Positions 1 through 64,000 of a stretch of DNA of 64,000 nucleotides are shown here, in pieces. Positions within the stretch are counted from its first letter, which is position 1. Every line of letters begins with the position of its first letter. Below the pieces are notes generated by a model. It saw only the letters and a list, made by a program, of their open reading frames with translations, did no database searches and had not been told where the DNA came from. The DNA is from Candidatus Latescibacterota bacterium. GTDB taxonomy: Bacteria > Latescibacterota > UBA2968 > UBA8231. The stretch spans positions 2,536,936-2,600,935 of the forward strand of contig CBDCNM010000002.1 of NCBI GenBank assembly GCA_965219385.1, given 5' to 3'. The position numbers and the translations under genes were made by a program.

Positions 1-29
1 CAGCGCTTCGGTCAACCGGGGAGCCTGCT

Positions 30-206
30 CTAAGACCGACCGTAGACGGTGGTATGTCCATAGCGATAGCCCATCGAATCCAAGGCCATTTTCACCCGGT
101 AGTGTCCCAGTAGCGGATTGTTGTCCAGCAATTGGAAGATCTCCATCATCACTTGGACCGATATCCGCGTGGTAATTGGCGTGGTGACACGCTGACGGGT
201 GGTCAA
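30..206 (-). mobile_element. probable transposase fragment (IS3/IS481-like HTH region)
   Basis: Minus frame reads ...RISVQVMMEIFQLLDNNPLLGHYRVKMALDSMGYRYGHTTV, resembling the helix-turn-helix preceding integrase-core transposases; short and truncated. Confidence 0.35.
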
Positions 207-247
207 ACGAAGTGCGGCTAGGCCCCAATCCCACCGATGAAGCCGTA
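207..247. repeat. 41-bp direct repeat, displaced copy of 627-667 (40/41 identical)
   Basis: acgaagtgcggcTaggccccaatcccaccgatgaagccgta at 207-247 vs acgaagtgcggcCaggccccaatcccaccgatgaagccgta at 627-667 inside the OPT-like gene. Confidence 0.9.
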
Positions 248-442
248 TTATAGAAGGGGATATGCTTGAGCTGACGCCTCTGGACTATGCGCTGAGGCTG
301 CTGAATCGTCCCTCCTACTTCCGTGAAACCGTCGGCCAGGATATGCAATACATAGAAGCGATTGATTTCCTTCGAGCAGCTTAAATTGCCCGCCAGGTTG
401 ATCAGGCTGATGTGGACCGCCAGCAAAGGATTGAGGACGGCC

Positions 443-2437
443 TCAGAACACAATATGCGATACGGACTTGGAGATCAAAGCCAGGGCGATGGAACTCATG
501 CCCACCAGGCCGATGCCGCAGGAGTAACCGGCCAGCAGGATCGGAGTGTACACCCGCCAGCGCTGCTCGCCAAAGCGGCGCTGGAAGTAGAAGCGGCCCA
601 GTACGGCTCCGGCGAAGTTGAGCAGCACGAAGTGCGGCCAGGCCCCAATCCCACCGATGAAGCCGTAGAACACGGCGATGGGGGCTTTGAAGAAGGCCAG
701 AAGTCCCAAAATGCCGCAACTGCCCACAAAGCCGGTCAGGATGTAGTCCCAGCGGATGATACGGGTGATCAGCATATTGCCGGCTGCTTCGGGCAGGGTG
801 GACTTGGCCCAGAAGGTCTGCATGGTGGCGTAGAAAGGCCAGAATTTCTGCACGAAGGGGTAGCTCGACGAGGGGATGGGACCCAGCTTCCAGATGAAGG
901 ACCAGAACAGGAAGGAGCAGACGAACATGATCAGCAAGGAGACCCCGGCCAGCTTGACAATGCTGCCGAAGCGGGTGCGAGTCAGCTCCAACTGCTTGAA
1001 GGCCGCCGCTTCGAAACCCCACTGGAACAGAGGCACCGGCGCAAACCACACGGCCGCGCCCTGGTACCCGGACAGGTAGAAGGAGCCCTCGCGCAGATAG
1101 GGAAAGGAGACCCCCTGGGGACTGCCGGTCAGGCCGATCATACGGGCGCCGATATAGGAATTGATCGGCGTCCAGACAAAGCCGAAAAAGGCGCTGATCC
1201 ACCAGGGGAATTCAGGGACCAGGTAGTAGACCAGCCACACGAAACCAGCTGTGCTCACCGCCCAGATACCCAGCGCCAGAGGGAGAGGGATATCCCCGCG
1301 CCCCTCGGCAATCTCTCCCTCCTGCCGAACCCCGCGCAGCCTGTACATAGTGCTCCCTACCATCCAGAAACCCATCAGCGCCACCAGAATGGCCCCGCCG
1401 ATGGAGAAGCTCAACCAGAAGTCGAAGGAATTGGCGATCTGAGTCGGGAAGGTGGACATGCCCGGCTCCCAGGTATAGAGCACCCCCACGCGGTAGAGCA
1501 GCGGATTGGCGATCAGGTTGACAAGCATCGCCGCGGCAAAGCTGCCCACCACGATCCAGAACGGCAGCACAAAGCCGATGAGCAGGTGGCCCAGGTCCGT
1601 GCCCACGCCCATGATGCCGGCCGGAATCAGCTCCTTCATGGACACGGTCAGATCGATGAAGGGGATGGGCAGAAGGGTTATCGTCTGGGTCAGGAAGATG
1701 CCGGAGATGGTCGGGATGGCCACATAAAACAAGCCCCAGACAATGCCGATGAAGCCGCCGATGCTGAAGATCTCCCAGCGCCAGCCCTCGCGCTGCTGCG
1801 AACTTTCGGCCAGGGCCGTGGCCCCTCCGGCGTGGACCGAGGCCATTGGGTAGGGCAGGCGCTCGATATCGTTGGTGACGCGGAAGAGCACATAGCCCAG
1901 GGACAGGCTGTTGATTTTCTGCATGACGATAACCACCAGCAGCAGGACGATGGGCTTGAACCAGGCCGGGTGCAGAAAACTGCGCTGCATCAGGGCGGGC
2001 GAGTCCCGGGGTGGCACCACCCAGTCGGGGATATAGGAGTGCAAGCCGTTGGCCTGAGGCGACTGGATGAGGTACTGGTCCCAGATCAGACCACCGAAGG
2101 GGCCGCCGAAAAGGTCGGCGCCCGTGCCCAACTTGCCTCCCATCATCACCAGGCCGCCGGCCACCCAGTAGAGAATGATAACCTCCTGGGTCCGCAACCG
2201 CACGAAGGAGCGCTTGGCGATTTCTATGAGCAGAATGAGGGTCACCCACTCGGCCCCGCCGGCAATGCTCTGGCCGGTGACCAGCCCCAGGTAAATGGCC
2301 CCCGGCAACATGATGAACCCCACGAAAAGCGCTGCCCAGATCGTCCTCATATTGAAGCCGGGCTCGAATTCCAGGCCCTGGGGGATCAGGGTGATTTGTG
2401 CGGATGCCTTGGTTTTGTCTTCAGCGGAGGTCATCAT
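443..2437 (-). CDS. OPT/YSL-like (oligopeptide transporter superfamily) multi-pass membrane protein, 664 aa
   Basis: Many hydrophobic helices; N-terminal GFNMRTIWAALFVGFIMLPGAIYLGL and ERLPYP motif; last gene of the operon. Confidence 0.75.
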   Translation of the reverse strand: MMTSAEDKTKASAQITLIPQGLEFEPGFNMRTIWAALFVGFIMLPGAIYLGLVTGQSIAGGAEWVTLILLIEIAKRSFVRLRTQEVIILYWVAGGLVMMGGKLGTGADLFGGPFGGLIWDQYLIQSPQANGLHSYIPDWVVPPRDSPALMQRSFLHPAWFKPIVLLLVVIVMQKINSLSLGYVLFRVTNDIERLPYPMASVHAGGATALAESSQQREGWRWEIFSIGGFIGIVWGLFYVAIPTISGIFLTQTITLLPIPFIDLTVSMKELIPAGIMGVGTDLGHLLIGFVLPFWIVVGSFAAAMLVNLIANPLLYRVGVLYTWEPGMSTFPTQIANSFDFWLSFSIGGAILVALMGFWMVGSTMYRLRGVRQEGEIAEGRGDIPLPLALGIWAVSTAGFVWLVYYLVPEFPWWISAFFGFVWTPINSYIGARMIGLTGSPQGVSFPYLREGSFYLSGYQGAAVWFAPVPLFQWGFEAAAFKQLELTRTRFGSIVKLAGVSLLIMFVCSFLFWSFIWKLGPIPSSSYPFVQKFWPFYATMQTFWAKSTLPEAAGNMLITRIIRWDYILTGFVGSCGILGLLAFFKAPIAVFYGFIGGIGAWPHFVLLNFAGAVLGRFYFQRRFGEQRWRVYTPILLAGYSCGIGLVGMSSIALALISKSVSHIVF

Positions 2438-2450
2438 GAATAAGTTTCTT

Positions 2451-4424
2451 TTAATTCCCGTAGAGCGGGTGTCCCTGGCCGGGGAACCAGATCATGTCCA
2501 CCACGAACGAGACGCCGATGCCGGTGAAATGCCCCAGGATGATGCCGATGAAGAAGGGTTGGGCCCGGTGGTAGAGCTGGATGCCGCCGGTGCGCAGGAT
2601 GATCAATTTGCAAAGCCAGGCCAGGAAGATGGAAAAGATAATGATATTGTTCGGGTAGGAACATATCCCCACAGGCATGCCGATGGGGTGCAGGGGCCAC
2701 CACGAGAAGCGGTAGCGCATAAAGATCAAAACCGCCATGATGGCCCCGCCCGCGCCGGCGTGGCCCAGCCGCTGCCAGTCCGGTCCGGTAGTATCTATTT
2801 TGCGCAGCACCTCCACATAGGGCACCTGTGAGCCGCTGCCGAAGATCCAGCCGCCGTAGTTGTAGGCGCCATGGGAATAGCCCATGTAGAGAATGAAGCC
2901 CATGGAGACGAGGACGGCGACCAGGGCCGCCAGCAGGATGTAGAAGGTCACCGAGCGCCGGGATAGGTGCGTGCGGTCGGCGATTTTGCCGCTGTTGGCC
3001 GCGGCGACCATGAAAAAGCCCTTGAGTTCGTGGTGCCAGCCGTAGGAAAGCCCCAGGGAAACGTGGCTCGCCGCGGGCATGCCCGGCCCCCCCAGGGCAT
3101 AGCCGGCGAAGGTCTGGGCGACGATCGGGCCCCGGCAGAAGAGCAGCCCCCCTTCCATGATCACCCGAGAGATGCCGGTGTAGAGGATGATGGTGGCCAG
3201 GATGAACAGCGTCAGGGCGGGAAACGACATGCCGGAGCGCAAGAGCCAGAAGACGATGTAGAGCAGCGATAGAGAAAGACCCAGCGCAATGCCGCGGTAG
3301 GACATCAGCTCGCCGGTATCGTCGATAGCGGGGTCGTTGCGCCAGGCCTTGCGCCAGATGTCGCCCAGGTGCGACCGGGCTATCCAGAAGAGGTTGGCCA
3401 CCATCACCACCATGGCGCCGAAGGACTGCCAGCCGATGGCGGGATGGCCAAGGGTGTAGACGTCGCGGCCGGCGATTGCGTAGCCGAAGCGGTTGAATAA
3501 ACCTTCCTGGAACATGGTCAGCAGGGTGAAAAACCAGAGGCTGAAGGATACGCTCAGGTTCACGAAAAAGGTAAAGCCGGCAATGGCGAAGTTGACGGCG
3601 GGAGAAATGCCCGGAAACTCGCGGCCGATGCGCACCATGCCGGACAGGCTGGTGGGGATGGGTGGGAAGGCCGGGGTAAAGTAGGTGACCACATTCCACA
3701 TTACAATAAAGAAGGGAAGGGCGAAGCCAATCCAGAACACCCGCCGGCGCATGAAACCCGGCCAGGGAGAGTCCTCGGGAGTGGAAATCAGCTGCTGCGG
3801 AATTTCCATGAGAGGATAGGGAAGACGCTCGTACTCCACCCACTGCTTGCGCAGGGCCGCCACCAGGCAGTGGCAAAAGAAAAACACGGCCATGACCAGG
3901 CTGGTCCACCAGAACAGCGGCACCACCCAGGCACCCCAGGGAATGGACCTGCCGGCCGGGATGCCGTTGTAGAACCACTTCAGGGCCGTGAGATCGCGGG
4001 GTACCAGCCAGGTGGGGATGTGCTGCACAATCTTTTCATTCCAGGCGTTTTCCGGCGCGGCGAAGTACTGCGGCGCGGCAATCACGGCAATCAGATAGGT
4101 GGAAGTTCCCCAGGTGGGGATGGAAGCGCCGACCAGGGCCATAACGAAGATCAGGCTCAGCTCGATGGCAGTGAGGCCTTTCACCTTCCACAGAGAAACG
4201 CAGCCAGCGTTGAGCAGTGACAGCAGGGTAAAGAGGAAAACCACGCTCAGCGGCAGATAGCTGATGGCCCACTGCGAAGACTTGAGGATGAACAGGCTGT
4301 AGGGCGCGCCGACGTTGATCAGCGCCACGAGGAAGAGGCCGATCAACAGCGCCCGCAGGGGGAATTTGTGCTGTTCAGGAGGGTTTCCCACGGTTGCTTT
4401 CAGACCTTCATACAGCGCCGACAT
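2451..4424 (-). CDS. DUF6785/DUF6784-type multi-pass membrane protein, OPT-like, ~657 aa
   Basis: Start moved to ATG 4424 (MSALYEG), overlapping the stop of the upstream gene; RKQWVEYERLPYPL and WWPLHPIG motifs; many TM segments. Confidence 0.75.
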   Translation of the reverse strand: MSALYEGLKATVGNPPEQHKFPLRALLIGLFLVALINVGAPYSLFILKSSQWAISYLPLSVVFLFTLLSLLNAGCVSLWKVKGLTAIELSLIFVMALVGASIPTWGTSTYLIAVIAAPQYFAAPENAWNEKIVQHIPTWLVPRDLTALKWFYNGIPAGRSIPWGAWVVPLFWWTSLVMAVFFFCHCLVAALRKQWVEYERLPYPLMEIPQQLISTPEDSPWPGFMRRRVFWIGFALPFFIVMWNVVTYFTPAFPPIPTSLSGMVRIGREFPGISPAVNFAIAGFTFFVNLSVSFSLWFFTLLTMFQEGLFNRFGYAIAGRDVYTLGHPAIGWQSFGAMVVMVANLFWIARSHLGDIWRKAWRNDPAIDDTGELMSYRGIALGLSLSLLYIVFWLLRSGMSFPALTLFILATIILYTGISRVIMEGGLLFCRGPIVAQTFAGYALGGPGMPAASHVSLGLSYGWHHELKGFFMVAAANSGKIADRTHLSRRSVTFYILLAALVAVLVSMGFILYMGYSHGAYNYGGWIFGSGSQVPYVEVLRKIDTTGPDWQRLGHAGAGGAIMAVLIFMRYRFSWWPLHPIGMPVGICSYPNNIIIFSIFLAWLCKLIILRTGGIQLYHRAQPFFIGIILGHFTGIGVSFVVDMIWFPGQGHPLYGN

Positions 4425-7400
4425 AGTCCCGGTGGGCCCGCTGCTGGTATTCCTGGCGGATGCCGGCCGGCAGAGTGCGCCACACCAGGAAGCGCTTGCG
4501 CAGCACATTGAGGAAGTTGCGGTTCATGCGCTGCCAGGAGGCTACGTCGCCGCTGCGGCGAATCAGCAGGGTCTCGATCTTGTAGATATTGTGTTCGCCG
4601 GTGGGCACAGCCTGCAGTTGCACCTGCTGACTGATGCCCAGGTCGTAGGGCGCCAGCCAGGCCGTCATGGCAATCTCGCAGACCGGCTCGCTCCCCTCAT
4701 TGCTCACCTTGAGCTCAATGTCCCGGGCGACGAAATCGCCGACGGAGCCTTCGCCGTAGGCATCGAAGACAACCTTCAGGTAGACGTACATGCTGGGCAC
4801 CTCGGCCCCACCCACGGTAAAGGGGAAGTCGAATTTCCAGTGGTCGCCCTCCGGATCGGGGAATTGCCACTGGCGGGTGACGTCCGGGACGGCCATATTG
4901 GCGGCCATGCGGGCCGGATAGAGGGAAGACGCGTACACCGTGGCGATGACGATGAGGGTCGCCCACACCGCCGACAGCGACGAGTAGTTCACGGTGAGGC
5001 CGCCCAGCAGCCCATAGTTTAGAATGAACAGGTAGGAGATCTGGCCCAAAAGATAGCCGGCCACGGCACCGAAGGTGGCAAAGACCGTGGCCTCGGCCAG
5101 GAAGAGCAGACCGATGTGGCTGGGAGCAAGGCCCACGACGCTGTAGATGCCGATTTCGGAGGCCCGCTCGTACACCGCGCCCATCATGGTGTTGAGCACG
5201 ATCAGGGCGGCAATGAAGACGGGGATAAAGAGTTGGCCGGCACCGCTGATCCGGGTCGAGCCGATGGAACTGTAGGCGACCACCCGGTCCCCGTCGCTGA
5301 CGAAGAGGGTGAGGGCTACCCGCCTCATGAAATCCTCGATGCGCTCGACAAAAACCTCCGCCTCCTGATCGCGGGCGATGGCGATCGAGTGGATGCGGCC
5401 CTCCATTTCCATGACCCGCTCGTAGGGTAGGAAGAGCACGTTTTCCGCCGCTAAATGGTTGAGTGTTTCAATGGCGGCAGCCGCCTGAGTGCGCGGGTCC
5501 TCGGTGGCTTCACTTTGCAGTTTGGCGGCTTCGTTGACCGTATCCACGGGGGTCAGCCGCTCGCCGTCGAGGTCCACCACGCCGTTGAAGGACGCCGCAT
5601 CAAGCAGGCCGATCACGCGGTAGTCCCGGCCAAAGAGGCGGATGGAGACCGCGCCCACTGCGTCCGGGCCGATTCCCAGCAGGGCGGCTATTTTGTCGGG
5701 CAGGATGCAGACGTCGCGGTCTGCGGCGGTGAAAAAGCGGCCGGCCACCAGATGGCGGTCGATGCGGCTTACCCGGGCTTCTTCGGGTTTGAGGCCGACC
5801 AGCCCGTTGACAAAGCTCTGGCGGCTGGTCGCCGTCGTGCTGAAGTTGATGTAGGCCCATTCTGTCGGAACCTGGGCCAGGTACCAGGCCCGGGGCACGA
5901 CCTGGGCCAGGTCGGCAAAGGCGCTTTCCATGTAGTTCAGGGTGGACGCCTGCAGCCCCCGCCAGGCGCGGTCCCGCAGCAGGGCGCCCTGGTAGAGTGG
6001 CTCGGTGTCCCGGGCCAGGCGGTAAAAATCCAGGCCGGACTCGATTGAGCTGAAGGAGCAGACCGTAAAGGTGAGCAGGGTGAGGGTGAGGGCGGTCAGG
6101 CCGGTGCGGAGCTTGCGCTTGCGCAGGTTGGATATGCCCAGGACGATGGCGGTCAGGCCGGCACTGAGCCGCCCTATGTCTGTTTCGTGCATGCCCGAGG
6201 CGGCTCCCTTGCGGCGCTGCAAAAGGCTTTTGAAGTGGCCGACGACGATCCAGATCACCAGCAGCCCCAGGGCCAGAATGACGAAGGCCAGAAAAATGAC
6301 GTAGGGGGAGGTACTCAGCTTGAAAGCCGGATGCACCCAGCGCACGATAAGGAAGACGCCGATGAAAATGGCCACAAAGCCGATGATCTGGCGCCGGATT
6401 TCGGAGAAGCTGAAAAAGAAGCGCTCGCAGAAAAAGGCGAAGGGCAGCAACAGGGCAAAGTAGAAGATCACCGCCCGGACGGCATCGTTGGCGGTCGACT
6501 TGACTTCCGGGTAGATGCGGGCTTCGAGCCCCAGGGCCCGACGGGTGGCGGCCATGTACCCGGTGTAGTCCAGTCCTTCCAGGCGCTGCCGGGCTTCCAC
6601 CAGGGCCTCTCTGGTCGCCTCGTGCATGCGCTCCAGGTCTTCCAGGACAATGCCGTAGCGGCTCAGTTGCTTGATGCGAGCATCGTCGACGATCCACAGG
6701 TCGCGGGCTGCCTGGTACGAGGGTTGAAAGACCATGCCCAGTTCGACGGGATAGCCCTGGCCTTGAGCCTTTTCCATCGTCTCCATGTCTACTTCCGCCG
6801 GGGCCACAGGCCGGCGCACAAAGGCCGGATCGGCATTGCTCAGCAGGTAGCGGATGCTGGACAGGGCGCCACTGCTGCCAAGGGCGCTCTCCCCGGCCAG
6901 GATCTTCACCCGGGTGCCCGGCTCGGCGAAGACCACGCCGGCCTGAACCACCCGGTCTTCGCGGTTGCTCTGGTTCTCTATGTAGCTGTAGCCGAAGGAG
7001 CGCGGGGGCGCGTCGTTGCCACCCAGGATGGCCACCTGATCGAGGGCGGAAAGGTAGCGCGGGTCCACGACCTCCAGGAAGCTGAGGGCGCGGCACTTGA
7101 ACACCACCTGCAGCATGCGGTTTTCCCACCCGCCGTAGGGCTGGGTCGTCGGATAGGTCCCATCGCCTTCCGGTCCCAGGTCCGGGGCCGAGACAATGCG
7201 GCCGGCCTCGTCCAGCTCAAACGCCTGGATGCGATTGCTGAAGCGGTTGCGCATGATGCCGAACTTGAAGTAGCCGTGCCGGTCGCCCTTAGTGCCGGTG
7301 CGCTCGGCGATCAGGGTGCGCACCCCGCCGACGGCGTTGGGGCCAGGCTGCCGGTAGGTCACCAGAGCCCCGCCCACCGGGGCTTTGGGCACGGCAAAGT

Positions 7401-9015
7401 TGACTTCCCGGTCGAACCAGTAGACGTAGCCCTCCAGACTGTGGCCCCAGTCGCGCAGCACCAGCTTGGTGTCGTTGAAAAATTCCGGGTCGTAGACCGC
7501 CTTGAGCAGGAGGCCGCCGATAGTGCGCACCTGGGTGGTCAGGTTCTCCAAATCGACGAATTCCAGCTGATCCAGGGGTGTGTCCACCCGCTCCCGCAGC
7601 TGGTTGGGCGTGACCAGGGAGAGGCCTTCCTTGCCCACGAAGCTGACGGCTTCGCTGTCCAGGGCCAGGCGCACGGGCATGTAGTTTTTCCAGGTGCGCT
7701 TGGCGGGGGCCACCGCGTCCTGGTAGCGGGTGGAGTCCCCGAAGGTCTCCTGGTTGTAGTCGCCGAACTTGGTGGCGTAGTGGGCCATCAGGTTCTTCTG
7801 GTAGTCGTTGGTTGCCCAGGTGGAGTTATAGAAGGTCCCCAGGGTGAAAGCGGCCACGGCAGCGCTGTGGCTGGAAAGGTCCAGCCCTATGAAGAGGCGG
7901 AAGTCGAACAGGTCTTCGGGAGGTATTTTCCGGCGGAAGTAAGCGCTTTTGCGGGCGTGGCGGTAGAGAAAGTCGTTGATGCCGGCCAGGCCTTCAAAGT
8001 GTCCGGCCGTGGCCAGGAAGAGCACGGTGTAGCGGTTGCCCTGCCCCTTGAGCAGGCGGACCAGTTCCAAAAGCGCGGCGATCCCCGCGGCGCTTTCGGC
8101 CCCGGGGGCCAGGGCCGGCACCACGGAGATGGCATCGTAGTGAGCCTGCACCACGATAATCTGGTCGCTCCAGACCTGTTCCCGCTGGCGCCCGCCCAGG
8201 GGCATCTTTTCACCGTCGCCGTAGAGGAACCCGTAGATGTTGCTCGCCTCTACCTCCTCCCAGTCCATGCGGGCGCTGAGCCAGACCCGGGTTTGCCCGG
8301 ACCGGGCCAGGGGCCGCAGGATCCGGGCGGCGTCCGGCTCAAGCCAGAAGCGGGGGATGTCCACCGGTACCTGGAGGAATTTTTCGGCGGCTTCACTGCG
8401 AGTGACGCCCTTGTCGGGATAGAACAGAATGGCCCGGGCTCCCAGGGCGCGGGCATGGACGTAGTTGCTGCCGCAGTTGAAGTCCAGCAGGACGATGCTG
8501 CCGTCCAGGGGCTTGCCGTCCAGATCCTCGAGTTCGCCCCTGCCGCCGTCAATCAGGTGGCCTTCGACACCGGCCGCTGGCAGGGAAGGGGTGCGCACGT
8601 GGTTGGGCCAGAGTCCGTAGAGGGAAAACTCCCGACCGGATTCTACCAGTCGGATGCGGCCGCCCCGGTCCACGGGCACGGGCAGAGTGAAGGTCTCGCT
8701 CTTTACGTCTTCCAGGCCCAGGCGGCGAAATTCTTCCTCTACGTAGTCGGCCGCCCGCCGGGCGCCTTCGTAGCCGGTGAGGCGGGAAGGATAGGCAGTG
8801 AACTGCCGCAAGTGCTGGTAGAGGCGTTTGGAGTCGATGGAGCTCAAAGCCGCTCTGGCGCCCAGATCGGACTTGGCCGGAACTTCATCCTGCAGCAGCT
8901 CCCAGTCCATGGCCTGCTCGATCCACTGCGATACCCGGGCCGGATCGAGGACGGTCACCGAGAGCAGCATGAGGGCGGCGAGGATAAAGGTGAAAGCGCG
9001 CTTGAAGTAGGACAT
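4408..9015 (-). CDS. M28-peptidase-like (PA + M28 fold) domain fused to FtsX/MacB-type ABC permease, 1535 aa
   Basis: SRLTGYEG, PA-like insert, AHYD...APGAESAAG...FLATAGHFEGLAG; central TM block; NLRKRKLRTGLT; C-terminal LNTMMGAVYERASEIGIYSVVGLAPSHIGLLFLAE (FtsX permease signature). Confidence 0.85.
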   Translation of the reverse strand: MSYFKRAFTFILAALMLLSVTVLDPARVSQWIEQAMDWELLQDEVPAKSDLGARAALSSIDSKRLYQHLRQFTAYPSRLTGYEGARRAADYVEEEFRRLGLEDVKSETFTLPVPVDRGGRIRLVESGREFSLYGLWPNHVRTPSLPAAGVEGHLIDGGRGELEDLDGKPLDGSIVLLDFNCGSNYVHARALGARAILFYPDKGVTRSEAAEKFLQVPVDIPRFWLEPDAARILRPLARSGQTRVWLSARMDWEEVEASNIYGFLYGDGEKMPLGGRQREQVWSDQIIVVQAHYDAISVVPALAPGAESAAGIAALLELVRLLKGQGNRYTVLFLATAGHFEGLAGINDFLYRHARKSAYFRRKIPPEDLFDFRLFIGLDLSSHSAAVAAFTLGTFYNSTWATNDYQKNLMAHYATKFGDYNQETFGDSTRYQDAVAPAKRTWKNYMPVRLALDSEAVSFVGKEGLSLVTPNQLRERVDTPLDQLEFVDLENLTTQVRTIGGLLLKAVYDPEFFNDTKLVLRDWGHSLEGYVYWFDREVNFAVPKAPVGGALVTYRQPGPNAVGGVRTLIAERTGTKGDRHGYFKFGIMRNRFSNRIQAFELDEAGRIVSAPDLGPEGDGTYPTTQPYGGWENRMLQVVFKCRALSFLEVVDPRYLSALDQVAILGGNDAPPRSFGYSYIENQSNREDRVVQAGVVFAEPGTRVKILAGESALGSSGALSSIRYLLSNADPAFVRRPVAPAEVDMETMEKAQGQGYPVELGMVFQPSYQAARDLWIVDDARIKQLSRYGIVLEDLERMHEATREALVEARQRLEGLDYTGYMAATRRALGLEARIYPEVKSTANDAVRAVIFYFALLLPFAFFCERFFFSFSEIRRQIIGFVAIFIGVFLIVRWVHPAFKLSTSPYVIFLAFVILALGLLVIWIVVGHFKSLLQRRKGAASGMHETDIGRLSAGLTAIVLGISNLRKRKLRTGLTALTLTLLTFTVCSFSSIESGLDFYRLARDTEPLYQGALLRDRAWRGLQASTLNYMESAFADLAQVVPRAWYLAQVPTEWAYINFSTTATSRQSFVNGLVGLKPEEARVSRIDRHLVAGRFFTAADRDVCILPDKIAALLGIGPDAVGAVSIRLFGRDYRVIGLLDAASFNGVVDLDGERLTPVDTVNEAAKLQSEATEDPRTQAAAAIETLNHLAAENVLFLPYERVMEMEGRIHSIAIARDQEAEVFVERIEDFMRRVALTLFVSDGDRVVAYSSIGSTRISGAGQLFIPVFIAALIVLNTMMGAVYERASEIGIYSVVGLAPSHIGLLFLAEATVFATFGAVAGYLLGQISYLFILNYGLLGGLTVNYSSLSAVWATLIVIATVYASSLYPARMAANMAVPDVTRQWQFPDPEGDHWKFDFPFTVGGAEVPSMYVYLKVVFDAYGEGSVGDFVARDIELKVSNEGSEPVCEIAMTAWLAPYDLGISQQVQLQAVPTGEHNIYKIETLLIRRSGDVASWQRMNRNFLNVLRKRFLVWRTLPAGIRQEYQQRAHRDYVGAV

Positions 9016-9108
9016 CGTTTAGCGGGAGCAAAGAGAGGGACATATCCTGCAGACTGTCCCTCTCGACGGGCTATTTTGCCATCTACTGACGCTAGGGCTC
9101 ATTCCAGC

Positions 9109-9900
9109 TCATTTCCGCCCGGCCAGCTCGTCATAAGTTTTAACCTTGTGCAGGTTGCGCTTGAAGCGGAAGGTCAGGTCCATGGTTTCCACGGGTTCGT
9201 TGCGGAAATCGTACCTTATGCCCACTGCGGGAATCTCGAAGGTGATTTCGGCGACGTCCACGTGGATCTGCGGAAAAATGATGTAGCCGACCACGTCCTG
9301 GCCGGAGAACACGAACTCGTCCTCCGGGTATTGGGCCTGCCGGATCATGCCGATGCGGTGCCTGAACTGCTTCCAGGCCAGGCCGTTGTAGGCCAGGGCA
9401 AAGCGCCGGAAGTACTCCTCGACGTCGTAGCGGCCCCAGGGGTAGTAGCTGCGGCCGTTGCCGGAGTGGATGACTGTTTTGAGCGGGTCGAATTTCGTCT
9501 TGGGGTACTCGTAGTTCTTGATGTTGACCTTGAGTATGGTGAAGCGCTGCGGCGGGTTACCCGTCGCCGGGTCCTTCCACTCGCCATAGGTAAAGGCGTT
9601 GGTCGGCATTTCGTTGGCCGGGCCGCTGACATCGACCGACTCCGCGGCGAACTGGCGATTGAGCTCGTCGTCGGTCATCACCCGGGCGGATATTTCGAGC
9701 CGGCTCTGAATAAAGGCGACGGTGCCGTCGTCGTAGACTTCCATGCGGGTGCCTTCGCCGGGAGCGGTCTGCTGGTCGCTCTGCAGGGGCTGGAAGGGAT
9801 CGGGCACCAGGTAGTAGCCGCAGCCGGCAATCAGCGCCAGCGCGGCGACGAGCGCCAGAATCGAGGCCATGGGCCCGTGGATATCCTTTCTTGCAAGCAT
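9109..9900 (-). CDS. hypothetical lipoprotein, 263 aa
   Basis: Hydrophobic stretch with lipobox LIAG-C; SD-like AGGAG upstream; in operon. Confidence 0.75.
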   Translation of the reverse strand: MLARKDIHGPMASILALVAALALIAGCGYYLVPDPFQPLQSDQQTAPGEGTRMEVYDDGTVAFIQSRLEISARVMTDDELNRQFAAESVDVSGPANEMPTNAFTYGEWKDPATGNPPQRFTILKVNIKNYEYPKTKFDPLKTVIHSGNGRSYYPWGRYDVEEYFRRFALAYNGLAWKQFRHRIGMIRQAQYPEDEFVFSGQDVVGYIIFPQIHVDVAEITFEIPAVGIRYDFRNEPVETMDLTFRFKRNLHKVKTYDELAGRK

Positions 9901-9933
9901 GGCGGTTCTCCTGTCAAAAGCGGTCGTATGCCG

Positions 9934-10944
9934 TCAAAATTCCACCGGGGACTCGGCCCGCCGCCTGCGGGCGACGAATTCCTGGAAGCGCTCATCCTCC
10001 ACGGCGATCAGCCCTTCGTAGCGGCGGCGCAGTTCAGCGATGTAGGCCTCGTACAAGGGTGCGGCTTTTTCCTCCCGCAGGTCCCTGGCGATTCGCGCCC
10101 GCCAGGCTACCGCAGCACCGGCGGCAGAGGGCGCCTCCTTGGCGTAGCGCGCCTTGTGGGCCTCGTAATAGGCCTTGAGTTCGGCCTCGGTAATCGGAAC
10201 CCTGGCCAGGATCTGCCGCTGCAAGAGCGCCTCGATCATCTTCTGCCGGCGCACCTGCTCGCGCTTTGGGCGCAGTTCCTCGTAGATCCCCCGCTCCCGG
10301 GCTTCCAGGACCAGTAGCTGGTCGACGATAAAAGTCCGGGTGACCTGGAAGCCCAGGGCGGGCGCTGAAGTCGGAAGGTTTCCCTCCGGCGAGGGCAGCC
10401 TTTTCAGCGCCCTCAGGTAGTGACCCACGGTCCAGTCGCCCAGGGTGCTACGCACCAGCCTGGCGGAGGAATCAGGGCCTGCGGCTTGCAGCAGGTGCTG
10501 CATGGCGACCTCGTCGACATGCAGCTCGTACTTGCGGACCAGGTGCTCCACAAAAGCGAGGTTGTCCTCCCAGGACGGGGTGTGGCCCTTCTCTACCGAG
10601 AGCAGGGCTTCGATCAACCGGGCGCGTTCCCAGGCCTCCACCTGTCGCCTTACCTGCTCGTGGTGTTCGAGGCCCTGTTCGCGGGCCTGGTGCGTTAGCA
10701 GTTCCCTGTCGATGAGCAGCTGGAACTGCCGGCGCCACTCCTCCAGGCTCCTGAAGACGGTCCCGGCGCCTGCATCCAGTTTGTCGAGAGCCCGCTCGAA
10801 ATCGGCGTCCGTGATTTCAACGGTGTCGACGCGGGCGAGCACGACCGGCTCCCTCTTTTTTTTTTCCGACAACCCGCCACAGGCGCCCCACAGCAGGACG
10901 AGGACGAGCAGCGGATGGATTAAAATAGAACGGTATCCAGACAC
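9934..10944 (-). CDS. SurA/PrsA-like chaperone lipoprotein lacking the parvulin domain, ~336 aa
   Basis: GTG start 2 nt after the upstream stop; lipobox LWGA-C; VVLARVD..IT...LIDRELL..AR..GL and ITEAELKAYYEAHK motifs; ~120 aa missing relative to paralog 19539. Confidence 0.7.
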   Translation of the reverse strand: MSGYRSILIHPLLVLVLLWGACGGLSEKKKREPVVLARVDTVEITDADFERALDKLDAGAGTVFRSLEEWRRQFQLLIDRELLTHQAREQGLEHHEQVRRQVEAWERARLIEALLSVEKGHTPSWEDNLAFVEHLVRKYELHVDEVAMQHLLQAAGPDSSARLVRSTLGDWTVGHYLRALKRLPSPEGNLPTSAPALGFQVTRTFIVDQLLVLEARERGIYEELRPKREQVRRQKMIEALLQRQILARVPITEAELKAYYEAHKARYAKEAPSAAGAAVAWRARIARDLREEKAAPLYEAYIAELRRRYEGLIAVEDERFQEFVARRRRAESPVEF

Positions 10945-10945
10945 C

Positions 10946-13561
10946 TTAGAAACCAAAGCCCCACCGATCGGCCGGCCGGCCGCCCTGGCGCTCCTCCTCG
11001 AGACCGGCAAAGATCTCCACGAAGGCGATGGTATTGCTGATATCGAGATCCTCGAGGTTGGAGAAGTTGATGTCGTTAACCTGGAAACCAATATTGGAGC
11101 TCACACTGTAGCCCTGGTACTGGACCCGGTTGGTGTACTGGGTGGTGAAGACCTTGCCGACGAAATCGTCCACGTATTCCGGCGGCAGCGGGTCGGGAAT
11201 GGGTTCGCCGTTGCGGAAGACGATGGCTTCGACGCCGACTTCCACCCGGCTCTGGGTCAGTACTGGAAAGACCGCGCTCAGGGAGAATATCTGGCTCAGC
11301 TCGTTGATTTCGAGCTGGATGGCCCGCGGCTGGGTCCGCTTGCGCCACATGCTCTTCCACCTGGGGATCAGGATGACGTTGTCGCGCACCTCGAAGGGAT
11401 AGTCGGCCTTGTTGATGATGCCGAGGAAGGTGCTGTTGTCGAGCAGGTCCTTGGCGTCGCCCCGCTGCTTGAAGTGGTCCAGGCGGAGCTTGTTCCGGAG
11501 GGAAAGGCTGCCCCGGATGTAGGTGTAGCCGAAAAAGCTCTGGTTGACCATGGTGTCCCGGGTGATCAGCGGATCGTCGAAGGGCTGCAGACCGCCCACC
11601 GTGCCGGGACGCTGCACCCACTGCAGCAGGTTGTCGGAGATGTTGTCCTTGACGAACTTGAGCATGTGGAAAACTTCGAAGCGGCCCACCCGGGGCACAT
11701 CCCGCAGGCCGCTGAGTAGCGCGTACCACATCTTGCTGCGCTCCTGGCTAGCAATGAGCCACTCGCGCGAGCGGCCTACGTTCAGGGAGAGGCCCGGATA
11801 GACCTCGCTGCCGACGTAGGCGTTGTAGCCGCGATGGCCCTTCTTGTAGGGGTAATCGGCTTCGTCGTCGTTTTCGAAGCGATCAATGACGGTGTTGTTA
11901 TTCATGTCGACGCCGAAGAGGAAGTCGGGCGGGTCCACGTAGTGCCTGAGGAAGGGCTCGTTGTAGTCGGGGGTGCGGTTGGAATTCTCGTTGAAGTCCG
12001 ACACCAGGTCGTTGTTCTCGTCCAGCCCCGGGAAGACCGCCGAGTCACCCCCTAAACCGCCGAAACGAGCCCAGTCCACGAGGCGGTCCTGGTCGTCGTT
12101 ATCGTCGATGTACTCGAACCAGTTCTGCCGCTGGTTCTCGTAGTCAACGAAGTCGTTCTGGTCGGGGATGAAGGCGCGGGTGGTGTAGTCGTGGTCCATG
12201 CTGAACACCTCGCCGTAACCGAAGAGCCGCCCTTCCCGCTTGGTGGCGTTGAGGAACCAGGCCTCAGAGGTCCTATCGTTCTTCTCGAGGTTGCTCAGCT
12301 TCTCGATATTGATATTGGGATAGCGCTGGAACTGGGTATTGCGGGCGAGTTCACCCCTCACCTCGAAGCCCAGCATGTCCTCTACCTCCAGGTCGATGCT
12401 GGCGATCTGGTTGGCCGACGGCAGGCCGTAGTCGAAGCTGACCACCCGCTGGTTGGTGTTGTCGCGGACGTTGTCCTTGGCGCGGGCCACCGGCAGGAAG
12501 ATGGGCTGGCCGTTGAGATTGGTCTGCAGATTGGAGGTGACCTCGACCTGGTAGTCGTTGGAGAGCACCAAATCGAAGCGGACCTCCTGCACCACCAGCG
12601 CATCGGGTACAGCGAAGCGGAGGAGGACGGGGGCCTCCTCAAGGGCCTCGAGGAAGCCTTCGCGCTGGCGCCCCCCCTCGATGGTCGGTTTGACAGCGGT
12701 AGACTCGCCGTCCACGATCATCAGCGCGGAGAAGAAGAGCGCGCCAGAGCCGTCGCCGGGCGAGTCGTCGGAGATGCGGATGACGATCTCGGTGACATTG
12801 CCCGAGTTCTGGCTGCTGGTCAGCAGGCCGCCCAGGGAGGCCTCGGAGAAATTGCTGCGGCTGGAGCCGAAGTGGGTATTGACCAGGGTGGCCCCCAGCT
12901 TGATGAAGTCGCCGATCTGGGCCGTGCCGCGCAGGCCGACAAGATTGGTGTAGTCGCTGCGCTGGTCCCTATCCGTACCCTGGACGGTGCGCACAGGTTC
13001 GCTGACGCGCGACACGAGAATAGTGCCTCCGTACTTGTCGGAGAGGATGTCCCACTGCACCCCGTTGAACCTCGAGCGGCTGAAGGTGAGCGGCGTCAGG
13101 GTGGTGCGGAGCTCGTCGCCTATGGTCAGGGCGGAATAGTACTGTCCTTTGGAGTCAGCCGCCACGATCAGGTTGCTGAACCAGCTGCTGAAGCGGCCGT
13201 CCTTGAATACGGTGCTGCCGAAGGCCAGCGGTTGCTCCTGGCGCCATTCGTATATGGGCCAGCCACGGGTGACCCAGTTGCCGAAGATATCGTACTGGCT
13301 TCTCCCCTCCAGTTCGGTGCTGACGTAGCGCTGGTAGGTCTCGCGGGCGTAGTTGGTGTACTTGTACCCGCCCCAGTTGTAGATGTGGTAGAGGTCCTGG
13401 GGCACGTACCACTTGCGCAGCGTGGGGACGAGCGGATCAAAGCCTTCGATGCGGATCTGTGCAGTGGCCCCCCGCTCCCTGCCCGGAGTCGCTGCAAAAG
13501 CGCTGGACACCCAACTGGCCATCGACAGCACAATAAGCGCCCACAACGCTGATTCTCGCAT
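10946..13561 (-). CDS. exported protein, probable outer-membrane beta-barrel with Ca-binding D/N-rich insert, ~871 aa
   Basis: ATG 13561 with AGGGAGGG SD; signal peptide (..SSAFA); amphipathic strand-like C-terminal third ending WGFGF; DDNDDQD/DENND/DMNNN motifs. Confidence 0.7.
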   Translation of the reverse strand: MRESALWALIVLSMASWVSSAFAATPGRERGATAQIRIEGFDPLVPTLRKWYVPQDLYHIYNWGGYKYTNYARETYQRYVSTELEGRSQYDIFGNWVTRGWPIYEWRQEQPLAFGSTVFKDGRFSSWFSNLIVAADSKGQYYSALTIGDELRTTLTPLTFSRSRFNGVQWDILSDKYGGTILVSRVSEPVRTVQGTDRDQRSDYTNLVGLRGTAQIGDFIKLGATLVNTHFGSSRSNFSEASLGGLLTSSQNSGNVTEIVIRISDDSPGDGSGALFFSALMIVDGESTAVKPTIEGGRQREGFLEALEEAPVLLRFAVPDALVVQEVRFDLVLSNDYQVEVTSNLQTNLNGQPIFLPVARAKDNVRDNTNQRVVSFDYGLPSANQIASIDLEVEDMLGFEVRGELARNTQFQRYPNINIEKLSNLEKNDRTSEAWFLNATKREGRLFGYGEVFSMDHDYTTRAFIPDQNDFVDYENQRQNWFEYIDDNDDQDRLVDWARFGGLGGDSAVFPGLDENNDLVSDFNENSNRTPDYNEPFLRHYVDPPDFLFGVDMNNNTVIDRFENDDEADYPYKKGHRGYNAYVGSEVYPGLSLNVGRSREWLIASQERSKMWYALLSGLRDVPRVGRFEVFHMLKFVKDNISDNLLQWVQRPGTVGGLQPFDDPLITRDTMVNQSFFGYTYIRGSLSLRNKLRLDHFKQRGDAKDLLDNSTFLGIINKADYPFEVRDNVILIPRWKSMWRKRTQPRAIQLEINELSQIFSLSAVFPVLTQSRVEVGVEAIVFRNGEPIPDPLPPEYVDDFVGKVFTTQYTNRVQYQGYSVSSNIGFQVNDINFSNLEDLDISNTIAFVEIFAGLEEERQGGRPADRWGFGF

Positions 13562-13599
13562 GATATCCCTCCCTGAGGTACAGCGAATTTGGATATTTT

Positions 13600-15357
13600 T
13601 CAATACGCCACGGCGATGGTGCGGAGCCGGGCGGTTTCGCCCGCATCGGTGTCCGCCACCAGCCGGGTCACGTAGAGCCCCGGCGGCACCAGTGCATCCT
13701 GGTCGTCGCGGCCGTCCCAGATCACGGCGTTGGGTCCGCTCAGGTCCCGCTGGTCGTAGAGGCGCCGCACCAGTCCGCCCCCCAAATCGTGGATGGTCAC
13801 CTCGACCTGGACCTGGCTGGTGGCCTTCAGCAGGATGTAGTTGAGTCTCAATTCGTCGTTGCGGCCGTCGCCGTTGGGCGTGATCACCGGGGAGGAGAAG
13901 GAGACCTCCGCGAACAGGCGGTCCTCTATCTTGCCCCCTACGATCAGGGTATTGGAGTCCACCGCCTCGCTGGCGTCACCGTCAATGACGCGCTGCGGGA
14001 AGGCGTCGGACTGGCTGTCGCCCACCAGGCCGCGGAACTCGGTACCCGAGACCGTCATCAGGGTTTCGAAGTGCACGGTCACTTCCCGGCCGGTGCGCTC
14101 GACGCGGTTGTCGGGGAAGAGCACCTTCAGCTGCTCGTCGGTGGCTTCCTGGGTGAAGCTGACCGCCTGGCCGTCCCCTTCCACGGCCGTGGTCCGGGCC
14201 TGGAAGGGGGTGGTGATGAAGATCGTGTCGAAGCCCCGGTTGCTTCTAGAAATGACGGACCTGAGGTGGTAGGTGAAGCTGTTGGTCTGGCCGATGAGGG
14301 CCCGGGTCGGACTGATCTCGCCCACCACCGAATCGGCGATGGCCGGTACGGTGTAGTCGAAGCTCAGCGAATCGACCACGGCCTTGTCCAGCAGCCCGTT
14401 CGAGATGAAGCGGAACTCGAACTGCACATAGCGCCTGTTGTCGGGCGAGTTCAGGCCGCTCAGCAGCTCGCCGTAGGGCGGGCTCCAGGCGCTCCAGTCG
14501 CGCCTGTTCACCCGGACCTGGCCGGCGTAGGACGGGTCGAGGGTGCGGTCGAACTGGTTCTCGGGGACCTCTTCGAACTCCCCGGGGATGCCCGTCTGTT
14601 TGAAGAAGAGCGAATCGTTGGGGACGGTGCCGGTCTTGGTGCTGAAAAGGATCTGCGCCTTGGGGTCGATGCGGGCGTGGACGGTCACCGGACCGAAGTT
14701 GGCCGGGGCGCCCAGGTCGATGACCCGGGAGACATAGTGGGCGAAAGGGGTCACGCCGATGCCGAAGACCTCCATATCGCCCATCTGGAAGTAGCGCTCC
14801 CCGGTGCTGCGCAGCTTCAAGAAGCGCACGGGCAGTGGGTCGAAGCGGATATCGAGTTCGGGTTCGCCGTGGGAGCGGTCCTGGACGATGAGGTTGTAGA
14901 TGGGCTGCCCCCTGGAGAAGTTGAGACTGTCCCCGTCGTTGGCGTAGAGTTCGTACCCGCGCAGGGAGCGCTCGTCCGAGCTGAGCACTCCGCGCCGCAG
15001 GCGGATGCGCTGCAGGACGAAGACCGCTCCCATGTCCAGGGTCAGCTCCGCGCCGTTGGTATTGGTGTAGACCCGCCATCCGGTGCGGTAGTCCCCGTCG
15101 GTGAGTTTGTCGAGGATCCTGCGGCCGTAAGGGGAGGCGAAGGCCTCCCCGCCCAGTTCGCGTACCCGGGGCATGAGGTTTTTCGTGGTGTCGGCATCGA
15201 GGGGTGCCAGACTCCCTTCGAGCTCTTCGAGAGCGGTAAAGAGGACGTCGTTACCCACCCACGGCTGGCCCGAGCCCCCGAATAGCAGGCGCTCGGCCGC
15301 CGCAACCGGGGTGGTGGCCGCCGCAGCCAGGATCAGGAGAAGAATAGATCTATACAT
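13600..15357 (-). CDS. secreted discoidin(F5/8-like) + FlgD-Ig/'TPNGDG' C-terminal domain protein, ~585 aa
   Basis: ATG 15357 after GGAGG; signal peptide; LTDGD..TGW, LDMGA, WSAWS, RRYVQF; ITPNGDGRND...WDGRDDQDALVPPGLY...IAVAY*. Confidence 0.85.
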   Translation of the reverse strand: MYRSILLLILAAAATTPVAAAERLLFGGSGQPWVGNDVLFTALEELEGSLAPLDADTTKNLMPRVRELGGEAFASPYGRRILDKLTDGDYRTGWRVYTNTNGAELTLDMGAVFVLQRIRLRRGVLSSDERSLRGYELYANDGDSLNFSRGQPIYNLIVQDRSHGEPELDIRFDPLPVRFLKLRSTGERYFQMGDMEVFGIGVTPFAHYVSRVIDLGAPANFGPVTVHARIDPKAQILFSTKTGTVPNDSLFFKQTGIPGEFEEVPENQFDRTLDPSYAGQVRVNRRDWSAWSPPYGELLSGLNSPDNRRYVQFEFRFISNGLLDKAVVDSLSFDYTVPAIADSVVGEISPTRALIGQTNSFTYHLRSVISRSNRGFDTIFITTPFQARTTAVEGDGQAVSFTQEATDEQLKVLFPDNRVERTGREVTVHFETLMTVSGTEFRGLVGDSQSDAFPQRVIDGDASEAVDSNTLIVGGKIEDRLFAEVSFSSPVITPNGDGRNDELRLNYILLKATSQVQVEVTIHDLGGGLVRRLYDQRDLSGPNAVIWDGRDDQDALVPPGLYVTRLVADTDAGETARLRTIAVAY

Positions 15358-15366
15358 GCGTTCCTC

Positions 15367-15420
15367 CACTTGCGAAAAAGCTGATGACGCTCGCACTTGC
15401 GAAAAAGCTGATGACGCTCG
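15367..15420. repeat. perfect 27-bp tandem duplication
   Basis: cacttgcgaaaaagctgatgacgctcg x2, directly upstream of the SD of the 15357 gene. Confidence 0.95.
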
Positions 15421-15919
15421 CGACGCTGCACTTGCCCGATGGCACGGGTGCATGCTTTCAGTGCCTCCGTGTCCCGCTTGCCTAGAATTCGTTTGCCTTC
15501 TTCGATCTAGCTGCCCATCCGCAACAGCCGCTCTTTCTCGATCAGAGCCGTCCTCAGTACTTCATCGCTACCTGCCATGGATTCTCTCTTACCTTTCGCC
15601 GTCTTCGGTCCCGTGATCCTCTTTGGTCACTCCTATCCACCCACCCAGAGCCTCTGTGGCCTCCCTGCCCCTGAGATAGACATGTACATCCTGCGGCATA
15701 TGTGCATATAGCTTCTCTAACGAGCACGCGCTCTTCAGTTGGTGCCCCTTCCAAGCTCCAGCCGTTTCTTTCGTAGCTTTTCTTCTCCGGGTATTTGGTC
15801 TATCAGTGTCCGCCAGTGCCTCGGGGGTGTTCCGGCTTCGCCGATGAATTCAAAGCCTTCACCTGTCCAGCTAACCTGGCTTTGCTTGATCCCTTCAAAG
15901 CCAAAGTCCCGGCGCAACT

Positions 15920-16217
15920 CAAGCGTCTTCGAACTGCTGGGCGATCTCAATGCGGATAATGCGCACCGAGCCGTGGGCGAATGCCAGCTCGACCACGTGC
16001 CGCCGCCGAATTTATCCGCGTTGAGCACGGCATTGATATCCTTGCGCAAGGCGACCGGAAGGATCCGCCCGTCGGCCATCACCTCTACGGTCCCCAGGGG
16101 CAGGTCCCAGTCCTGCCAATCCCGCGCGGCATTGAACGAGATCCGCTCGCCCTGGACCGGATGCCCAGCCAGGACCATCAGGGCGACCAGGCCCTGTAAA
16201 CGGACTGGAAATTTCAT
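15920..16217 (-). pseudogene. truncated, internally deleted discoidin-FlgD family gene
   Basis: MKFPVR...ERISFNAARDWQDWDLPLGTVEV...RKDINAVLNADKFGGG matches the N-terminus of 51066/55019, then jumps frame to HVVELAF...IIRIEI and stops; followed by lower-GC sequence (~15480-15900). Confidence 0.8.
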
Positions 16218-16254
16218 GGCTTTACTTCCGTTTTTCTCGCGCTGCCCACACAGC

Positions 16255-18066
16255 TCAATAGGCCACGCCCACAATTCGCGTCCTCGTCTCCGAGCCGGTG
16301 TCCGTATCCACCGTCAGCCCCAGCAGGTAGAGTCCGGGCGGCACCAGCTGGCCGGACGCATCCCGCCCCTCCCAGGTGACCACCTGAGGGCCGTTGAGCG
16401 CATCAATCTGCTGCAACTGGTGCACGGGATTGCCCGCCAGGTCGTAGAGGATCAGTTCCACCGCTACCGGGTTGAGGGCCCGCAGCAGGATGTAGGAGAT
16501 GGCCAGATCGTCGTTGGCTCCGTCCCCGTTGGGGGTGAATACAGGTGGATCGGTCTGGAGCCCCAGGAGCAATTGGTTGCTCAGCTCGCCCTGGATCGAC
16601 AACCGGTCGCTGGCGCTGCCCGGCGAGGCGTTGCCGGGCACCACGTCCTGCCCCAGTTCGCCGCTGGCGCTGTCAAAGACCTTGCCGAAGAAAGTGGTGC
16701 CATAGACGGTGACCAGGGCGTCGAAGGCGATGCGCAGGGTCTGGCCCGAGGTCGCGACCCGGTCTCCAGTGAGCTGCACGGTCAGGCTGAGCTCGTCCTC
16801 GGCTTCCACCTCCTCAAAGGAGATGGCCACCCCGTCCAGTTCGACGGAGCGGAGCGCGGCCCGGAAAGGAGTCTGGATCTGCACGCGGTCAAAGCCCGGG
16901 TTGTCGGGACCGAACTCGGAGCGGATGTAGTAATCAAAGGTATGGGGCTGGCCCAGGACCACGGTGGCCGGACTGATCTCGGATACGGCCTCGGCGGCCA
17001 GAGCGGGGCTCGAGTGCTCAAAGGAGAAGGACTCCACGGCCGCACCCAGGCGGGCGTCCTGCGAGGAAAAGAAAAGGCGGAACTGGACGTACTGCCGGTT
17101 GCCCGGGGAGAGGAAATCGCCATTGAAATCCTCGTACGGGGCCGACCAGGGGCTCCACTCCTCCAAATTGTCCACGATATCGCCCTTGTCCGCTTGGAGC
17201 AGGTCTTCATATTCCTCCGCCGCTTCGGGCGAGCCCACGGGCAAGATCGGCTCCTGAGCCCGCCCCTCCCCCACAAAGAGATCGGACTTGCGGTAATAGA
17301 TGAGGGGATCGGGCACCGAACCCGAGCGGGTCTGCAGGACCACATGGGTCAGCGAGTCCAGGCGGACCGGCAGCTGGATGCGGCCGAAATTGGCCGGCTC
17401 CCCCAGGTCGATGACTTCGGAGGTGAATTGGCCAGTGGGCGCAAAACCATCCCCGAAGACTTCGGCCTCGATCAGGCTGAACTCCTGGGTGGAGCGGCTT
17501 ATGAGTCGAATGAAGCGCACAAACTGCAGCGGGATCTCCACGTCGATCTCGGGCTCGTCCTGCTCCAGGTTGGTCTTCACCAGATTGGTGTAGGCAACCG
17601 GGCGACCGTTGCGCAACTGGGCGGGGTCGCCGTCGTGGACGAAGAGTTCGTAGGCGCGCAGAAAGGCATCCTCGCCGCCCACGAAGCGAATGCGGTTGAT
17701 CGGCAGGATAGCGCCCAGATCAATCACCATGGAGGTGCCGTCGGGGCGGCGCTCCCGGGTCACCCGCCAGGAGGTTTCGAGGTTGTTGTCGATCAGCAGG
17801 AGGGTGAGGTTCTCCCGCGCCTGCGGCGATGAGATCTCCCCGCCGCGCCGCAGGATATCGGACAGGGCATTGCTGGCCGGATTCACAGTGGCCGGGATGA
17901 GCACATTGTCCGCGGTGGTCACTCCGTCGAGTGACCCAATGGACTCCCAGTTCTGGTCGCCGGTCCCCACCTTCCAGATATCGATGCCTGCCGCCGGTCC
18001 GCTCCAGGCGCACAGCAGGGCGGCCAGTCCCAGCAGGGTCTTGCCCGCTTTAGAAGATTTATTCAT
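16255..18066 (-). CDS. secreted discoidin(F5/8-like) + FlgD-Ig/'TPNGDG' C-terminal domain protein, 603 aa
   Basis: Signal peptide; LIDNNLETSW, IDLGA, WSPWS, RQYVQF; FTPNGDGAND...WEGRDASGQLVPPGLY...IVGVAY*; clear paralog of 13600-15357. Confidence 0.88.
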   Translation of the reverse strand: MNKSSKAGKTLLGLAALLCAWSGPAAGIDIWKVGTGDQNWESIGSLDGVTTADNVLIPATVNPASNALSDILRRGGEISSPQARENLTLLLIDNNLETSWRVTRERRPDGTSMVIDLGAILPINRIRFVGGEDAFLRAYELFVHDGDPAQLRNGRPVAYTNLVKTNLEQDEPEIDVEIPLQFVRFIRLISRSTQEFSLIEAEVFGDGFAPTGQFTSEVIDLGEPANFGRIQLPVRLDSLTHVVLQTRSGSVPDPLIYYRKSDLFVGEGRAQEPILPVGSPEAAEEYEDLLQADKGDIVDNLEEWSPWSAPYEDFNGDFLSPGNRQYVQFRLFFSSQDARLGAAVESFSFEHSSPALAAEAVSEISPATVVLGQPHTFDYYIRSEFGPDNPGFDRVQIQTPFRAALRSVELDGVAISFEEVEAEDELSLTVQLTGDRVATSGQTLRIAFDALVTVYGTTFFGKVFDSASGELGQDVVPGNASPGSASDRLSIQGELSNQLLLGLQTDPPVFTPNGDGANDDLAISYILLRALNPVAVELILYDLAGNPVHQLQQIDALNGPQVVTWEGRDASGQLVPPGLYLLGLTVDTDTGSETRTRIVGVAY

Positions 18067-18087
18067 CAGAAGTTATAATATAAGCAA

Positions 18088-18119
18088 AGAGGGGAGGGGA
18101 TTCCAATCCCCTCCCCTCT
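18088..18119 (-). terminator. intrinsic terminator / stabilising hairpin after the first operon gene
   Basis: Perfect inverted repeat agaggggaggggatt-cc-aatcccctcccctct followed on the minus strand by TTTGCTTATATT. Confidence 0.75.
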
Positions 18120-18167
18120 GCTGAACTTGCTTTGACAATCGGTCCTGTCAGCCCATATTGCGGGCGC

Positions 18168-19070
18168 TTAGAGCTCTTCATCCACCAGGGCTTTGAGCTG
18201 GCCCCAGGAGGTGGCCTCGACAGCCGTGACGGACTCATCAACCGGGTTGAGGAAGACGTCGGGCATGCCGCCCGTGTTCATGAACTGCTCGGCCATGCTG
18301 TACTGGCCCTGCCAGAACATGTTGGTCTCCTCGCCCGATTCGCCGTTGACATTGGTGCCCGGATCCGCATCGTCGACCGAGATAGACATGCCAATGGTCG
18401 ACTCGGGGGTCAGGATCCACTCGGTGCTGGCTTCGGGACCGCTGTTGACGGCGATCGGATCGAAGAGAATGGCGCTGAACTCGTAGTAGTACTCCTCGCC
18501 CTCACTAGCCTCCTCGGTTTGGACGAAGTCGCCCGAGTGGGTCCACCAGAAGTCCCGGTTGTCCAACCCGAAGTGGCCCAGCGCGGACTCGTACATCTGT
18601 ATCCGCGAGAACTCCTCGGAGAAGGTCAGGCACATCTGGTAGGCCGGCTGCAGATCATCTTCGGGGGGCGCCGAGACCGGACCACCGCCCCCGTTGTCCG
18701 GATCGAAGTGCACTTCAACGGCGTCGTCCCGGAACAAACAGCCGGGATTCTTGTCCACGATCAGCACGTCGTCGTGCACGTGCACCATGGCGTTGATCGT
18801 GTTGTTGCTCGGCTGCCAGCCGATGATCATGTCGATGAAGAGATCATCGGCGTCATCGGCCCCACCGATGAGGGCGTTCATGTCATCGATGGTGATCTCG
18901 AAGCTGCGGTCCACCCAGGCCCAGTCAGCGTTGTCAGCGTCGATGGTGGGCTGATTGCCGGCCGGGATGCCCACGGCAAAGTAGAGCGGCACTTCGGCCG
19001 GTTCCTGAGCCAGAGAGCTACCGACGGCTACGAGCATCAGACCCAGCATAAGGACCAGTATTTTGCGCAT
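18168..19070 (-). CDS. exported CBM9/DOMON-like sugar-binding protein with C-terminal SWGxxK tail, 300 aa
   Basis: AAGGAGG SD; signal peptide; PTIDAD..DW, VHVHDD, DAVEVHFDPD, YYYEFS, IGMSISVDDAD; ends TAVEATSWGQLKALVDEEL. Confidence 0.8.
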   Translation of the reverse strand: MRKILVLMLGLMLVAVGSSLAQEPAEVPLYFAVGIPAGNQPTIDADNADWAWVDRSFEITIDDMNALIGGADDADDLFIDMIIGWQPSNNTINAMVHVHDDVLIVDKNPGCLFRDDAVEVHFDPDNGGGGPVSAPPEDDLQPAYQMCLTFSEEFSRIQMYESALGHFGLDNRDFWWTHSGDFVQTEEASEGEEYYYEFSAILFDPIAVNSGPEASTEWILTPESTIGMSISVDDADPGTNVNGESGEETNMFWQGQYSMAEQFMNTGGMPDVFLNPVDESVTAVEATSWGQLKALVDEEL

Positions 19071-19269
19071 TTGAATCCTCCTTAGGATGATTCGTGTCCA
19101 CTCTCCACTCCTCTGGAAAGTGGAATTGTATCTGATCTAAAGTGAGTAGTTATGCGACAAACGCGAAATTTTGTAGTGCTCCACCTCCTTTCTGGCCACT
19201 GAAATCCTGCAGTGGCCCCTCTGACGAATGCCTGGAATGCCTGATTTGGAGGTTCAGAAAATTTACTAT

Positions 19270-19299
19270 ATTTTAATTACACGACAACACGTTTGTCAA
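19270..19299 (-). promoter_or_regulatory. sigma70-type promoter for the 19070->443 operon
   Basis: Minus strand TTGACA-18 nt-TAAAAT in AT-rich intergenic DNA. Confidence 0.6.
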
Positions 19300-19538
19300 G
19301 TAATTTTTATTTCTCTACCGGATATTTTTTACGGTGGTCGTTGCATACGCTATACCCCTATCAGAACAAGGTCTTACGGCAGAAATACCCCCGAAATCAT
19401 AGGGAAATTCAAAACCCCAGGGGCGGAGAATGGGGCAAAAAAGGCGCCGCCCTACTGACCATGCACCCAAAAATGCCTTTTATAATTCCTATATTTCCGC
19501 TGATCAATCCCCAGCCTGGACGTCACCGCACCGATTGA

Positions 19539-21287
19539 ATGGAAGAGTCACGTCGACAAAGCGCCGGGTGCCCCGTGACCGGCTGTACCGCCGGCCGTGG
19601 CCCGAGACCATTCCTCCTGGCCATCGCTCTCTGTTGCGGCGGCTGTGGCGGGAATGTCGACGTTGAACGTCAGGCGCCGGTCGTGCTCGTTCGCGTCGAC
19701 ACCTCCGTCATTACCGAAGTCGATTTCGACGAGGCTCTGTCTCAGTGGGAAGACGACGGCGCCTCTGATACAACCCCGGCCAAATGGCGCCAACGGCTGC
19801 AGCTGCTCATCGACCGACAGCTGCTGGTGCTGGAAGCCCGCAAGCTGGGTTTCTACGACGACCCGAGCGTGCGGCGCGAGGTCGAGTTGTGGGAGCGTTC
19901 CCGCGTCCTCCCGGAGCTGCTCCAGACCGAGGCGGGCGATGCCGACCGCTTCACGGAGGATGAGCTCCACGAATTCTATTACGGAACCGGCGCTAATCGC
20001 GAACTGCTCGTCGGCCGGCTGGTCCTCGAGGACAGCGCCCGCGCTGCAGCCGCCCTGAGCGAGGTGAGAGGGCAGAGGCCGTTTTCCCGAGTGATGGACG
20101 TGTACGCCAGTGCCGAGCGCCCCACCTTTGCTGATTCGGTATGGCTGAATCGGCTTGCCGTCGCGGATAATCAGTTGGGATCTCTGTTGTCGCGGTGGGT
20201 TGGCGATGCCGAGATCTTCTCGCGAGACGGTCGCTACCTGATGGCGGTCGTACTCGATGAGCGCAGCGTTGCGCTCGAGGAGAGACGTCCTCTTGCAGAG
20301 CGGGCCCTTAGACGCGAGCAACAGAAAGAGGCGAACCTGGCCTATCTGGCCTCCCTGATGAAGAAGTACGATGTCTATGTGGACAGCCTCGCCCTCAATC
20401 GTTTGAGTGCCGCCGCTGCTCCGCCGAATCTGAGGTTGGTGAGCAGCTCCCTTGGCGACTGGACCATCGGTCAGTATCGGGATGCTATCGCGCAGTTGCC
20501 CTCGGCTCACGGCTCTGCGTCCTCCAACCTCCGCGACTTGAAGCTGCACGTGTTGCGGACCTACGCCGTCGATCAGCTGTTGGCCAGGGAGGTGGAGGCG
20601 AAGGGGCTTGCTCCTGGGTTCGCCAGGCGTCGTCAATTCATGCGGGAACAGAAGGCGATCGAGGCATTGTGGGCCGCCAAAGGATTGGCCCAAATCACCG
20701 TCACGGAAATGGAGCTGCGCCGTTATTTCGAGGCCAACCGAAATCGCTACGCGCGCCACTTCACGGGGCCGACGGCGGCGGCAAGCGTCCGGGCGAAAGT
20801 CCTGCAGAATCTGAAAGAAGAGCGAGCTACTCCCCTATTCGACGAGTATGTCGCCGATCTGCGCGGCTCCTACCGGCAGCGCGTGTCGGTGGACGGGTCC
20901 ATGTTTCGCGCCTATGTGGCTCGCAAAACAGGGGCGGCAGCGCTTCCCCCTATGTTGAATGGATGCGACCCCCTGACTGCCGTCGACGAGACGGGCGAGA
21001 GCGAGATAGAAATCCGCTTTGGAGGTGAGCTGGGGTACGCTTACCAGCCCGGCTGCACCGCTGTCAGCTCCGGCGCCATTGTCATCTTCGTCGGAGAATT
21101 TTCCGCCCACCCGCTGGTGCCCGGCCGCATTGACGGCAGCGAAGTGGTCCCGGACGACGCGAGCCCGCTGCGGCCGACCGCGGCCGGCCTGGAGACCAAA
21201 TTCCTCATGACGGGGACCGGAGCTCATGGGTATTTTTGCGACAGGCACGTCGCCGAGGCCATGATGGGAGCCATTTTCGTAGAGTGA
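19539..21287 (+). CDS. SurA/PrsA-like lipoprotein fused to C-terminal cupredoxin (plastocyanin-like) domain, 582 aa
   Basis: CCGG-C lipobox-like; chaperone motifs as in 9934; tail FSAHPLV...YFCDRHVAEAMMG provides His/Cys/His/Met type-1 copper ligands. Confidence 0.75.
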   Translation: MEESRRQSAGCPVTGCTAGRGPRPFLLAIALCCGGCGGNVDVERQAPVVLVRVDTSVITEVDFDEALSQWEDDGASDTTPAKWRQRLQLLIDRQLLVLEARKLGFYDDPSVRREVELWERSRVLPELLQTEAGDADRFTEDELHEFYYGTGANRELLVGRLVLEDSARAAAALSEVRGQRPFSRVMDVYASAERPTFADSVWLNRLAVADNQLGSLLSRWVGDAEIFSRDGRYLMAVVLDERSVALEERRPLAERALRREQQKEANLAYLASLMKKYDVYVDSLALNRLSAAAAPPNLRLVSSSLGDWTIGQYRDAIAQLPSAHGSASSNLRDLKLHVLRTYAVDQLLAREVEAKGLAPGFARRRQFMREQKAIEALWAAKGLAQITVTEMELRRYFEANRNRYARHFTGPTAAASVRAKVLQNLKEERATPLFDEYVADLRGSYRQRVSVDGSMFRAYVARKTGAAALPPMLNGCDPLTAVDETGESEIEIRFGGELGYAYQPGCTAVSSGAIVIFVGEFSAHPLVPGRIDGSEVVPDDASPLRPTAAGLETKFLMTGTGAHGYFCDRHVAEAMMGAIFVE

Positions 21288-22066
21288 TCTCGGTCTCAAC
21301 AGTGAGACGCCGGGGCTGGCGCGCCGCCCTCATCACCGGCCTGCTCGTTTTGGCCATCTGCAGCGGTTGCTCTCGGGAGCGCGGCGACGAGCGCTTCGTC
21401 CGTCGATACTTCAATGTGCTGGGCGCCGTTCGCGAGAAATGGCAGCCCGAATCAGCCATGCCTGCCAAGCCGCAGAAGAGACCATTCAATGTCGTATGGG
21501 AGGTGACCCGTTATCGGGACACTCAGCCTACAGACGCCCAGCGGCAGGTGGCCGATAGTCTGGCCGCCCAATGTTTTCGAGCCGCGGAGCAGAGGGGCTG
21601 GTTCGATTACGAGACAGGACTGCGCCACGGGTACCGGCAACAGGATCATGACGAGAACCATTACTACAACTGGCAGTACATCGTCGACGGCGTCATCCTG
21701 GATCCGGAGCGACCCGAGTATCTCATGTATTACGAAACAGCGGGCGGCCACGAGTTGCTCGGTTTCATGTTTCTCGCCGGGGGACCCCTGATGGAGGGAC
21801 CTCAAGTGGGCGGCCCTCTGACTGTCTGGCATTACCACATCTTCGCCCGTCCGGTCTGCTACCGGGAAGGTCTGTTGCCGGTGGGCAAGCCCTTGATCGG
21901 ACCGCAGGTCACCTGCGCTGAGGGAGCGCCACGACAGAGGAGTCCCGAGATGCTGCACGTGTGGCTCGTGGACCGTCCGGGCGGCCCCTTCGCGACGCCG
22001 ATGGTCATTGACCCCAAATTGATTCCCGATCTGGTTGAGCAGCGGGCAGCACTGCGCCTCGATTGA
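21284..22066 (+). CDS. hypothetical His-motif lipoprotein, ~260 aa
   Basis: GTG overlapping the upstream TGA; lipobox ICSG-C; ENHYYN, LDPERPEYLMY, WHYH, MLHVW motifs. Confidence 0.7.
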   Translation: MISVSTVRRRGWRAALITGLLVLAICSGCSRERGDERFVRRYFNVLGAVREKWQPESAMPAKPQKRPFNVVWEVTRYRDTQPTDAQRQVADSLAAQCFRAAEQRGWFDYETGLRHGYRQQDHDENHYYNWQYIVDGVILDPERPEYLMYYETAGGHELLGFMFLAGGPLMEGPQVGGPLTVWHYHIFARPVCYREGLLPVGKPLIGPQVTCAEGAPRQRSPEMLHVWLVDRPGGPFATPMVIDPKLIPDLVEQRAALRLD

Positions 22067-22207
22067 GGCTTTCCGGCTGGTCAGTCCTCGGAGTCGGCCG
22101 ACCCTGTGGCGGTCGGAGTAGGTCCCGCGGTGTCTACCTGGTCTCGGTTCGGGCAGATGGGAATCGTCGCGTACACAGAATCCTGCTGATGCGCTGAGGC
22201 AGCGGCT

Positions 22208-23887
22208 TCAGACCTTCTTGCGGCCCTCCAGAAAGGCCTGGAAGTGTTCGTCGTGGATCTTGACCCGGTCGGCGTAGCGCTGGTTGAGCCGCTGTAACAG
22301 CTCTTCGAAACGCTGGATGGCCAGATCCTGGCGCAGGTGATGTGCAGCCCGGAACTTGTCCTTGGCGAAGCTCTGCTGGTAGGCCGGGACCTTCCTGAGG
22401 ACCTTGAAGACGGAATAGCCCTGCGCCGACTCCACCGGACCGACCACCTCCCCCACCTGGGCGTCTTTGGCCTCCCAACCCACCTTTCCGTACATGTCCG
22501 GCCTGAGCAATTGTACGCGGCCCCCGGCGCGGCGAATGCGCGGACTGCGCATGGAGTAGCGCTTGGCCAGTTGCTCCAGGTCTTTGCCCTGTGCGACCTC
22601 CTCCAGCAAATCTTCGGCCTGCTCGTGGGTGTCCACCAGAACCTCGAGGATGCTGATGCGTTCAGGGCGCAGGTAGCGGTCCCGGTGCGCTTCATAGTAG
22701 GCCCTAATCTCGTCCGCCGACGGGTTGATCCGCTCTTTCACTTCCACCTGCCGTATGCGGTCCATCAGGGCCTCCCGCAGGACCTTCTCGCGCCCCTTGC
22801 GCACGTTTTCGGTCTGATCGAGACCCAGTTCCCTGGCCCGCTGGATCAACAGAATCTTGAGGGCGAAGAGCCGCCGGGCATAGTTCCGCAAATCCTCGAT
22901 ATCCTTGATCTCGACCTGGTCGCGCTCACTGCGCATGGCGCGCATAAAGTGGTCGAGGGTCCACTGTATATCGCCCAGGCGCAACAGGACCCGGCTCCCT
23001 TCATTTTTCTTCAGTTCGGGCATTTCCATACCGGCCTCGATGAGGCGACCGAACAGGAGCTGGAGGGCGTCCTCCTCCTCGCGCACATCGGCCCTGTTCG
23101 CCAGGTCCTCCAGAAACCGGAGGGTCGTCAGCGCCTGCTTCTGCTCGAGGACCGCCCGCTCCAGGGCAGCAGACGCGGGGTCGAAGGGCACCTGGCGGAT
23201 ATCGGTGACCTGGAGGACGGACAAGCCGTCCGGCTCCTGCAGGGGGCCGATCAGGTCGCCGGTCTGGGCCTTGAAAATCTGTCGTCGCAGCAGATGGCTC
23301 TTGAGAGCCAGGCGGCTCTTCCACCCCAGATCCCCGCCCCGGGAGGCGGTTTTGGGGTCATCGGACTCTTCGCTGGCCAGCTCGGCGAAGTCCTCCCCCG
23401 CCTGCAGACGGGACAAGATTCGGTTCGCCGTTTCGTAACTGTCCACCAGGACGCGCCGCAGCCGCCGCTCCTCGCCGATGTGGTAGCGTTCGAAATAGAG
23501 GCGGGCTTCTTCTGCAGTGACCTGGTTAGAGACCTTGAGGATGCCGCGTTGGTAGAGTTCTTCGAGGAGCAATTCCTGCTCCTTCTGCTGCACGGCGGTT
23601 TCGACCTGAAAGTGGCGGTCCAGCCCCTGGTCCCTGGCTGCCATGATGAGCAATTCGACGTCTATGAGCCGCTGCAGCACCTTGCGCTCCACCTCCTCCG
23701 GGCGTTTGCTGCCGCGCGGGTAGAGTTTTTTCAGGGCCCTGTCGAGTCGCTCGACGGTGATATCCTTGTCACCTACCTGGGCGAGGATCTGGGGGTCGAC
23801 CGGTTCTGCTGGCGGCGTGGCATCACAGGCGGCCAGGGCCGGCAAAAGCGCGGCCAGGGCTGCAGCGCACCATTGAGAAAGAGGCAT
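22208..23887 (-). CDS. PpiC/parvulin-type peptidyl-prolyl isomerase lipoprotein with two rotamase domains, 559 aa
   Basis: Lipobox LAA-C; GEDFAELASEESDDPKTASRGGDLGW and second DLEQLAKRYS...GPVESAQGYSVFKV. Confidence 0.88.
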   Translation of the reverse strand: MPLSQWCAAALAALLPALAACDATPPAEPVDPQILAQVGDKDITVERLDRALKKLYPRGSKRPEEVERKVLQRLIDVELLIMAARDQGLDRHFQVETAVQQKEQELLLEELYQRGILKVSNQVTAEEARLYFERYHIGEERRLRRVLVDSYETANRILSRLQAGEDFAELASEESDDPKTASRGGDLGWKSRLALKSHLLRRQIFKAQTGDLIGPLQEPDGLSVLQVTDIRQVPFDPASAALERAVLEQKQALTTLRFLEDLANRADVREEEDALQLLFGRLIEAGMEMPELKKNEGSRVLLRLGDIQWTLDHFMRAMRSERDQVEIKDIEDLRNYARRLFALKILLIQRARELGLDQTENVRKGREKVLREALMDRIRQVEVKERINPSADEIRAYYEAHRDRYLRPERISILEVLVDTHEQAEDLLEEVAQGKDLEQLAKRYSMRSPRIRRAGGRVQLLRPDMYGKVGWEAKDAQVGEVVGPVESAQGYSVFKVLRKVPAYQQSFAKDKFRAAHHLRQDLAIQRFEELLQRLNQRYADRVKIHDEHFQAFLEGRKKV

Positions 23888-23922
23888 CGAGAAAAACTCC
23901 TGATTTACCCATTAAACGATTT

Positions 23923-23951
23923 ATAATATAGATTGACCCGATTCCAGTCAA
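23923..23951 (-). promoter_or_regulatory. sigma70-type promoter for the 23887 gene
   Basis: Minus strand TTGACT-17 nt-TATTAT. Confidence 0.55.
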
Positions 23952-24090
23952 GACGCCCGCTCGAGAACAGCTTGACAGGATTCTTTACAGTTGGTAGTAC
24001 TCTTTGGACGAATTAAACCCGATGAGATTAAACGCTTGTTGTGAAATATATCCTGTTCCACCGACCCTAAGGCGTTGGTGGGTCTTAGAT

Positions 24091-27000
24091 ATGGACCTCG
24101 CCCATACCTGTCTACGCTACGGTGCCGCCCTCACCACCGCCCTGTCGGGATGCACCGCCCCGTCCGATCTTCCCCCCGCCGCCTCTGCCGTGCGCTTCGT
24201 CGAGGTCACGGAAACAGCAGGCATTGACTTCATCCACACCAGCGGCCGCTCGGGGCGCAAGTACGGGGTGGAGACCATCGGCTCGGGGGCGGCCTTCCTG
24301 GACTTTGACGGGGACGGCTGGGTGGACCTCTATGTGGTCAACGGCACAGACCTGCCCGGGTACAGCTCGCCCGTGCCCCCGCGCAACGCCCTCTACCACA
24401 ACCAGGGCGACGCCACCTTCGATGAGGTGGCCGTCCAGCTCGGGGTGGCCGACACCAGCTACGGCATGGGCTGCACCGCAGGCGACTACGACAACGACGG
24501 GGACACAGATCTCTTTGTCGCCAATTTCGGTCCCAACCTGCTCTACCGCAACGGGGGCGCCCGGGCTGACTGGCGCTTCGCGGATATCACCGACCGCACC
24601 ATCCTGGGCGCCGATGACAGCTGGTCCACCGGATGCGCCTTTGTGGACTACGACCTGGACGGCGATCTGGACCTCTACGTGGCCAACTACCTCGACTACC
24701 GCTTCGAAGAGGAAGAAGTGGGAGAGGACGGGAGGCTCAAGCGGCCCCGGCGCCATCTGGCCCCGACCGAGTATCCGGGCCGGAGGGATTATCTCTACCG
24801 CAACGAGGGCGGGAACCGCTTCGTGGATATTACCGCAACGGCCGGCCTGCTCAGCGTGGCGTGCCGCGAGCTGGGGGCGGTCTTCTTTGATTTCGACGAG
24901 GACGGCGACCCGGATCTCTTCCAGGGCAACGACGCCACCCCCAATTTCCTCTACCGCAACGAGGGCGACGGCTCGTTTGCCGAGGTCGGGTTGGTGGCCG
25001 GGGTGGCCTTCAACGAGGCCGGCAAGCCCGAAGGGACCATGGGGGTGGACGTGGGGGATGTGGACGGCGACGGCCACCAGGACCTGGTGATGACCAATTT
25101 CCAGTGGGAGAGCAACACCCTCTACCGCAACCTGGGGAATGGGCTCTTCCGCGACGAGTCGCAGAGTCGGGGGATCGGCACCGGCAGTTTTGCCCGCCTG
25201 GCCTTCGGCGTCAATCTGTTCGACGCGGACAACGACGGCGATCTGGACCTCTACGTGGCCAACGGCCACATCGACGCGGATATCGCCGACTTCGACCCGC
25301 AGGCCACCTACGCCCAGCGCGACCACTTCTACCTCAACGACGGGCAGGGACGCTTCGCCGAGGTCACCGAGCGGGCCGGTCCTGGCTTGGCCCTGGAGAT
25401 GGTCGGCCGCGGCTCGGCCGTGGCCGACTACGACAACGACGGGGATATGGACCTGTTCATCGTCCACACCCAGCAGCGGGCCGTGCTTCTGCGCAACGAT
25501 ACCCCGCCGACCAACCACTATCTCGCCCTCTGGCTCCGGGGCACCCAGAGCAACCGCGACGGCCTGGGCGCCCGGGTCGCGGTCCGGGTCGGCGACCAGG
25601 TGCTCCGGGCCCATGCCCGCAGCGCTTCCAGCTACCTATCGCAGAGCGATCCCCGCCTCTTTTTCGGCCTGGGCCGCCACACCCGGGCCGAGGGCATCGA
25701 AATCATCTGGCCCTCGGGCGTGCGTCAGGAACTGGGACCCGTGCGGGCCGACCAAATTCTCCAGGTCGTTGAGCCAGTGTCGTCCCAGATGGTCGCGATG
25801 CCCTCTATAAAGCCGTCCGCCTCTGCCCTGCAAGAGGCGGACGGACGGAGCGGCGAGCTGGAGCGCTTCTGGCGCAATGCTCCTCTAATGCTGCCCCCGG
25901 CCGTGCGCGCCCCGGTCCCCCTCGCCGATCCTGGAGAAGTGGAGCGGCTCAAAGCCCAGGTCCAGGCGCATCCGGAGCGGGCAGCGGCGCATTTCGCTCT
26001 GGCCGAGGCGCTCCGTCAGCAGCGCCAGTACGAGGCGGCGATCTCCCACTACCAGCGGGTCCTGGACCTGGACCCCGGCTATGCGGCGGCTTATACAGGA
26101 CTGGGACAGGTCTACAGCGCCCAGGGAGCGTTCGCAGCGGCGGTTCCGGCCTTCCAGGAGGCCGCCCGCCTGGACCCGGATGCGGCGGAACCACATTACT
26201 ATTTGGGCAATCTGGCCGTGCGTCAGAGCCGCTCAGAGGCCGCTGTACAGCACTATGAGCGGGCCCTCAAGCGAAATCCAGCCTATCTCCAGGCCTATGT
26301 CAACCTGGCCGGTCTCCACGCCCGGCAGACGGATTACCGGCCGGCTATCGCCGTCTTCAAGCGCGGCCTGCAGGCTCTGCCCGCCCATCCCGAGCTGCTG
26401 TTGCGTCTGGGACGCATTTATTTCATTCAGACGCGCTACAGGGAAGCCCTGGCGCAACTGCAGGAGATGGTGCGCCAGGATCCCGGGCGCAGCCAAGCCT
26501 ATGAACTGATGGCGCAAGCCCACCTGCAGCTGGACGACCCCGTCGCCGCTGTGGCCGCGCTCAACGCGGGCCTCGAGCGCGATTCGACCAGCGCAGCCCT
26601 CAGAGCCCGCCTGGGGATTCTCCTGCTGGAAGAGGAGCGCGCCGACGAAGCCATCGGGCACCTCGACCTGGCCCTGCACCAGGATCCGGACCGCGCTGAG
26701 GCCTATTACAACCTGGGGCAGGCCTCTCTGCGGCTGGGGGCCGGGGAGAGAGGCCGGGAGCTGCTGCGCTATTTCCAGCTGCTGCAGGAGAACCACCAGG
26801 ATCTGCTCGCCTACAAGACCGCCATCGTCCTCAATCCCAACGACGCCCGGGCCTACTACAACCTGGGGTCGGTCTACTCGCGCATCGGCCGCTACGAGGC
26901 CGCCCGCCAGGCCTATGCAGCCTGCCTGCAGATACATCCGCAGCACGTGGAGGCGCTCAACAACCTGGGCAATATCTCCTTGCGCCGCCACCAGGTGGAG

Positions 27001-27258
27001 GCGGCTATCGCCACCTATCTCCGGGTGCTGGACCAGGACTCGACCTACGCCCGGGTCTACAACAATCTGGGCAACGCCTACCTTTTGGCCGACCGGCGGG
27101 CCGAGGCCGTCCGCGCCTTCGAAAGGGCGGTCCAGCTCGAGCCGGACTACCCCTCCCCCAGAAGTGCCCTGGCTCGCCTCTACCGCCAGCAGGGGCGCCG
27201 GGACGAAGCCCAGGCCCAGCAGGCCGCTTATCAGCGTCTCACCCAGGCTACCCCCTAG
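24091..27258 (+). CDS. FG-GAP/CRTAC1 (ASPIC-UnbV) beta-propeller + C-terminal TPR array, lipoprotein, ~1055 aa
   Basis: Lipobox LSG-C; repeated DxDxDGxxDL(Y/F)V; SYLSQSD.RLFFGLG...WPSG; many TPR units. Confidence 0.9.
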   Translation: MDLAHTCLRYGAALTTALSGCTAPSDLPPAASAVRFVEVTETAGIDFIHTSGRSGRKYGVETIGSGAAFLDFDGDGWVDLYVVNGTDLPGYSSPVPPRNALYHNQGDATFDEVAVQLGVADTSYGMGCTAGDYDNDGDTDLFVANFGPNLLYRNGGARADWRFADITDRTILGADDSWSTGCAFVDYDLDGDLDLYVANYLDYRFEEEEVGEDGRLKRPRRHLAPTEYPGRRDYLYRNEGGNRFVDITATAGLLSVACRELGAVFFDFDEDGDPDLFQGNDATPNFLYRNEGDGSFAEVGLVAGVAFNEAGKPEGTMGVDVGDVDGDGHQDLVMTNFQWESNTLYRNLGNGLFRDESQSRGIGTGSFARLAFGVNLFDADNDGDLDLYVANGHIDADIADFDPQATYAQRDHFYLNDGQGRFAEVTERAGPGLALEMVGRGSAVADYDNDGDMDLFIVHTQQRAVLLRNDTPPTNHYLALWLRGTQSNRDGLGARVAVRVGDQVLRAHARSASSYLSQSDPRLFFGLGRHTRAEGIEIIWPSGVRQELGPVRADQILQVVEPVSSQMVAMPSIKPSASALQEADGRSGELERFWRNAPLMLPPAVRAPVPLADPGEVERLKAQVQAHPERAAAHFALAEALRQQRQYEAAISHYQRVLDLDPGYAAAYTGLGQVYSAQGAFAAAVPAFQEAARLDPDAAEPHYYLGNLAVRQSRSEAAVQHYERALKRNPAYLQAYVNLAGLHARQTDYRPAIAVFKRGLQALPAHPELLLRLGRIYFIQTRYREALAQLQEMVRQDPGRSQAYELMAQAHLQLDDPVAAVAALNAGLERDSTSAALRARLGILLLEEERADEAIGHLDLALHQDPDRAEAYYNLGQASLRLGAGERGRELLRYFQLLQENHQDLLAYKTAIVLNPNDARAYYNLGSVYSRIGRYEAARQAYAACLQIHPQHVEALNNLGNISLRRHQVEAAIATYLRVLDQDSTYARVYNNLGNAYLLADRRAEAVRAFERAVQLEPDYPSPRSALARLYRQQGRRDEAQAQQAAYQRLTQATP

Positions 27259-27283
27259 CCAGCACGATTTATATGAGATTTAT

Positions 27284-27595
27284 ATGAGTAGGACAGGGCA
27301 AATCGCCTCGTCAGAAGCGGACAGAACAGGCCTTGCCCTGGGGCTGATATCAGCGGCAGTCCTCTGCTTCGAAATCGTCGCTTTGGTGCGGGCCCACGGC
27401 GCCTATAACGGCCGCCTCTACGACCTGGATAACGTGGATATCCACGTGGGCGATGGCCGCAATTATCTGGAGCGCTCATCCCGCCGCTACGACCTGATTG
27501 TCCTGCCCCTGGTCTACGCCGAGGTCGCCGACCTGGTGGGCTATGCCCTGCGGGAGAACTACCTGTTCACCCGCCAGGCCTTTGCCGCTATATAA
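27284..27595 (+). pseudogene. internally deleted spermidine-synthase-like membrane methyltransferase
   Basis: N-terminal LISAAVLCFEI joined directly to VDIHVGDGRNYLERSSRRYDLI...ENYLFT; the intervening TM region is absent. Confidence 0.7.
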
Positions 27596-27834
27596 AGATT
27601 CCGAGATCTCATACTGGGTCATCGGGACGCTCCTTGTCTAAAAGAGGATTTGCAGTTATTATCGCAGTTATTATCATTAGGAATGAGAGTAGGACGAACC
27701 GGCTTCCGATGCAAGTATACGCAGGCAGTTGGTAAGGGCTTTTCAGCTCCAAGAGCGCATAACAAGGATCATGCTGCACAACAAAAGACACTAACCTATT
27801 GGAATGCAATCAATTATCTAATCGCACAGCTTGC

Positions 27835-28550
27835 AATTTTTCCTACGCCAACCACAAAGTCTGCTCGGAAGGCGGCAGCGACCTGGAACTCTACTGCGGT
27901 CCCCAGGCCTTTGACGGCGTCGGGGATATTCTCTATCGCAACAGGGGGGACGGCACCATCGCAGATATCACAGAGCAGGCGGGTCTGGCCCATGCGACCG
28001 GCAAGGAATTGGGCGTAGTCTTCGGCGACGTGGATCTGGACGGCGACCAGGACCTTTACCTGGCCAGCGGACCGTGAATTTCCTCTATCTCAACGACGGG
28101 CAAGGCCGCTTCGAGGAGGTGGGGTTGCTGGCCGGCGCCGCGTACAACGAAGACGGCGAAGTGGAGGCGGGCATGGGGGTGGACATGGGCGATTTCGACA
28201 ACGACGGCGACCTGGATATCCTGGTGGCCAACTGCGCGGATGTGCCTACGCTGATGCGCAACGAAGGTGGCAACCGGAACAACTGGCTGCAAGTCCTCCT
28301 CCAGGGCGTTCAGAGCAACAGGAACGCTCTGGGGGCCCGGGTGGAGCTGGTCAGCGGAGATCTGCGTCTGGTGGACCAAGTGCGCAGCGGGGCCAGCTAT
28401 CTGTCGCAGAGCGATATGCGCCTGTTCTTCGGCCTGGGGACCCGCCGTCGGGTGGACCGCCTGGAGGTCCTCTGGCCCAGCGGCCTGGTCGAGGCGGTAG
28501 AGGATCTGCGGGTCAACCAGGAAATCACGCTGACCGAGGGACAGCAGTGA
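27835..28550 (+). pseudogene. degraded paralog of the CRTAC1-like gene at 33538
   Basis: FSYANHKVCSEGGSDLELYCGP vs FSYANHRTCSEGGSGIELYCGP; 5' part missing, frameshift near 28070, deletion between two GD(F/Y)DNDGD repeats. Confidence 0.85.
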
Positions 28551-29959
28551 CCGGCCGCTCGCACATGTGGGCCCTGGGGGCGTCAGCGGCCCTGTACCTG
28601 AGCGCCTGCCAGGACCAAGCCGCCTCTCCGCCGCAGGCGGAAATAGTGACGCTCGCCGTCCTCGAGGCGAAAGAGCACTTCAGACGCGGGGTGGAACGGG
28701 CCGCCCAGGGGCGTCACATCGAGGCCGTCGCCGACTATCTGGAAGCGCTGCGCCTGGATCGGGACTACGTTGAGACTTATTACAACCTGGGCAATGCCTA
28801 CGTCCGGCAGCTGGACTACCCTCGAGCCATCGCCGCGTACCTGCAGGTGCTTAAGCGGGATTCCGCCCACGTGTCGGCGCGCCACAATCTGGCCGCCGTG
28901 TACGTCAAGCAACAGAACTTTGCCCAGGCTATCGCGGAACACGAAAAGGTCCTCACCTTGGACCCGGAGCACGTCTCCACTTATTTTGACCTGGGCTACA
29001 TCTGCTTCACCCGGGGCGAGTACGAGCGGGCTAAAACCCTGGTCAAAGAAGGTCTGAAGCGGGATCCGGACAACCCCGACTTCTACCGGCTGTGGGCCCG
29101 CATGCACTTCAAGGAACTGGATTTCGAGGCGGCGCACAAAGCCTACGAGCGGGCCGTGGAACTCGACAGCGCCGATGCAATCACCTACGTGGAGCGGGCC
29201 AAAGTCGAAATCAAGTTGGGCAGGTACGAGGAGGCCGTCGCATCCTGCCAGCGCAGTATGGCACTGGACCCCTGGAAGAAGGACGCCCCCTTCGTGCTGG
29301 CCGACGCCTATCGCCGGCTCGGACGCGCAGAGGAGAGCCGCCAGGTACTGGGACATTTCCGCCGGTTGGACGAACAGGACGCCCAGATCCGCAGACAATT
29401 GCGCATTCTGGGCAACGATTCCGACGATCACGAAGCCTGGGCCATGGTGGGGCTGCTCTACGGGCAGCAGGGCCGCCTCAAAAAGGCCACCGAAGCCTAC
29501 CGCCAGGCCGTCCATCTGGCGCCGGACAGCGCCCGCTACCACAATAACCTGGGCAACCTGCACCTGCGACAGCAGCGCTACGCCGAGGCCGTCCAGGTCT
29601 ACGGAAGAGCGCTGGAGCTGGACCCCAACTACCCCGAGGCCTATTACAATCTCGGCTTGGCCTACCTGCACCAGCAGCACTTCGACCAGGCGCAGCAGGC
29701 CCTTTTAAAGGCCCGGCGATTTCGGCCCGAAGGGGCGGACGTGAACTACTATCTGGGGCTGCTCTACGCCCGGGAAGGGGCCTACGGGGAGGCCGCCGAA
29801 GCGCTGGAACAGGCCGTGCGCGCCCGACCGGATTTTCTGGATGCGCGCCAGAAACTGGCGGTTTCCTATGTGAAGTTGGGGCGCTATGAAGAGAGCAAGC
29901 AAGAGATGCAGATCATCAGAACGATGCAGGAGACCGGATCGGAAAAAGCGCATGAATAA
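28547..29959 (+). CDS. TPR-repeat lipoprotein, 470 aa
   Basis: Lipobox LSA-C; repeated YYNLG/HNNLG TPR units. Confidence 0.9.
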   Translation: MTGRSHMWALGASAALYLSACQDQAASPPQAEIVTLAVLEAKEHFRRGVERAAQGRHIEAVADYLEALRLDRDYVETYYNLGNAYVRQLDYPRAIAAYLQVLKRDSAHVSARHNLAAVYVKQQNFAQAIAEHEKVLTLDPEHVSTYFDLGYICFTRGEYERAKTLVKEGLKRDPDNPDFYRLWARMHFKELDFEAAHKAYERAVELDSADAITYVERAKVEIKLGRYEEAVASCQRSMALDPWKKDAPFVLADAYRRLGRAEESRQVLGHFRRLDEQDAQIRRQLRILGNDSDDHEAWAMVGLLYGQQGRLKKATEAYRQAVHLAPDSARYHNNLGNLHLRQQRYAEAVQVYGRALELDPNYPEAYYNLGLAYLHQQHFDQAQQALLKARRFRPEGADVNYYLGLLYAREGAYGEAAEALEQAVRARPDFLDARQKLAVSYVKLGRYEESKQEMQIIRTMQETGSEKAHE

Positions 29960-32108
29960 GAGTCCATACCTCCTGGGGAGTACATACCGCACTGCCATCG
30001 GCGCTCCCGTCGGGGCCTTGCTCCTAGTGATAGGGGGGTGCATGGGTCTGCGAGACGAGGTGGATGTGCCCGCGCGCTCCGAGGCTTTCCTACAAGCCTA
30101 TAATGAAGGGCTGGATTTTTTAGAGCACTATCGCCTGCGCGAGGCTGAACGGGCTTTTGAACGCTGTGTGTACCTGGAGAGCCAAGCCCACGAGGGGTAC
30201 TGGCAATTGGGGCGTTTGCAGTTGGTGCAGGGGCGCATAGAAGAAGGCATCCAAATCCTTCAAAAGGCGCTGGCTCTGGAACCCGATCTGAGAGCGGCGC
30301 GGGAATTGATCCTGGAGACCTACCTGGGACACGGTCGGGCGGCCTTACAGGGAGGGCGTTTCACCGAGGCCAAAAGTTATTTCACGGGTGCGTTGGGCGA
30401 AGATCCCAAGGGCTATGAGCCACTTTACCAGTCGGCCGTACTCGCCATGTGGATGGACGACTACGAAGAGGCAGATTCCCTGCTCAAAAAGGCCATTGAC
30501 TGGCACCTTGAGGTCCTGGAGTTGAAGTGGCATCTCAAGCTGGTAGAGGAGCGTTTGGGACGGGACGGAAGTGGCCTGCCGGAGAAGTACTGGTTTGCGG
30601 ACGGGATTGCGGCTGAGGGAAGTTTCAGCAGCCGCTTTACCGAGATAGGCCGCAGCGCGGGTGTGGCCAAATTCGACAGGGGGCGCAGCAGTGCCTGGGC
30701 CGACTACGACGGGGACGGAGATCTGGACCTGGTGGTCCTGGGGCATCCGGCCCTGGCCTACTACCGCAATGAAGGGGGACGCTTTGTCGAGCAGACCACG
30801 GGGGCCGGGCTGGTATTGCCCGAAGGAGGGATCGGGGTCCAGATCGCCGACTATGACAACGACGGGGACGCGGACGTGTACATCACCCGGGATGGGTGGT
30901 TTGGGGGAGGGCAGAACCGGCTCTTTCAGAACGACGGCCGGGGACGTTTTGCCGACGTGACCGAGGTGGCCGGGGCCGGAGATTCGGGGTCTAGCTTCTG
31001 CGCGGCCTGGGGGGATTTCGACCGGGACGGCTGGTTGGACATCTACGTTGCCAACGGCACTGGAGCCACCGGGGACTCCACCAATGTGCTGTATCGCAAC
31101 AAAGGGGACGGGCGCTTCGCCGACGTGGCTGCGCAAGCCGGGGTAGCGCACCGAGGACAGAGCCTGAGCACGGCCTTCGGGGACTATGACGGAGACGGGC
31201 ACCCGGACCTCTACGTGTGCAATTTTACCGAGCCGAACGTGCTGTATCACAACGAGGGGGATGGGCGCTTCGCCGACGTCACCCAAGCGGCGGGAGTTGC
31301 CGCTGAGCACATCGATGGCTTCATTACCTTTTTCTTAGACTACAATAACGACGGACTCTTGGATATCTTTGTGGCCAACTGGAGCCAGTACGAAGTGGTT
31401 CTGGAGGACCGTGTGGCCGGCCGGGCAACCCGGGCGCGAGAGGTGCCGGCGCTGTATCGCAACGAGGGGGATGGGCGCTTCGCCGACGTCACCCAAGCGG
31501 CGGGTCTCGCCCGGGCCCTGGGCACGATGAGCGGGGTGCCGGGGGACGTGGACAACGACGGGTTCGTGGACATTTATTTGGGCAATGGTGGGCCCAAGAT
31601 GGGACGGCGGGAGCCGGATACCCTGTACCGCAACAGGGGGGATGGCACTTTTGTGGACGTCACCGCCCAGATGGGACTGGGCCACGTGGGCAAGTCACAC
31701 GGAGTTACCTTTGCCGATTTTGACACCGACGGCGATCTGGATCTGTACGTGCCGGTCGGGGGCGCCCACCCGGGAGACCAGTGGGAGAACGCCCTCTACC
31801 GCAACGAGGGCTCAGACCACCACTGGATCGCCTTCAAGCTGCGGGGCAGGCGCAGCAACCGGGACGGGATCGGCGCCCGGGTGAGAGTGAAAGCCGACGA
31901 GCTGTCCCAGTACGCCGAGGTGGCGTCTGGGTACAGTTTTGGCTGCACCAGCAGCCTGGCGCTGGAGTTCGGGCTGGGAGAGCGCCGGCGGGTGGACGAA
32001 GTCGAGGTGAAGTGGCCGAGCGGCCAGGTGGATCTGTACCGGGACCTTCCAGTGGATCTCTACTTAGTACTGGAAGAAGGGGCGCCAGCGCCCAGGGCGA
32101 TGAGGTGA
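29952..32108 (+). CDS. TPR + FG-GAP/CRTAC1 (ASPIC-UnbV) protein, ~718 aa
   Basis: ATG 29952 overlapping the upstream stop; IGG-C lipobox; N-terminal TPRs; DYDGDGDLDL repeats; LEFGLG...WPSG. Confidence 0.9.
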   Translation: MNKSPYLLGSTYRTAIGAPVGALLLVIGGCMGLRDEVDVPARSEAFLQAYNEGLDFLEHYRLREAERAFERCVYLESQAHEGYWQLGRLQLVQGRIEEGIQILQKALALEPDLRAARELILETYLGHGRAALQGGRFTEAKSYFTGALGEDPKGYEPLYQSAVLAMWMDDYEEADSLLKKAIDWHLEVLELKWHLKLVEERLGRDGSGLPEKYWFADGIAAEGSFSSRFTEIGRSAGVAKFDRGRSSAWADYDGDGDLDLVVLGHPALAYYRNEGGRFVEQTTGAGLVLPEGGIGVQIADYDNDGDADVYITRDGWFGGGQNRLFQNDGRGRFADVTEVAGAGDSGSSFCAAWGDFDRDGWLDIYVANGTGATGDSTNVLYRNKGDGRFADVAAQAGVAHRGQSLSTAFGDYDGDGHPDLYVCNFTEPNVLYHNEGDGRFADVTQAAGVAAEHIDGFITFFLDYNNDGLLDIFVANWSQYEVVLEDRVAGRATRAREVPALYRNEGDGRFADVTQAAGLARALGTMSGVPGDVDNDGFVDIYLGNGGPKMGRREPDTLYRNRGDGTFVDVTAQMGLGHVGKSHGVTFADFDTDGDLDLYVPVGGAHPGDQWENALYRNEGSDHHWIAFKLRGRRSNRDGIGARVRVKADELSQYAEVASGYSFGCTSSLALEFGLGERRRVDEVEVKWPSGQVDLYRDLPVDLYLVLEEGAPAPRAMR

Positions 32109-32109
32109 G

Positions 32110-33519
32110 ATGAGAACGCTTCTGAAGCTCTTTTGCGCCTGCCTTCTCAGTCTGTGCGCTGTGGCCTGCGAAAGGAAGCTCGATGCTTCGGGCTGGCATC
32201 AGAGAACGCGGGAATTGATCGGCGATGAGGAGTTGCGCGCCCTGCCCAGGCAGGTGCGGACCGAGGCGGAGTACTGCGCCGAGCAAGCCTTGGCTCTGGA
32301 CTCGACCCTGACCGAGGCGGCTTTTGCCCTGGCCGAGCTGTATTGCGCTCGGGGCGCGTACGAGGAGGCGACCCGAGTCTACCGCGGTCTGGTCGAGCAG
32401 CATCCCGACATGATGGGCGCAGCCTACGCCGGACTGGGGTTGAGCATGGCAGCGCAGGGGCGGTACACTGCGGCGATGCGGGCCTACCAGGACGCGCTGA
32501 GGCGCGGCGAGCAGTCCGCCCAGGTGTACGCGCGTCTGGGGCACGTGTACCAAGCCCTGGGGCACAGACGGGAAAACCTTCTGTCAGCAGAGGCTTCGTA
32601 CCGGGCTTGCCTGCGGGCCGATGCAGGGCAGCCGGATGTGCTTTTCCACCTGGCGCGGGTGCTGGTGCGATTGCAGCGGCCCGAAGAAGCCCTATCGCTG
32701 TACCAACAGGCCCTGAAGCTGGCTCCCCGGGATAGTGGGATACGGGTGGAGCTGGCCGCGCTCTACAAGAGCTTAGGGCAACGGGATAGGGCCGGAGGGA
32801 TACTGAGCGCTGGCCTGACTGAGCAAGCCGAGGATGCGGTACTGCATTTTGAGTTGGGCCGGATGCTGTGGGAAGAGGGCGCTGGAGAGGAGGCCCTGGA
32901 GCAGTTTCAGAAGGCGCTTGCCCGCGATTCGACCTCGACCTATATTCATCGCTACATCGGGCTGATCCACAGTACCCAGGGACGGACAGCAGCGGCGCTG
33001 GGTGCGTATCGCCGGCTGGAAGTGCGGCGGCCAGACGACCCTTCGGTCAAAGTGAACATCGGCATTGTGTACAGCCAGCAGGGGAATTACGGTGAAGCGG
33101 AGAAAGCCTTCAAGGCGGCTCTGCAAATAGGCCGTGATGGTGGGGATTCCGCGCTCAAACTGGGCGGGTTGTACATGCATCAGAGGCGTTATCAGGAGGC
33201 GATCAAGGTCTTCAGAAAAGCCTCAGAGCAATACCCCGAGAACGCCGAAATACACGCCTCCCTGGGAAATGCGTACCGCGTCGTAGGGAGGCTGGGTGCG
33301 GCCCTGGACGTGGGGCTGGAAGCGGTGCGTTTGGAACCTGAAAAGGCACTGTGGCAGGCCCATCTGGCCGCCACGTACGAGCGCCTCGATCCGCAGCAGG
33401 CGCCAAAGGCTTGGCAAAGGTACCTCGAGCTGGCCGCAGGCGATGCCGGGGAGGCTCAGCGCCTGGAGCTGGCGCGAGAGCGCTTGCAGGGCTTGAAGAG
33501 CAAGGATTCAGCGCAATAA
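32110..33519 (+). CDS. TPR-repeat lipoprotein, 469 aa
   Basis: Lipobox AVA-C; all-helical TPR repeats. Confidence 0.88.
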   Translation: MRTLLKLFCACLLSLCAVACERKLDASGWHQRTRELIGDEELRALPRQVRTEAEYCAEQALALDSTLTEAAFALAELYCARGAYEEATRVYRGLVEQHPDMMGAAYAGLGLSMAAQGRYTAAMRAYQDALRRGEQSAQVYARLGHVYQALGHRRENLLSAEASYRACLRADAGQPDVLFHLARVLVRLQRPEEALSLYQQALKLAPRDSGIRVELAALYKSLGQRDRAGGILSAGLTEQAEDAVLHFELGRMLWEEGAGEEALEQFQKALARDSTSTYIHRYIGLIHSTQGRTAAALGAYRRLEVRRPDDPSVKVNIGIVYSQQGNYGEAEKAFKAALQIGRDGGDSALKLGGLYMHQRRYQEAIKVFRKASEQYPENAEIHASLGNAYRVVGRLGAALDVGLEAVRLEPEKALWQAHLAATYERLDPQQAPKAWQRYLELAAGDAGEAQRLELARERLQGLKSKDSAQ

Positions 33520-33537
33520 TAGGGAATAACGGGATAA

Positions 33538-35193
33538 ATGTGGATTCCCTCTATTTATGGTTTGCTGACATTCTCTCTGTTGGTGGTCACAGATGTTGAT
33601 GGTTTGCCTCGCTTCGCCGATGTGACCAAAGAGGCCGGCATTGACTTTGTCCACGTCAACGGGGCCAATGGACGGAAATACGTGATCGAGACCGTAGGGC
33701 CCGGAGGAGGCTTTCTCGATTACGACAGCGACGGCGACCTGGATATCTACCTGATCAACGGAGCCGAAGTGCGGGGCACACAGCTGCCGGAAAAGCCGAC
33801 CAACAGGCTCTACCGCAACGAGGGCAACGGCCGCTTTGCAGATGTCACTGCCGCCACGGGAACTGGAGATACTGGCTATGGCATGGGCTGTGCTGCGGCC
33901 GATATCGACAACGACGGCGACCTGGATTTCTACGTCACCAATTTCGGCACCAATGTCCTCTACCGCAACGACGGTCCCTGGCCGGGGGGCCGCTTTGCCG
34001 ATATAAGCGCCCGGGCTGGCGTGGACGACGAACGGTGGGGTAGTAGCTGCGCTTTTGCAGACGTGGACAGGGACGGATACGTGGATTTGTACGTGGCCAA
34101 CTACCACGATTTTTCCTATGCCAATCACAGGACATGCTCCGAAGGCGGCAGTGGTATAGAGCTCTACTGCGGTCCCGAGGCTTTCAACGGGGTGCGGGAT
34201 GTCCTCTATCGCAACAACGGGGACGGCACATTTGCGAATATCACGGAGACCACCGGTCTGCTGAACGCCGAGGGCAAGGAGTTGGGCGTGGTCTTTGGCG
34301 ACGTGGACCTGGACGGGGATCCGGATCTTTATCTGGCCAATGACAAGACGGCCAATTTCCTCTTTGTCAACGACGGGCAGGGCCGCTTCGAGGAAGTGGG
34401 ACTGCTGGCCGGCGCCGCGTACAACGAAGACGGAGATGTCGAGGCAGGCATGGGCGTGGACATGGGCGACTTCAACGGCGACAAGTGGCCGGACCTCTTC
34501 GTCACCAATTTCCAATGGGAGACCAATACCCTCTACCACAACTTGGGGGACGGGACTTTCGCGGACGAGACCTTTATCAGGGGTCTGGGCAAAGCCAGTA
34601 TCCCCTTTCTGAGCTGGGGCACCCGCTTTGTGGACTTTGATAATGACGGGGATCGGGATATCTTTATTGCCAACGGCCATCTCGAGAGCGAGGTAGAAAG
34701 CTACGAAAACACCACCTTTGCGCAGCGCAATCAGCTCTTTCTCAGCGATGGCCAGGGTCGCTTCGAGGAATTCAAGAAAGTGGAAGGCACGGCCCTGGCC
34801 ATCCGCAAGGTCAGCCGCGGGACGGCCTTTGGGGACTACGACAACGACGGGGACATGGACATCCTAGTGGCCAATTGCGCCGATGCCACTACTTTGATGC
34901 GCAACGATGGCGGCAACCAGAACAACTGGCTGCGGGTGCGGCTGCGGGGCACTCGGAGCAATGGCGCGGCCATCGGCGCCCGGGTCGAATTGGTCAGTGG
35001 GGCGCTGGAGCTGGTGGACGAGGTGCGCAGCGGGGCCGGTTACCTATCGCAGAGCGATCTGCGACTGTTTTTCGGGTTGGGAGCGCGCCAGCAGGTGGAC
35101 CGGCTCAAGGTCTTCTGGCCCAGCGGGCTGGTCGAAGAGGTCGAGGGTATTTCCGCCAACCAGGAGATTATCCTGATCGAGGGACAGAATTGA
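33538..35193 (+). CDS. CRTAC1/ASPIC-UnbV family FG-GAP protein, 551 aa
   Basis: F.DVTKEAGIDF.H..G; multiple DxDxDG repeats; GYLSQSDLRLFFGLG...WPSG. Confidence 0.92.
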   Translation: MWIPSIYGLLTFSLLVVTDVDGLPRFADVTKEAGIDFVHVNGANGRKYVIETVGPGGGFLDYDSDGDLDIYLINGAEVRGTQLPEKPTNRLYRNEGNGRFADVTAATGTGDTGYGMGCAAADIDNDGDLDFYVTNFGTNVLYRNDGPWPGGRFADISARAGVDDERWGSSCAFADVDRDGYVDLYVANYHDFSYANHRTCSEGGSGIELYCGPEAFNGVRDVLYRNNGDGTFANITETTGLLNAEGKELGVVFGDVDLDGDPDLYLANDKTANFLFVNDGQGRFEEVGLLAGAAYNEDGDVEAGMGVDMGDFNGDKWPDLFVTNFQWETNTLYHNLGDGTFADETFIRGLGKASIPFLSWGTRFVDFDNDGDRDIFIANGHLESEVESYENTTFAQRNQLFLSDGQGRFEEFKKVEGTALAIRKVSRGTAFGDYDNDGDMDILVANCADATTLMRNDGGNQNNWLRVRLRGTRSNGAAIGARVELVSGALELVDEVRSGAGYLSQSDLRLFFGLGARQQVDRLKVFWPSGLVEEVEGISANQEIILIEGQN

Positions 35194-35241
35194 CCGGGCG
35201 CACGCATCAGAACGATGTGGGAGACCAGATCGGAAAAGCGG

Positions 35242-36879
35242 ATGATTAAACCCGTTCGCCAACACCTTCTGGGGGCTTCGGTGGGTCTGTGCCTGCTCTT
35301 GGGCGGCTGCCAAAACCCGGGTCCGGTTGAGGAGGAGGAAGACCTAGTACTGGCCGAAGTCGAGAATCGGGTCGTCACCCTGTCCGCGTACCGGCGACAT
35401 GTGGAGCGGGTACCGGCTGCTCTCCGTGAAGAGGTGAGACCTCAACGCCTCCTGCAGGCGATCATCGACGAGGAGCTACTCCTGCAGGAGGCGCAGCGGC
35501 GCGGCCTGGAGCAGTTTGCCGAGGTGAGACAGGCGCTGCAAAAGAAAGCCCGGGAATTGGCCCTGGGCGAGCTCTACCGCCGCGAGGGCATTGAGACCCC
35601 CGCACCATCCGAAGAGGGACTGCGGACGTATTTCGCCCGCAGTCCCTACAACCGCCGGGTGCGCTTCAGTCTGTTGATGGTTAAGGATCCGGAGAAGATT
35701 CCCCCGCTCGTACAGCAATTGAAAGAAGGGGCCGATTTCGAGGCGCTCTCCATACAGCACTCGCAGGACCTGCGCATACTCAGCCGCAATGCGGATATGG
35801 GCTACCACCGCTGGGGCGAGACCATGCCTTCGCATCAGGCGCTCACCGCCCAGGCCTTTACCATGCAGCCAGGTCAGATCGCCGGTCCCATGCAGGTGGC
35901 CGACGGGTACTTCCTGATCAAGGTCACGGACGTCCATCCGATCAGTTTCGAGCAGGAACGGGAGACCATCGCCCGGCTGGTAATGCAAGAACAGCTGGCC
36001 GGCCAGTTGGCCGGCCTGTGCGCCCGCCTGCAACAGCGCTACGAACTGCAGGTCGACGAGCAGGGCGTAAAGGCCCTTTGGGAAGCAGTGGAGGGAAACG
36101 CCACCGCTGCTTCCCGGATGGTTCTCACCCACACAGGGGGCTCCCTGAGTCTGGAGCAAGGTCTCGAATTGTTGCAGACAGGAGACGGCGGTGTCCCGTC
36201 CAGCCTGGAGGATCTGCGCCAGCGTCTGGTCCGGCAGACCTGCCGCCAGGTCCTGATGCCTCTGGAGATCGAGCGGCTCGGCCTGGCCGAGTCGGCCCTG
36301 GTGCAGGCGGGGCTGGAGAAGGCCCGCAAACAGCTGCTGATCCGCCGGCTGGAGCGTCAGATCACTGCCCGCCCGGCCTCTCCCAACCAGAGCTTGTTGC
36401 GGCTCTACTTCGAGAACAACAAGAAGCGCTATCTCCAGTCCGTCCGGGTGGAGGCCAGGCGGATGCCCGTACGTGATCCCGAAACCGGCCGGCAGGTCAT
36501 GGCGCAATTGCGGGCCGGGGAGGACACCCTGTCTCTGGTCGAGCGCTTTGTGGACGTGACCTACAACGGCGGCGCCCTGAAGGACACCGACCCTATCGAT
36601 CGGGCCCTTCTGTCCGAAGAGGGCTCCATCCACGGACCTTTTGCGACCGAGCACGGCTATATCGTCCTCCAGGTCCTCCGTCGTCTTCCGGCGCAGGTGC
36701 CGCCGCTGGAACAGATCGAGGCGCAGGTAGCGGCCGATTTCCGCGAGGAACAGGGCAAACAGCTCTTTCAGTCCTTTCTCCGCCAGTTGAGGGAACGCCG
36801 TGCCGGACAGGTCAAAATCTACCTGCAGCGCCTCCACAGGTTGAAGTCGGTCTCTCAGGAGGTGAGCGAGCGAAGATGA
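35242..36879 (+). CDS. PpiC/parvulin-type PPIase/chaperone lipoprotein, ~545 aa
   Basis: Lipobox LGG-C; GADFEALSIQHSQD...GPMQVADGYFLIKV and second degenerate rotamase domain GPFATEHGYIVLQV. Confidence 0.85.
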   Translation: MIKPVRQHLLGASVGLCLLLGGCQNPGPVEEEEDLVLAEVENRVVTLSAYRRHVERVPAALREEVRPQRLLQAIIDEELLLQEAQRRGLEQFAEVRQALQKKARELALGELYRREGIETPAPSEEGLRTYFARSPYNRRVRFSLLMVKDPEKIPPLVQQLKEGADFEALSIQHSQDLRILSRNADMGYHRWGETMPSHQALTAQAFTMQPGQIAGPMQVADGYFLIKVTDVHPISFEQERETIARLVMQEQLAGQLAGLCARLQQRYELQVDEQGVKALWEAVEGNATAASRMVLTHTGGSLSLEQGLELLQTGDGGVPSSLEDLRQRLVRQTCRQVLMPLEIERLGLAESALVQAGLEKARKQLLIRRLERQITARPASPNQSLLRLYFENNKKRYLQSVRVEARRMPVRDPETGRQVMAQLRAGEDTLSLVERFVDVTYNGGALKDTDPIDRALLSEEGSIHGPFATEHGYIVLQVLRRLPAQVPPLEQIEAQVAADFREEQGKQLFQSFLRQLRERRAGQVKIYLQRLHRLKSVSQEVSERR

Positions 36880-37928
36880 ATGGCATTGCCGTGCCTTTCC
36901 AGCGGGCCTATATCACCGACCGCAAAAACGACTATATCTGGTTTTTGGGCTTGCCTTTCGCGGCGGTCGCCTTCGCCCTGGCGGCACAGCAGCATCTGCC
37001 GGGAGGGGCCCTGGCCGCCATCGCCCTGTGGGTCACCGTCCCGCACCACTTCGCCACCTGGCTGCGGGTCTACGCCTCGCCCGCCGAGTTTTCGCGCTGG
37101 CGGGAGCGCTTCGTCGCAGGTCCGGTAGTCCTGGTCCTGATGACCTATGTGCTGATGCGCTATGCGCCGCTGAGTCTGGTGCTCATCGTCACCCTGTGGG
37201 ACCACCAGCACAGCTTGATGCAGCAGTACGGTTTCGCGCGGATCTACGATTTCAAAGCCCGGGCCGGCGCCCCCAGTACCAGCCGATTCGACTTCTACTT
37301 CAACTGGATCTTCTTCGTCAATATGCTGGTGGTCTCGCCCCTGTTCTCGAACATCTGGGTGCGCATGCTGTACGAGTGGCACTTGCCCGTCGGCGCCGGG
37401 ACCGTGCAGCTGGTACACCGGATATCCTGGACTCTCACCCTGGGCTATCTGGCCGTGTACGCCGGGCACGCGCTGTGGTGCATCCGCCGGGGTTACCCGC
37501 TCAACCCGCTCAAGTACCTTTTCCTCTTCGCCAGTTATTTCCTCTGGTACTACGCCAGCTTCACCACCCACTACCTGCTGGCCTTCGCCGTGGCGCACCG
37601 CATCATGCACGGCGTGCAGTACATCGTCATGGTCTACTTCTACAACCGCAACAAGGTCGAGCGCACGGGCGGGGATTCCTCCCTGCTGGCCTATCTGGGC
37701 CAACCCGAACACCTCAAGGCCTTCCTACTCCTCTGCGCCGCCTACGCCCTGGTCTTCCACGCTTTGACCGAAGGGCACGGACGCGATTTCGGCTTCGGTC
37801 TCGTCGGCTTCAACACCAATTTCGACCTCTTCAGCTATTCCCTGATCAGCTCTTTCTCCCTGCTCCACTACTACTACGACGCCTTCATCTGGAAGGTGCG
37901 GAGAAAGGAAGTCCAGCAGGGCCTCTAG
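36876..37928 (+). CDS. integral membrane protein with conserved His motifs, 350 aa
   Basis: About 9-10 TM segments; PHHFATW, WDHQH, HRIMHGVQY, LLHYYYDAFIW. Confidence 0.8.
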   Translation: MNGIAVPFQRAYITDRKNDYIWFLGLPFAAVAFALAAQQHLPGGALAAIALWVTVPHHFATWLRVYASPAEFSRWRERFVAGPVVLVLMTYVLMRYAPLSLVLIVTLWDHQHSLMQQYGFARIYDFKARAGAPSTSRFDFYFNWIFFVNMLVVSPLFSNIWVRMLYEWHLPVGAGTVQLVHRISWTLTLGYLAVYAGHALWCIRRGYPLNPLKYLFLFASYFLWYYASFTTHYLLAFAVAHRIMHGVQYIVMVYFYNRNKVERTGGDSSLLAYLGQPEHLKAFLLLCAAYALVFHALTEGHGRDFGFGLVGFNTNFDLFSYSLISSFSLLHYYYDAFIWKVRRKEVQQGL

Positions 37929-37933
37929 AGACG

Positions 37934-38428
37934 ATGAAACCCATGCGCTTGCTGACCCCCCTGCACTCGTTGTGGCTTTTGGGGGTCGTCGCCCTCCTCG
38001 GCGGCGCTCTGGCCTTGTTCGAACACCACCAGACACGCCTTCACCAGCACCTGCAGGACCGGTTGCATCCGCAGGGACAGCCCCGGTTGAAGGGCGAGTC
38101 CCTGCAGGAACTGGCGCAGGTGCTGCTCGAACTCTACCCGGAAGGGGCCGAGGCCCATCTGCTGATGGGCACCGCCCTGGCCGAACAGGGCCGGCTTGCC
38201 CAGGCCCGTCCGTACCTGGAAAAGGCCCTCCAGATCGACCGGCGCAACCAGAACCTGCTCTTCATCTACGCCCGTCTGCTGCTGGATATGGGGGAAGATC
38301 CCGAGCAGATCAAGGGGATCGTCGACGAGATCCGGCGCTACTTCCCCCGGTCCCGGGAGAAGATGGAGGAGTACTTCGAACAGGCGTCAAAAGGGAAGAT
38401 CCGCTTCGAGGAAGAGGCCGTTTACTAG
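37934..38428 (+). CDS. membrane-anchored TPR protein, ~164 aa
   Basis: N-terminal TM helix then AHLLMGTALAEQGRLAQARPYLEKALQID; this is the real part of ORF 37028-38428. Confidence 0.75.
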   Translation: MKPMRLLTPLHSLWLLGVVALLGGALALFEHHQTRLHQHLQDRLHPQGQPRLKGESLQELAQVLLELYPEGAEAHLLMGTALAEQGRLAQARPYLEKALQIDRRNQNLLFIYARLLLDMGEDPEQIKGIVDEIRRYFPRSREKMEEYFEQASKGKIRFEEEAVY

Positions 38429-38602
38429 ACGATCCAGGATTTTTGAACTTCGCTAGCCATGCGATATTTGACCATCAAGTTGAAATCACTGACCCGAAAT
38501 CAAGAGGCATTGGGCCAGCGACAAAGCAGAGCTGCCTCAGGGCCTGCGCCAATATTTCGCTTTTCACCGCGAGGACGGCCGATATCCGCTTCCCGTCTAG
38601 CG

Positions 38603-40300
38603 CTACTCCTGCAAACGCGCTACTTGCCGGCGGATCGCCGCCGCCATATCAGGACGCAGTTGCGCTGCTTGTGCAAAATGTTCCAGCGCCGCTGCATTTT
38701 CGCCGGCCATATGCAATGTCATGGCTAGGTTGAAATGCGCGTCGGCATATCCGGGCCGGTCTTCCAGCGCCCGGCGAAAATGCCCCGCCGCCTCAGCGAA
38801 GCGCCGGCGGGTGCTCAAGGCGATCCCCAAATTAACCCGCGCCTCAACGTACTCGGGAGCCAGGCGCAAGGCTTCTTCCAAATGGCTCAGGCTTTCTTCC
38901 GCCCGTCCCGTCCGCATATAAAACATCGCCAGGGTATGGTGGTTTTCGGCGTTTTGCGGATCAGCCTTGAGCATGGTCTCGTACCCGGCGGTTTCCTGAG
39001 CCAGCCACTTTCGCCCGTAGTCGCGGCGCAAAACCTGCAAGTCCTGCGCGTTCCGCGTTACCAACTGCAAGGTTAAATCGCCCATCTCGTCGCTTGACTG
39101 GAGGCCGTAGAAGACTTGGCGCGGCGGCTCGTGCGGATTGAAGATATTTTCGGAGGAATTATCGTAGACATATTCCATCACCAGGGTCGTGCCCTTGGGC
39201 AACGGGACCGGCCGGCGGTAGCGGTAATCGTCCTGCCAGTTGAAATCCCACGCATCGATACGGATCAGCCATACCTTCGAGCTGTCCGGCATAAGCGCAT
39301 AGGCGCCTACGGTTTTGCCCAGGTAATGGGCGTGCGGGTAAATGCCTACCACCTCCACCGCCACCGGCAGTTTATAGGTATCGCGTATGGCATAGGCCGG
39401 ACAGCCGGCTGGGATGACGATATCCTTGCGACCTAAGCGCAACAAGGCCGGGACGCGTTGGGGCGGTGTGTCGGTAAAATAAAAACCTACCCGCACGGTC
39501 AACGGCTCGGGGCGGCCGCTGGGCAGCATATGCAGTTGCAGCACCAAATCCGTACCCGGCGCTAAGGTCCAGGCCAGCTCGGGATCGCGGTACGGCCGCT
39601 TGCCCGGCGTCCACCCCAAAAAATGGCCGCCCGGCCTCTGCGCCTCGCCAAAGACCATACCGTCGAATCCGAGCCCAGGCTCGCGCATATCGTGCTTGCG
39701 CGCCGCACCCGAACGGTCGAACATCATCACCGCGTGGTGGATCACCGGGACGTTGTCGGCGCGGAACTCCACCGCTTCAACATAACGCTCCGCCTCCAGC
39801 GGAACCGGCAATACGAAATTGCGGAACACGTCGCCGCCGGCCGCCGGCAGCACATAGGGCTCCGGCATCTCAACGACCAGATCCGGTTGGCCCAGCTGCC
39901 ACTCGTCCGGCCATTGCGGCACGGGTGGCAACGCCGTTGGTTCCCCCTCCAGACTCCCCTGGTCCACCCAGCGCCCGATCAATTTGATCTCGGCGTCACT
40001 GAGCCGCCGCTCTCCGACAAACTCCCCGTACCCTGGCGCTGGTTTCCACGGCGGCATAAAACGGCTCTGTGTCACCTCGGCGATTTGGCTGGCCCGCTGC
40101 CGCACATCCTGATAATCCACCAGCGCGAACGGTCCCCAACCACCGGGTCGATGGCAGGTCGTACAATGCTCGAACACCAATGGCGCAATATCGCGACTGA
40201 ACGTCACCGGCCCCGGCAAATCGTTTTGGCCATCGCCACAGCCGACCATCCACCAAACTGCGCCCAATACCCCCCACGCCTTTAGCACGATTCTCTTCAT
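38603..40300 (-). CDS. c-type heme + copper type-II (PHM/DBH-like) monooxygenase + TPR protein, ~565 aa
   Basis: CTTCH heme motif, RFMPPWKP, VIHHAV, QLHM, YPHAHYLG, WDFNWQ, DEMG; C-terminal TPRs; MVG-C lipobox. Confidence 0.85.
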   Translation of the reverse strand: MKRIVLKAWGVLGAVWWMVGCGDGQNDLPGPVTFSRDIAPLVFEHCTTCHRPGGWGPFALVDYQDVRQRASQIAEVTQSRFMPPWKPAPGYGEFVGERRLSDAEIKLIGRWVDQGSLEGEPTALPPVPQWPDEWQLGQPDLVVEMPEPYVLPAAGGDVFRNFVLPVPLEAERYVEAVEFRADNVPVIHHAVMMFDRSGAARKHDMREPGLGFDGMVFGEAQRPGGHFLGWTPGKRPYRDPELAWTLAPGTDLVLQLHMLPSGRPEPLTVRVGFYFTDTPPQRVPALLRLGRKDIVIPAGCPAYAIRDTYKLPVAVEVVGIYPHAHYLGKTVGAYALMPDSSKVWLIRIDAWDFNWQDDYRYRRPVPLPKGTTLVMEYVYDNSSENIFNPHEPPRQVFYGLQSSDEMGDLTLQLVTRNAQDLQVLRRDYGRKWLAQETAGYETMLKADPQNAENHHTLAMFYMRTGRAEESLSHLEEALRLAPEYVEARVNLGIALSTRRRFAEAAGHFRRALEDRPGYADAHFNLAMTLHMAGENAAALEHFAQAAQLRPDMAAAIRRQVARLQE

Positions 40301-40875
40301 CTCTTCAAATCCGCGATAAAACAACCCACCGCCGGCGCCCACGCCATCTCCACTGGTTCGCCGGCCAGAACGGCTTTCAATACTTCCTCCACCTCATGGC
40401 GCTGCGCCTTGTTCCGCGCTTGGTCGAAATCAATATAACGGTCGTCGATACGCCCACTGTAAACCAACACGCCGTCCGCGTTGAACACCGCTGCCTGAGG
40501 CGTTACCTTGGCCCCTGTGCGATGCACCAGAACATGGTCGGGATCATGTGCCGCCGGCAGGGAATAGCCGTACTCGCGCAAATGCCGCCGGATCGATGCT
40601 GGCCCCTGGCCGGGATCTACATACACCAGCCAGAATGCGGCACCCTGTGGCATGAAACGCGCCGCCAGTCGTTGTACCTCCGGCGTATAGCGGTTGGAAA
40701 TCGGGCAATCTGAACGCACGAAGACAAGAACAGTGGCCGCCGCTTTCCCGGCCAACGGGTCCACCACCCCGCCGTCTAAATCATAGACATCCGTGCCGTT
40801 TCCTGAAGACCACAGCCAGAGCGTCAACCCGACGAGGCCGACCAGCAACCCTATCAATCCTGTTCTCATGTGCAT
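40297..40875 (-). CDS. redoxin (AhpC/TSA, thioredoxin-like) protein, 192 aa
   Basis: VFVRSDCPISNRY, KVTPQAAVF, YSGRIDD, AVGCFI; translationally coupled to the monooxygenase gene. Confidence 0.85.
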   Translation of the reverse strand: MHMRTGLIGLLVGLVGLTLWLWSSGNGTDVYDLDGGVVDPLAGKAAATVLVFVRSDCPISNRYTPEVQRLAARFMPQGAAFWLVYVDPGQGPASIRRHLREYGYSLPAAHDPDHVLVHRTGAKVTPQAAVFNADGVLVYSGRIDDRYIDFDQARNKAQRHEVEEVLKAVLAGEPVEMAWAPAVGCFIADLKR

Positions 40876-41129
40876 ACTATAAAAGTACGTCCCCTTGAGG
40901 GGCTGGGACCATTTGACGGCTATTTTAGAAGTCTGAGCAGGAAGGTGCGCGCGCGTTCGAACACCATATCAAAACACAACTGTCTGCTGCGCCGGCCTTC
41001 GATCGGGTCCGCCAGCAGACGCCGCACCTGAGCCCAGCGCGTGATCCCGCGGCCCGTTGACCCGGTACCAGCGCGGCCGAAAGAGCCGCAGGCAGCAGCT
41101 CCCCCTCGGGCTAGTCCCGCTCTTTCACC

Positions 41130-42251
41130 TCACTCGGGGAATAGTTCCCCCACCTCCAGCACCAGATCCCGATCGGCCCCGCCGTCCCGCTCGCGCAGAG
41201 TCAACTGACCTCCGGCATAGGTGATGCCTGCCACACCTCTATAATCCGAGGGGATCTCGCAGAGGAAATTGGCGTAGGACCTGGCCACGGTCTGACCGGC
41301 GTCGATGTACTCGAAGATCTCGCGGTCGAAGATTCGCCCTTTCGCCACCAGAATGGGGAAGGGCTGGTGCAGACCGGTGGTGCCGAATTCCAGGCCGCGG
41401 GCGTGGGGCTTGCCGTCATTTACGCTGCGCCAGGCGTCGAACCAGGCATAGTCCTCGCTCTTCCAGATATAGCCGATGAGCAGGCCCTGGGAGGCGTTGC
41501 CGGCCGTGACCCACCCGTACTCCTCGTCGATGACATAGGAGACGACGTTGGGGTGGGCGTCGTCGGTCAGGTGGCGCATATTCACTGGCTGGCCATCCCG
41601 GGTGAGGGCCTGGGGCCAGTGCACAGACGGTTCTTCGGGATGGGGCAGGGTGCCGCCCTGCATGAAGCCCTTGCGACCGTTGGCGTCCACCACCGTGCTC
41701 TCGTCCAGGAAAGGCGGGCCGATAGTGGGGTGCTGCACCATATTGTAGATGCGGCCCAGTTTATTCTTGTTGGTCACTTCCTCGCGCACCGTGAAAAAGG
41801 GGCGGTCGTCCGCCATTTTGATGAGGCGCCGGACCGCAAGGCCGGCCATCGGCAGCATGGCGGCCATTTCGGCGTGGATGAAACCCCTCTTCTTCTGGGC
41901 GTCCTGCACGACCTCCCACACGACCCGGGTGGCCTCCCCGTGCCAGCCCATGCCGTTGGCCCTCTCCGCTTCCGAGGCGGGGCCCCAGCGATCGAGGCAG
42001 AGGAAATGGCCCATGGCGCGCGGGTCGGTCGAGGGAGGATCGTTCGGGTTGGACCGCGAACCCCACTGCAGCGGGTTGAGACCGCCGTCTTTGAGGTGAA
42101 AGTCGGCTATGGAACCGCCGGCGATATCAACCATCAGTAGCGCCACCTCCCCTTCAAGTACAAGGGAACGGCGGCCGTCGACCATGGTCTCCGATCGGGC
42201 CAGAGCCGGAAGGAGCAGGAGCAGAGCTATAAGTGCGCCTGTTTTTCTCAT
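41130..42251 (-). CDS. exported hypothetical protein, possibly galactose-mutarotase-like fold, ~373 aa
   Basis: Signal peptide MRKTGALIALLLL; GHFLCLDRWG, WHGEA, VQHPTIG, GLEFGT. Confidence 0.7.
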   Translation of the reverse strand: MRKTGALIALLLLLPALARSETMVDGRRSLVLEGEVALLMVDIAGGSIADFHLKDGGLNPLQWGSRSNPNDPPSTDPRAMGHFLCLDRWGPASEAERANGMGWHGEATRVVWEVVQDAQKKRGFIHAEMAAMLPMAGLAVRRLIKMADDRPFFTVREEVTNKNKLGRIYNMVQHPTIGPPFLDESTVVDANGRKGFMQGGTLPHPEEPSVHWPQALTRDGQPVNMRHLTDDAHPNVVSYVIDEEYGWVTAGNASQGLLIGYIWKSEDYAWFDAWRSVNDGKPHARGLEFGTTGLHQPFPILVAKGRIFDREIFEYIDAGQTVARSYANFLCEIPSDYRGVAGITYAGGQLTLRERDGGADRDLVLEVGELFPE

Positions 42252-42467
42252 GTTGGGGAATTCTTCGATTGAGGGTGCGTTCACTTTGTGACACTCCGCC
42301 AGGGCTAAAGCCCGGTAGCTTGCGGCGGAGTAATCTATTAAAAACTAGACGCCGGGTAAAGTGGGCCTCTTGACAAAAGCAGTGGAGAGGACGAATTTTT
42401 AAAAATAGCCAACCCACTCGGCAAGTGATGGCCGAGTCTCGATACCCCAAGGACCGGGAGTAATGCC

Positions 42468-43175
42468 GTGAAGGGTGGATCTTTCACTGTGCTCTGTTCT
42501 GTCGTTTTGTGCGCTGCGCTAGCGCGAGTTGAAACAGAGTCTGCCCAGAGCGCTACCCCGAGCAGCGAAGAAATGGTATTCGTGGAGGACTTCGGCTTCC
42601 ACCTGGACAAGTGCGAGGTGACCAATGTGGCCTACGCCGATTTTCTCAGCGCGGAGGGCAACCAGAAGGAAGAAGGGGTATGGTGGTTGGAATTGACCAG
42701 CAAATACGCCCTCATTGACGAGCGGGACGGGCGCTTCGTCCCCCGGGAGGAATTCGCCCACCACCCGGTCGTCGAAGTTTCCTGGTACGGGGCCCGAGCC
42801 TACTGCCGGTGGGCCGGCAAGCGCCTGCCCACCGCAGCCGAGTGGATCCAGGCCTGCGCCGGGAAGGAGAGCCGTCGCTTTCCCTGGGGCGAACTATTCG
42901 AGCCGGGTCGGGCCAACATATACGGCGATAAGGACGGGTACCGCCGCACTGCGCCGGTGGGTAGTTTTCCCGCCGGCGCCAGTCCCTATGGCGCGCTGGA
43001 CATGGGCGGCAATGTCTGGGAGTGGACAGGCTCCGGGTCGGTAGAGCAGGCCCGTTTTCACGGCGGCTCCTGGGTCAACGGCCAGACCATGGCCCGCTGC
43101 GCGAACCAGACTGTCGTCATCGCCTCCCATTCCTATGTCAAAGGCAACAGCCTGGGATTCCGCTGCGCTCGGTGA
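42468..43175 (+). CDS. formylglycine-generating-enzyme (SUMF1/FGE-sulfatase) fold protein, 235 aa
   Basis: EVTN, HPVVEVSWYGA.AYC.W.GKRLPT.AEW, DMGGNVWEW, GGSW, LGFRCA; catalytic Cys pair of true FGE absent. Confidence 0.88.
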   Translation: MKGGSFTVLCSVVLCAALARVETESAQSATPSSEEMVFVEDFGFHLDKCEVTNVAYADFLSAEGNQKEEGVWWLELTSKYALIDERDGRFVPREEFAHHPVVEVSWYGARAYCRWAGKRLPTAAEWIQACAGKESRRFPWGELFEPGRANIYGDKDGYRRTAPVGSFPAGASPYGALDMGGNVWEWTGSGSVEQARFHGGSWVNGQTMARCANQTVVIASHSYVKGNSLGFRCAR

Positions 43176-43348
43176 TGGGTTGACCTAGTGCTGCGCGGCA
43201 GAAATAACTGCGGGGTTAGTCCGTCCGGGGGTGCCCGGCGGGCGCCTGGCCGGGGCCGGGCTGCGGGGCTCTCTTGGAAGGGGAGGCGTCCAGGCCTGCC
43301 TGGGGGAGGGGACGCCGGGTGGGCGGAGGGACGGCCGGTTTTGGCCAG

Positions 43349-44210
43349 GCGCCCGACCCGGATGATTCACCCGAAGACTGGTTCATAGAGATCGATCTGG
43401 GGCGGTCCGTGTCGCCCCGGCGCATAACCCTGGTCTTTGCCGAGGACGCCCCGCCTTTTGAGCTGTTCGATCTATCCTGTCCGGGGGCGAACCCCAGCTG
43501 GACCAGGTGGACAATCCAGCCGAAGGCTCCCTGGTCTACCGCATCCGCGAGCGCTTCAAGGAGAACGAGAAGCGCCGGGTGAGCTACGAACCCGGCGAGG
43601 GTTTCCAGTCGCCCTCGTCCCGCCGTTATCTGGAGCTGGACGTGCGCCTGATCAGCGACGCGCCGGATAGGGCGACCAGCCTGGATTGGATAGCGGTGGA
43701 GTTCACCCCGCCCCTGGCCACAAGGGCGGTTGGCGAGATCCATCCCATGGAGGTCAGGCCGGGAGAGCAGACCGAGTTTACCTATTTCCTGCGGCCCCAG
43801 GGGGTCAAGTCCGGTTTCGACCGCCTGGCGGTGGAGGCTTCCACCCCGGTGCGCTTCACCGAAGCCTACGTGAACGAGGAGAGCGTAGAGGTGCGGGTCG
43901 ATGCGCGCGAAACCGGCTTCCGGGCGACCTTTCCCCGGGCCATTCGCAGCAATCAATTGGTGGAGCTCCGCTTCGAGTCGGCGGACTTCCTCTAGTCCAC
44001 CCGCTTCGACCTGTTCCTCGAGGACAGCCGCCAGGACAGTATGGTGCGGCAGCAGGTGGATCCGAGGGACGCCAGCGAGCGGGTGGAGAGCAGCACCAAC
44101 GTGGTGCGACTACCGGTAGCCAACGACCTTTTCGCCAATTTCACCCTGGCCTCCCAGGTGCTCACGCCCAACGGCGACGGGGCCAACGACGACCTGAGGA
44201 TTGCCGTGGA
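43349..44210 (+). pseudogene. degraded discoidin-FlgD family gene
   Basis: APDPDDSPEDWFIEIDLG..., frameshift ~43475, in-frame deletion at SYEP|GEGFQSP (~43590), TAG at 43993, ends after LTPNGDGAND where it is fused to the next gene. Confidence 0.85.
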
Positions 44211-44235
44211 CGGTACCCCAAGGTGGACCAGGCTA

Positions 44236-45936
44236 TTGTGGCTTCGGTTCTTTCTTTTCCCCGCTTCTCACCTCGGTATAATACTTCTCGTCCCGCCTTT
44301 GTGGGGCCAGCCGCTTTTTGTCGATGCGACCGAAGAGGCTGGCCTGACGCTTGCCAACACCTTCGGCGGCGCAGATAAGCGCTACATCGTCGAATCCACC
44401 GGCAGCGGCGCAGCGTTTTTCGACGGCGACGACGACGGCGACCTGGACCTTTACATAGTGAACGGCTCCACCTTTGAGACCTATGCGAATAAGTCTGGCC
44501 CCGGCAACATGCTCTACCGAAACCAGGGAGATGGCTGGTTCGAGGAGGTGACGGGTGCCGGGGGTGCCAGCGACAGGGGCTGGGGCGGCGGCGTGGCAGT
44601 CGGCGACTTTGACAACGACGGGTACCGGGACCTCTACGTGACCAACTACGGCCCCAACGCGCTCTACCGCAACCGGGGAGACGGGACTTTCGCCCAGGCA
44701 AAGGCCGGGGTCACAGGAGCGGACTACAGCGTCAGCGCGGCGTTTTTCGACTACGACAGGGACGGCGACCTGGACCTCTACGTGGTCAACTATGTCGTCT
44801 TCGACCTGGGCGCGGTGCCGGCGGATGCTGCCGACGACGAGCCGTGCATCTACCTGGGAGGCATTCGGGTGTTCTGCGGTCCCCAGGGCATGGAAGGGGC
44901 AGGCGATGTTCTCTACCGCAACGACGGCGACGGGCTCTTCGCCGAGGTCACCCGGGATACCGGAGTGGAGGCGGCCGGCGACTACTACGGTCTGGGCGTG
45001 GTGCCGGCGGATTTCAACGACGACGGGTACATGGACCTTTTTGTGGCCAACGACCAGACCCCGAACGTGCTTTTCAAAAACAACGGCGACGGCCACTTCG
45101 CCGACGTGGCGCCTCTGGTCGGGGTGGCCTACAATGGCGACGGGCAGGAGGAGGCCAGCATGGGCGTGGACGCTGGCGACTACGACGGCGACGGGGACGT
45201 GGATTTCTACGTCAGCAATTTCTACCGCGAGAGCAATACCCTCTACCGCAACGACGGCGGAGACCGCTTCGCCGATGTCACGGAAACAGCCGGACTGGCT
45301 GCCCCTACCCTCGATTTCCTAGGCTGGGGCACCCAGTTCTTCGACTATGACAACGACGGAGACCTGGACCTTTTCGCGGCCAATGGCCACGTGTACCCCC
45401 AGGTCGAGGGGACCGGGGCGGATATCGCCTACGCCCAGTCCAACCAGCTCTTCGCCAACGCGGGGGAGGGACGGTTCGTCGAAGTGACGCATAAGGCCGG
45501 TCCGGGGATGCAAATTGTCAAGGCGAGCCGGGGAACCTGCATAGGGGATTACGACAACGACGGTGATATCGACGTTTTCGTGGTCGAGCTGAACGACGTT
45601 CCGACCCTGCTGCGCAACGACGGGGGCAACCAGCGGAACGGGCTGATGGTGCAGGTTGTGGGGGAAGGGAGTAATCGGGATGGGGTAGGCGCGAAGATTC
45701 GGGTGTCCGCCGAGTCCGGCTCTCAGTGGCGCACCGTAAACGGGGCTTCCGGTTATCTGGGCCACAGCGATATCCGCGCCCATTTCGGACTCGGGCAGGA
45801 GCGGCAGGTAGACGTCGAAATCACCTGGTCGGATGGGGAGAAGGAATGGATCCGGGGTATAGCGGCCAATAGATGGGTGATGGTCCGCCAGGGGCAAGGG
45901 TACGCGGTGCGGAATTTGCCGAAACATGCCCGATAA
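44236..45936 (+). CDS. CRTAC1/ASPIC-UnbV family FG-GAP protein, ~566 aa (start uncertain)
   Basis: Signal-like segment then FVDATEEAGL, DxDxDG repeats, GYLGHSD.RAHFGLG; upstream part of ORF 44041 belongs to the pseudogene. Confidence 0.85.
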   Translation: MWLRFFLFPASHLGIILLVPPLWGQPLFVDATEEAGLTLANTFGGADKRYIVESTGSGAAFFDGDDDGDLDLYIVNGSTFETYANKSGPGNMLYRNQGDGWFEEVTGAGGASDRGWGGGVAVGDFDNDGYRDLYVTNYGPNALYRNRGDGTFAQAKAGVTGADYSVSAAFFDYDRDGDLDLYVVNYVVFDLGAVPADAADDEPCIYLGGIRVFCGPQGMEGAGDVLYRNDGDGLFAEVTRDTGVEAAGDYYGLGVVPADFNDDGYMDLFVANDQTPNVLFKNNGDGHFADVAPLVGVAYNGDGQEEASMGVDAGDYDGDGDVDFYVSNFYRESNTLYRNDGGDRFADVTETAGLAAPTLDFLGWGTQFFDYDNDGDLDLFAANGHVYPQVEGTGADIAYAQSNQLFANAGEGRFVEVTHKAGPGMQIVKASRGTCIGDYDNDGDIDVFVVELNDVPTLLRNDGGNQRNGLMVQVVGEGSNRDGVGAKIRVSAESGSQWRTVNGASGYLGHSDIRAHFGLGQERQVDVEITWSDGEKEWIRGIAANRWVMVRQGQGYAVRNLPKHAR

Positions 45937-46232
45937 ACCAAAACCCGCCGAAACCCCGAAAGCATTGATAAAACCACAGTTTCCCGCCGTCAAGTCAAGG
46001 GCTTGTCGTATGGTGTTCCCATGGTTAGGCAAGATTCTATTGCGGTTCGTGCGTCAACCCAATCTACCGACTGTTTTAACCCATGACAGCTTCTCTTCTT
46101 CGCACTCATGCCACTGAGGCGGATCTGTTGATGCGACCCTTCCAAAACAGTAGTTTATTAACAACCATTCGCCAAGGTACTCACTCAGCGAAAAGCCCTC
46201 AGTCGAACCGGTTTCGTACGCCAGGGAGTAAA

Positions 46233-48538
46233 ATGCGTCCTGCTCACTCTCGCCTCGTCCTCGCCCTCCTCGGATGGATCGCCTCGGTGGCGCTCCCTTC
46301 TCCTCTGGCAGCCGAACGCATGCTCATCCGCACCGCCGAAGACTGGCAGACCTGGACCTTTTCCCCGGGTGCGCTCCACGTAGAAGACGGCCGTCTGCGT
46401 CCCATATTCAACCGCAAAAACATCAACGCCGCTCTGGGGGGATTCATCCGCGGGGTCGGCACCAACCCAGCGGCTGCCGCCGCCGTCATCGACGGCGACC
46501 GGCAGAGCGGCTGGGCCCCCGATCCCGCCGACCCGGTGGAAGACTGGTGGATCGAAGTCGACCTGGGACAGGTCCTGCCCGTGCAGCAGATTCGCTTCTA
46601 CTTCGACGCAGAAACCGAGCCCTTCTCTTTCCTCAAAGTATCCCTGTCCAACGGCGAGCGCTTCATCAACAACGTCGGCGTCCGCGTCGAGGGCACCCTG
46701 CTCTTCAACGCCAGCAAACGCTTCTCTTTCAACGAGGATCATATCCTCAGCATACCCCTCGAAGACGAGCCGGTGCAGGTCATCCGCCTCGAAGCCAGTC
46801 GCCGCGTGACCCATTCCGTTCTCACCGAAGTAGAGGTAGACGCCTTCGGCGACAATGTTGCCTTCGACCTGATAGAGCGCGGCGGCAGCGTCGAGGTCGA
46901 AGCCGCGATCGTGACCCTGGCCGGCAGCCCCGCCAATATGTTCGACGGCGACCTGGCCAGCGCCTGGTGGGTGAATCCGCTGGCCAAGGGCTCTACCGGC
47001 GGGGGCGAGACCTTCGGAGATTACCGCATCGACCTGGGTGCCAGTTACTGGATCGATTCCATCTGGATCATGGGCGATCCCATCGGCATTCCCCCCGGGC
47101 GCAGGCACATCTACGCCAATTTTCTGTCCTACCAGATATTGTTTTCGGACGGGTCGCTCGCCCCCGACGGCACCCTGGCCTGGGAAGAGCTGGTCTCGGT
47201 GCCCGCCGATACGAAAAACCTGTTCGCCATCCACAATTTTCAGCACCACTTTGCGCCCGTGGCAGCGCGCTACCTCCGCCTCTTCTATCCCACCAGTCAG
47301 GGAGGTCAGATCCTCGGCGGCGGTTTGGGTGAGTACGGGCACTGGGACGGACTGGGACTGGTCGGCGAATTCCAGATCTTCGGAGTGGGCCACCCACCGC
47401 GCGTCATCCTGCGCTCCCCGGTCATCGACCTGGGCGCAGACTGGAATATCACCTCCCTGGAGTGGCGGGCCGACACCCCGCCCGGGACCCGCCTCCTCTT
47501 CCGCAGCCGTAGCGGCAACGAGGTCGTGGAGAAGACACGCTACTTCGACAAAAAGGGCAAGAAAGTCACTCAGAGGCGCTGGGAAAAGTTGATCAAATCC
47601 TTTCGAGGACCGGTGGTGACCACGCCCGTCGCCGGCGCTGACTGGAGTACGTGGGGCAAAGCGTATACCTTAGCAGGTACGGATTTTCGCTCGCCCTCGC
47701 CCCGGCGCTATTTCCAGCTGGAAGCCGAATTCCTCTCCTCCGATCCCCTGGCAGCTGCCACTCTGGAGGAGTTGATCGTCAACTATTCCCGGCCGCTTGT
47801 CCGCCAGGTCGTGGGCGAGATTTTCCCCCACCAGGTAGAGCCGGGCATAAAACAGGATTTCTCCTATTTTCTGCGCCCTGAGTTCATCCGCGACAACCTC
47901 GGTTTTGACCAAGTGGCGCTGGAGTCCTCGGTGCCTATGGACTTCGCCCAGGTGCGGGTCAATGATCGGGTCATAGAAGTGAGCCACCAGCAGACCGACG
48001 CGGGATTCCGCCTGAAATTTCCCGCCCTCATGGACGCCGCCGAACTCCTCGAAATTCGCTTCGGCGCCACTATTTTCCAGAACCACACCCGCTTCCGGGC
48101 CTTCCTGGAGAAGGAGAGCGGCGACGGCACCCTGCGCCAGCGGGTGGATCCGGGCGATGCCGTTCCCGACCTGGAAGGCGCCTCAGACGTGGTCACCCTG
48201 CCGCTCAACCGCGCCCTTTTCGCCCACCTCGAGATTACCCCCGAGGTCTTCACACCCAACGGCGACGGCCGCAACGATGTCCTGCGGATCTCCTTCGACG
48301 TCCTCAAACTGCTCAGCGCCCGGCCCGTCCGCGCCTGGATCTACGAGCTGCAGGGCCGCAAGGTGCGCCAACTGGCGGACGAGGCCAGCCTCGCCAGCCA
48401 TCGCGAATTGCGCTGGGACGGACGGGACGAGCACGGCGAGCTCGTGCCTCCGGGGCTTTACCTCTTCCACCTCGAGATAAGCGGCGATGCCACCACACCA
48501 CCCAGAACGTCGTCCGCACCATAGGTCTGAGCTACTGA
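46233..48538 (+). CDS. secreted double-discoidin + FlgD-Ig protein with frameshifted extreme C-terminus
   Basis: ATG 46233 after GGGAG; two IDG/FDG..W..DLG units; FTPNGDGRND...WDGRD..GELVPPGLY; current stop 48524, family-type ending TQNVVRTIGLSY* (stop 48538) lies in another frame because of a CACCA duplication at 48491-48500. Confidence 0.8.
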
Positions 48539-48649
48539 AGCAGCACTACCTCGTCCTGCACCTCCACGGCGATGTACAGGGCGTTCTCCCGGGCATTATC
48601 TCCTATCCGGAAAAACCCCTGAAAAGGTAGATCACAAACTGGAAAACGC

Positions 48650-51208
48650 GTGACTTTTGCCGTACCGGCCGGACCATCCCTAGCGACTCCTCCTAATCAG
48701 TAGACCACCCGCACCAGCCGGGTGAGCGTCTGATGACGGGCGTCTCCCTCCATCTCGATACGCAGGATATAATGACCCGGCGGCACCCGCCGGCCGCTCC
48801 CATCGCGACCGTCCCAGACAAACGCCTGCGGGCCGGCCATCCCTTCCTTTTCCTGCGCCCACACTCGCCGGCCCGAAAGGTCGAACAGGCGCAGCCGCAA
48901 GGGCCGGCCCTCCAGCACGTTGACCAGGTCCACCCCGACCACCAGCGCGTCGTTGTGGCCGTCGCCGTTGGGAGTGAGTACGCCGGACTGCACCGACAGG
49001 TTGGCAAAGAGGTCGTTACCCAGGGGCAGCCCCACGACGTTGGTGCTGCTCTCGACCTGGTCGGTCGCATCGCCCGCCTCCACCCGCTGCCGCACCGGCT
49101 CGGTTAGCGCGCTGTTTTCCAGGAAGGCGTCGAAGCGGGTGCCGTGGACATACACCGCCCCCTCGAAGCGCAGTTCGACCAGTTCGCCGGCGCGCACCGG
49201 GCGCGGGAACCGCACCTTGAAGTCGGGTTCCCGGGGTTCTATCTCCACGGCCACCGGCTCGCCGTCGAGCCGGGCTTGGACAAAGTGCAGCGGGGTCGAG
49301 GCTTCCACTGCCACGCGATCAAATCCCGCCGCCGTGGAGGCCGCCTGGAGAAAATAAGAGAACGCCTGCATCTTCCCTGGCTCCACCTGGATGGGAAAGA
49401 CCTCGCCGACGACCCCCTCGGCCAGGGGATCGGAAAAGTCCAGGCTCAGCCGCTCCAGCGCGGCGGCGGCCTGCCCATCTTCGGAGATCAGGCGTACTTC
49501 CAACTGGGCGTAGCGCCGCAGCGACGGCGACAGAAAGCCCTGGCCCGACGCCCAGTAGAGTCGGCTCCAGGGACTCCAGTCATCCCCCACACTGAAAGCG
49601 GTGTCGACGGGACCGCGGAAGCTGGGAATCAGCCGGTTCCACACCTTTTCGGTGACTTCCTTGCCGTTTTTGTCGCGAAAGATGTACTCTTCCCTGAGGG
49701 CGTTGCCGCTGCGGCTGCGGATTTCCAGGCGGGTACCTGCCGGCGTATCCCCCCGCCAGTTCAGAGCATTGACATTTTTCTGGCCCTCCATATCGAGGAT
49801 GGGCGAGCGCAGGCTGACCTGGCGCGGATAGCCTTCCCCGAAGACGAAAAGCTCTTCCGTAAGACCATCGGCATTGCAGGCAGCGATGGCTGTGCCTAGT
49901 CTGTCCCCGCCGCCCGCATCCTCGGCGCAGGTGGCATCCCAGATCTTCCACTGCACGCGGACGAACCGGGTGGCCTGAAGTGGGAAGAGATGGTCGACCA
50001 CTCCCTGCCGGCGGTTGGTGGTCGAGGGCCAGCCCGAAAAGTGCTTCTGCCAGCGCAGGGTGCCGTCGGGCGAAAACGAGCCGTCCGAGGTCAGGATCTC
50101 GTAGAAGTTGAAGTCGAAGAATTCGCGCAGCTGGAACCATGGCATGTTCGCGCGCCACGGGGCAGTGGAGACGATACTGGCCAGGCGTATCATATCCACC
50201 CCGTACACAGCCCCCAGATCGAGCGTGATATGGGCGAAAATATCGGCCGCGCCGCGCGGCACTACGACAGTATGCCAGAACGTGTTGAGATTACCGTCGA
50301 TCAGCCTGGAAGCACCGGCCAGGGGAATATTGTTGCCCTCACTACCTAAGTTGATATCCACCGTGCCACCCCGCTCCATGAGCCCCAGGGTCAGATTGTC
50401 CCCCCAGGCTTCCACCTCCACTTCCGTCAGTCGCGCTTCCGCATCGGCTCTGAGCACCTGCAGGCGCACGAACTGAACCATTGCCTCCCGTGGATCTTCC
50501 AGCTCAAAGAGGACGCGGTGCTGGTCGTTTTCCTTGAAGCGCTGCTCAACCCGGTAGACCAGCGGCGCATCCGGCAAGGGTACCAGGGCATTGTCCAGCG
50601 TCCGCTCTCCGTTTGACAGGAAGAGGTCGAAAATCTCGAATGGGGGGGCGTTCTCATCGAAGCGCAGGCGGATCTGCCGCACCAGCACGACGCGCCCCAG
50701 ATCCAGCTCAATCCACTTTTCCTCGGCTGGATCGTCGGGAACCGGGCGCCAGCCGGTCGTGCCGTCCCCGTCCATCACCCACGCTGCATCCCCCAGGTTG
50801 GAACCGGCACCGACAATGCCGCCGCCAAACTGGGTCGCATTGCGGACGGCGTTGATGTTCTTGCGCGCCGGCACCGGACGGATAACGCCTGCCCGGGTCA
50901 CTTCGACCGCGCCCAGCGGCAGCGCCCACTGCCGCCATTCTCTGGCGGTGTCGAAGCGCAACTGTTCGGCGCCCGATCCGGCCGCCAGCAAAAGCAGCAC
51001 CCCGGCACTCCGCAGGAGCACCGGTAGCATTTTCTGGCCAGAAGACCTGTCAGGTACATTCTTCAAGTGCCGTCCCTCCGGTAGCGATCAGCGGGTTTAT
51101 TTCAGATGCGACGGTCAACGCCCGTGGGGTTCATCGCACGCCCCATTGGCGACCCATCGGTCCTGCCTTCAATTTATTTTGCCGCCCCTGCTCTATCAAG
51201 TAAAATCT
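48650..51208. repeat. ~2.55-kb direct repeat, copy 1
   Basis: Aligns to 52606-55159 (offset 3956, then 3953 after a 3-nt indel); alternative-frame ORFs in the track are identical between copies outside four patches. Confidence 0.97.
48697..51066 (-). CDS. secreted double-discoidin(F5/8/CBM32-like) + FlgD-Ig protein, variant A, 789 aa
   Basis: GGAGGG SD before TTG; signal peptide; VMDGDGTTGW..ELDLG and LIDGNLNTFW..LDLG; LTPNGDGHND...WDGRDGSGRRVPPGHY...LVRVVY*. Confidence 0.9.
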   Translation of the reverse strand: MKNVPDRSSGQKMLPVLLRSAGVLLLLAAGSGAEQLRFDTAREWRQWALPLGAVEVTRAGVIRPVPARKNINAVRNATQFGGGIVGAGSNLGDAAWVMDGDGTTGWRPVPDDPAEEKWIELDLGRVVLVRQIRLRFDENAPPFEIFDLFLSNGERTLDNALVPLPDAPLVYRVEQRFKENDQHRVLFELEDPREAMVQFVRLQVLRADAEARLTEVEVEAWGDNLTLGLMERGGTVDINLGSEGNNIPLAGASRLIDGNLNTFWHTVVVPRGAADIFAHITLDLGAVYGVDMIRLASIVSTAPWRANMPWFQLREFFDFNFYEILTSDGSFSPDGTLRWQKHFSGWPSTTNRRQGVVDHLFPLQATRFVRVQWKIWDATCAEDAGGGDRLGTAIAACNADGLTEELFVFGEGYPRQVSLRSPILDMEGQKNVNALNWRGDTPAGTRLEIRSRSGNALREEYIFRDKNGKEVTEKVWNRLIPSFRGPVDTAFSVGDDWSPWSRLYWASGQGFLSPSLRRYAQLEVRLISEDGQAAAALERLSLDFSDPLAEGVVGEVFPIQVEPGKMQAFSYFLQAASTAAGFDRVAVEASTPLHFVQARLDGEPVAVEIEPREPDFKVRFPRPVRAGELVELRFEGAVYVHGTRFDAFLENSALTEPVRQRVEAGDATDQVESSTNVVGLPLGNDLFANLSVQSGVLTPNGDGHNDALVVGVDLVNVLEGRPLRLRLFDLSGRRVWAQEKEGMAGPQAFVWDGRDGSGRRVPPGHYILRIEMEGDARHQTLTRLVRVVY

Positions 51209-52606
51209 CCTCCGCTTCCTTGAGGAAGCGCGTGATCTCCGGAATATCGTCGTAGTCGGTGGACCAGAGGTAGGGCGTGTCGCCGTTGGCGGCTCGCACG
51301 CCCAGATCGGCACCCTTTTCCACCAGGAGGCGGACCATGTCCAGGTCCCCTTTTTCCACGGCTCTATGCAAGGCTGCCGTGCCCTCGTCCCACGACCCCC
51401 AGAAACCGGGCACGATGGCGTCGATATGCGCGCCCCGCTCCAGCAGGTACTCCACTGCTTCCCGGCCGCCTTTCCACACGGCGTAGATCAGGTCGTAGCG
51501 CACCCCGAGCCACTTGGGCTGCTCGGCTTGGGCTACAAGGTCCAGCACCCTCGTCGAATCCAGGGTGATGGCATTGGGATCGGCGCCCCGCTCCAGCAGC
51601 AACCGGGTTAATTCCACGATGTTGGCAGGCAGGGGCACTCGCTGGGGCTGTCCGGCCACGTGGTGCAGCAAGGTGGCACCGCGAAAGTGCGGGAATGGGT
51701 AATACTCGTCCAGATAGCCGTGTGCATGCACCACCTCGGGATGTTCCCCGAGCAATGCCTCCAACCCTTTGGCATCCCCTTTATCCAGCCTTTCCACCGC
51801 CGCGTAGAAAGCCGGGTGTTCCGCGTCGCGTCTCTCTTTCACCTGTACCTGGGGCGGCAGTTGCTCTCCTTCTCTGGGAAGGGTCAGGGCCACCAGCCCA
51901 TTCGGCCGTTCCTCTCCGTCACCCATGGGCACTACCACATATTGCCGACCGCCGGCCCTATACGAGATGGGCGCCGCGCTGACAGCGCCGGGCAAGGGAA
52001 CGCTGCCCACTTAACCGGATGACCGAAGGCATCGAGCGCGACGCTACATAGAGCATCTTCTTTCCAGGGTGGAAGGCCGCACCGGCCCAGTCCGCCTCAC
52101 CCAGAAAGCCGGGCAAAACGATTGTGCCCTTTTCCGATGGTGGGGTGTAGAGGGGACCGTACTCGTAGTCTTTGATGATGTGCAAAGCCTGCTGGCGCAG
52201 CTCGGGCGTGAAGTCGATCAGGTCGTCCAGTTGCAGCCCCTGGCGGTCAAAGGGCAGCGGCCAGGTCGGGAAGGGTTGGGTAGGGGCGGCCTTTTCCACC
52301 TTGGAGGCGGGCACGGGCAATTCCACTATGGGCCACACAGGATCGCCCGTCACCCGGTCAAACACAAAGCAGAATGCCTGCTTGGTCACCTGGACCACCG
52401 CCTTGATGGGCTTGCCTTCCACCCTCGATGTCCACCAGCACCGGGACCGCCGGCGGGTCGTAGTCCCACAACCCGTGATGGGCTATCTGGAAGTGCCACA
52501 CCCGCCGCCCAGTCTCGGCCTCCAGACAGACAATGCTGTCGCCGAAGAGATTGTCACCGGGCCGTTCGCCCCCGTAATAGTCATTGCTCGGCGTGCTCAC
52601 CGGCAG
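51174..52606 (-). pseudogene. fragmented PQQ-dependent dehydrogenase (Gcd-like) with C-terminal ankyrin repeats
   Basis: [52 protein letters not shown] spread over three frames; then GATLLH, LLERGADPN, ALHRAV..GDLDMVRLLVEKGAD; 5' half missing. Confidence 0.85.
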
Positions 52607-55159
52607 TGACTATTGCCGTACCGGCCGGACCATCCCTAGCGACTCCTCCTAATCAGTAGACCACCCGCACCAGCCGGGTGAGCGTCTGATGACGGGCGTC
52701 TCCCTCCATCTCGATACGCAGGATATAATGACCCGGCGGCACCCGCCGGCCGCTCCCATCGCGACCGTCCCAGACAAACGCCTGCGGGCCGGCCATCCCT
52801 TCCTTTTCCTGCGCCCACACTCGCCGGCCCGAAAGGTCGAACAGGCGCAGCCGCAAGGGCCGGCCCTCCAGCACGTTGACCAGGTCCACCCCGACCACCA
52901 GCGCGTCGTTGTGGCCGTCGCCGTTGGGAGTGAGTACGCCGGACTGCACCGACAGGTTGGCAAAGAGGTCGTTACCCAGGGGCAGCCCCACGACGTTGGT
53001 GCTGCTCTCGACCTGGTCGGTCGCATCGCCCGCCTCCACCCGCTGCCGCACCGGCTCGGTTAGCGCGCTGTTTTCCAGGAAGGCGTCGAAGCGGGTGCCG
53101 TGGACATACACCGCCCCCTCGAAGCGCAGTTCGACCAGTTCGCCGGCGCGCACCGGGCGCGGGAACCGCACCTTGAAGTCGGGTTCCCGGGGTTCTATCT
53201 CCACGGCCACCGGCTCGCCGTCGAGCCGGGCTTGGACAAAGTGCAGCGGGGTCGAGGCTTCCACTGCCACGCGATCAAATCCCGCCGCCGTGGAGGCCGC
53301 CTGGAGAAAATAAGAGAACGCCTGCATCTTCCCTGGCTCCACCTGGATGGGAAAGACCTCGCCGACGACCCCCTCGGCCAGGGGATCGGAAAAGTCCAGG
53401 CTCAGCCGCTCCAGCGCGGCGGCGGCCTGCCCATCTTCGGAGATCAGGCGTACTTCCAACTGGGCGTAGCGCCGCAGCGACGGCGACAGAAAGCCCTGGC
53501 CCGACGCCCAGTAGAGTCGGCTCCAGGGACTCCAGTCATCCCCCACACTGAAAGCGGTGTCGACGGGACCGCGGAAGCTGGGAATCAGCCGGTTCCACAC
53601 CTTTTCGGTGACTTCCTTGCCGTTTTTGTCGCGAAAGATGTACTCTTCCCTGAGGGCGTTGCCGCTGCGGCTGCGGATTTCCAGGCGGGTACCTGCCGGC
53701 GTATCCCCCCGCCAGTTCAGAGCATTGACATTTTTCTGGCCCTCCATATCGAGGATGGGCGAGCGCAGGCTGACCTGGCGCGGATAGCCTTCCCCGAAGA
53801 CGAAAAGCTCTTCCGTAAGACCATCGGCATTGCAGGCAGCGATGGCGACGCCGAACGGGTCGTCGGCCACAGCCTCGGCGCAGGTGACATCCCAGATCTT
53901 CCACTGCACGCGGACGAACCGGGTGGCCTGAAGTGGGAAGAGATGGTCGACCACTCCCTGCCGGCGGTTGGTGGTCGAGGGCCAGCCCGAAAAGTGCTTC
54001 TGCCAGCGCAGGGTGCCGTCGGGCGAAAACGAGCCGTCCGAGGTCAGGATCTCGTAGAAGTTGAAGTCGAAGAATTCGTGCGTCCAGAACCATGGCATGT
54101 TCGCGCGCCACGGGGCAGTGGAGACGATACTGGCCAGGCGTATCATATCCACCCCGTACACAGCCCCCAGATCGAGCGTGATATGGGCGAAAATATCGGC
54201 CGCGCCGCGCGGCCGAACGAGAGTATGCCAGAACGTGTTAAGATTACCGTCGATCAGCCTGGAAGCACCGGCCAGGGGAAGATCGTGGCTCTCACTGCCT
54301 AAGTTGATATCCACCGTGCCACCCCGCTCCATGAGCCCCAGGGTCAGATTGTCCCCCCAGGCTTCCACCTCCACTTCCGTCAGTCGCGCTTCCGCATCGG
54401 CTCTGAGCACCTGCAGGCGCACGAACTGAACCATTGCCTCCCGTGGATCTTCCAGCTCAAAGAGGACGCGGTGCTGGTCGTTTTCCTTGAAGCGCTGCTC
54501 AACCCGGTAGACCAGCGGCGCATCCGGCAAGGGTACCAGGGCATTGTCCAGCGTCCGCTCTCCGTTTGACAGGAAGAGGTCGAAAATCTCGAATGGGGGG
54601 GCGTTCTCATCGAAGCGCAGGCGGATCTGCCGCACCAGCACGACGCGCCCCAGATCCAGCTCAATCCACTTTTCCTCGGCTGGATCGTCGGGAACCGGGC
54701 GCCAGCCGGTCGTGCCGTCCCCGTCCATCACCCACGCTGCATCCCCCAGGTTGGAACCGGCACCGACAATGCCGCCGCCAAACTGGGTCGCATTGCGGAC
54801 GGCGTTGATGTTCTTGCGCGCCGGCACCGGACGGATAACGCCTGCCCGGGTCACTTCGACCGCGCCCAGCGGCAGCGCCCACTGCCGCCATTCTCTGGCG
54901 GTGTCGAAGCGCAACTGTTCGGCGCCCGATCCGGCCGCCAGCAAAAGCAACACCCCGGCACTCCGCAGGAGCACCGGTAGCATTTTCTGGCCAGAAGACC
55001 TGTCAGGTACATTCTTCAAGTGCCATCCCTACGGTAGCGATCAGCGGGTTTATTTCAGATCGACGATGAACGCCCGTGGGCTTCATCGCACGCCCATTGG
55101 CGACCCATCGGTCCTACCTTCAATATACTTTGCCGCCCCTGCTCCATCCAGTAAAATCT
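52606..55159. repeat. ~2.55-kb direct repeat, copy 2
   Basis: See copy 1; includes the SD/ATG of a downstream gene stub (MVRPVRQ) and the 3' tip of the ankyrin ORF upstream. Confidence 0.97.
52653..55019 (-). CDS. secreted double-discoidin + FlgD-Ig protein, variant B, 788 aa
   Basis: Identical to variant A except ~17 substitutions and a 1-aa indel, all within the second discoidin-like domain. Confidence 0.9.
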   Translation of the reverse strand: MKNVPDRSSGQKMLPVLLRSAGVLLLLAAGSGAEQLRFDTAREWRQWALPLGAVEVTRAGVIRPVPARKNINAVRNATQFGGGIVGAGSNLGDAAWVMDGDGTTGWRPVPDDPAEEKWIELDLGRVVLVRQIRLRFDENAPPFEIFDLFLSNGERTLDNALVPLPDAPLVYRVEQRFKENDQHRVLFELEDPREAMVQFVRLQVLRADAEARLTEVEVEAWGDNLTLGLMERGGTVDINLGSESHDLPLAGASRLIDGNLNTFWHTLVRPRGAADIFAHITLDLGAVYGVDMIRLASIVSTAPWRANMPWFWTHEFFDFNFYEILTSDGSFSPDGTLRWQKHFSGWPSTTNRRQGVVDHLFPLQATRFVRVQWKIWDVTCAEAVADDPFGVAIAACNADGLTEELFVFGEGYPRQVSLRSPILDMEGQKNVNALNWRGDTPAGTRLEIRSRSGNALREEYIFRDKNGKEVTEKVWNRLIPSFRGPVDTAFSVGDDWSPWSRLYWASGQGFLSPSLRRYAQLEVRLISEDGQAAAALERLSLDFSDPLAEGVVGEVFPIQVEPGKMQAFSYFLQAASTAAGFDRVAVEASTPLHFVQARLDGEPVAVEIEPREPDFKVRFPRPVRAGELVELRFEGAVYVHGTRFDAFLENSALTEPVRQRVEAGDATDQVESSTNVVGLPLGNDLFANLSVQSGVLTPNGDGHNDALVVGVDLVNVLEGRPLRLRLFDLSGRRVWAQEKEGMAGPQAFVWDGRDGSGRRVPPGHYILRIEMEGDARHQTLTRLVRVVY

Positions 55160-55574
55160 GCTGACGGGAAAAATCCTGAAACCGCCTCTATATAATGACC
55201 TGCCAATCCGTCTTTGGTGGTGTAGTCGACAAACTCATTTCTATTTTTCAAAGTTGATACTGCAATTCCCTTCTCTGTCGACCTGGATCAATGTACTTGT
55301 TTACCGGGTTGACAGTAAAATCCAGGATCTGCTGGCCGCAGAAGATCCGCAGAAACAGTTCGAGCAGGTGGTCCAATTGCTCGAAAAGCATGCCACCACC
55401 CTGCGACCGTCTTCAAAGCACATGGTGGGCCGGGATCTGGGACGTTTGGAGTCCACGCCGGGGCTAAAATACAGAGCTACCGGTTGACAAAAGGAGGAGC
55501 AAAACGGACACATCGCCTTTGTCAAGAACAAAAAATTTGATCATCGAGTTTATAATTCCTATACTTTCCACGGG

Positions 55575-55890
55575 ATGCACCAGTTGGCCAAAGCGCGGCG
55601 GGGAGCGCTGGTGGTCCTGCCGGGGCGCGAGCCGGTGGAGCGGCATTTGCAGGGCGGCGTCTTTTTGGATGCGTCGATCAGCGAGGAGCTCCTCGACAGC
55701 CTCTTCGACCCCGGCTCGGCCGGGCACGACGGCGCGCTGGTGATGCGTGACAATAGGCTCGAGCGCTTTGCGGTGCACTTCGGGGCGGCGGACCTTTGCG
55801 GTGGCGCCCGAGTTGGTGCGGCACGAGACCGATTTGCAGATCGTCGGCGTCAAGCCGGCGAAAGTGCGGCTGGCAGTGAGCAAAGAATAG
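55575..55890 (+). pseudogene. diadenylate cyclase (DisA_N/CdaA-like) remnant
   Basis: RRGALVVL...LLDSLFDPGSAGHDGALVM (DGA motif); RHR motif and the rest deleted; joined out of frame to a YbbR-like tail (VGVKPAKVRLAVSKE*). Confidence 0.75.
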
Positions 55891-55902
55891 GAGGAGGCAA
55901 CG

Positions 55903-56895
55903 ATGAAAATCGCCCTGCACGACGCCGGCGGCGAGGAGCATTTGCAGTTTATGCGCCAGTTGGGCGTCGAATACGTGGTCAGCGCGATCGGTCCGGGGGA
56001 GTCCGGGGCGCTAGAAGTTGACGAACTCAAACGCAAAAAGGAGTACTTCGCCGAGTATGGCCTCATTTGGGACGTAATCGAGAATTTATCTCCCGGGATT
56101 TACTATAAGGTGATGCTCGGCGAGGAAGGGCGCGAGGAACAGATGGACCGGGTCTGCGCGTCGATCCGTGCGGTGGGCGAGGCGGGTATCGGCGTGCTCC
56201 AATACCAGTGGATGCTCCTGGGGGGATTGCGGACCGAGTACAGTCCCACGGGCAGGGGCGGATCGCGCTACCCGCGCTTCGATCTGGAGGTCGCCGAGCG
56301 GATGCCGGCGGCGGCGATGGCCTGGCTCGGCGGCGGGGTCTACCCGACGGTGCCCGACCGCGAGCTAAGCGCGGAGCAGGTGTGGGACAATCTGCGCTAT
56401 TTCCTCGCACGGGCGGTGCCGGTGGCCGAGGAAGCCGGGGTCAAGCTGGCGGCCCACCCCGACGACCCGCCGGTGCCGACCTATATGGGCGTGGCGCGGA
56501 TCCTGGTCGACTGGGACGGCTTGCAAGGCTGTGTCGACGCGGTGCCCAGTTCCAACTCCGGGTTGGGCTTTTGCATGGGCACGATCGGGACGATGGCCGA
56601 TATGGATGTGGTACAGGCCATCCGCCACTTTGGCGGCATGGACCGGATTTTCTTCGCCCACTTTCGCAACCCGCGGGGACAGGTGCCCTATTTCGACGAG
56701 GTTTTTCCCGACGAGGGCGATATCGATATGGTCCAGGCGGTGCAGGCCTTCGCCGAGGTCGGTTTCGACGGGGTCATCCGCATCGACCACTGTCCAGGGG
56801 TCGTCGGCGACAATCCGCAGGCCGACCGCTCCTTTGCCTTTCAAGTGGGGTATTTGCAGGGGTTAGTGCAGGCGTTGGAAAGGTTGGGGAATTAG
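55903..56895 (+). CDS. mannonate dehydratase (UxuA) family protein, 330 aa
   Basis: WDNLRYFLARAVPVAEEAGVKLAAHPDDPP, GFCMGT, FAHFRN, F.DEGDIDM, RIDH; GGAGG SD. Confidence 0.9.
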   Translation: MKIALHDAGGEEHLQFMRQLGVEYVVSAIGPGESGALEVDELKRKKEYFAEYGLIWDVIENLSPGIYYKVMLGEEGREEQMDRVCASIRAVGEAGIGVLQYQWMLLGGLRTEYSPTGRGGSRYPRFDLEVAERMPAAAMAWLGGGVYPTVPDRELSAEQVWDNLRYFLARAVPVAEEAGVKLAAHPDDPPVPTYMGVARILVDWDGLQGCVDAVPSSNSGLGFCMGTIGTMADMDVVQAIRHFGGMDRIFFAHFRNPRGQVPYFDEVFPDEGDIDMVQAVQAFAEVGFDGVIRIDHCPGVVGDNPQADRSFAFQVGYLQGLVQALERLGN

Positions 56896-56897
56896 CT

Positions 56898-57611
56898 ATG
56901 TATATCGCGTTGAGCGTGGAATACGGACGGGACGACCAGCTGATTTTCGCGCAGCAACTCGGGGTCGACCACGTGGTGGTGGCGGTGGAGCACTGGGACG
57001 ATGAGACCTTGGCGCACGTCAAAAACAGGGTCGAGAAGTCGACCTTGAGGCTAGCGGGTCTGGAGGGTCTGGCGCTGGGGGATGAGGATGCGGCGAGTGC
57101 GGCGTTGCAAGCGGCGGGGGCGGCGGGTATCGGGCTGGTGGCCGCCCGGCGCAATGCGGTCGGTGCCCGCGAGCCAGAGGGTCGGGGTGCGGCGCTGGTA
57201 GGGCCGCTGGCGCGAGCCGAGGTCGATGCGAGCGCGCTGGGGGGGATCCTATCCGCTGCCGAAGCGGCCGGGGTGCGACTAGCGCTGGGGGAAGATGTAG
57301 AAGGGGCGGGCATCGATCTGGATCTGGCGGCGGTGGGCGCCGCCGACCCGATCGCACTCATTCAAGGATACGGCGAGCGGCTGCTGATGGTGCAGGCGGG
57401 CAATGTCGCTGCGGGTCGCGAGGCCTTTCTCAACGAGGGTGAGGTTGATCTGCCCGGGGCGCTGCTGGCGTTGCGCCGGGCCGGTTTCGCCGGGCCGCTG
57501 CGCGCGGTGCCGCCGCCCGGTCTGGTCGGGGACACCGAGTGGGGGCACAAGGGCCGGGCGTATGACCTGGGGTATTTGAAGGCGGTGTTGCAAACGATAG
57601 AATCTCTATAG
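56898..57611 (+). CDS. divergent, shortened UxuA-like TIM-barrel protein, ~237 aa
   Basis: QQLGVDHVV, EAAGVRLAL, AFLNEGEVDL, GRAYDLGYLKAVL align with the neighbour; HPDDPP and HFR motifs absent. Confidence 0.7.
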   Translation: MYIALSVEYGRDDQLIFAQQLGVDHVVVAVEHWDDETLAHVKNRVEKSTLRLAGLEGLALGDEDAASAALQAAGAAGIGLVAARRNAVGAREPEGRGAALVGPLARAEVDASALGGILSAAEAAGVRLALGEDVEGAGIDLDLAAVGAADPIALIQGYGERLLMVQAGNVAAGREAFLNEGEVDLPGALLALRRAGFAGPLRAVPPPGLVGDTEWGHKGRAYDLGYLKAVLQTIESL

Positions 57612-57660
57612 ATAGAACATTTTTCAAACGCTGTCGGGCGAAATGCCGGACGGAGGAGGA

Positions 57661-58614
57661 ATGCGCATCTCCGGGACGCTGCTGATGAGGCGGAATCCTT
57701 TCTGGAGCGGCCTGGCGCTCCTGCCCTTTGTCGTCTCGTCTGCCCTGGCGCAGGAGGAAATAGTCGCAACCACCCCGGCCGGCACCCGACACGAGATGGT
57801 CCTGGTGCCGGCCGAGACCTTCGCGATGGGATCGGCCAGCGGCAAAAGCGACGAGGTGCCGGTCCATCCAGTTTACCTGGACGCCTATTACATCGACAAG
57901 TTCGAGGTGACCAACGCCCACTACGTGGGCTTCCTCAACGCCATCGGCAGGAATGCCGACGCCCGGGGATACCAATTGGTGGACCTGAGCGACCTCGACG
58001 CGCAGATCCAGCGCTCCGGCAATGCCTTCGCCCTCAAACTCCCCTCCTGCGCCGCCCTGCCGGTGGTCGAAGTTTCCTGGTACGGGGCGCGGGCTTACTG
58101 CGAGTGGGCCGGCCTGCACCTGCCCACGGAGGCGGAGTGGGAAAAGGCCGCCCGCGGCACCGACGGACGGACCTACCCCTGGGGAGAGGAAATCGACCGC
58201 TCCAGAGCCAATTACGGGGCGGAAAGATGCTGCCGGGGGGACGATCGGGACGGGTACTTCGCCGCCGCGCCCGTGGGCAGCTATCCCGGCGGGGTATCCC
58301 CCTACGGGGCCTATGATATGGCGGGGAACGTGTGGGAGCTGGTGATGGACTGGTACAGCGCCGACTATTACGCCAGCGTCGAGGCGGGCCACAACCCGAC
58401 AGGTCCGGCAAGCGGCGCCTTCCGGGTGATTCGCGGGGGTTCGTGGAGCAGCCGATCTTTCCGCCTGCGGACCTCGGAGCGGGGCGGGAACATCCCCGAA
58501 CTCACCTATGTTCTCATCGGCTTCCGCTGCGCCGGCGATGGACGGGCAGTCCCCTCTACCGGGATTGCGCCACAGAGCTGGGGCCGGGTAAAGTCCCAAG
58601 TGAAAGAAGAGTAG
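57661..58614 (+). CDS. FGE/SUMF1-fold exported protein with C-terminal SWGxxK tail
   Basis: MVLVPA..FAMGS, EVPVHPV.L..YYIDKFEVTN, LPTEAEWEKAARG, DMAGNVWE, RGGSW, IGFRCA; ends STGIAPQSWGRVKSQVKEE. Confidence 0.88.
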   Translation: MRISGTLLMRRNPFWSGLALLPFVVSSALAQEEIVATTPAGTRHEMVLVPAETFAMGSASGKSDEVPVHPVYLDAYYIDKFEVTNAHYVGFLNAIGRNADARGYQLVDLSDLDAQIQRSGNAFALKLPSCAALPVVEVSWYGARAYCEWAGLHLPTEAEWEKAARGTDGRTYPWGEEIDRSRANYGAERCCRGDDRDGYFAAAPVGSYPGGVSPYGAYDMAGNVWELVMDWYSADYYASVEAGHNPTGPASGAFRVIRGGSWSSRSFRLRTSERGGNIPELTYVLIGFRCAGDGRAVPSTGIAPQSWGRVKSQVKEE

Positions 58615-58629
58615 CCGCCCCAACTTGCC

Positions 58630-58760
58630 GCCTTTGTCCGCCAATCGTCGCCAGTGTATGGCGCAGAGGATCTATCCCACCCGGAACGACAGTCTCGGAA
58701 TCGCTCTCTTCAGTCGCGGCAGCGCCTCAGTAAGGTGTCTGGATGCCTGGGATATGGCCG
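58630..58760 (+). pseudogene. glycoside hydrolase family 32 C-terminal fragment
   Basis: ANRRQCMAQRIYPTRNDSLGIALFSRG..VRCLDAWDM resembles the GH32 beta-sandwich terminus. Confidence 0.6.
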
Positions 58761-59041
58761 GCCGCGGCAAATCCGTGGTGATTAAACCAGGCGTCGTGGG
58801 CGAAAAAAGCGCGCCACTGCTTGACCTGGCACACAAAAAGTGCTTTATAATTCCTAAACGTGTACAATTCGACGATCACATTGAGGAAGGCGGTATGCTG
58901 GGTACGGTATGCGCTGGGCAGGGAGGTGCACCAGATGCGCTCAGAGCGCACGGGCTCCGTGCTCACGCTGCAAACCTACCCTCGCGTGCTCTCGGGCGAC
59001 ATGGTCGCCGTAATCCTCGAAGCTGACGGAAGGAGAATACA

Positions 59042-60022
59042 ATGAAAATTGCCTTGGCTCTTGGCCCCGACCCCAGTGCCGTTGCGGCCTTTGGATCCCA
59101 GTGCGGTGTGGAACACGCTGTTGGTAGCTTCGGCCTCAAACCCAAACCGGGCCTGCCTATCGACCACGACGAGCAGCCGTTCAGTAGCCCGTCGCTCGCT
59201 CGTACCAAGGCGGCGCACGAAAAAATGGGTTACCAGCTGTCGGTCATCGAAAGTCGGCCCCCGATGGAGCAGATCAAGCTCGCCCAGCCGGATCGCGACG
59301 AAGAGATCGAGGTCATCTGCGAGTTCATCCGCAACATGGGTGCCGTCGGCATTCCGGTGTGGTGTCCTTTCTGGATGCCCGTCCACGCCGTCATCCGCAC
59401 ATCCAGAGAAATCCCCACGCGGGGCGGCGCCAAAGTCACCGGCTTCGACTTGGAGGAGTTCAAGAAAAGCCACCCCGAAGGAGAGCACGGCGAAATCACC
59501 GAAGAAGACCAGTGGGACCACTTGAAGTACTTCCTCGAGCGCGTAGTGCCCGTCGCCGAAGAGGCCGGCGTCAAGCTGGCGATGCACCCCGATGATCCGC
59601 CGCTATCGCCGATCCAGGGCGTCGCCCGCATCATGAGCAGCATAGATAACTATCAGAAGATGGTCGACCTCGTACCCAGCCCGGCCAACGGCATCGGCCT
59701 GTGCCAGGGCAACTTCGGACTGATGACCGACGACCTGCCCGGCGTCATCCGCCACTTCGGCGAGCAGCAGAAGATCCACTTCGTTCACTTCCGCGACATC
59801 CGCGGCACGCCCGAGAAGTTCGCCGAGGCGTTCCACGACGACGGCAAGCACGACATGGCCGCTTGTGTGCGCGCTTACCGAGACGTCGGCTACGAGGGTG
59901 TGGCCCGCCCGGACCACTTTGCGCAGATGACCTACGAGGACTTCAAAGACGTGCATTCCATGGAGCGTCTCTTCGCGATCGGCTACATGAGGGGGTTGAT
60001 CGAGGCTGTCTACAGCGAATAG
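59042..60022 (+). CDS. mannonate dehydratase (UxuA) family protein, 326 aa
   Basis: YFLERVVPVAEEAGVKLAMHPDDPP, GLCQGNF, FVHFRD, FHDDG..DM, RPDH; AAGGAG SD. Confidence 0.9.
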   Translation: MKIALALGPDPSAVAAFGSQCGVEHAVGSFGLKPKPGLPIDHDEQPFSSPSLARTKAAHEKMGYQLSVIESRPPMEQIKLAQPDRDEEIEVICEFIRNMGAVGIPVWCPFWMPVHAVIRTSREIPTRGGAKVTGFDLEEFKKSHPEGEHGEITEEDQWDHLKYFLERVVPVAEEAGVKLAMHPDDPPLSPIQGVARIMSSIDNYQKMVDLVPSPANGIGLCQGNFGLMTDDLPGVIRHFGEQQKIHFVHFRDIRGTPEKFAEAFHDDGKHDMAACVRAYRDVGYEGVARPDHFAQMTYEDFKDVHSMERLFAIGYMRGLIEAVYSE

Positions 60023-60065
60023 CGAGCAGCACGCTGATGCGCCTGCTCATCCGGAAAGGTCTGTT

Positions 60066-60158
60066 ATGATTATCGACACGCACATTCATCTCTACGATCC
60101 CATGCGGCCCCAGGGGGTACCCTGGCCGGATCCTGAGAACACACTGCTCTACCGCACC
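60066..60158 (+). pseudogene. amidohydrolase-family N-terminal stub
   Basis: MIIDTHIHLYDPMRPQGVPWPDPENTLLYRT (DxHxH metal motif), then similarity is lost. Confidence 0.65.
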
Positions 60159-60262
60159 CAGAGCGTCGCGCGAGTCGTCCATGTGGCATACTGAAGACAG
60201 AGGGCACACGATGTAGTTAGCAGGATGAGAATTCCATATCCATATCGAGAAAGGACGTTCCC

Positions 60263-61252
60263 ATGCGACAGGGAAAATTCAAACTGGCTATGACCTTGGG
60301 GGAGAGCCCCAATGTATTTCCTGAACGCGTAAAAATCTGCAGAGAGATGGGAATCAAGCACTGCGTAACGAGTCCGCCGCTTGGAGAGATCGGGCGCGAT
60401 CAATACTATGCCGCGATGAAACAACAGAAAGATGAGTGGGCGCAAGCGGGATTCTCCATTCCTGTGTATGAAACCATGACCCCGGTCCGCGGCGACAATA
60501 TACGTCGGGGGACGCCCGGCCGGGACGAAGAACTGCTCAATTTCATTGCCGCCGTGGAAGCCATGGGCAAGGTCGGCATTCCGGTACTGTGCTATAACCT
60601 GGGTCAAGGTGGAGCGCGGACCGACTGGGTCCTCGTGCGCGGCGGCGCCATTTCCTCGCAGTTTGATTATGCGGAATCGAAGAGCCAGCCGCCCGTCGGC
60701 GACATTCTTACCGAGGAAGAACTCTGGGACAACCTGACATGGCTATTGGAGCGCATTATACCCGTCGCGGAGAAGGTCAACGTCAAAATGGGTTATCATC
60801 CCAACGATCCCCCCATTTCTCCATATCGAGGATCCGCACAGATTATGGTCAGTGCCGATGCGTACCGTCGGTTGATAGACATTGTGCCGAGTCCGTGCAA
60901 TGGCATCACGTTCTGCCAGGGGAATTTCAAAGCCATGGGCGAAGACATTTACTCAGTGGCCAGAGAATTCGTCGAGCAGGGCAAGGTCTTCTTCATCCAC
61001 TACCGCGATGTCGAGGGGACAGCGAGCACGCGGTTCACAGAGACCTTCCACGACGACGGTCCGACGGATATGGCCAGGATACTCGAAATCTACGCCAGGG
61101 GCAGCTTCAATGGCCCCATCCGTCCCGACCATGCTCCAGCCATGGGGAATGAGGATGCGGCGGAAACCCACGGCTACGGTATGCTGGGAAAGATCTTCGC
61201 TTTCGGGTACATGATAGGTCTAATGCAGGCCCAGAATCTGGCATATGAGTAA
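60263..61252 (+). CDS. mannonate dehydratase (UxuA) family protein, 329 aa
   Basis: LLERIIPVAEKVNVKMGYHPNDPP, TFCQGNF, FIHYRD, FHDDG..DM, RPDH. Confidence 0.9.
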   Translation: MRQGKFKLAMTLGESPNVFPERVKICREMGIKHCVTSPPLGEIGRDQYYAAMKQQKDEWAQAGFSIPVYETMTPVRGDNIRRGTPGRDEELLNFIAAVEAMGKVGIPVLCYNLGQGGARTDWVLVRGGAISSQFDYAESKSQPPVGDILTEEELWDNLTWLLERIIPVAEKVNVKMGYHPNDPPISPYRGSAQIMVSADAYRRLIDIVPSPCNGITFCQGNFKAMGEDIYSVAREFVEQGKVFFIHYRDVEGTASTRFTETFHDDGPTDMARILEIYARGSFNGPIRPDHAPAMGNEDAAETHGYGMLGKIFAFGYMIGLMQAQNLAYE

Positions 61253-61271
61253 CGGGACAAGCGCAAACTGA

Positions 61272-61490
61272 CTACTTACTCGCCCGGTAGCGGTGCCACC
61301 CCGTGCGGCTGTGCCGCCAGCCCAGCGCGTCCAGGTGAGTCGCGCGGATCTCCTCGATGTGGCGTGTGTGGACGGCGAATTTTTCCTCGGTAACCTTGTA
61401 GTGCTCGAGCAGGTCCAGCTCCACGCCCAACCCCGGTCCTTCGGGGACCTTGAGGAATCCCTGGTCGTAGGTCATCTTGCCGGGCAGGCG
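61272..61490 (-). pseudogene. mandelate racemase/enolase-superfamily C-terminal fragment
   Basis: GFLKVPEGPGLGVELD motif; 5' part replaced by IS sequence. Confidence 0.7.
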
Positions 61491-61826
61491 AGAGCACCTC
61501 GGCATGGAAACCCAACGGCAGTGGTCCGACTTGGCCATCCAGCGAACGACTCCGATCGTGCTGGGGCTGTACTCGATCGTTACCTGGATCACCGTCCACT
61601 TGGCCCAGAACGAGGAGATTGCGATCCAGAAAACCGCCTGGTATAATAAGGAAAAGTCACCTTCTCCGACTGTCTGTTCATGGTACGCAAGCATATCTGG
61701 CAAACACAGATACAGAATTATATGATCTCTACATCGAAAGACGACATCATCCAATTCACCCCCGATATCCTGGATCTCCTCTTGGAATTGGGCTATCCTA
61801 AAGCCGCTTAGATGGACAAACTGGAG
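61490..61826 (+). mobile_element. IS701-like transposase 3' fragment with probable terminal repeat
   Basis: EHLGMETQRQWSDLAIQRTTP.VLGLYS.VT...AWY.K..VTFSD (frameshifted); ends ATGGACAAACTGGAG. Confidence 0.7.
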
Positions 61827-61829
61827 TTG

Positions 61830-61992
61830 TATTCTATATACAACCGATTCGATTGCCAGGAAAAAACATGGCCGACGAGCCATCAGCTTATTCCGGCTTG
61901 GTTTAGATCGGTTACAGCAGCTTATCTGCAATTCTCAGCACCGACCTAAAGAGAGCCGACAGGCGGTGCGGATTTTACTTTCGTGTACTTAG
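61830..61992 (+). mobile_element. IS4-family transposase 3' fragment
   Basis: KKHGRRAISLFRLGLDRLQQL...LLSCT* ending TGTACTTAG. Confidence 0.65.
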
Positions 61993-62097
61993 GGTCGCCC
62001 AAAAAGTGGGTACTTCGTACACCCATGATGGCCGAAGGGCTGACGGATCATGTATGGACGTTGGAGGAACTCCTTTCGTTTCGGGTGCCACCAAGGC
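61993..62097 (+). mobile_element. IS1-like transposase 3' fragment
   Basis: RTPMMAEGLTDHVWTLEELLSFRVPP. Confidence 0.65.
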
Positions 62098-62815
62098 ACC
62101 TGTGGTACAACCTCTTGGTCTCGGACGGGTCCAGGGCGCCGGATGGCTCGCTGAGCTGGGAGCTTCTGGGCGAACTCCCCTCGAGCCGCCGCAACCTCCA
62201 GGGCATCGTCCACTTTGAGGAGCGCTTCCCGCTGCGCAAAGTGCGCCACGGGCGCCTGGTCTTCCCCATGACCGAAGGCCTCCAGGCCTTCGACGGCCGC
62301 ATCGGCACCACGGCCGAGTGGCAGTTCTTCGGCGCGGGCTACCCGGCCGGGGTCGTGGTACGCTCGCCGCTGTACGACCTAGAGAGCGTCCAACACGTCT
62401 CGTCGATCAGCTGGACAGCCGACGAGTCGCCCTCTACCCTGGTCGAGCTCCGCAGCCGCACCGGCAATCTCCTCGACGAGGAATACGTCTACTACGACAA
62501 AAACGGCAAACAGGTCACCGAGAAGAAATACAACAAGTTCATCCCCAATTTCCGGGGCCGCATCGACACCACGCGCACGCCCGGCGCCGACTGGAGCAAC
62601 TGGAGCCGGGCCTACGACGCACCCGGCCAGGCGCCCGGCCCCCGGCGCTACCTGCAACTGGAGGCGCACTTCCGCTCCGAAGACCCCTTCGACACCGCCG
62701 TCCTCGACGATATCGTCCTCGAATTCAACAATCCCCTGGCCCAGGAGACCCGCGCCGAGATCTTTTCCGCCGAAGCCCAGCCCGGCGAACAAAGCCTTTT
62801 CACGTACTACCTCCA
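62098..62815 (+). pseudogene. internal fragment of a discoidin-FlgD family gene
   Basis: LVSDGSRAPDGSLSW...ELRSRTGN..EEYVYYDKNGKQVTEKKYNKFIPNFRG..WSNWS..RRYLQLE aligns with 46233/51066; flanked by IS fragments. Confidence 0.85.
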
Positions 62816-63150
62816 CTTCCTCCTGGGGAGCATCGTCGATACCTTTCCCCAGTCGACGGCTTCCTCCGGCTCCCCCTCCCGGGTAAAGTGGTGTTCCTGC
62901 AGTATGCGATCCGCTTGCCGTTCCAGCTGCGCCAGAATCTGTTGTCCTTCTCCTTCGGCGGTATCGCACAAGGTGCGCGACGGCGTCCCTGCTTCGGCCG
63001 ATTGATGACGGATCCGGTTAATCAAGTCCGTCGTCTTGCGATACGAGTCTTCGACTACCCCATGCACCAGCGCCAACTCCTTGAAACCCCGCGTCCGATA
63101 CCATTCCTTGGCCTGCAACGGCGGAAACAACCACCGACTCGTCCGATGGC
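62815..63150 (-). mobile_element. probable transposase fragment (ISKra4/ISLre2-like)
   Basis: FPPLQAKEWYRTRGFKELAL...SYRKTTDLINRIRHQ...GTPSRTL. Confidence 0.45.
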
Positions 63151-63530
63151 GCAGCTCGGTGGGGCGCGATGTAGACGCTGGGCAGAAAACGGACCCCAAC
63201 CCCTGCTGATTCAGCCAGAAATTCAGGTTCAGGATAGCCGGCCCGTACACATAGCTCGACAATCATCTGGGTGCCTCGTCCCCACTGTTCCACCAACCGG
63301 CGGCGATAGAAGACGCCCGCAATGAGCTGGTTGCGTGGCAACGAGCGGTGGTTCTGCTTCACAACGATCTTCCCGTCCGAAGTAACGCCGATCAGCACGC
63401 GACCCCCTTGCCCGTTCAGGAAGGCGCAGAGCGTCTCGCCAGCCCGGGGAAGCTGAGCCGTCGATTTCTTGAACTCGACGGTCTCGGATTCGCCGGACTC
63501 CGCGAGGCGCTGTAGCTCCTTAAGCTCCAC
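63150..63530 (-). pseudogene. Schlafen/AlbA_2 + HATPase-type regulator, internally deleted
   Basis: GESETVEFKKS...LCAFLNGQGGRVLIGV joined directly to SLPRNQLIA..FY....VEQWGRGTQMI. Confidence 0.75.
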
Positions 63531-63739
63531 AGACCACTCCTTCAGATCAGGAGGGTTGGCAGTACAGTTTTACTCCACCCAGCCTTGAACGCCGATGGGC
63601 CCTCAGTCTGGATGATCTTTATCCTGACAACAAGGGCGAGGAGACCAGGGCGGCCGGGCCCAGGCCGCCGATGGCATGGCGCGTTCTCATAGAAGCCTTG
63701 GCTGGTGTTGGTCAGTCGTAGAACAACTCAAGGGGATAG

Positions 63740-63894
63740 ATGCGCAAGCGCCGTGAACGCGAAAAGATGCTCGCGGCCCTGCCGCAGAGCGGATGGAAGA
63801 TCTACGGATCCGGGGGGCGGCCGAACGCCTTGGCGTGAAGCCAACAACCCTCATTTCCCGTATTAAAAAGATGGGCCTCAGGAAGCCAGAATAA
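63740..63894 (+). pseudogene. sigma54-activator (FhlA-like) C-terminal Fis-type HTH fragment
   Basis: GWKIYGSGG / AAERLGVKPTTLISRIKKMGL with a frameshift in the G run. Confidence 0.7.
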
Positions 63895-64000
63895 GAGGTA
63901 ATCGTCAATTGGCTTTACATAAGTCATTGTAAATTATACAAGTCACTCCGGCTTTTTGAGCCGGCGTCTTAAATGCTTGCGTACAATCCACGTTACATAT

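Follow-up and report, generated by a model that had tools for sequence, protein, structure and literature searches.

The window analysed here is a stretch of 64,000 nt from contig CBDCNM010000002.1 of a Candidatus Latescibacterota bacterium. All nine genes of the cluster, together with one gene relic, lie on the minus strand at 443..19070, the span given in the first-pass annotation. The encoded proteins measure, in gene order, 300, 603, ~586, 871, ~340, 263, 1535, ~657 and 664 aa. Between consecutive genes, starting with the second discoidin gene and ending with the OPT-like one, the intergenic gaps are 38 nt, an overlap, 33 nt, 93 nt, an overlap and 13 nt, and these short distances and the coordinates confirm a co-oriented and mostly tightly coupled gene set. 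The relic (15735..16217, minus strand) is what is left of a third discoidin gene: the first ~50 residues persist, followed by unrelated sequence. Its full-length counterpart, a discoidin gene of ~765 aa, is intact at the same position in relatives. Pfam and NCBIfam scans verified that the cluster encodes no ABC ATPase, TonB-dependent receptor or SusD, and no SusD-type lipoprotein beside the transporter was matched. The genes can be assigned to an outer module, composed of the barrel, the CBM32-fold proteins, the CBM9-like protein, the SurA-like protein and the lipoprotein, and an inner module, composed of the M28-pseudopeptidase/FtsX, DUF6785 and OPT-family proteins.

A sigma70-like promoter with 11/12 consensus matches and an 18-nt spacer was located at 19270..19299 (minus strand); promoter-like sites number five in 20 kb versus 3.9 +/- 2.0 in shuffles, a count not above chance. 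Between the first and second genes lies an intrinsic-terminator-like hairpin of 14 bp with a T-tail (18088..18119, minus strand), and a single uniform transcript is therefore doubtful. The promoter-like site itself is real. Assembled contigs from metatranscriptome RNA libraries (4/4 runs of one study) stop at 19207, near the promoter-like site, and at 18113-18125, at the hairpin. The first gene is covered continuously and the downstream genes in short pieces only; such contigs carry no strand, level or co-transcription information, and uncovered stretches prove nothing.

The first gene encodes a CBM9-like exported protein of 300 aa (18168..19070, minus strand), whose C-terminal [TS]WGx[IVLM]K tail is common to 44 ORFs of the genome. 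The CBM9 label is retained at the family level, with PF06452 matched by 4 of 17 aligned members, but the window protein itself has no match; the family alignment found none among PDB sequences. The two following genes encode discoidin/CBM32-fold protein 1 (603 aa; 16255..18066, minus strand), with a T9SS-type (CHU_C/FlgD-like) C-terminal domain ending in Tyr, and protein 2 (~586 aa; 13600..15357, minus strand), with a CBM32-like domain, more beta-sandwich domains and a T9SS-type C-terminal domain. PF13585 scored 29.3 bits in protein 1 (cut-off 27) and was under the cut-off in protein 2; PF00754 was below its cut-off in protein 1, and TIGR04131 reached 15 bits on the discoidin proteins against a cut-off of 35. 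The structure model of protein 2 (pLDDT 92) is all-beta and matches CBM32 (Z 14.7, rmsd 2.3, 123 aligned) and the PorU C-terminal domain (Z 12.7, rmsd 2.4, 99 aligned). The CBM32 fold also occurs in domains that do not bind sugar, as the DOC and IFT25 rows among the structure matches illustrate. A total of 29 discoidin genes were found in this genome, bearing out the strong paralogue expansion noticed earlier, and 25 of them are located within 9 kb of a barrel gene. The family alignment displays an invariant PN.DG..D motif in the tail plus the terminal Tyr, which is the last residue in 28/29. The discoidin proteins are likely surface-displayed and likely sugar-binding.

The 871-aa exported protein (10946..13561, minus strand) had been taken for an outer-membrane beta-barrel, and its structure model supports this prediction. 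The model shows 24 long strands behind a short N-terminal segment of ~70 residues, and two insertions on the long-loop side, a beta-sandwich (~258-378) and an Asp/Asn-rich loop (456-575). The inserted sandwich did not match the discoidin profiles (probability 0.4%). No match was found in Pfam, NCBIfam or PDB sequences, the latter searched with the barrel alignment too. Structure searches returned barrels only and singled out no barrel family (best Z 12.4 at rmsd 11.6; Foldseek TM-scores <=0.27). TonB-dependent transporters such as SusC are 22-strand barrels with a plug of ~150 residues; the present barrel has no PF00593 or PF07715 match, and 22 other places in the genome pass the PF00593 cut-off. 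Fimbrial ushers possess a 24-strand barrel, an inserted plug and periplasmic chaperone-binding domains; FimD and PapC appear only among many barrels (Z 8.8-10.0, rmsd 6.7-7.3), and no usher Pfam matched. A role as the T9SS translocon was rejected because SprA is a separate gene, present in 5/5 genomes tested, three of them barrel-less; in this genome it is a 2036-aa frame with PF14349 over the cut-off. The search for GldM with TIGR03517 gave no match here or in control genomes, and no PorP/SprF gene lies directly downstream of the discoidin genes at this locus. The idea that the terminal Phe is a conserved signal was rejected: the last strand ends at ~855, where most paralogues stop. Genome searches for homologues identified 20 barrel paralogues in this genome; related Atlas clusters are labelled Gemmatimonadota and Latescibacterota. 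The modelled fold predicts a new type of outer-membrane pore.

The barrel gene is followed by a gene for a SurA-N-like putative lipoprotein of ~340 aa (9934..10956, minus strand; start approximate), which has no clear PPIase domain and a PF13624 score of 24.9 bits, below the cut-off, and by another for a putative lipoprotein of 263 aa (9109..9900, minus strand). The latter has seven paralogues, and in some of these a fused domain gives a weak TonB_C-like match (E 0.0026; E 0.046). Paralogous loci of this genome, referred to here as master loci, add ExbB-ExbD-ExbD, a TPR protein and DUF4159, and such loci are also found in families f10 and f14. The DUF4159 query matched in 0/4 barrel-less genomes versus 1/1 barrel-bearing genome. 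It is likely that the outer module has its motor in trans, in the form of ExbB/ExbD. In master loci, a PorV/PorP-like small barrel gene lies directly 3' of the discoidin gene, with PF11751 at only E 0.002. FG-GAP/ASPIC proteins, four seeds of which were drawn from these loci, are enriched near the outer module (13/29 vs 5.7%).

The inner module begins with a giant type VII ABC permease of 1535 aa (4408..9015, minus strand), ordered as N-anchor, PA/M28 domains, an unmatched domain (~520-840; no Atlas match above 0.79), three TM helices, a TM-MacB periplasmic domain-FtsX unit and a C-terminal domain. PF02687 (43.2 bits) and PF12704 (29.2 bits) are both over the cut-off, and the TM scan fits a MacB/FtsX unit of one TM helix, a periplasmic domain and three TM helices. 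In the coupling helix between TM2 and TM3, E1283, R1284, I1288, G1295 and L1296 are invariant in 60/60 homologues; only E864-R865 of this helix is kept in the first 3-TM half. The head matches PF04389 (37.9 bits), and its PA + M28 fold resembles the aminopeptidase structures 6hc6 and 2ek8. However, the two-zinc ligand set and the catalytic Glu-Glu are not conserved as a whole: Glu-Glu is replaced by His339 (60/60) and mostly Phe, and the final His is missing. The first His is kept in 33/60, and D294, E307, D379, R474, D478 and D482 are invariant. Beyond the aligned part, the comparison is with the canonical M28 ligand pattern. The loss of ligands and Glu-Glu among homologues argues that the head is non-catalytic, as its earlier description as a pseudo-peptidase implied. 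Weak matches to nicalin were also obtained (E 0.0013 and 0.0023 over ~53 residues).

The next gene encodes a polytopic membrane protein of ~657 aa (2451..4424, minus strand; likely start 4424) with DUF6785 (PF20581, 373.7 bits) and DUF6784 (PF20580, 88.1 bits), and the last an OPT/YSL-family-related membrane protein of 664 aa (443..2437, minus strand). PF03169 was matched by 29/68 members of the OPT-like family (best E 1.7e-20) but not by the window protein alone, and the OPT label therefore holds at the family level. Neither this protein nor its alignment matched PDB sequences. HHalign related DUF6785 to the OPT-like family at 98.9% over 578 columns; on this profile evidence DUF6785 is a remote OPT-family homologue, and the suggestion of twin OPT-fold proteins is supported. 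Archaeal relatives of the OPT-like protein carry the NCBI name OPT/YSL, and one archaeal contig carries an M28-FtsX-like/OPT pair; scanning metagenomes with the archaeal OPT returned two short contigs, too short to look for an ATPase. This genome encodes three M28-FtsX, three OPT-like and 24 near-full-length DUF6785 proteins, and a natural M28-FtsX-DUF6785 fusion occurs in genome G015.

A dedicated LolD/MacB-type ATPase subfamily and a small FtsX are encoded elsewhere in this genome, with two ATPase copies and one small FtsX. The subfamily is present in 103/121 genomes; it occurs in 102/107 M28-FtsX-positive and in 0/14 DUF6785-negative genomes, and it lies in the permease operon in 6 of the 20 regions fetched (G043, G045, G050, G054, G029 and G040). 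Because the ATPase is co-distributed with the permease across the 121 genomes and operon-linked in relatives, the idea of an ATPase-free FtsX was rejected, and the ATPase found is likely cognate to the giant permease. The first-pass annotation had set a conserved ATPase elsewhere, with assignment to a known system, against a novel machine; such an ATPase was found, but the set matches no known system. Other orphan ATPase candidates, LptB-like and SufC-like by their neighbours and motifs, were set aside.

The two modules are distributed differently among the 121 genomes. The inner module is kept without a detectable barrel or discoidin gene in 44 of them (families f2, f3 and f4), and the reverse is seen in f10 (13 genomes), which has barrels without the inner module. 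These absences concern whole families and are not independent events; being reciprocal, they indicate that neither module needs the other. Moreover, the gene order breaks exactly between the lipoprotein and M28-FtsX in 3/5 orthologous loci examined (G011, G115 and G101), and the notion of one complete outside-to-cytoplasm machine is not supported. The order barrel-SurA-lipoprotein-M28/FtsX-DUF6785-OPT does recur in relatives. Among 79 OPT loci, 37 contain M28-DUF6785-OPT, 32 of which also have the lipoprotein and 27 the barrel upstream. A second locus type, lipoprotein-SurA-OPT, accounts for 30 of the 79; two of these were read, and both have TPR and ExbB/ExbD genes upstream. In this genome, a barrel or discoidin gene is found no more than 10 kb away from 13/24 DUF6785 genes, versus 7% for random places. 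No barrel occurs in the ~20 kb read around either of the other two M28-FtsX/OPT loci. In G043, 19 barrel matches contrast with no discoidin gene at E<=1e-40, and f10 genomes have several stand-alone barrels and mostly one discoidin gene. Glycoside hydrolases are absent from the cluster and, bar one BNR repeat protein, from the 104/138 unlabelled neighbours that were scanned (E<=1e-12). Nor did a test for sugar-catabolic enzymes around the modules show enrichment of the enolase-type, Gfo/Idh/MocA or PhyH kinds (p 0.15-0.29). No description of the gene set was found in the literature searched, although supplements could hold annotations, and its standing as an undescribed envelope gene set is supported.

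We consider it a little short of an even chance that the two separable, conserved modules together form a nutrient-import route, likely with two power sources in trans, an ExbB/ExbD motor and a dedicated ABC ATPase. The discoidin proteins would use their type-B-like tail to exit via the genome's SprA translocon and would then remain on the cognate barrel as a docked lid, taking the role of SusD. A few master loci would supply ExbB-ExbD-ExbD, the TPR scaffold and the DUF4159-headed arm, and whichever of the 20 barrels is engaged could be opened by them. On the inner-membrane side, a LolCDE-like mechanotransducer would be built from the giant permease, the small FtsX and an ATPase dimer and would work with the OPT-like core subunit; the dead-peptidase head of the permease may bind cargo or a partner. 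The ~24 scattered DUF6785 proteins may be exchangeable substrate-specific subunits of one shared core, by analogy with group II ECF transporters, in which few ATPase-coupled core copies serve many scattered membrane subunits. These folds are type VII ABC and OPT, and no sequence relationship to ECF transporters is expected. From the modelled folds, the imported substrate is most likely carbohydrate-derived. In its fullest form, T9SS-secreted lectin-like lids on new 24-strand barrels, opened by an ExbBD/DUF4159 motor, would feed a hybrid inner-membrane machine, in which one type VII ABC mechanotransducer bearing a pseudo-peptidase head drives dozens of exchangeable, ECF-like OPT-fold DUF6785 subunits. 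This would be an import pathway that is undescribed throughout and couples energy in two new ways; such a reading is rather unlikely.

Uptake is favoured over export or anchoring, and the import reading is supported by YS1, a solved OPT-family member described as an importer in the available text of PMC9691689. Against import, type VII ABC permeases are known, in the accessible part of PMC10094684, as mechanotransducers and extractors and not as importers; the barrel is without a plug of the TonB-receptor type; and glycoside hydrolases and an enrichment of sugar-catabolic enzymes are missing. The reciprocal absence of the modules, the CBM32 fold of domains that bind no sugar and the barrels of G043 without a discoidin gene weigh on the same side. 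The tail motif with its terminal Tyr, the CHU_C score over cut-off, the PorU-like fold and the presence of SprA would fit a T9SS display or anchoring arm. In such an arm, each barrel receives and holds neighbouring type-B-tailed proteins, which as adhesins or lectins would contact a host or particles and which ExbBD would move or release; an envelope component needed by the arm would be extracted or matured by the inner module. The PorV/PorP-like gene after the master-locus discoidin gene repeats the layout of type B substrates and shuttles (PMC12618676, as far as its available text goes), the FG-GAP/ASPIC enrichment agrees with display, and cargo extraction is known for type VII ABCs, LolCDE among them (PMC10094684, same part). 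However, known shuttles are ~300-aa barrels rather than pores of 870-950 aa, the f10 genomes combine several stand-alone barrels with mostly one discoidin gene, and display offers no explanation for why the genes are so strongly linked locally to those of the OPT family, of which the solved member is an importer; we regard such an arm as rather unlikely.

Slightly less probable again is that the modules are functionally independent, with no outside-to-cytoplasm relay, and that co-regulation or genome history has placed them in common loci in f1 and a few other families. This would account for the reciprocal absence, the broken lipoprotein-M28 junctions, the two barrel-less M28-FtsX/OPT loci and the archaeal pair, but the pairing is repeated in two locus types and many satellite loci, which exceeds one ancestral juxtaposition. 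The weak nicalin matches, the few core copies against many DUF6785 genes and the identical distribution might instead point to a giant permease that acts in biogenesis or quality control of DUF6785/OPT multipass proteins (or lipoproteins), with a nicalin-like dead M28 head and outside transport cycles. That role is improbable: any protein of the M28 fold would be expected to give such a short nicalin match, and the G015 fusion is more in keeping with lasting partners than with a chaperone that acts transiently.

The import route, if correct, would blur the divide between primary and secondary transporters by joining an ABC motor to subunits of a secondary-transporter fold, and a barrel family outside the TonB receptors, linked to ExbBD and to cargo of the T9SS type, would have arisen independently as a counterpart of SusCD in Bacteroidota. 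In Latescibacterota, much of the genome is given over to these families (20 barrel, 29 discoidin and 24 DUF6785 proteins in the present one), which are not described in the Latescibacterota genome papers searched, supplements aside. DUF6785/DUF6784 gain a probable fold family, the missing ATPase is named as a likely partner, and the cluster is split into two testable units.

The inner module shares with MacB, LolCDE and FtsEX the FtsX/MacB_PCD domains, the 4-TM unit with coupling helix and the LolD/MacB-type ATPase, and with LolC/LolE an apparently heterodimeric permease (giant plus small FtsX). It differs in its 1535 aa, its PA/M28 pseudo-peptidase head and extra 3-TM half, its partnership, once as a fusion, with OPT-family proteins, and an ATPase often in trans. 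PF03169 homology at the family level and two adjoining related proteins, such as a dimer would require, recall OPT/YSL transporters such as barley YS1 (PMC9691689, available text), whereas the tie to an ABC motor, the dozens of DUF6785 paralogues per genome and the lack of a direct sequence match to solved structures set the present proteins apart.

Repeated barrel and binding-protein modules, an ExbB/ExbD motor shared in trans and nearby transporter genes are common to this system and to SusC/SusD loci with the Ton system. The barrel here, however, has 24 predicted strands and no plug family match, binding is assigned to beta-sandwich proteins that end in a T9SS-type tail instead of to TPR lipoproteins, and the loci contain no glycoside hydrolases. 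T9SS type B substrates with PorP/SprF shuttles (PMC12618676, in the text available) also have a CHU_C-type C-terminal domain, SprA in the genome and, as in the master loci, a PorV/PorP-like gene after the discoidin gene; the downstream gene here and in most satellites is instead a large barrel, and TIGR04131 is below the cut-off. The master loci resemble the vWA-headed force transducers beside TPR-tolQ-tolR-tolR (PMC12204202, in which Latescibacterota are mentioned zero times) in their TPR gene, ExbB/TolQ-like gene, two ExbD/TolR-like genes and membrane-anchored arm with a non-TonB head, but here the head is DUF4159 and is linked to large barrels.

All nine genes and the relic proposed in the first-pass annotation were found at 443..19070 on the minus strand. 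Between the second discoidin gene and the OPT-like gene, neighbouring genes overlap or lie at most 93 nt apart. The cluster is real and its order is conserved in relatives: it is retained in full in two genomes of the 121-genome comparison set (G097 and G014) and breaks after the lipoprotein gene in three (G011, G115, and G101). The relic corresponds to the first ~50 residues of a discoidin gene of ~765 aa, which is intact at the same position in G011, G097, G014, and G115. The annotation had also described one complete machine, and this view is not upheld by the distributions of the outer half (CBM9-like, discoidin, barrel, SurA-like, and lipoprotein genes) and the inner half (M28-FtsX permease, DUF6785, and OPT-like genes). 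The barrel is present in 72 and the discoidin protein in 70 of the 121 genomes, and both are absent from all 44 genomes of families f2, f3, and f4; a check with the barrel profile gave 0/5 in these families and f8 vs 5/5 positive controls. In family f10, DUF6785, M28-FtsX, and the ATPase described below are each missing from all 13 genomes, and barrels are present in all 13. The cluster is a satellite outer module and an inner core within one gene run.

The same annotation saw no ABC ATPase in the cluster. No ABC ATPase was found near the OPT-like gene in 79 loci (up to 10 kb per side, many ended by contig edges) with a profile matching 61 ORFs in the source genome. However, a LolD/MacB-type subfamily is encoded elsewhere in this genome, is codistributed with the permease, and is operon-linked to the inner module in 6 of 20 regions; the system is not ATPase-free. 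Two related members sharing a C-terminal extension are located at C2:2315604, preceded by a 249-aa FtsX protein, and at C2:3976343, with no adjoining permease; the small FtsX adjoins the ATPase in 29 of 30 family loci. The subfamily (E<=1e-75) occurs in 103 of the 121 genomes and is absent from all 14 DUF6785-negative ones, a co-absence that counts as one event rather than fourteen because nearly all negatives belong to one family. The four DUF6785-positive genomes devoid of it are 60-89% complete. M28-FtsX is present in 107 genomes; both proteins are missing in 13, the ATPase alone in 5 (incomplete), and M28-FtsX alone in 1. The 20 regions around ATPase copies in other genomes were picked for distant family or closeness to the permease. 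Four (G043, G045, G050, and G054) encode M28-FtsX, the OPT-like protein, a ~300-aa protein, the small FtsX, and the ATPase, with an intervening ORF of ~125 aa that resembles a PqqD-like protein in the two loci examined for it; two (G029 and G040) encode the ATPase, DUF6785, M28-FtsX, and the OPT-like protein, and the link is absent in the other 14. In the source genome, the second M28-FtsX/OPT pair is followed by a 336-aa gene without assignment, which in four distant relatives stands ahead of small FtsX and ATPase, and by a stand-alone PqqD/RRE-like gene (L150:7049-8414; PF05402, E 3e-10).

The 1535-aa permease comprises PA/M28, MacB periplasmic, and FtsX domains with eight predicted TM helices. 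The canonical M28 ligand pattern includes a catalytic Glu-Glu. In 60 homologues an invariant His and, mostly, Phe stand in place of this pair; the first His persists in 33, and a further six polar residues never vary. Judged from these sequences, the pocket is remodelled rather than decayed. The DUF6785+DUF6784 protein aligns end to end with the OPT-like protein (HHalign 98.9%, E 1.6e-17). The latter has 903 relatives among cluster representatives (E<=0.001), including Bathyarchaeia and Thermoprotei proteins, and PF03169 matches 29 of 68 aligned family members. A true M28-FtsX-DUF6785 fusion of 2280 aa is encoded in G015 (L324:2403-9242), one of six long frames checked; the other five were merely frame extensions. 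One archaeal contig encodes the last 438 aa of an M28-FtsX homologue immediately before an OPT gene.

The 871-aa protein matched nothing in Pfam, NCBIfam, or PDB sequences. Its model from 42 sequences (pLDDT 78, pTM 0.75) predicts a barrel of 24 long strands, counted on the model, with short and long connections alternating; strand 7 is followed by an inserted beta-sandwich and strand 11 by a loop of 120 residues. This loop (31% Asp+Asn) is among the best-conserved regions and may bind calcium. Structure searches returned barrels of every kind, none outstanding. The source genome holds 20 barrel paralogues, 17 with a discoidin gene within 9 kb, and 25 of 29 discoidin genes have a barrel within 9 kb. 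The discoidin model (pLDDT 92) resembles CBM32 modules over residues 34-180 (Z 14.7) and the PorU C-terminal domain over its final ~105 residues (Z 12.7). Terminal Tyr is found in 28 and PN.DG in 24 of the 29 strong family members; PN.DG is absent from the tails of all 60 weaker matches, many of which have a type-A-like tail. A SprA gene (homologue of 2028-2036 aa, L236:10487-16573, ~2.51 Mb on the same contig) lies ~25 kb from the window. GldM was not found in the source genome, nor in control genomes. Three further long discoidin paralogues, none with a barrel within 30 kb, occur at 43340-55019 and 61983-63005, as do two broken copies; an ankyrin gene separates two of the paralogues.

Four paralogous outer-module loci of the source genome encode a ~1080-aa TPR protein. 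Within the ~20 kb read, ExbB/ExbD occur in three of these loci and a DUF4159 protein in three; two contain PorV/PorP-like small barrels, and one a lipoprotein that weakly matches TonB_C. In families f10 and f14 the discoidin gene is again followed by a small barrel, two or three large barrels, TPR, ExbB, ExbD, ExbD, (DUF4159), and the lipoprotein. A single clear canonical TonB is encoded in the source genome, vs 22 PF00593 matches over cut-off. In G043 (L177-L179), 19 barrel matches form tandem pairs or triplets with three tandem DUF4159 genes; no discoidin gene was found there at E<=1e-40, which sets this genome apart from the usual pairing of barrel and discoidin genes.

We tentatively favor import, at slightly below even chance. 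The genes, their distributions, the operon links, and the fusion were observed directly and the folds are predicted, whereas the way the proteins are secreted, docked, and gated, what is transported, and in which direction are inferred. Secreted discoidin lids would sit on the barrels, an ExbBD motor would act on these in trans, and a common ATP-driven core would serve exchangeable DUF6785 subunits. Against import, no glycoside hydrolases were found in module loci (104 neighbouring proteins scanned at E<=1e-12, one BNR repeat protein excepted), sugar-catabolic genes are not enriched near modules, each module is viable without the other, and type VII ABCs have no known importer role (PMC10094684). 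A role of the proteins in display or anchoring is somewhat unlikely. That the modules are unrelated neighbours is unlikely; they meet repeatedly, in two conserved locus types, and 13 of 24 DUF6785 genes in the source genome lie no more than 10 kb from a gene of the outer module vs 7% expected. A biogenesis role is very unlikely.

The gene set is without description in the literature searched. Within this scope, nothing was found on DUF6785 or on the Latescibacter outer membrane with type IX secretion, nor anything joining any two of Poribacteria, DUF6784, FtsX-like permease, peptidase M28, and OPT superfamily. As far as their available text goes, one genome paper of the phylum mentions porins, ABC, TRAP, and TonB systems and not the present gene set (PMC4454575), and another contains none of the terms TonB, outer membrane, DUF, and FlgD (PMC12993501).

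The source genome (5.81 Mb, two contigs) is 94% complete. Among named relatives, those closest to the OPT-like gene mostly carry Candidatus Latescibacterota titles, and some Gemmatimonadota or Handelsmanbacteria MAG titles. Of the promoter proposed for the cluster, a site matching 11/12 stands at 19299-19270, but the scan total did not exceed the shuffled count; the same holds for the hairpin scan, which gave a 14-bp hairpin 3' of the first gene. RNA contigs from four runs of one study, registered as sponge metagenomes, span the first gene (19207 to 18113-18125), cover downstream genes only in short near-identical pieces, and leave 19257-19900 almost uncovered; they give neither strand nor level.

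The gene at 19539-21287 (+), divergent from the cluster, combines a SurA-N-like part with a C-terminal domain that resembles halocyanin (TIGR03102 below cut-off, E 7.5e-7). At 22208-40342 there follow two SurA/PPIase paralogues and a series of FG-GAP/ASPIC-UnbV and TPR genes, and a similar SurA and TPR-rich pair flanks orthologous loci in G097, G014, and G115. The vicinity of the outer module is enriched in FG-GAP/ASPIC genes (13/29 vs 5.7%, with four seeds drawn from these loci). At 55903-61252 lie three genes of the mannonate dehydratase family (UxuA-like) and one for an FGE-sulfatase-like protein carrying a TWG-type tail. The [TS]WGx[IVLM]K tail, which looks like a sorting signal, ends 44 ORFs across the genome. 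CBM9-like paralogues of ~310 aa with near-identical tails form tandem arrays, e.g. C2:4105847-4116337 and C2:4197771-4203914.

Follow-up and report, generated by a model that had tools for sequence, protein, structure and literature searches.

The two near-identical genes lying in tandem in the window, i.e., the whole 64,000-nt stretch of DNA that was analysed, probably reflect a switch of specificity between paralogs under gene conversion, where a secreted binding protein with two CBM32-like domains is kept uniform at both loci except in four loops, which escape. Following an old tandem duplication of such a protein, conversion between the loci keeps the scaffold identical, and the apex loops of the second domain (domain 2) would be spared owing to a difference in ligand between the copies, with selection acting against any conversion that erased it. 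Template switching at quasi-palindromes would allow two to four bases of a loop to change in a single step, and conversion would then move loop pieces between the copies (e.g., W312-T313), so that a dedicated diversifying enzyme would not be required. The pair is probably not an antibody-like diversity machine, and its loop residues probably set what each protein binds. The features of the locus are as follows.

46083..48524, (+) strand: older paralog, convergent, 813 aa, ~40% identical, architecture as the pair
48650..48696, (-) strand: downstream duplicated 47 nt (copy 2: 52606-52652), 1 difference
48697..51066, (-) strand: copy 1, 789 aa, with signal peptide, two F5/8 type C (CBM32-like) domains (~aa 67-222 and 225-412), beta-sandwich region and C-terminal FlgD/CHU_C module (T9SS sorting-domain-like, aa 683-789)
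49831..50394, (-) strand: domain 2 of copy 1 (aa 225-412; copy 2: 53787-54347), CBM32 fold, containing all 17 residue differences
49882..49934, (-) strand: loop 4 patch, aa 378-395 (copy 2: 53847-53887), between Cys380 and Cys397
50124..50154, (-) strand: loop 3 patch, aa 307 and 312-314 QLR (copy 2: WTH, 54079-54086), exchanged by conversion in the second strain
50261..50268, (-) strand: loop 2 patch, aa 267-269 VVV (copy 2: LVR, 54214-54221), 2-4 residues past His265
50328..50344, (-) strand: loop 1 patch, aa 244-247 GNNI (copy 2: SHDL, 54281-54297), copy-specific in both strains
51067..51211, (-) strand: upstream duplicated 145 nt (copy 2: 55020-55162), 13 differences (9%) counted in the alignment
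51212..52605, (-) strand: unique spacer, a PQQ dehydrogenase-ankyrin gene remnant, 5'-truncated and frameshifted
52653..55019, (-) strand: copy 2, 788 aa, architecture as copy 1
54196..54216, (-) strand: perfect 10-bp inverted repeat in copy 2, from the triple substitution in codons 268-269; a quasi-palindrome in copy 1

Across the whole gene, 29 substitutions and one 3-nt indel separate the copies. Except for a silent change in codon 24 (50997/54950), all differences fall in codons 241-392, where the recount gives 28 substitutions and a one-codon indel, in agreement with the initial annotation, which had reported about 28 substitutions plus a 3-nt indel in four patches at matching positions. 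Differing codons number 21, namely 17 residue-changing and four silent (24, 241, 260, and 268); as such, the count of about 17 residue changes against about three silent ones in the region (241, 260, and 268) was accurate, and so was the bias to codon positions 1 and 2 (12/11/6 substitutions at positions 1/2/3). When placed at random inside domain 2, changes were never equally tight (0/100,000 placements), and all 17 residue changes lie within loop residues (75 of 188), with p = 0.025 in domain 2 and 1e-4 in the mature protein when counted as four events. The longest patch, initially placed between two conserved Cys, is indeed loop 4, flanked by Cys380 and Cys397, which are invariant in the family.

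Domain 2, a jelly-roll with the DG motif, scores above the cut-off for Pfam PF00754 (F5/8 type C), and its top Foldseek matches are CBM32 modules (E ~1e-9). Topology and the CBM32 alignment support the four variable loops as apex loops matching the binding apex of CBM32 modules, on one predicted face, with a modest model confidence over the loops (pLDDT 56-74 in blocks across loops 1, 3, and 4). The original proposal of a constant scaffold with four patches at binding loops stands on this predicted correspondence, all 17 residue changes being confined to the four loops. While His265 aligns with the binding His of CBM32 and the loop 2 patch holds the stacking-aromatic position, the canonical CBM32 galactose site (His, aromatic at His+3, Arg, Asn, and second aromatic) was not recovered, since His+3 is Val and the aligned places are without Arg or Asn. 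The F-type lectin cation motif h2DGx is present (LIDGN, aa 255-259), and the fucose motif HX24RXDX4(R/K), as given in the accessible part of PMC5712786, is absent, His265+25 being Val290. Judged from these motifs, the ligand is probably other than that of the canonical galactose or fucose site.

The initial reading of a tandem layout, not one locus with two alleles, was confirmed by Logan contigs, which provide separate junction contigs at both gene ends in 4/4 runs (3 studies), and by a second assembly, where both proteins are also encoded; gene depth in the four runs is ~2x flank depth, depth being a weak measure. It is scarcely credible that two strain alleles were assembled in tandem by artefact: the source assembly is metagenome-derived (94% complete, 3.4% contamination), but the junction contigs, the unique 1.4-kb spacer and the second assembly all contradict it. 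The spacer begins abruptly where the upstream repeat ends, as expected of a tandem-duplication breakpoint. Logan contigs pop bubbles, hence allele phasing is impossible from run contigs, and they also drop rare variants. Besides these runs, four sponge metatranscriptomes contain only small shares of the 64,000-nt stretch.

The two genes, together with part of their upstream DNA, are kept identical by interlocus gene conversion, from which the four apex loops of domain 2 are exempt. In the second strain, one of only two known at the protein level, each copy retains 15/17 loop residues and the indel is also copy-specific, and E174K, E194G, N307S, and W312-T313 are common to both copies; both proteins (P0001 and P0122) would originate from one chromosome, judging from the longest-contig figure that they have in common. 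The run contigs carry the same shared letters at both loci (50486/54439, 50490/54443, 50827/54780, and 50147-8/54100-1, among the Logan rows listed). Since the strain changes are common to both copies and the loop residues copy-specific, the scaffold is homogenised by conversion and the loops resist; changes shared by both paralogs are called a very strong indicator of conversion in the accessible text of PMC3924837. In terms of divergence peaks, 15/17 loop residues are closer between orthologs than between paralogs (two strains). The near-identity, for which the initial annotation had not brought in conversion, comes from it, as shown by the changes common to both copies. Rapid positive selection on a pair duplicated only very recently, with conversion playing no part, would fit the near 100% scaffold identity but is highly improbable: the strain-specific changes common to both copies contradict it, unless the second assembly is wrong, and the upstream repeat is 9% diverged, against one silent change in 468 synonymous sites outside domain 2. 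This repeat takes in the last codons of the ankyrin gene and was partly made identical between copies in the strain type of runs X4/X5. In the same genome (G000), three other near-identical family pairs exhibit patchy conversion with differences not confined to loops.

Within the loops, the DNA strongly suggests a one-step origin for several changes, through switching of the polymerase template at short quasi-palindromes. Three of the six multi-base loop changes have an allele that perfects a local inverted repeat of 8-10 bp, whichever way the change ran, namely (i) the triple substitution in codons 268-269 (10 bp), (ii) S307 with W312-T313-R314 in loop 3 of the second strain (10 bp), and (iii) A395L in loop 4 of the second-strain copy 1, with codons 381-384 (8 bp). 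For these three clusters, the observed allele gives the longest inverted repeat among the alternatives (1/27; 1/9 or 1/81; 1/27), and a 10-bp repeat is expected by chance with a probability of 0.1-0.4% per cluster. With a cluster set defined after data inspection, 10 bp was reached by 2/6 loop clusters vs 3/117 elsewhere in the genome (p = 0.02), and 8 bp by 3/6 vs 7/117 (p = 0.007). No genome-wide excess of template-switch clusters was found (3 observed vs 3.8 expected under a conservative null), and the genome consequently serves as a background fraction only. A local template was found neither for loop 1 nor for codons 389-390 or a number of single changes, and the loop DNA of 30 family genes showed no hairpin enrichment. 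Single template-switch events explain part of the multi-base change, and such events mimic selection; according to PMC8604942, 70% of the yeast cases tested had template switching taken for positive selection.

The loops had first been described as hypervariable and under strong diversifying selection, and neither description is supported in that form. The haplotypes are copy-specific, largely stable between the two strains and conserved among orthologs of related species; the pN/pS values, 0.8-1.1 for domain 2 and 1.5-1.7 for the patches, are not significantly above 1 (p 0.13-0.19), and template switches mimic selection. Adaptive divergence is therefore inferred from position and persistence. 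In the pair, the ratio of residue-changing to silent codons is 16:4, compared with 180:186 in four further family pairs of near-identical genes (p = 0.01); it is 15:1 for copy-fixed changes and 6:5 for strain-level ones (p = 0.027; hand tally, among the rows listed). The excess loop variation anticipated in homologs exists among paralogs (five pairs from one ancestral duplication; divergence 0.32 in loops, 0.16 in core) but not among orthologs (33 pairs from related species; 0.043 and 0.040), and loops as conserved as the core are not normally tolerant of change. In the 31 close pairs that the protein search provided, variation is raised in loop 4 (0.17 vs 0.066) and not in loops 1-3. For an independent tandem pair in genome G010, changes number 8 in the 24 codons of loop 4 and 59 in the 774 codons elsewhere (p = 4e-4). 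Same-genome identity reaches at most 91% (G010) among 83 proteins of 16 genomes, and 78% among 81 proteins of 16 near-complete genomes, both sets covering part of each genome's paralogs. A metagenome scan yielded 12 distant loci from 70 candidate stretches and no close alleles.

The divergence could also be near-neutral, i.e., tolerant loops accumulate template-switch mutations and the mismatch density of a diverged loop blocks conversion, with no ligand difference needed. The pN/pS of ~1 in domain 2 and the yeast precedent fit this account, and so does the presence of MutS in the genome, as mismatch repair blocks recombination between diverged DNA. It is nonetheless fairly unlikely, since the loops are conserved like the core in the 33 ortholog pairs and since the isolated first-position changes of loop 1 (four) and A378V persist in both strains when the silent changes at codons 241 and 260 do not. 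Short recombination tracts could also have brought in loop pieces from a donor outside the assembly, be it a third paralog, a silent cassette or another strain; this would account for triple and double changes between two strains with only a handful of other base differences, and an assembly 94% complete leaves room for a donor. This account is doubtful, however, because neither donor, template nor cassette beyond the two copies was found in G000 (blastn and wildcard scans), where the next-best sequences have 12-23 mismatches in 40-60 nt, a search of 75 other genomes of the family gave a best DNA match of 66% across the gene, diverged DNA should bring more silent change, and three clusters have a local template.

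A programmed diversifier, whether a DGR or another enzyme, rewriting the four loops into an antibody-like population repertoire is very unlikely. In a DGR, the template repeat matches the variable region except at adenines, AAY codons are variable, and a reverse transcriptase (RT) and the accessory Avd are involved. The bias to codon positions 1-2 and the occurrence of three of five strain-level events in loops making up 10% of the protein (p = 0.008) are in line with such a system. The initial annotation had seen no diversifier in the window; a DGR-type RT with a template repeat exists elsewhere in the genome (G000:C1, ~868.2-869.1 kb; 303 aa, looking 5'-shortened), but this template has no match in the gene pair, its three genomic matches being itself and two FGE-sulfatase-type (sulfatase-modifying-factor) C-terminal ends, including the adjacent gene. 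Moreover, adenine-directed variation was not seen in codons 241-395, where the copies agree at five AAC/AAT codons and at 63 adenines of positions 1 and 2, the haplotypes persist across two strains, PF22296 matched no Avd in the 94%-complete assembly, four runs gave alleles of two strain types only (in contigs that drop rare variants), and loop DNA is not hairpin-rich across the 30 family genes. Two other RTs (641 and 593 aa) are of a length that is not DGR-like and have no link to the locus. Generation of diversity could otherwise proceed without RT, where quasi-palindromic loops mutate often, several bases together, by template switching and conversion between the twins resets the scaffold and shuffles loop pieces, in which case populations would hold many loop combinations. 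This idea agrees with the three template-switch events in three loops and with the appearance of new loop alleles between strains that are very close, but the lack of hairpin enrichment in the family and the stable haplotypes of the two strains make it rather doubtful as well.

Regarding the specificity switch under conversion, which we favour, the pair would belong to a fixed set of surface binding modules, encoded as paralogs, that recognise glycans or other polymers. The paralog collection initially supposed is indeed found, with 23 family matches in this genome; the receptor repertoire survives in this form and not as antibody-like diversity, the haplotypes being copy-specific and largely stable. 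Among near-complete relatives, 17/19 carry 1-16 close copies per genome. From sequence and structure matches, the proteins may be exported by a type IX-like route: the signal peptide was judged by eye together with a helix at 14-29, the C-terminal module scores 31.8 bits for CHU_C (cut-off 27) and remains below the TIGR04131 cut-off, it matches the PorU CTD (Z 13.1, rmsd 2.4, 99 aligned), and SprA (SprA_N) and PorV family genes score over cut-off in the genome. In the literature searched, mostly outside subscription journals, no publication was found on the family or on the combination of template switching, conversion and probable selection, and the accessible part of PMC12993501 does not mention the family.

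The pair is probably a natural domain-swap experiment, where 17 residues on an otherwise identical scaffold mark specificity determinants. It offers, within one bacterial region of only 450 bases, readable traces of template-switch mutation, of gene conversion and of probable selection, and a warning that clustered changes at codon positions 1 and 2 need not indicate a DGR or strong positive selection. As in human red/green opsins and RHD/RHCE, to the extent covered by the accessible text of PMC3924837, conversion leaves lineage changes in both copies and divergence is kept at functional sites; here, however, the system is bacterial, four separate peaks of 3-18 codons come together at a single predicted binding surface, and several of the changes in them resemble one-step template switches. 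With the CBM32 modules of C. perfringens CpGH31, GH84C and GH89 and of M. viridifaciens sialidase (described in the accessible portion of PMC5291390), domain 2 shares the fold, the DG calcium motif, the position of the binding His and four variable apex loops, but loops 3 and 4 are much longer, loop 4 has a Cys-Cys pair, no stacking Trp/Tyr occurs at His+3, and the family is free-standing and probably secreted, without a catalytic module. F-type lectins of eel and oyster bindin, as far as the available text of PMC5712786 goes, have a related fold with isoforms varying in loops round the cleft, whereas here there is no fucose motif, splicing or intron recombination, and two stable paralogs instead of many isoforms. 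Template-switch mutagenesis, in the accessible parts of PMC8604942 and PMC5941160, likewise involves multi-base changes perfecting a short inverted repeat at several codon positions at once, but is reported as sporadic and genome-wide, whereas here three events fall in three predicted binding loops of one domain. As with DGRs, positions 1-2 vary in a predicted ligand-binding domain, and the host carries a DGR, but no template for the pair was found in the assembly, its adenines are not targeted, its alleles are stable and the target is not a C-terminal CLec/FGE fold. Finally, as in T9SS cargo (CHU_C/TIGR04131, PorU CTD), the proteins combine a putative signal peptide, a CHU_C score over cut-off and a PorU CTD match with SprA and PorV homologs in the genome, but they score below the TIGR04131 cut-off and belong to a host outside the Bacteroidota, the homologs being labelled Ca. 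Latescibacterota and Gemmatimonadota.

The two near-identical genes lie in tandem on the reverse strand:
48697-51066 (-), copy 1 gene
52653-55019 (-), copy 2 gene
In total, 29 substitutions and a one-codon indel separate copy 1 from copy 2; codons 241-392 hold the indel and all but one of the substitutions (28), the sole difference elsewhere in the gene being a silent change at codon 24, which bears out the initial annotation as regards loop-restricted differences between near-identical copies. Among the differing codons, 17 alter the residue and 4 are silent, and clustering inside the second CBM32-like domain (domain 2, aa 225-412) is far above chance, i.e., 0 of 100,000 placements were as tight. 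The repeat reaches 145 nt upstream of the gene, where the printed alignment shows 13 differences, and extends by 47 nt on the downstream side with a single difference, and the inter-copy spacer, a truncated and frameshifted PQQ dehydrogenase-ankyrin remnant, starts exactly where the repeat ends, as expected for a tandem-duplication breakpoint. Two strain alleles assembled in tandem are ruled out, since junction pieces are distinct at both gene ends in contigs from 4/4 runs and a second assembly codes for both proteins; the tandem pair is real and its differences are confined to loops.

In the copy protein, Pfam recognises F5/8 type C twice, together with a C-terminal CHU_C/FlgD module, and CBM32 modules are the best structural matches of the AlphaFold2 model (mean pLDDT 86.7) and of a domain-2 model of copy 2 (89.5). 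Presumably, the twin proteins are exported to the surface; a type IX-like route is plausible because the modelled residues 683-789 resemble the PorU C-terminal domain (Z 13.1, rmsd 2.4, 99 aligned) and SprA and PorV family genes are present in the genome, namely a SprA-family gene (2036-aa frame) at ~2.51 Mb of contig C2 and three PorV-family genes at ~298 kb, 1.49 Mb and 2.65 Mb. The homologs of this SprA/PorV-bearing genome carry the label Latescibacterota, a phylum name not found in any of the 12 type IX secretion papers listed. The protein family is multi-copy (23 matches in the source genome) and was matched in 36/36 sampled genomes of the same taxonomic family; homologs with a taxon given are Ca. 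Latescibacterota (2/120 rows named), Atlas clusters are unnamed hypothetical proteins, mainly of Latescibacterota and Gemmatimonadota, and nothing relevant was found in the literature searched on the family or on the combined mechanisms. Elsewhere in the window, an operon-like cluster (443-19070, -) comprises DUF6785/DUF6784, a second unannotated membrane protein, an M28 peptidase-FtsX/MacB fusion, an 885-aa protein without family match and two F5/8C-CHU_C proteins, with PPIase-like genes close by, and may be an uptake system fed by binding proteins. A broken paralog with frameshift and stop (43170-44250, +) has lost the whole of domain 2 by an internal deletion fusing domain 1 to the C-terminal part, and a further paralog fragment (61983-63005, +) is apparently broken by mobile-element sequence.

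All residue changes (17/17) fall within 75 loop residues of the 188 of domain 2, as delimited by secondary structure of the predicted model. Domain 2 was aligned to the CBM32 2J1A via the DG motif and the WH pair. According to PMC5291390, the contiguous apex site of CpGH31 CBM32-1 is made of four backbone regions, i.e., a loop 15-19 residues N-terminal of the His, the His loop, a loop leading into the core strand that follows and the one preceding the last strand, and these are the positions matched by the four patches (loops 1-4: aa 244-247, 267-269, 307 with 312-314, and 378-395). The binding-face loops initially proposed thus stand as to site places, their lying on one face being predicted by topology. 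Of the canonical galactose residues, domain 2 keeps only His265, and it lacks the fucose motif of F-type lectins, so neither site points to a ligand; F-type lectin identity was rejected. Cys380 and Cys397 are invariant in 65/65 aligned sequences.

As for a diversifier behind the antibody-like repertoire once envisaged, the RT/TR search of the genome found a DGR-type RT whose template does not match the twin genes. A DGR target was rejected: the assembly contains no template matching any of the patches, the AAC-rich DGR template matches FGE-sulfatase-type C-termini only, and five AAC/AAT codons of the variable region are the same in both copies; Avd was looked for in the genome and not found. 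A generator of loop diversity free of RT is very unlikely. The DGR itself is a remnant (contig C1 ~868.2-870.5 kb; locus L001 1378-3600) with a 303-aa, seemingly 5'-shortened RT, an AAC-rich template repeat, an adjacent FGE-sulfatase-type target (21 adenine-site and 13 other differences) and a second, weaker target at C2:3702516. Two more reverse transcriptases (641 and 593 aa, loci L002 and L003) bear long C-terminal extensions, and very many near-identical insertion-sequence-sized repeats occur genome-wide, including several 0.9-1.5 kb families with dozens of copies.

Adjacent-base changes form six clusters (codons 268-269, 307, 312-313, 389-390, 392 and 395). At codons 268-269, copy 1 has a quasi-palindrome where copy 2, differing by a triple change, has an inverted repeat perfect over 10 bp (54196-54216); S307 with W312-T313-R314 gives another perfect 10-bp inverted repeat, where a single switch accounts for two changes at 307 (best of 9 alternatives) or four at 312-313 (best of 81); A395L completes an 8-bp inverted repeat (best of 27), and codons 383-384 and 392 are joined by a 7-bp cross-allele match. 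No local template match was found for codons 389-390 and loop 1. Random clusters give 10 bp in 0.1-0.4% and 8 bp in 4-8% of cases, and the genome background elsewhere 3/117 and 7/117, which the loop clusters, a set picked after the data were seen and whose changes may run in either direction, exceed (p = 0.02 and 0.007). A template-switch origin of three loop changes is strongly suggested; according to PMC8604942, template switching produces such changes in coding DNA, mimics positive selection and makes jumps between fitness peaks possible, and a template-switch model is likewise proposed for bacterial inverted repeats in PMC5941160. Across 30 genes of the family, loop DNA shows no enrichment in hairpins, so the loops are not read as evolved hypermutable sites.

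Strong diversifying selection, as initially claimed, was not supported by the dN/dS-type check: Nei-Gojobori pN/pS is 0.8-1.1 in domain 2 as a whole, rises to 1.5-1.7 for the patches and is nowhere significantly >1. Indirect evidence is stronger. The ratio of residue-changing to silent codons is 16:4, compared with 180:186 over four further near-identical pairs of the family (p = 0.01); it is 15:1 for differences fixed between the copies and 6:5 at strain level (p = 0.027, hand tally among the rows listed). Across near-complete genomes of one related genus, loops diverge like the core in 33 ortholog pairs (0.043 vs 0.040) and twofold more (0.32 vs 0.16) in five copies of an older paralog pair, i.e., one older duplication. 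Residue changes also gather in loop 4 (8/24 vs 59/774 elsewhere) of an independent pair in another genome:
L049 (G010:C91:33000-43000), tandem pair, 91% identical, changes concentrated in Cys-bounded loop 4
From these comparisons, the loops would be determinants specific to each paralog that switch once a gene has duplicated and are conserved from then on, rather than sites in constant turnover. Their supposed hypervariability does not hold among orthologs. Counter to conserved loops, loop 4, alone among loops, is elevated in 31 close pairs that the protein search gave, and 3/5 strain-level events in the source species fall in loops (p = 0.008), so the twin pair still seems to be changing.

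The 90% cluster has five members, namely the two window proteins, one C-terminal fragment and two second-strain proteins, the latter listed with a different longest contig (5.73 Mb). The second-strain pair retains the copy-specific versions of loop 1, loop 2, residue 314 and loop 4, i.e., 15/17 loop residues and the indel. E174K, E194G, N307S and W312-T313 are present in both its copies and A395L additionally in its copy 1; contigs of runs X4 and X5 show the same shared letters at both gene positions, and 30 nt of upstream DNA, differing in the window strain, are indicated as identical between copies there (from contig ends, rows listed). According to PMC3924837, interlocus conversion is typically recognised by changes common to both copies in one lineage, and selected sites are located through local peaks that resist it. 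Gene conversion acts between the copies, with stable copy-specific haplotypes. Since both copies share lineage-specific changes, the duplication is older than the near-identical scaffold implies; this agrees with a divergence of 9% upstream, compared with 1 silent change among the 468 synonymous sites lying outside domain 2. Long identical tracts next to diverged ones also mark further tandem pairs of near-identical genes in the wider family (C2 503238-512368 and C1 741377-745303), consistent with conversion being common in the source genome. Selection probably acts against loop conversion, and each copy would bind a different ligand. Conversion homogenises the twin scaffold, from which the loops stand out as divergence peaks of the opsin/RHD type; the likeness lies in copies homogenised by conversion with peaks remaining, here in an uncharacterised bacterial binding-protein family.
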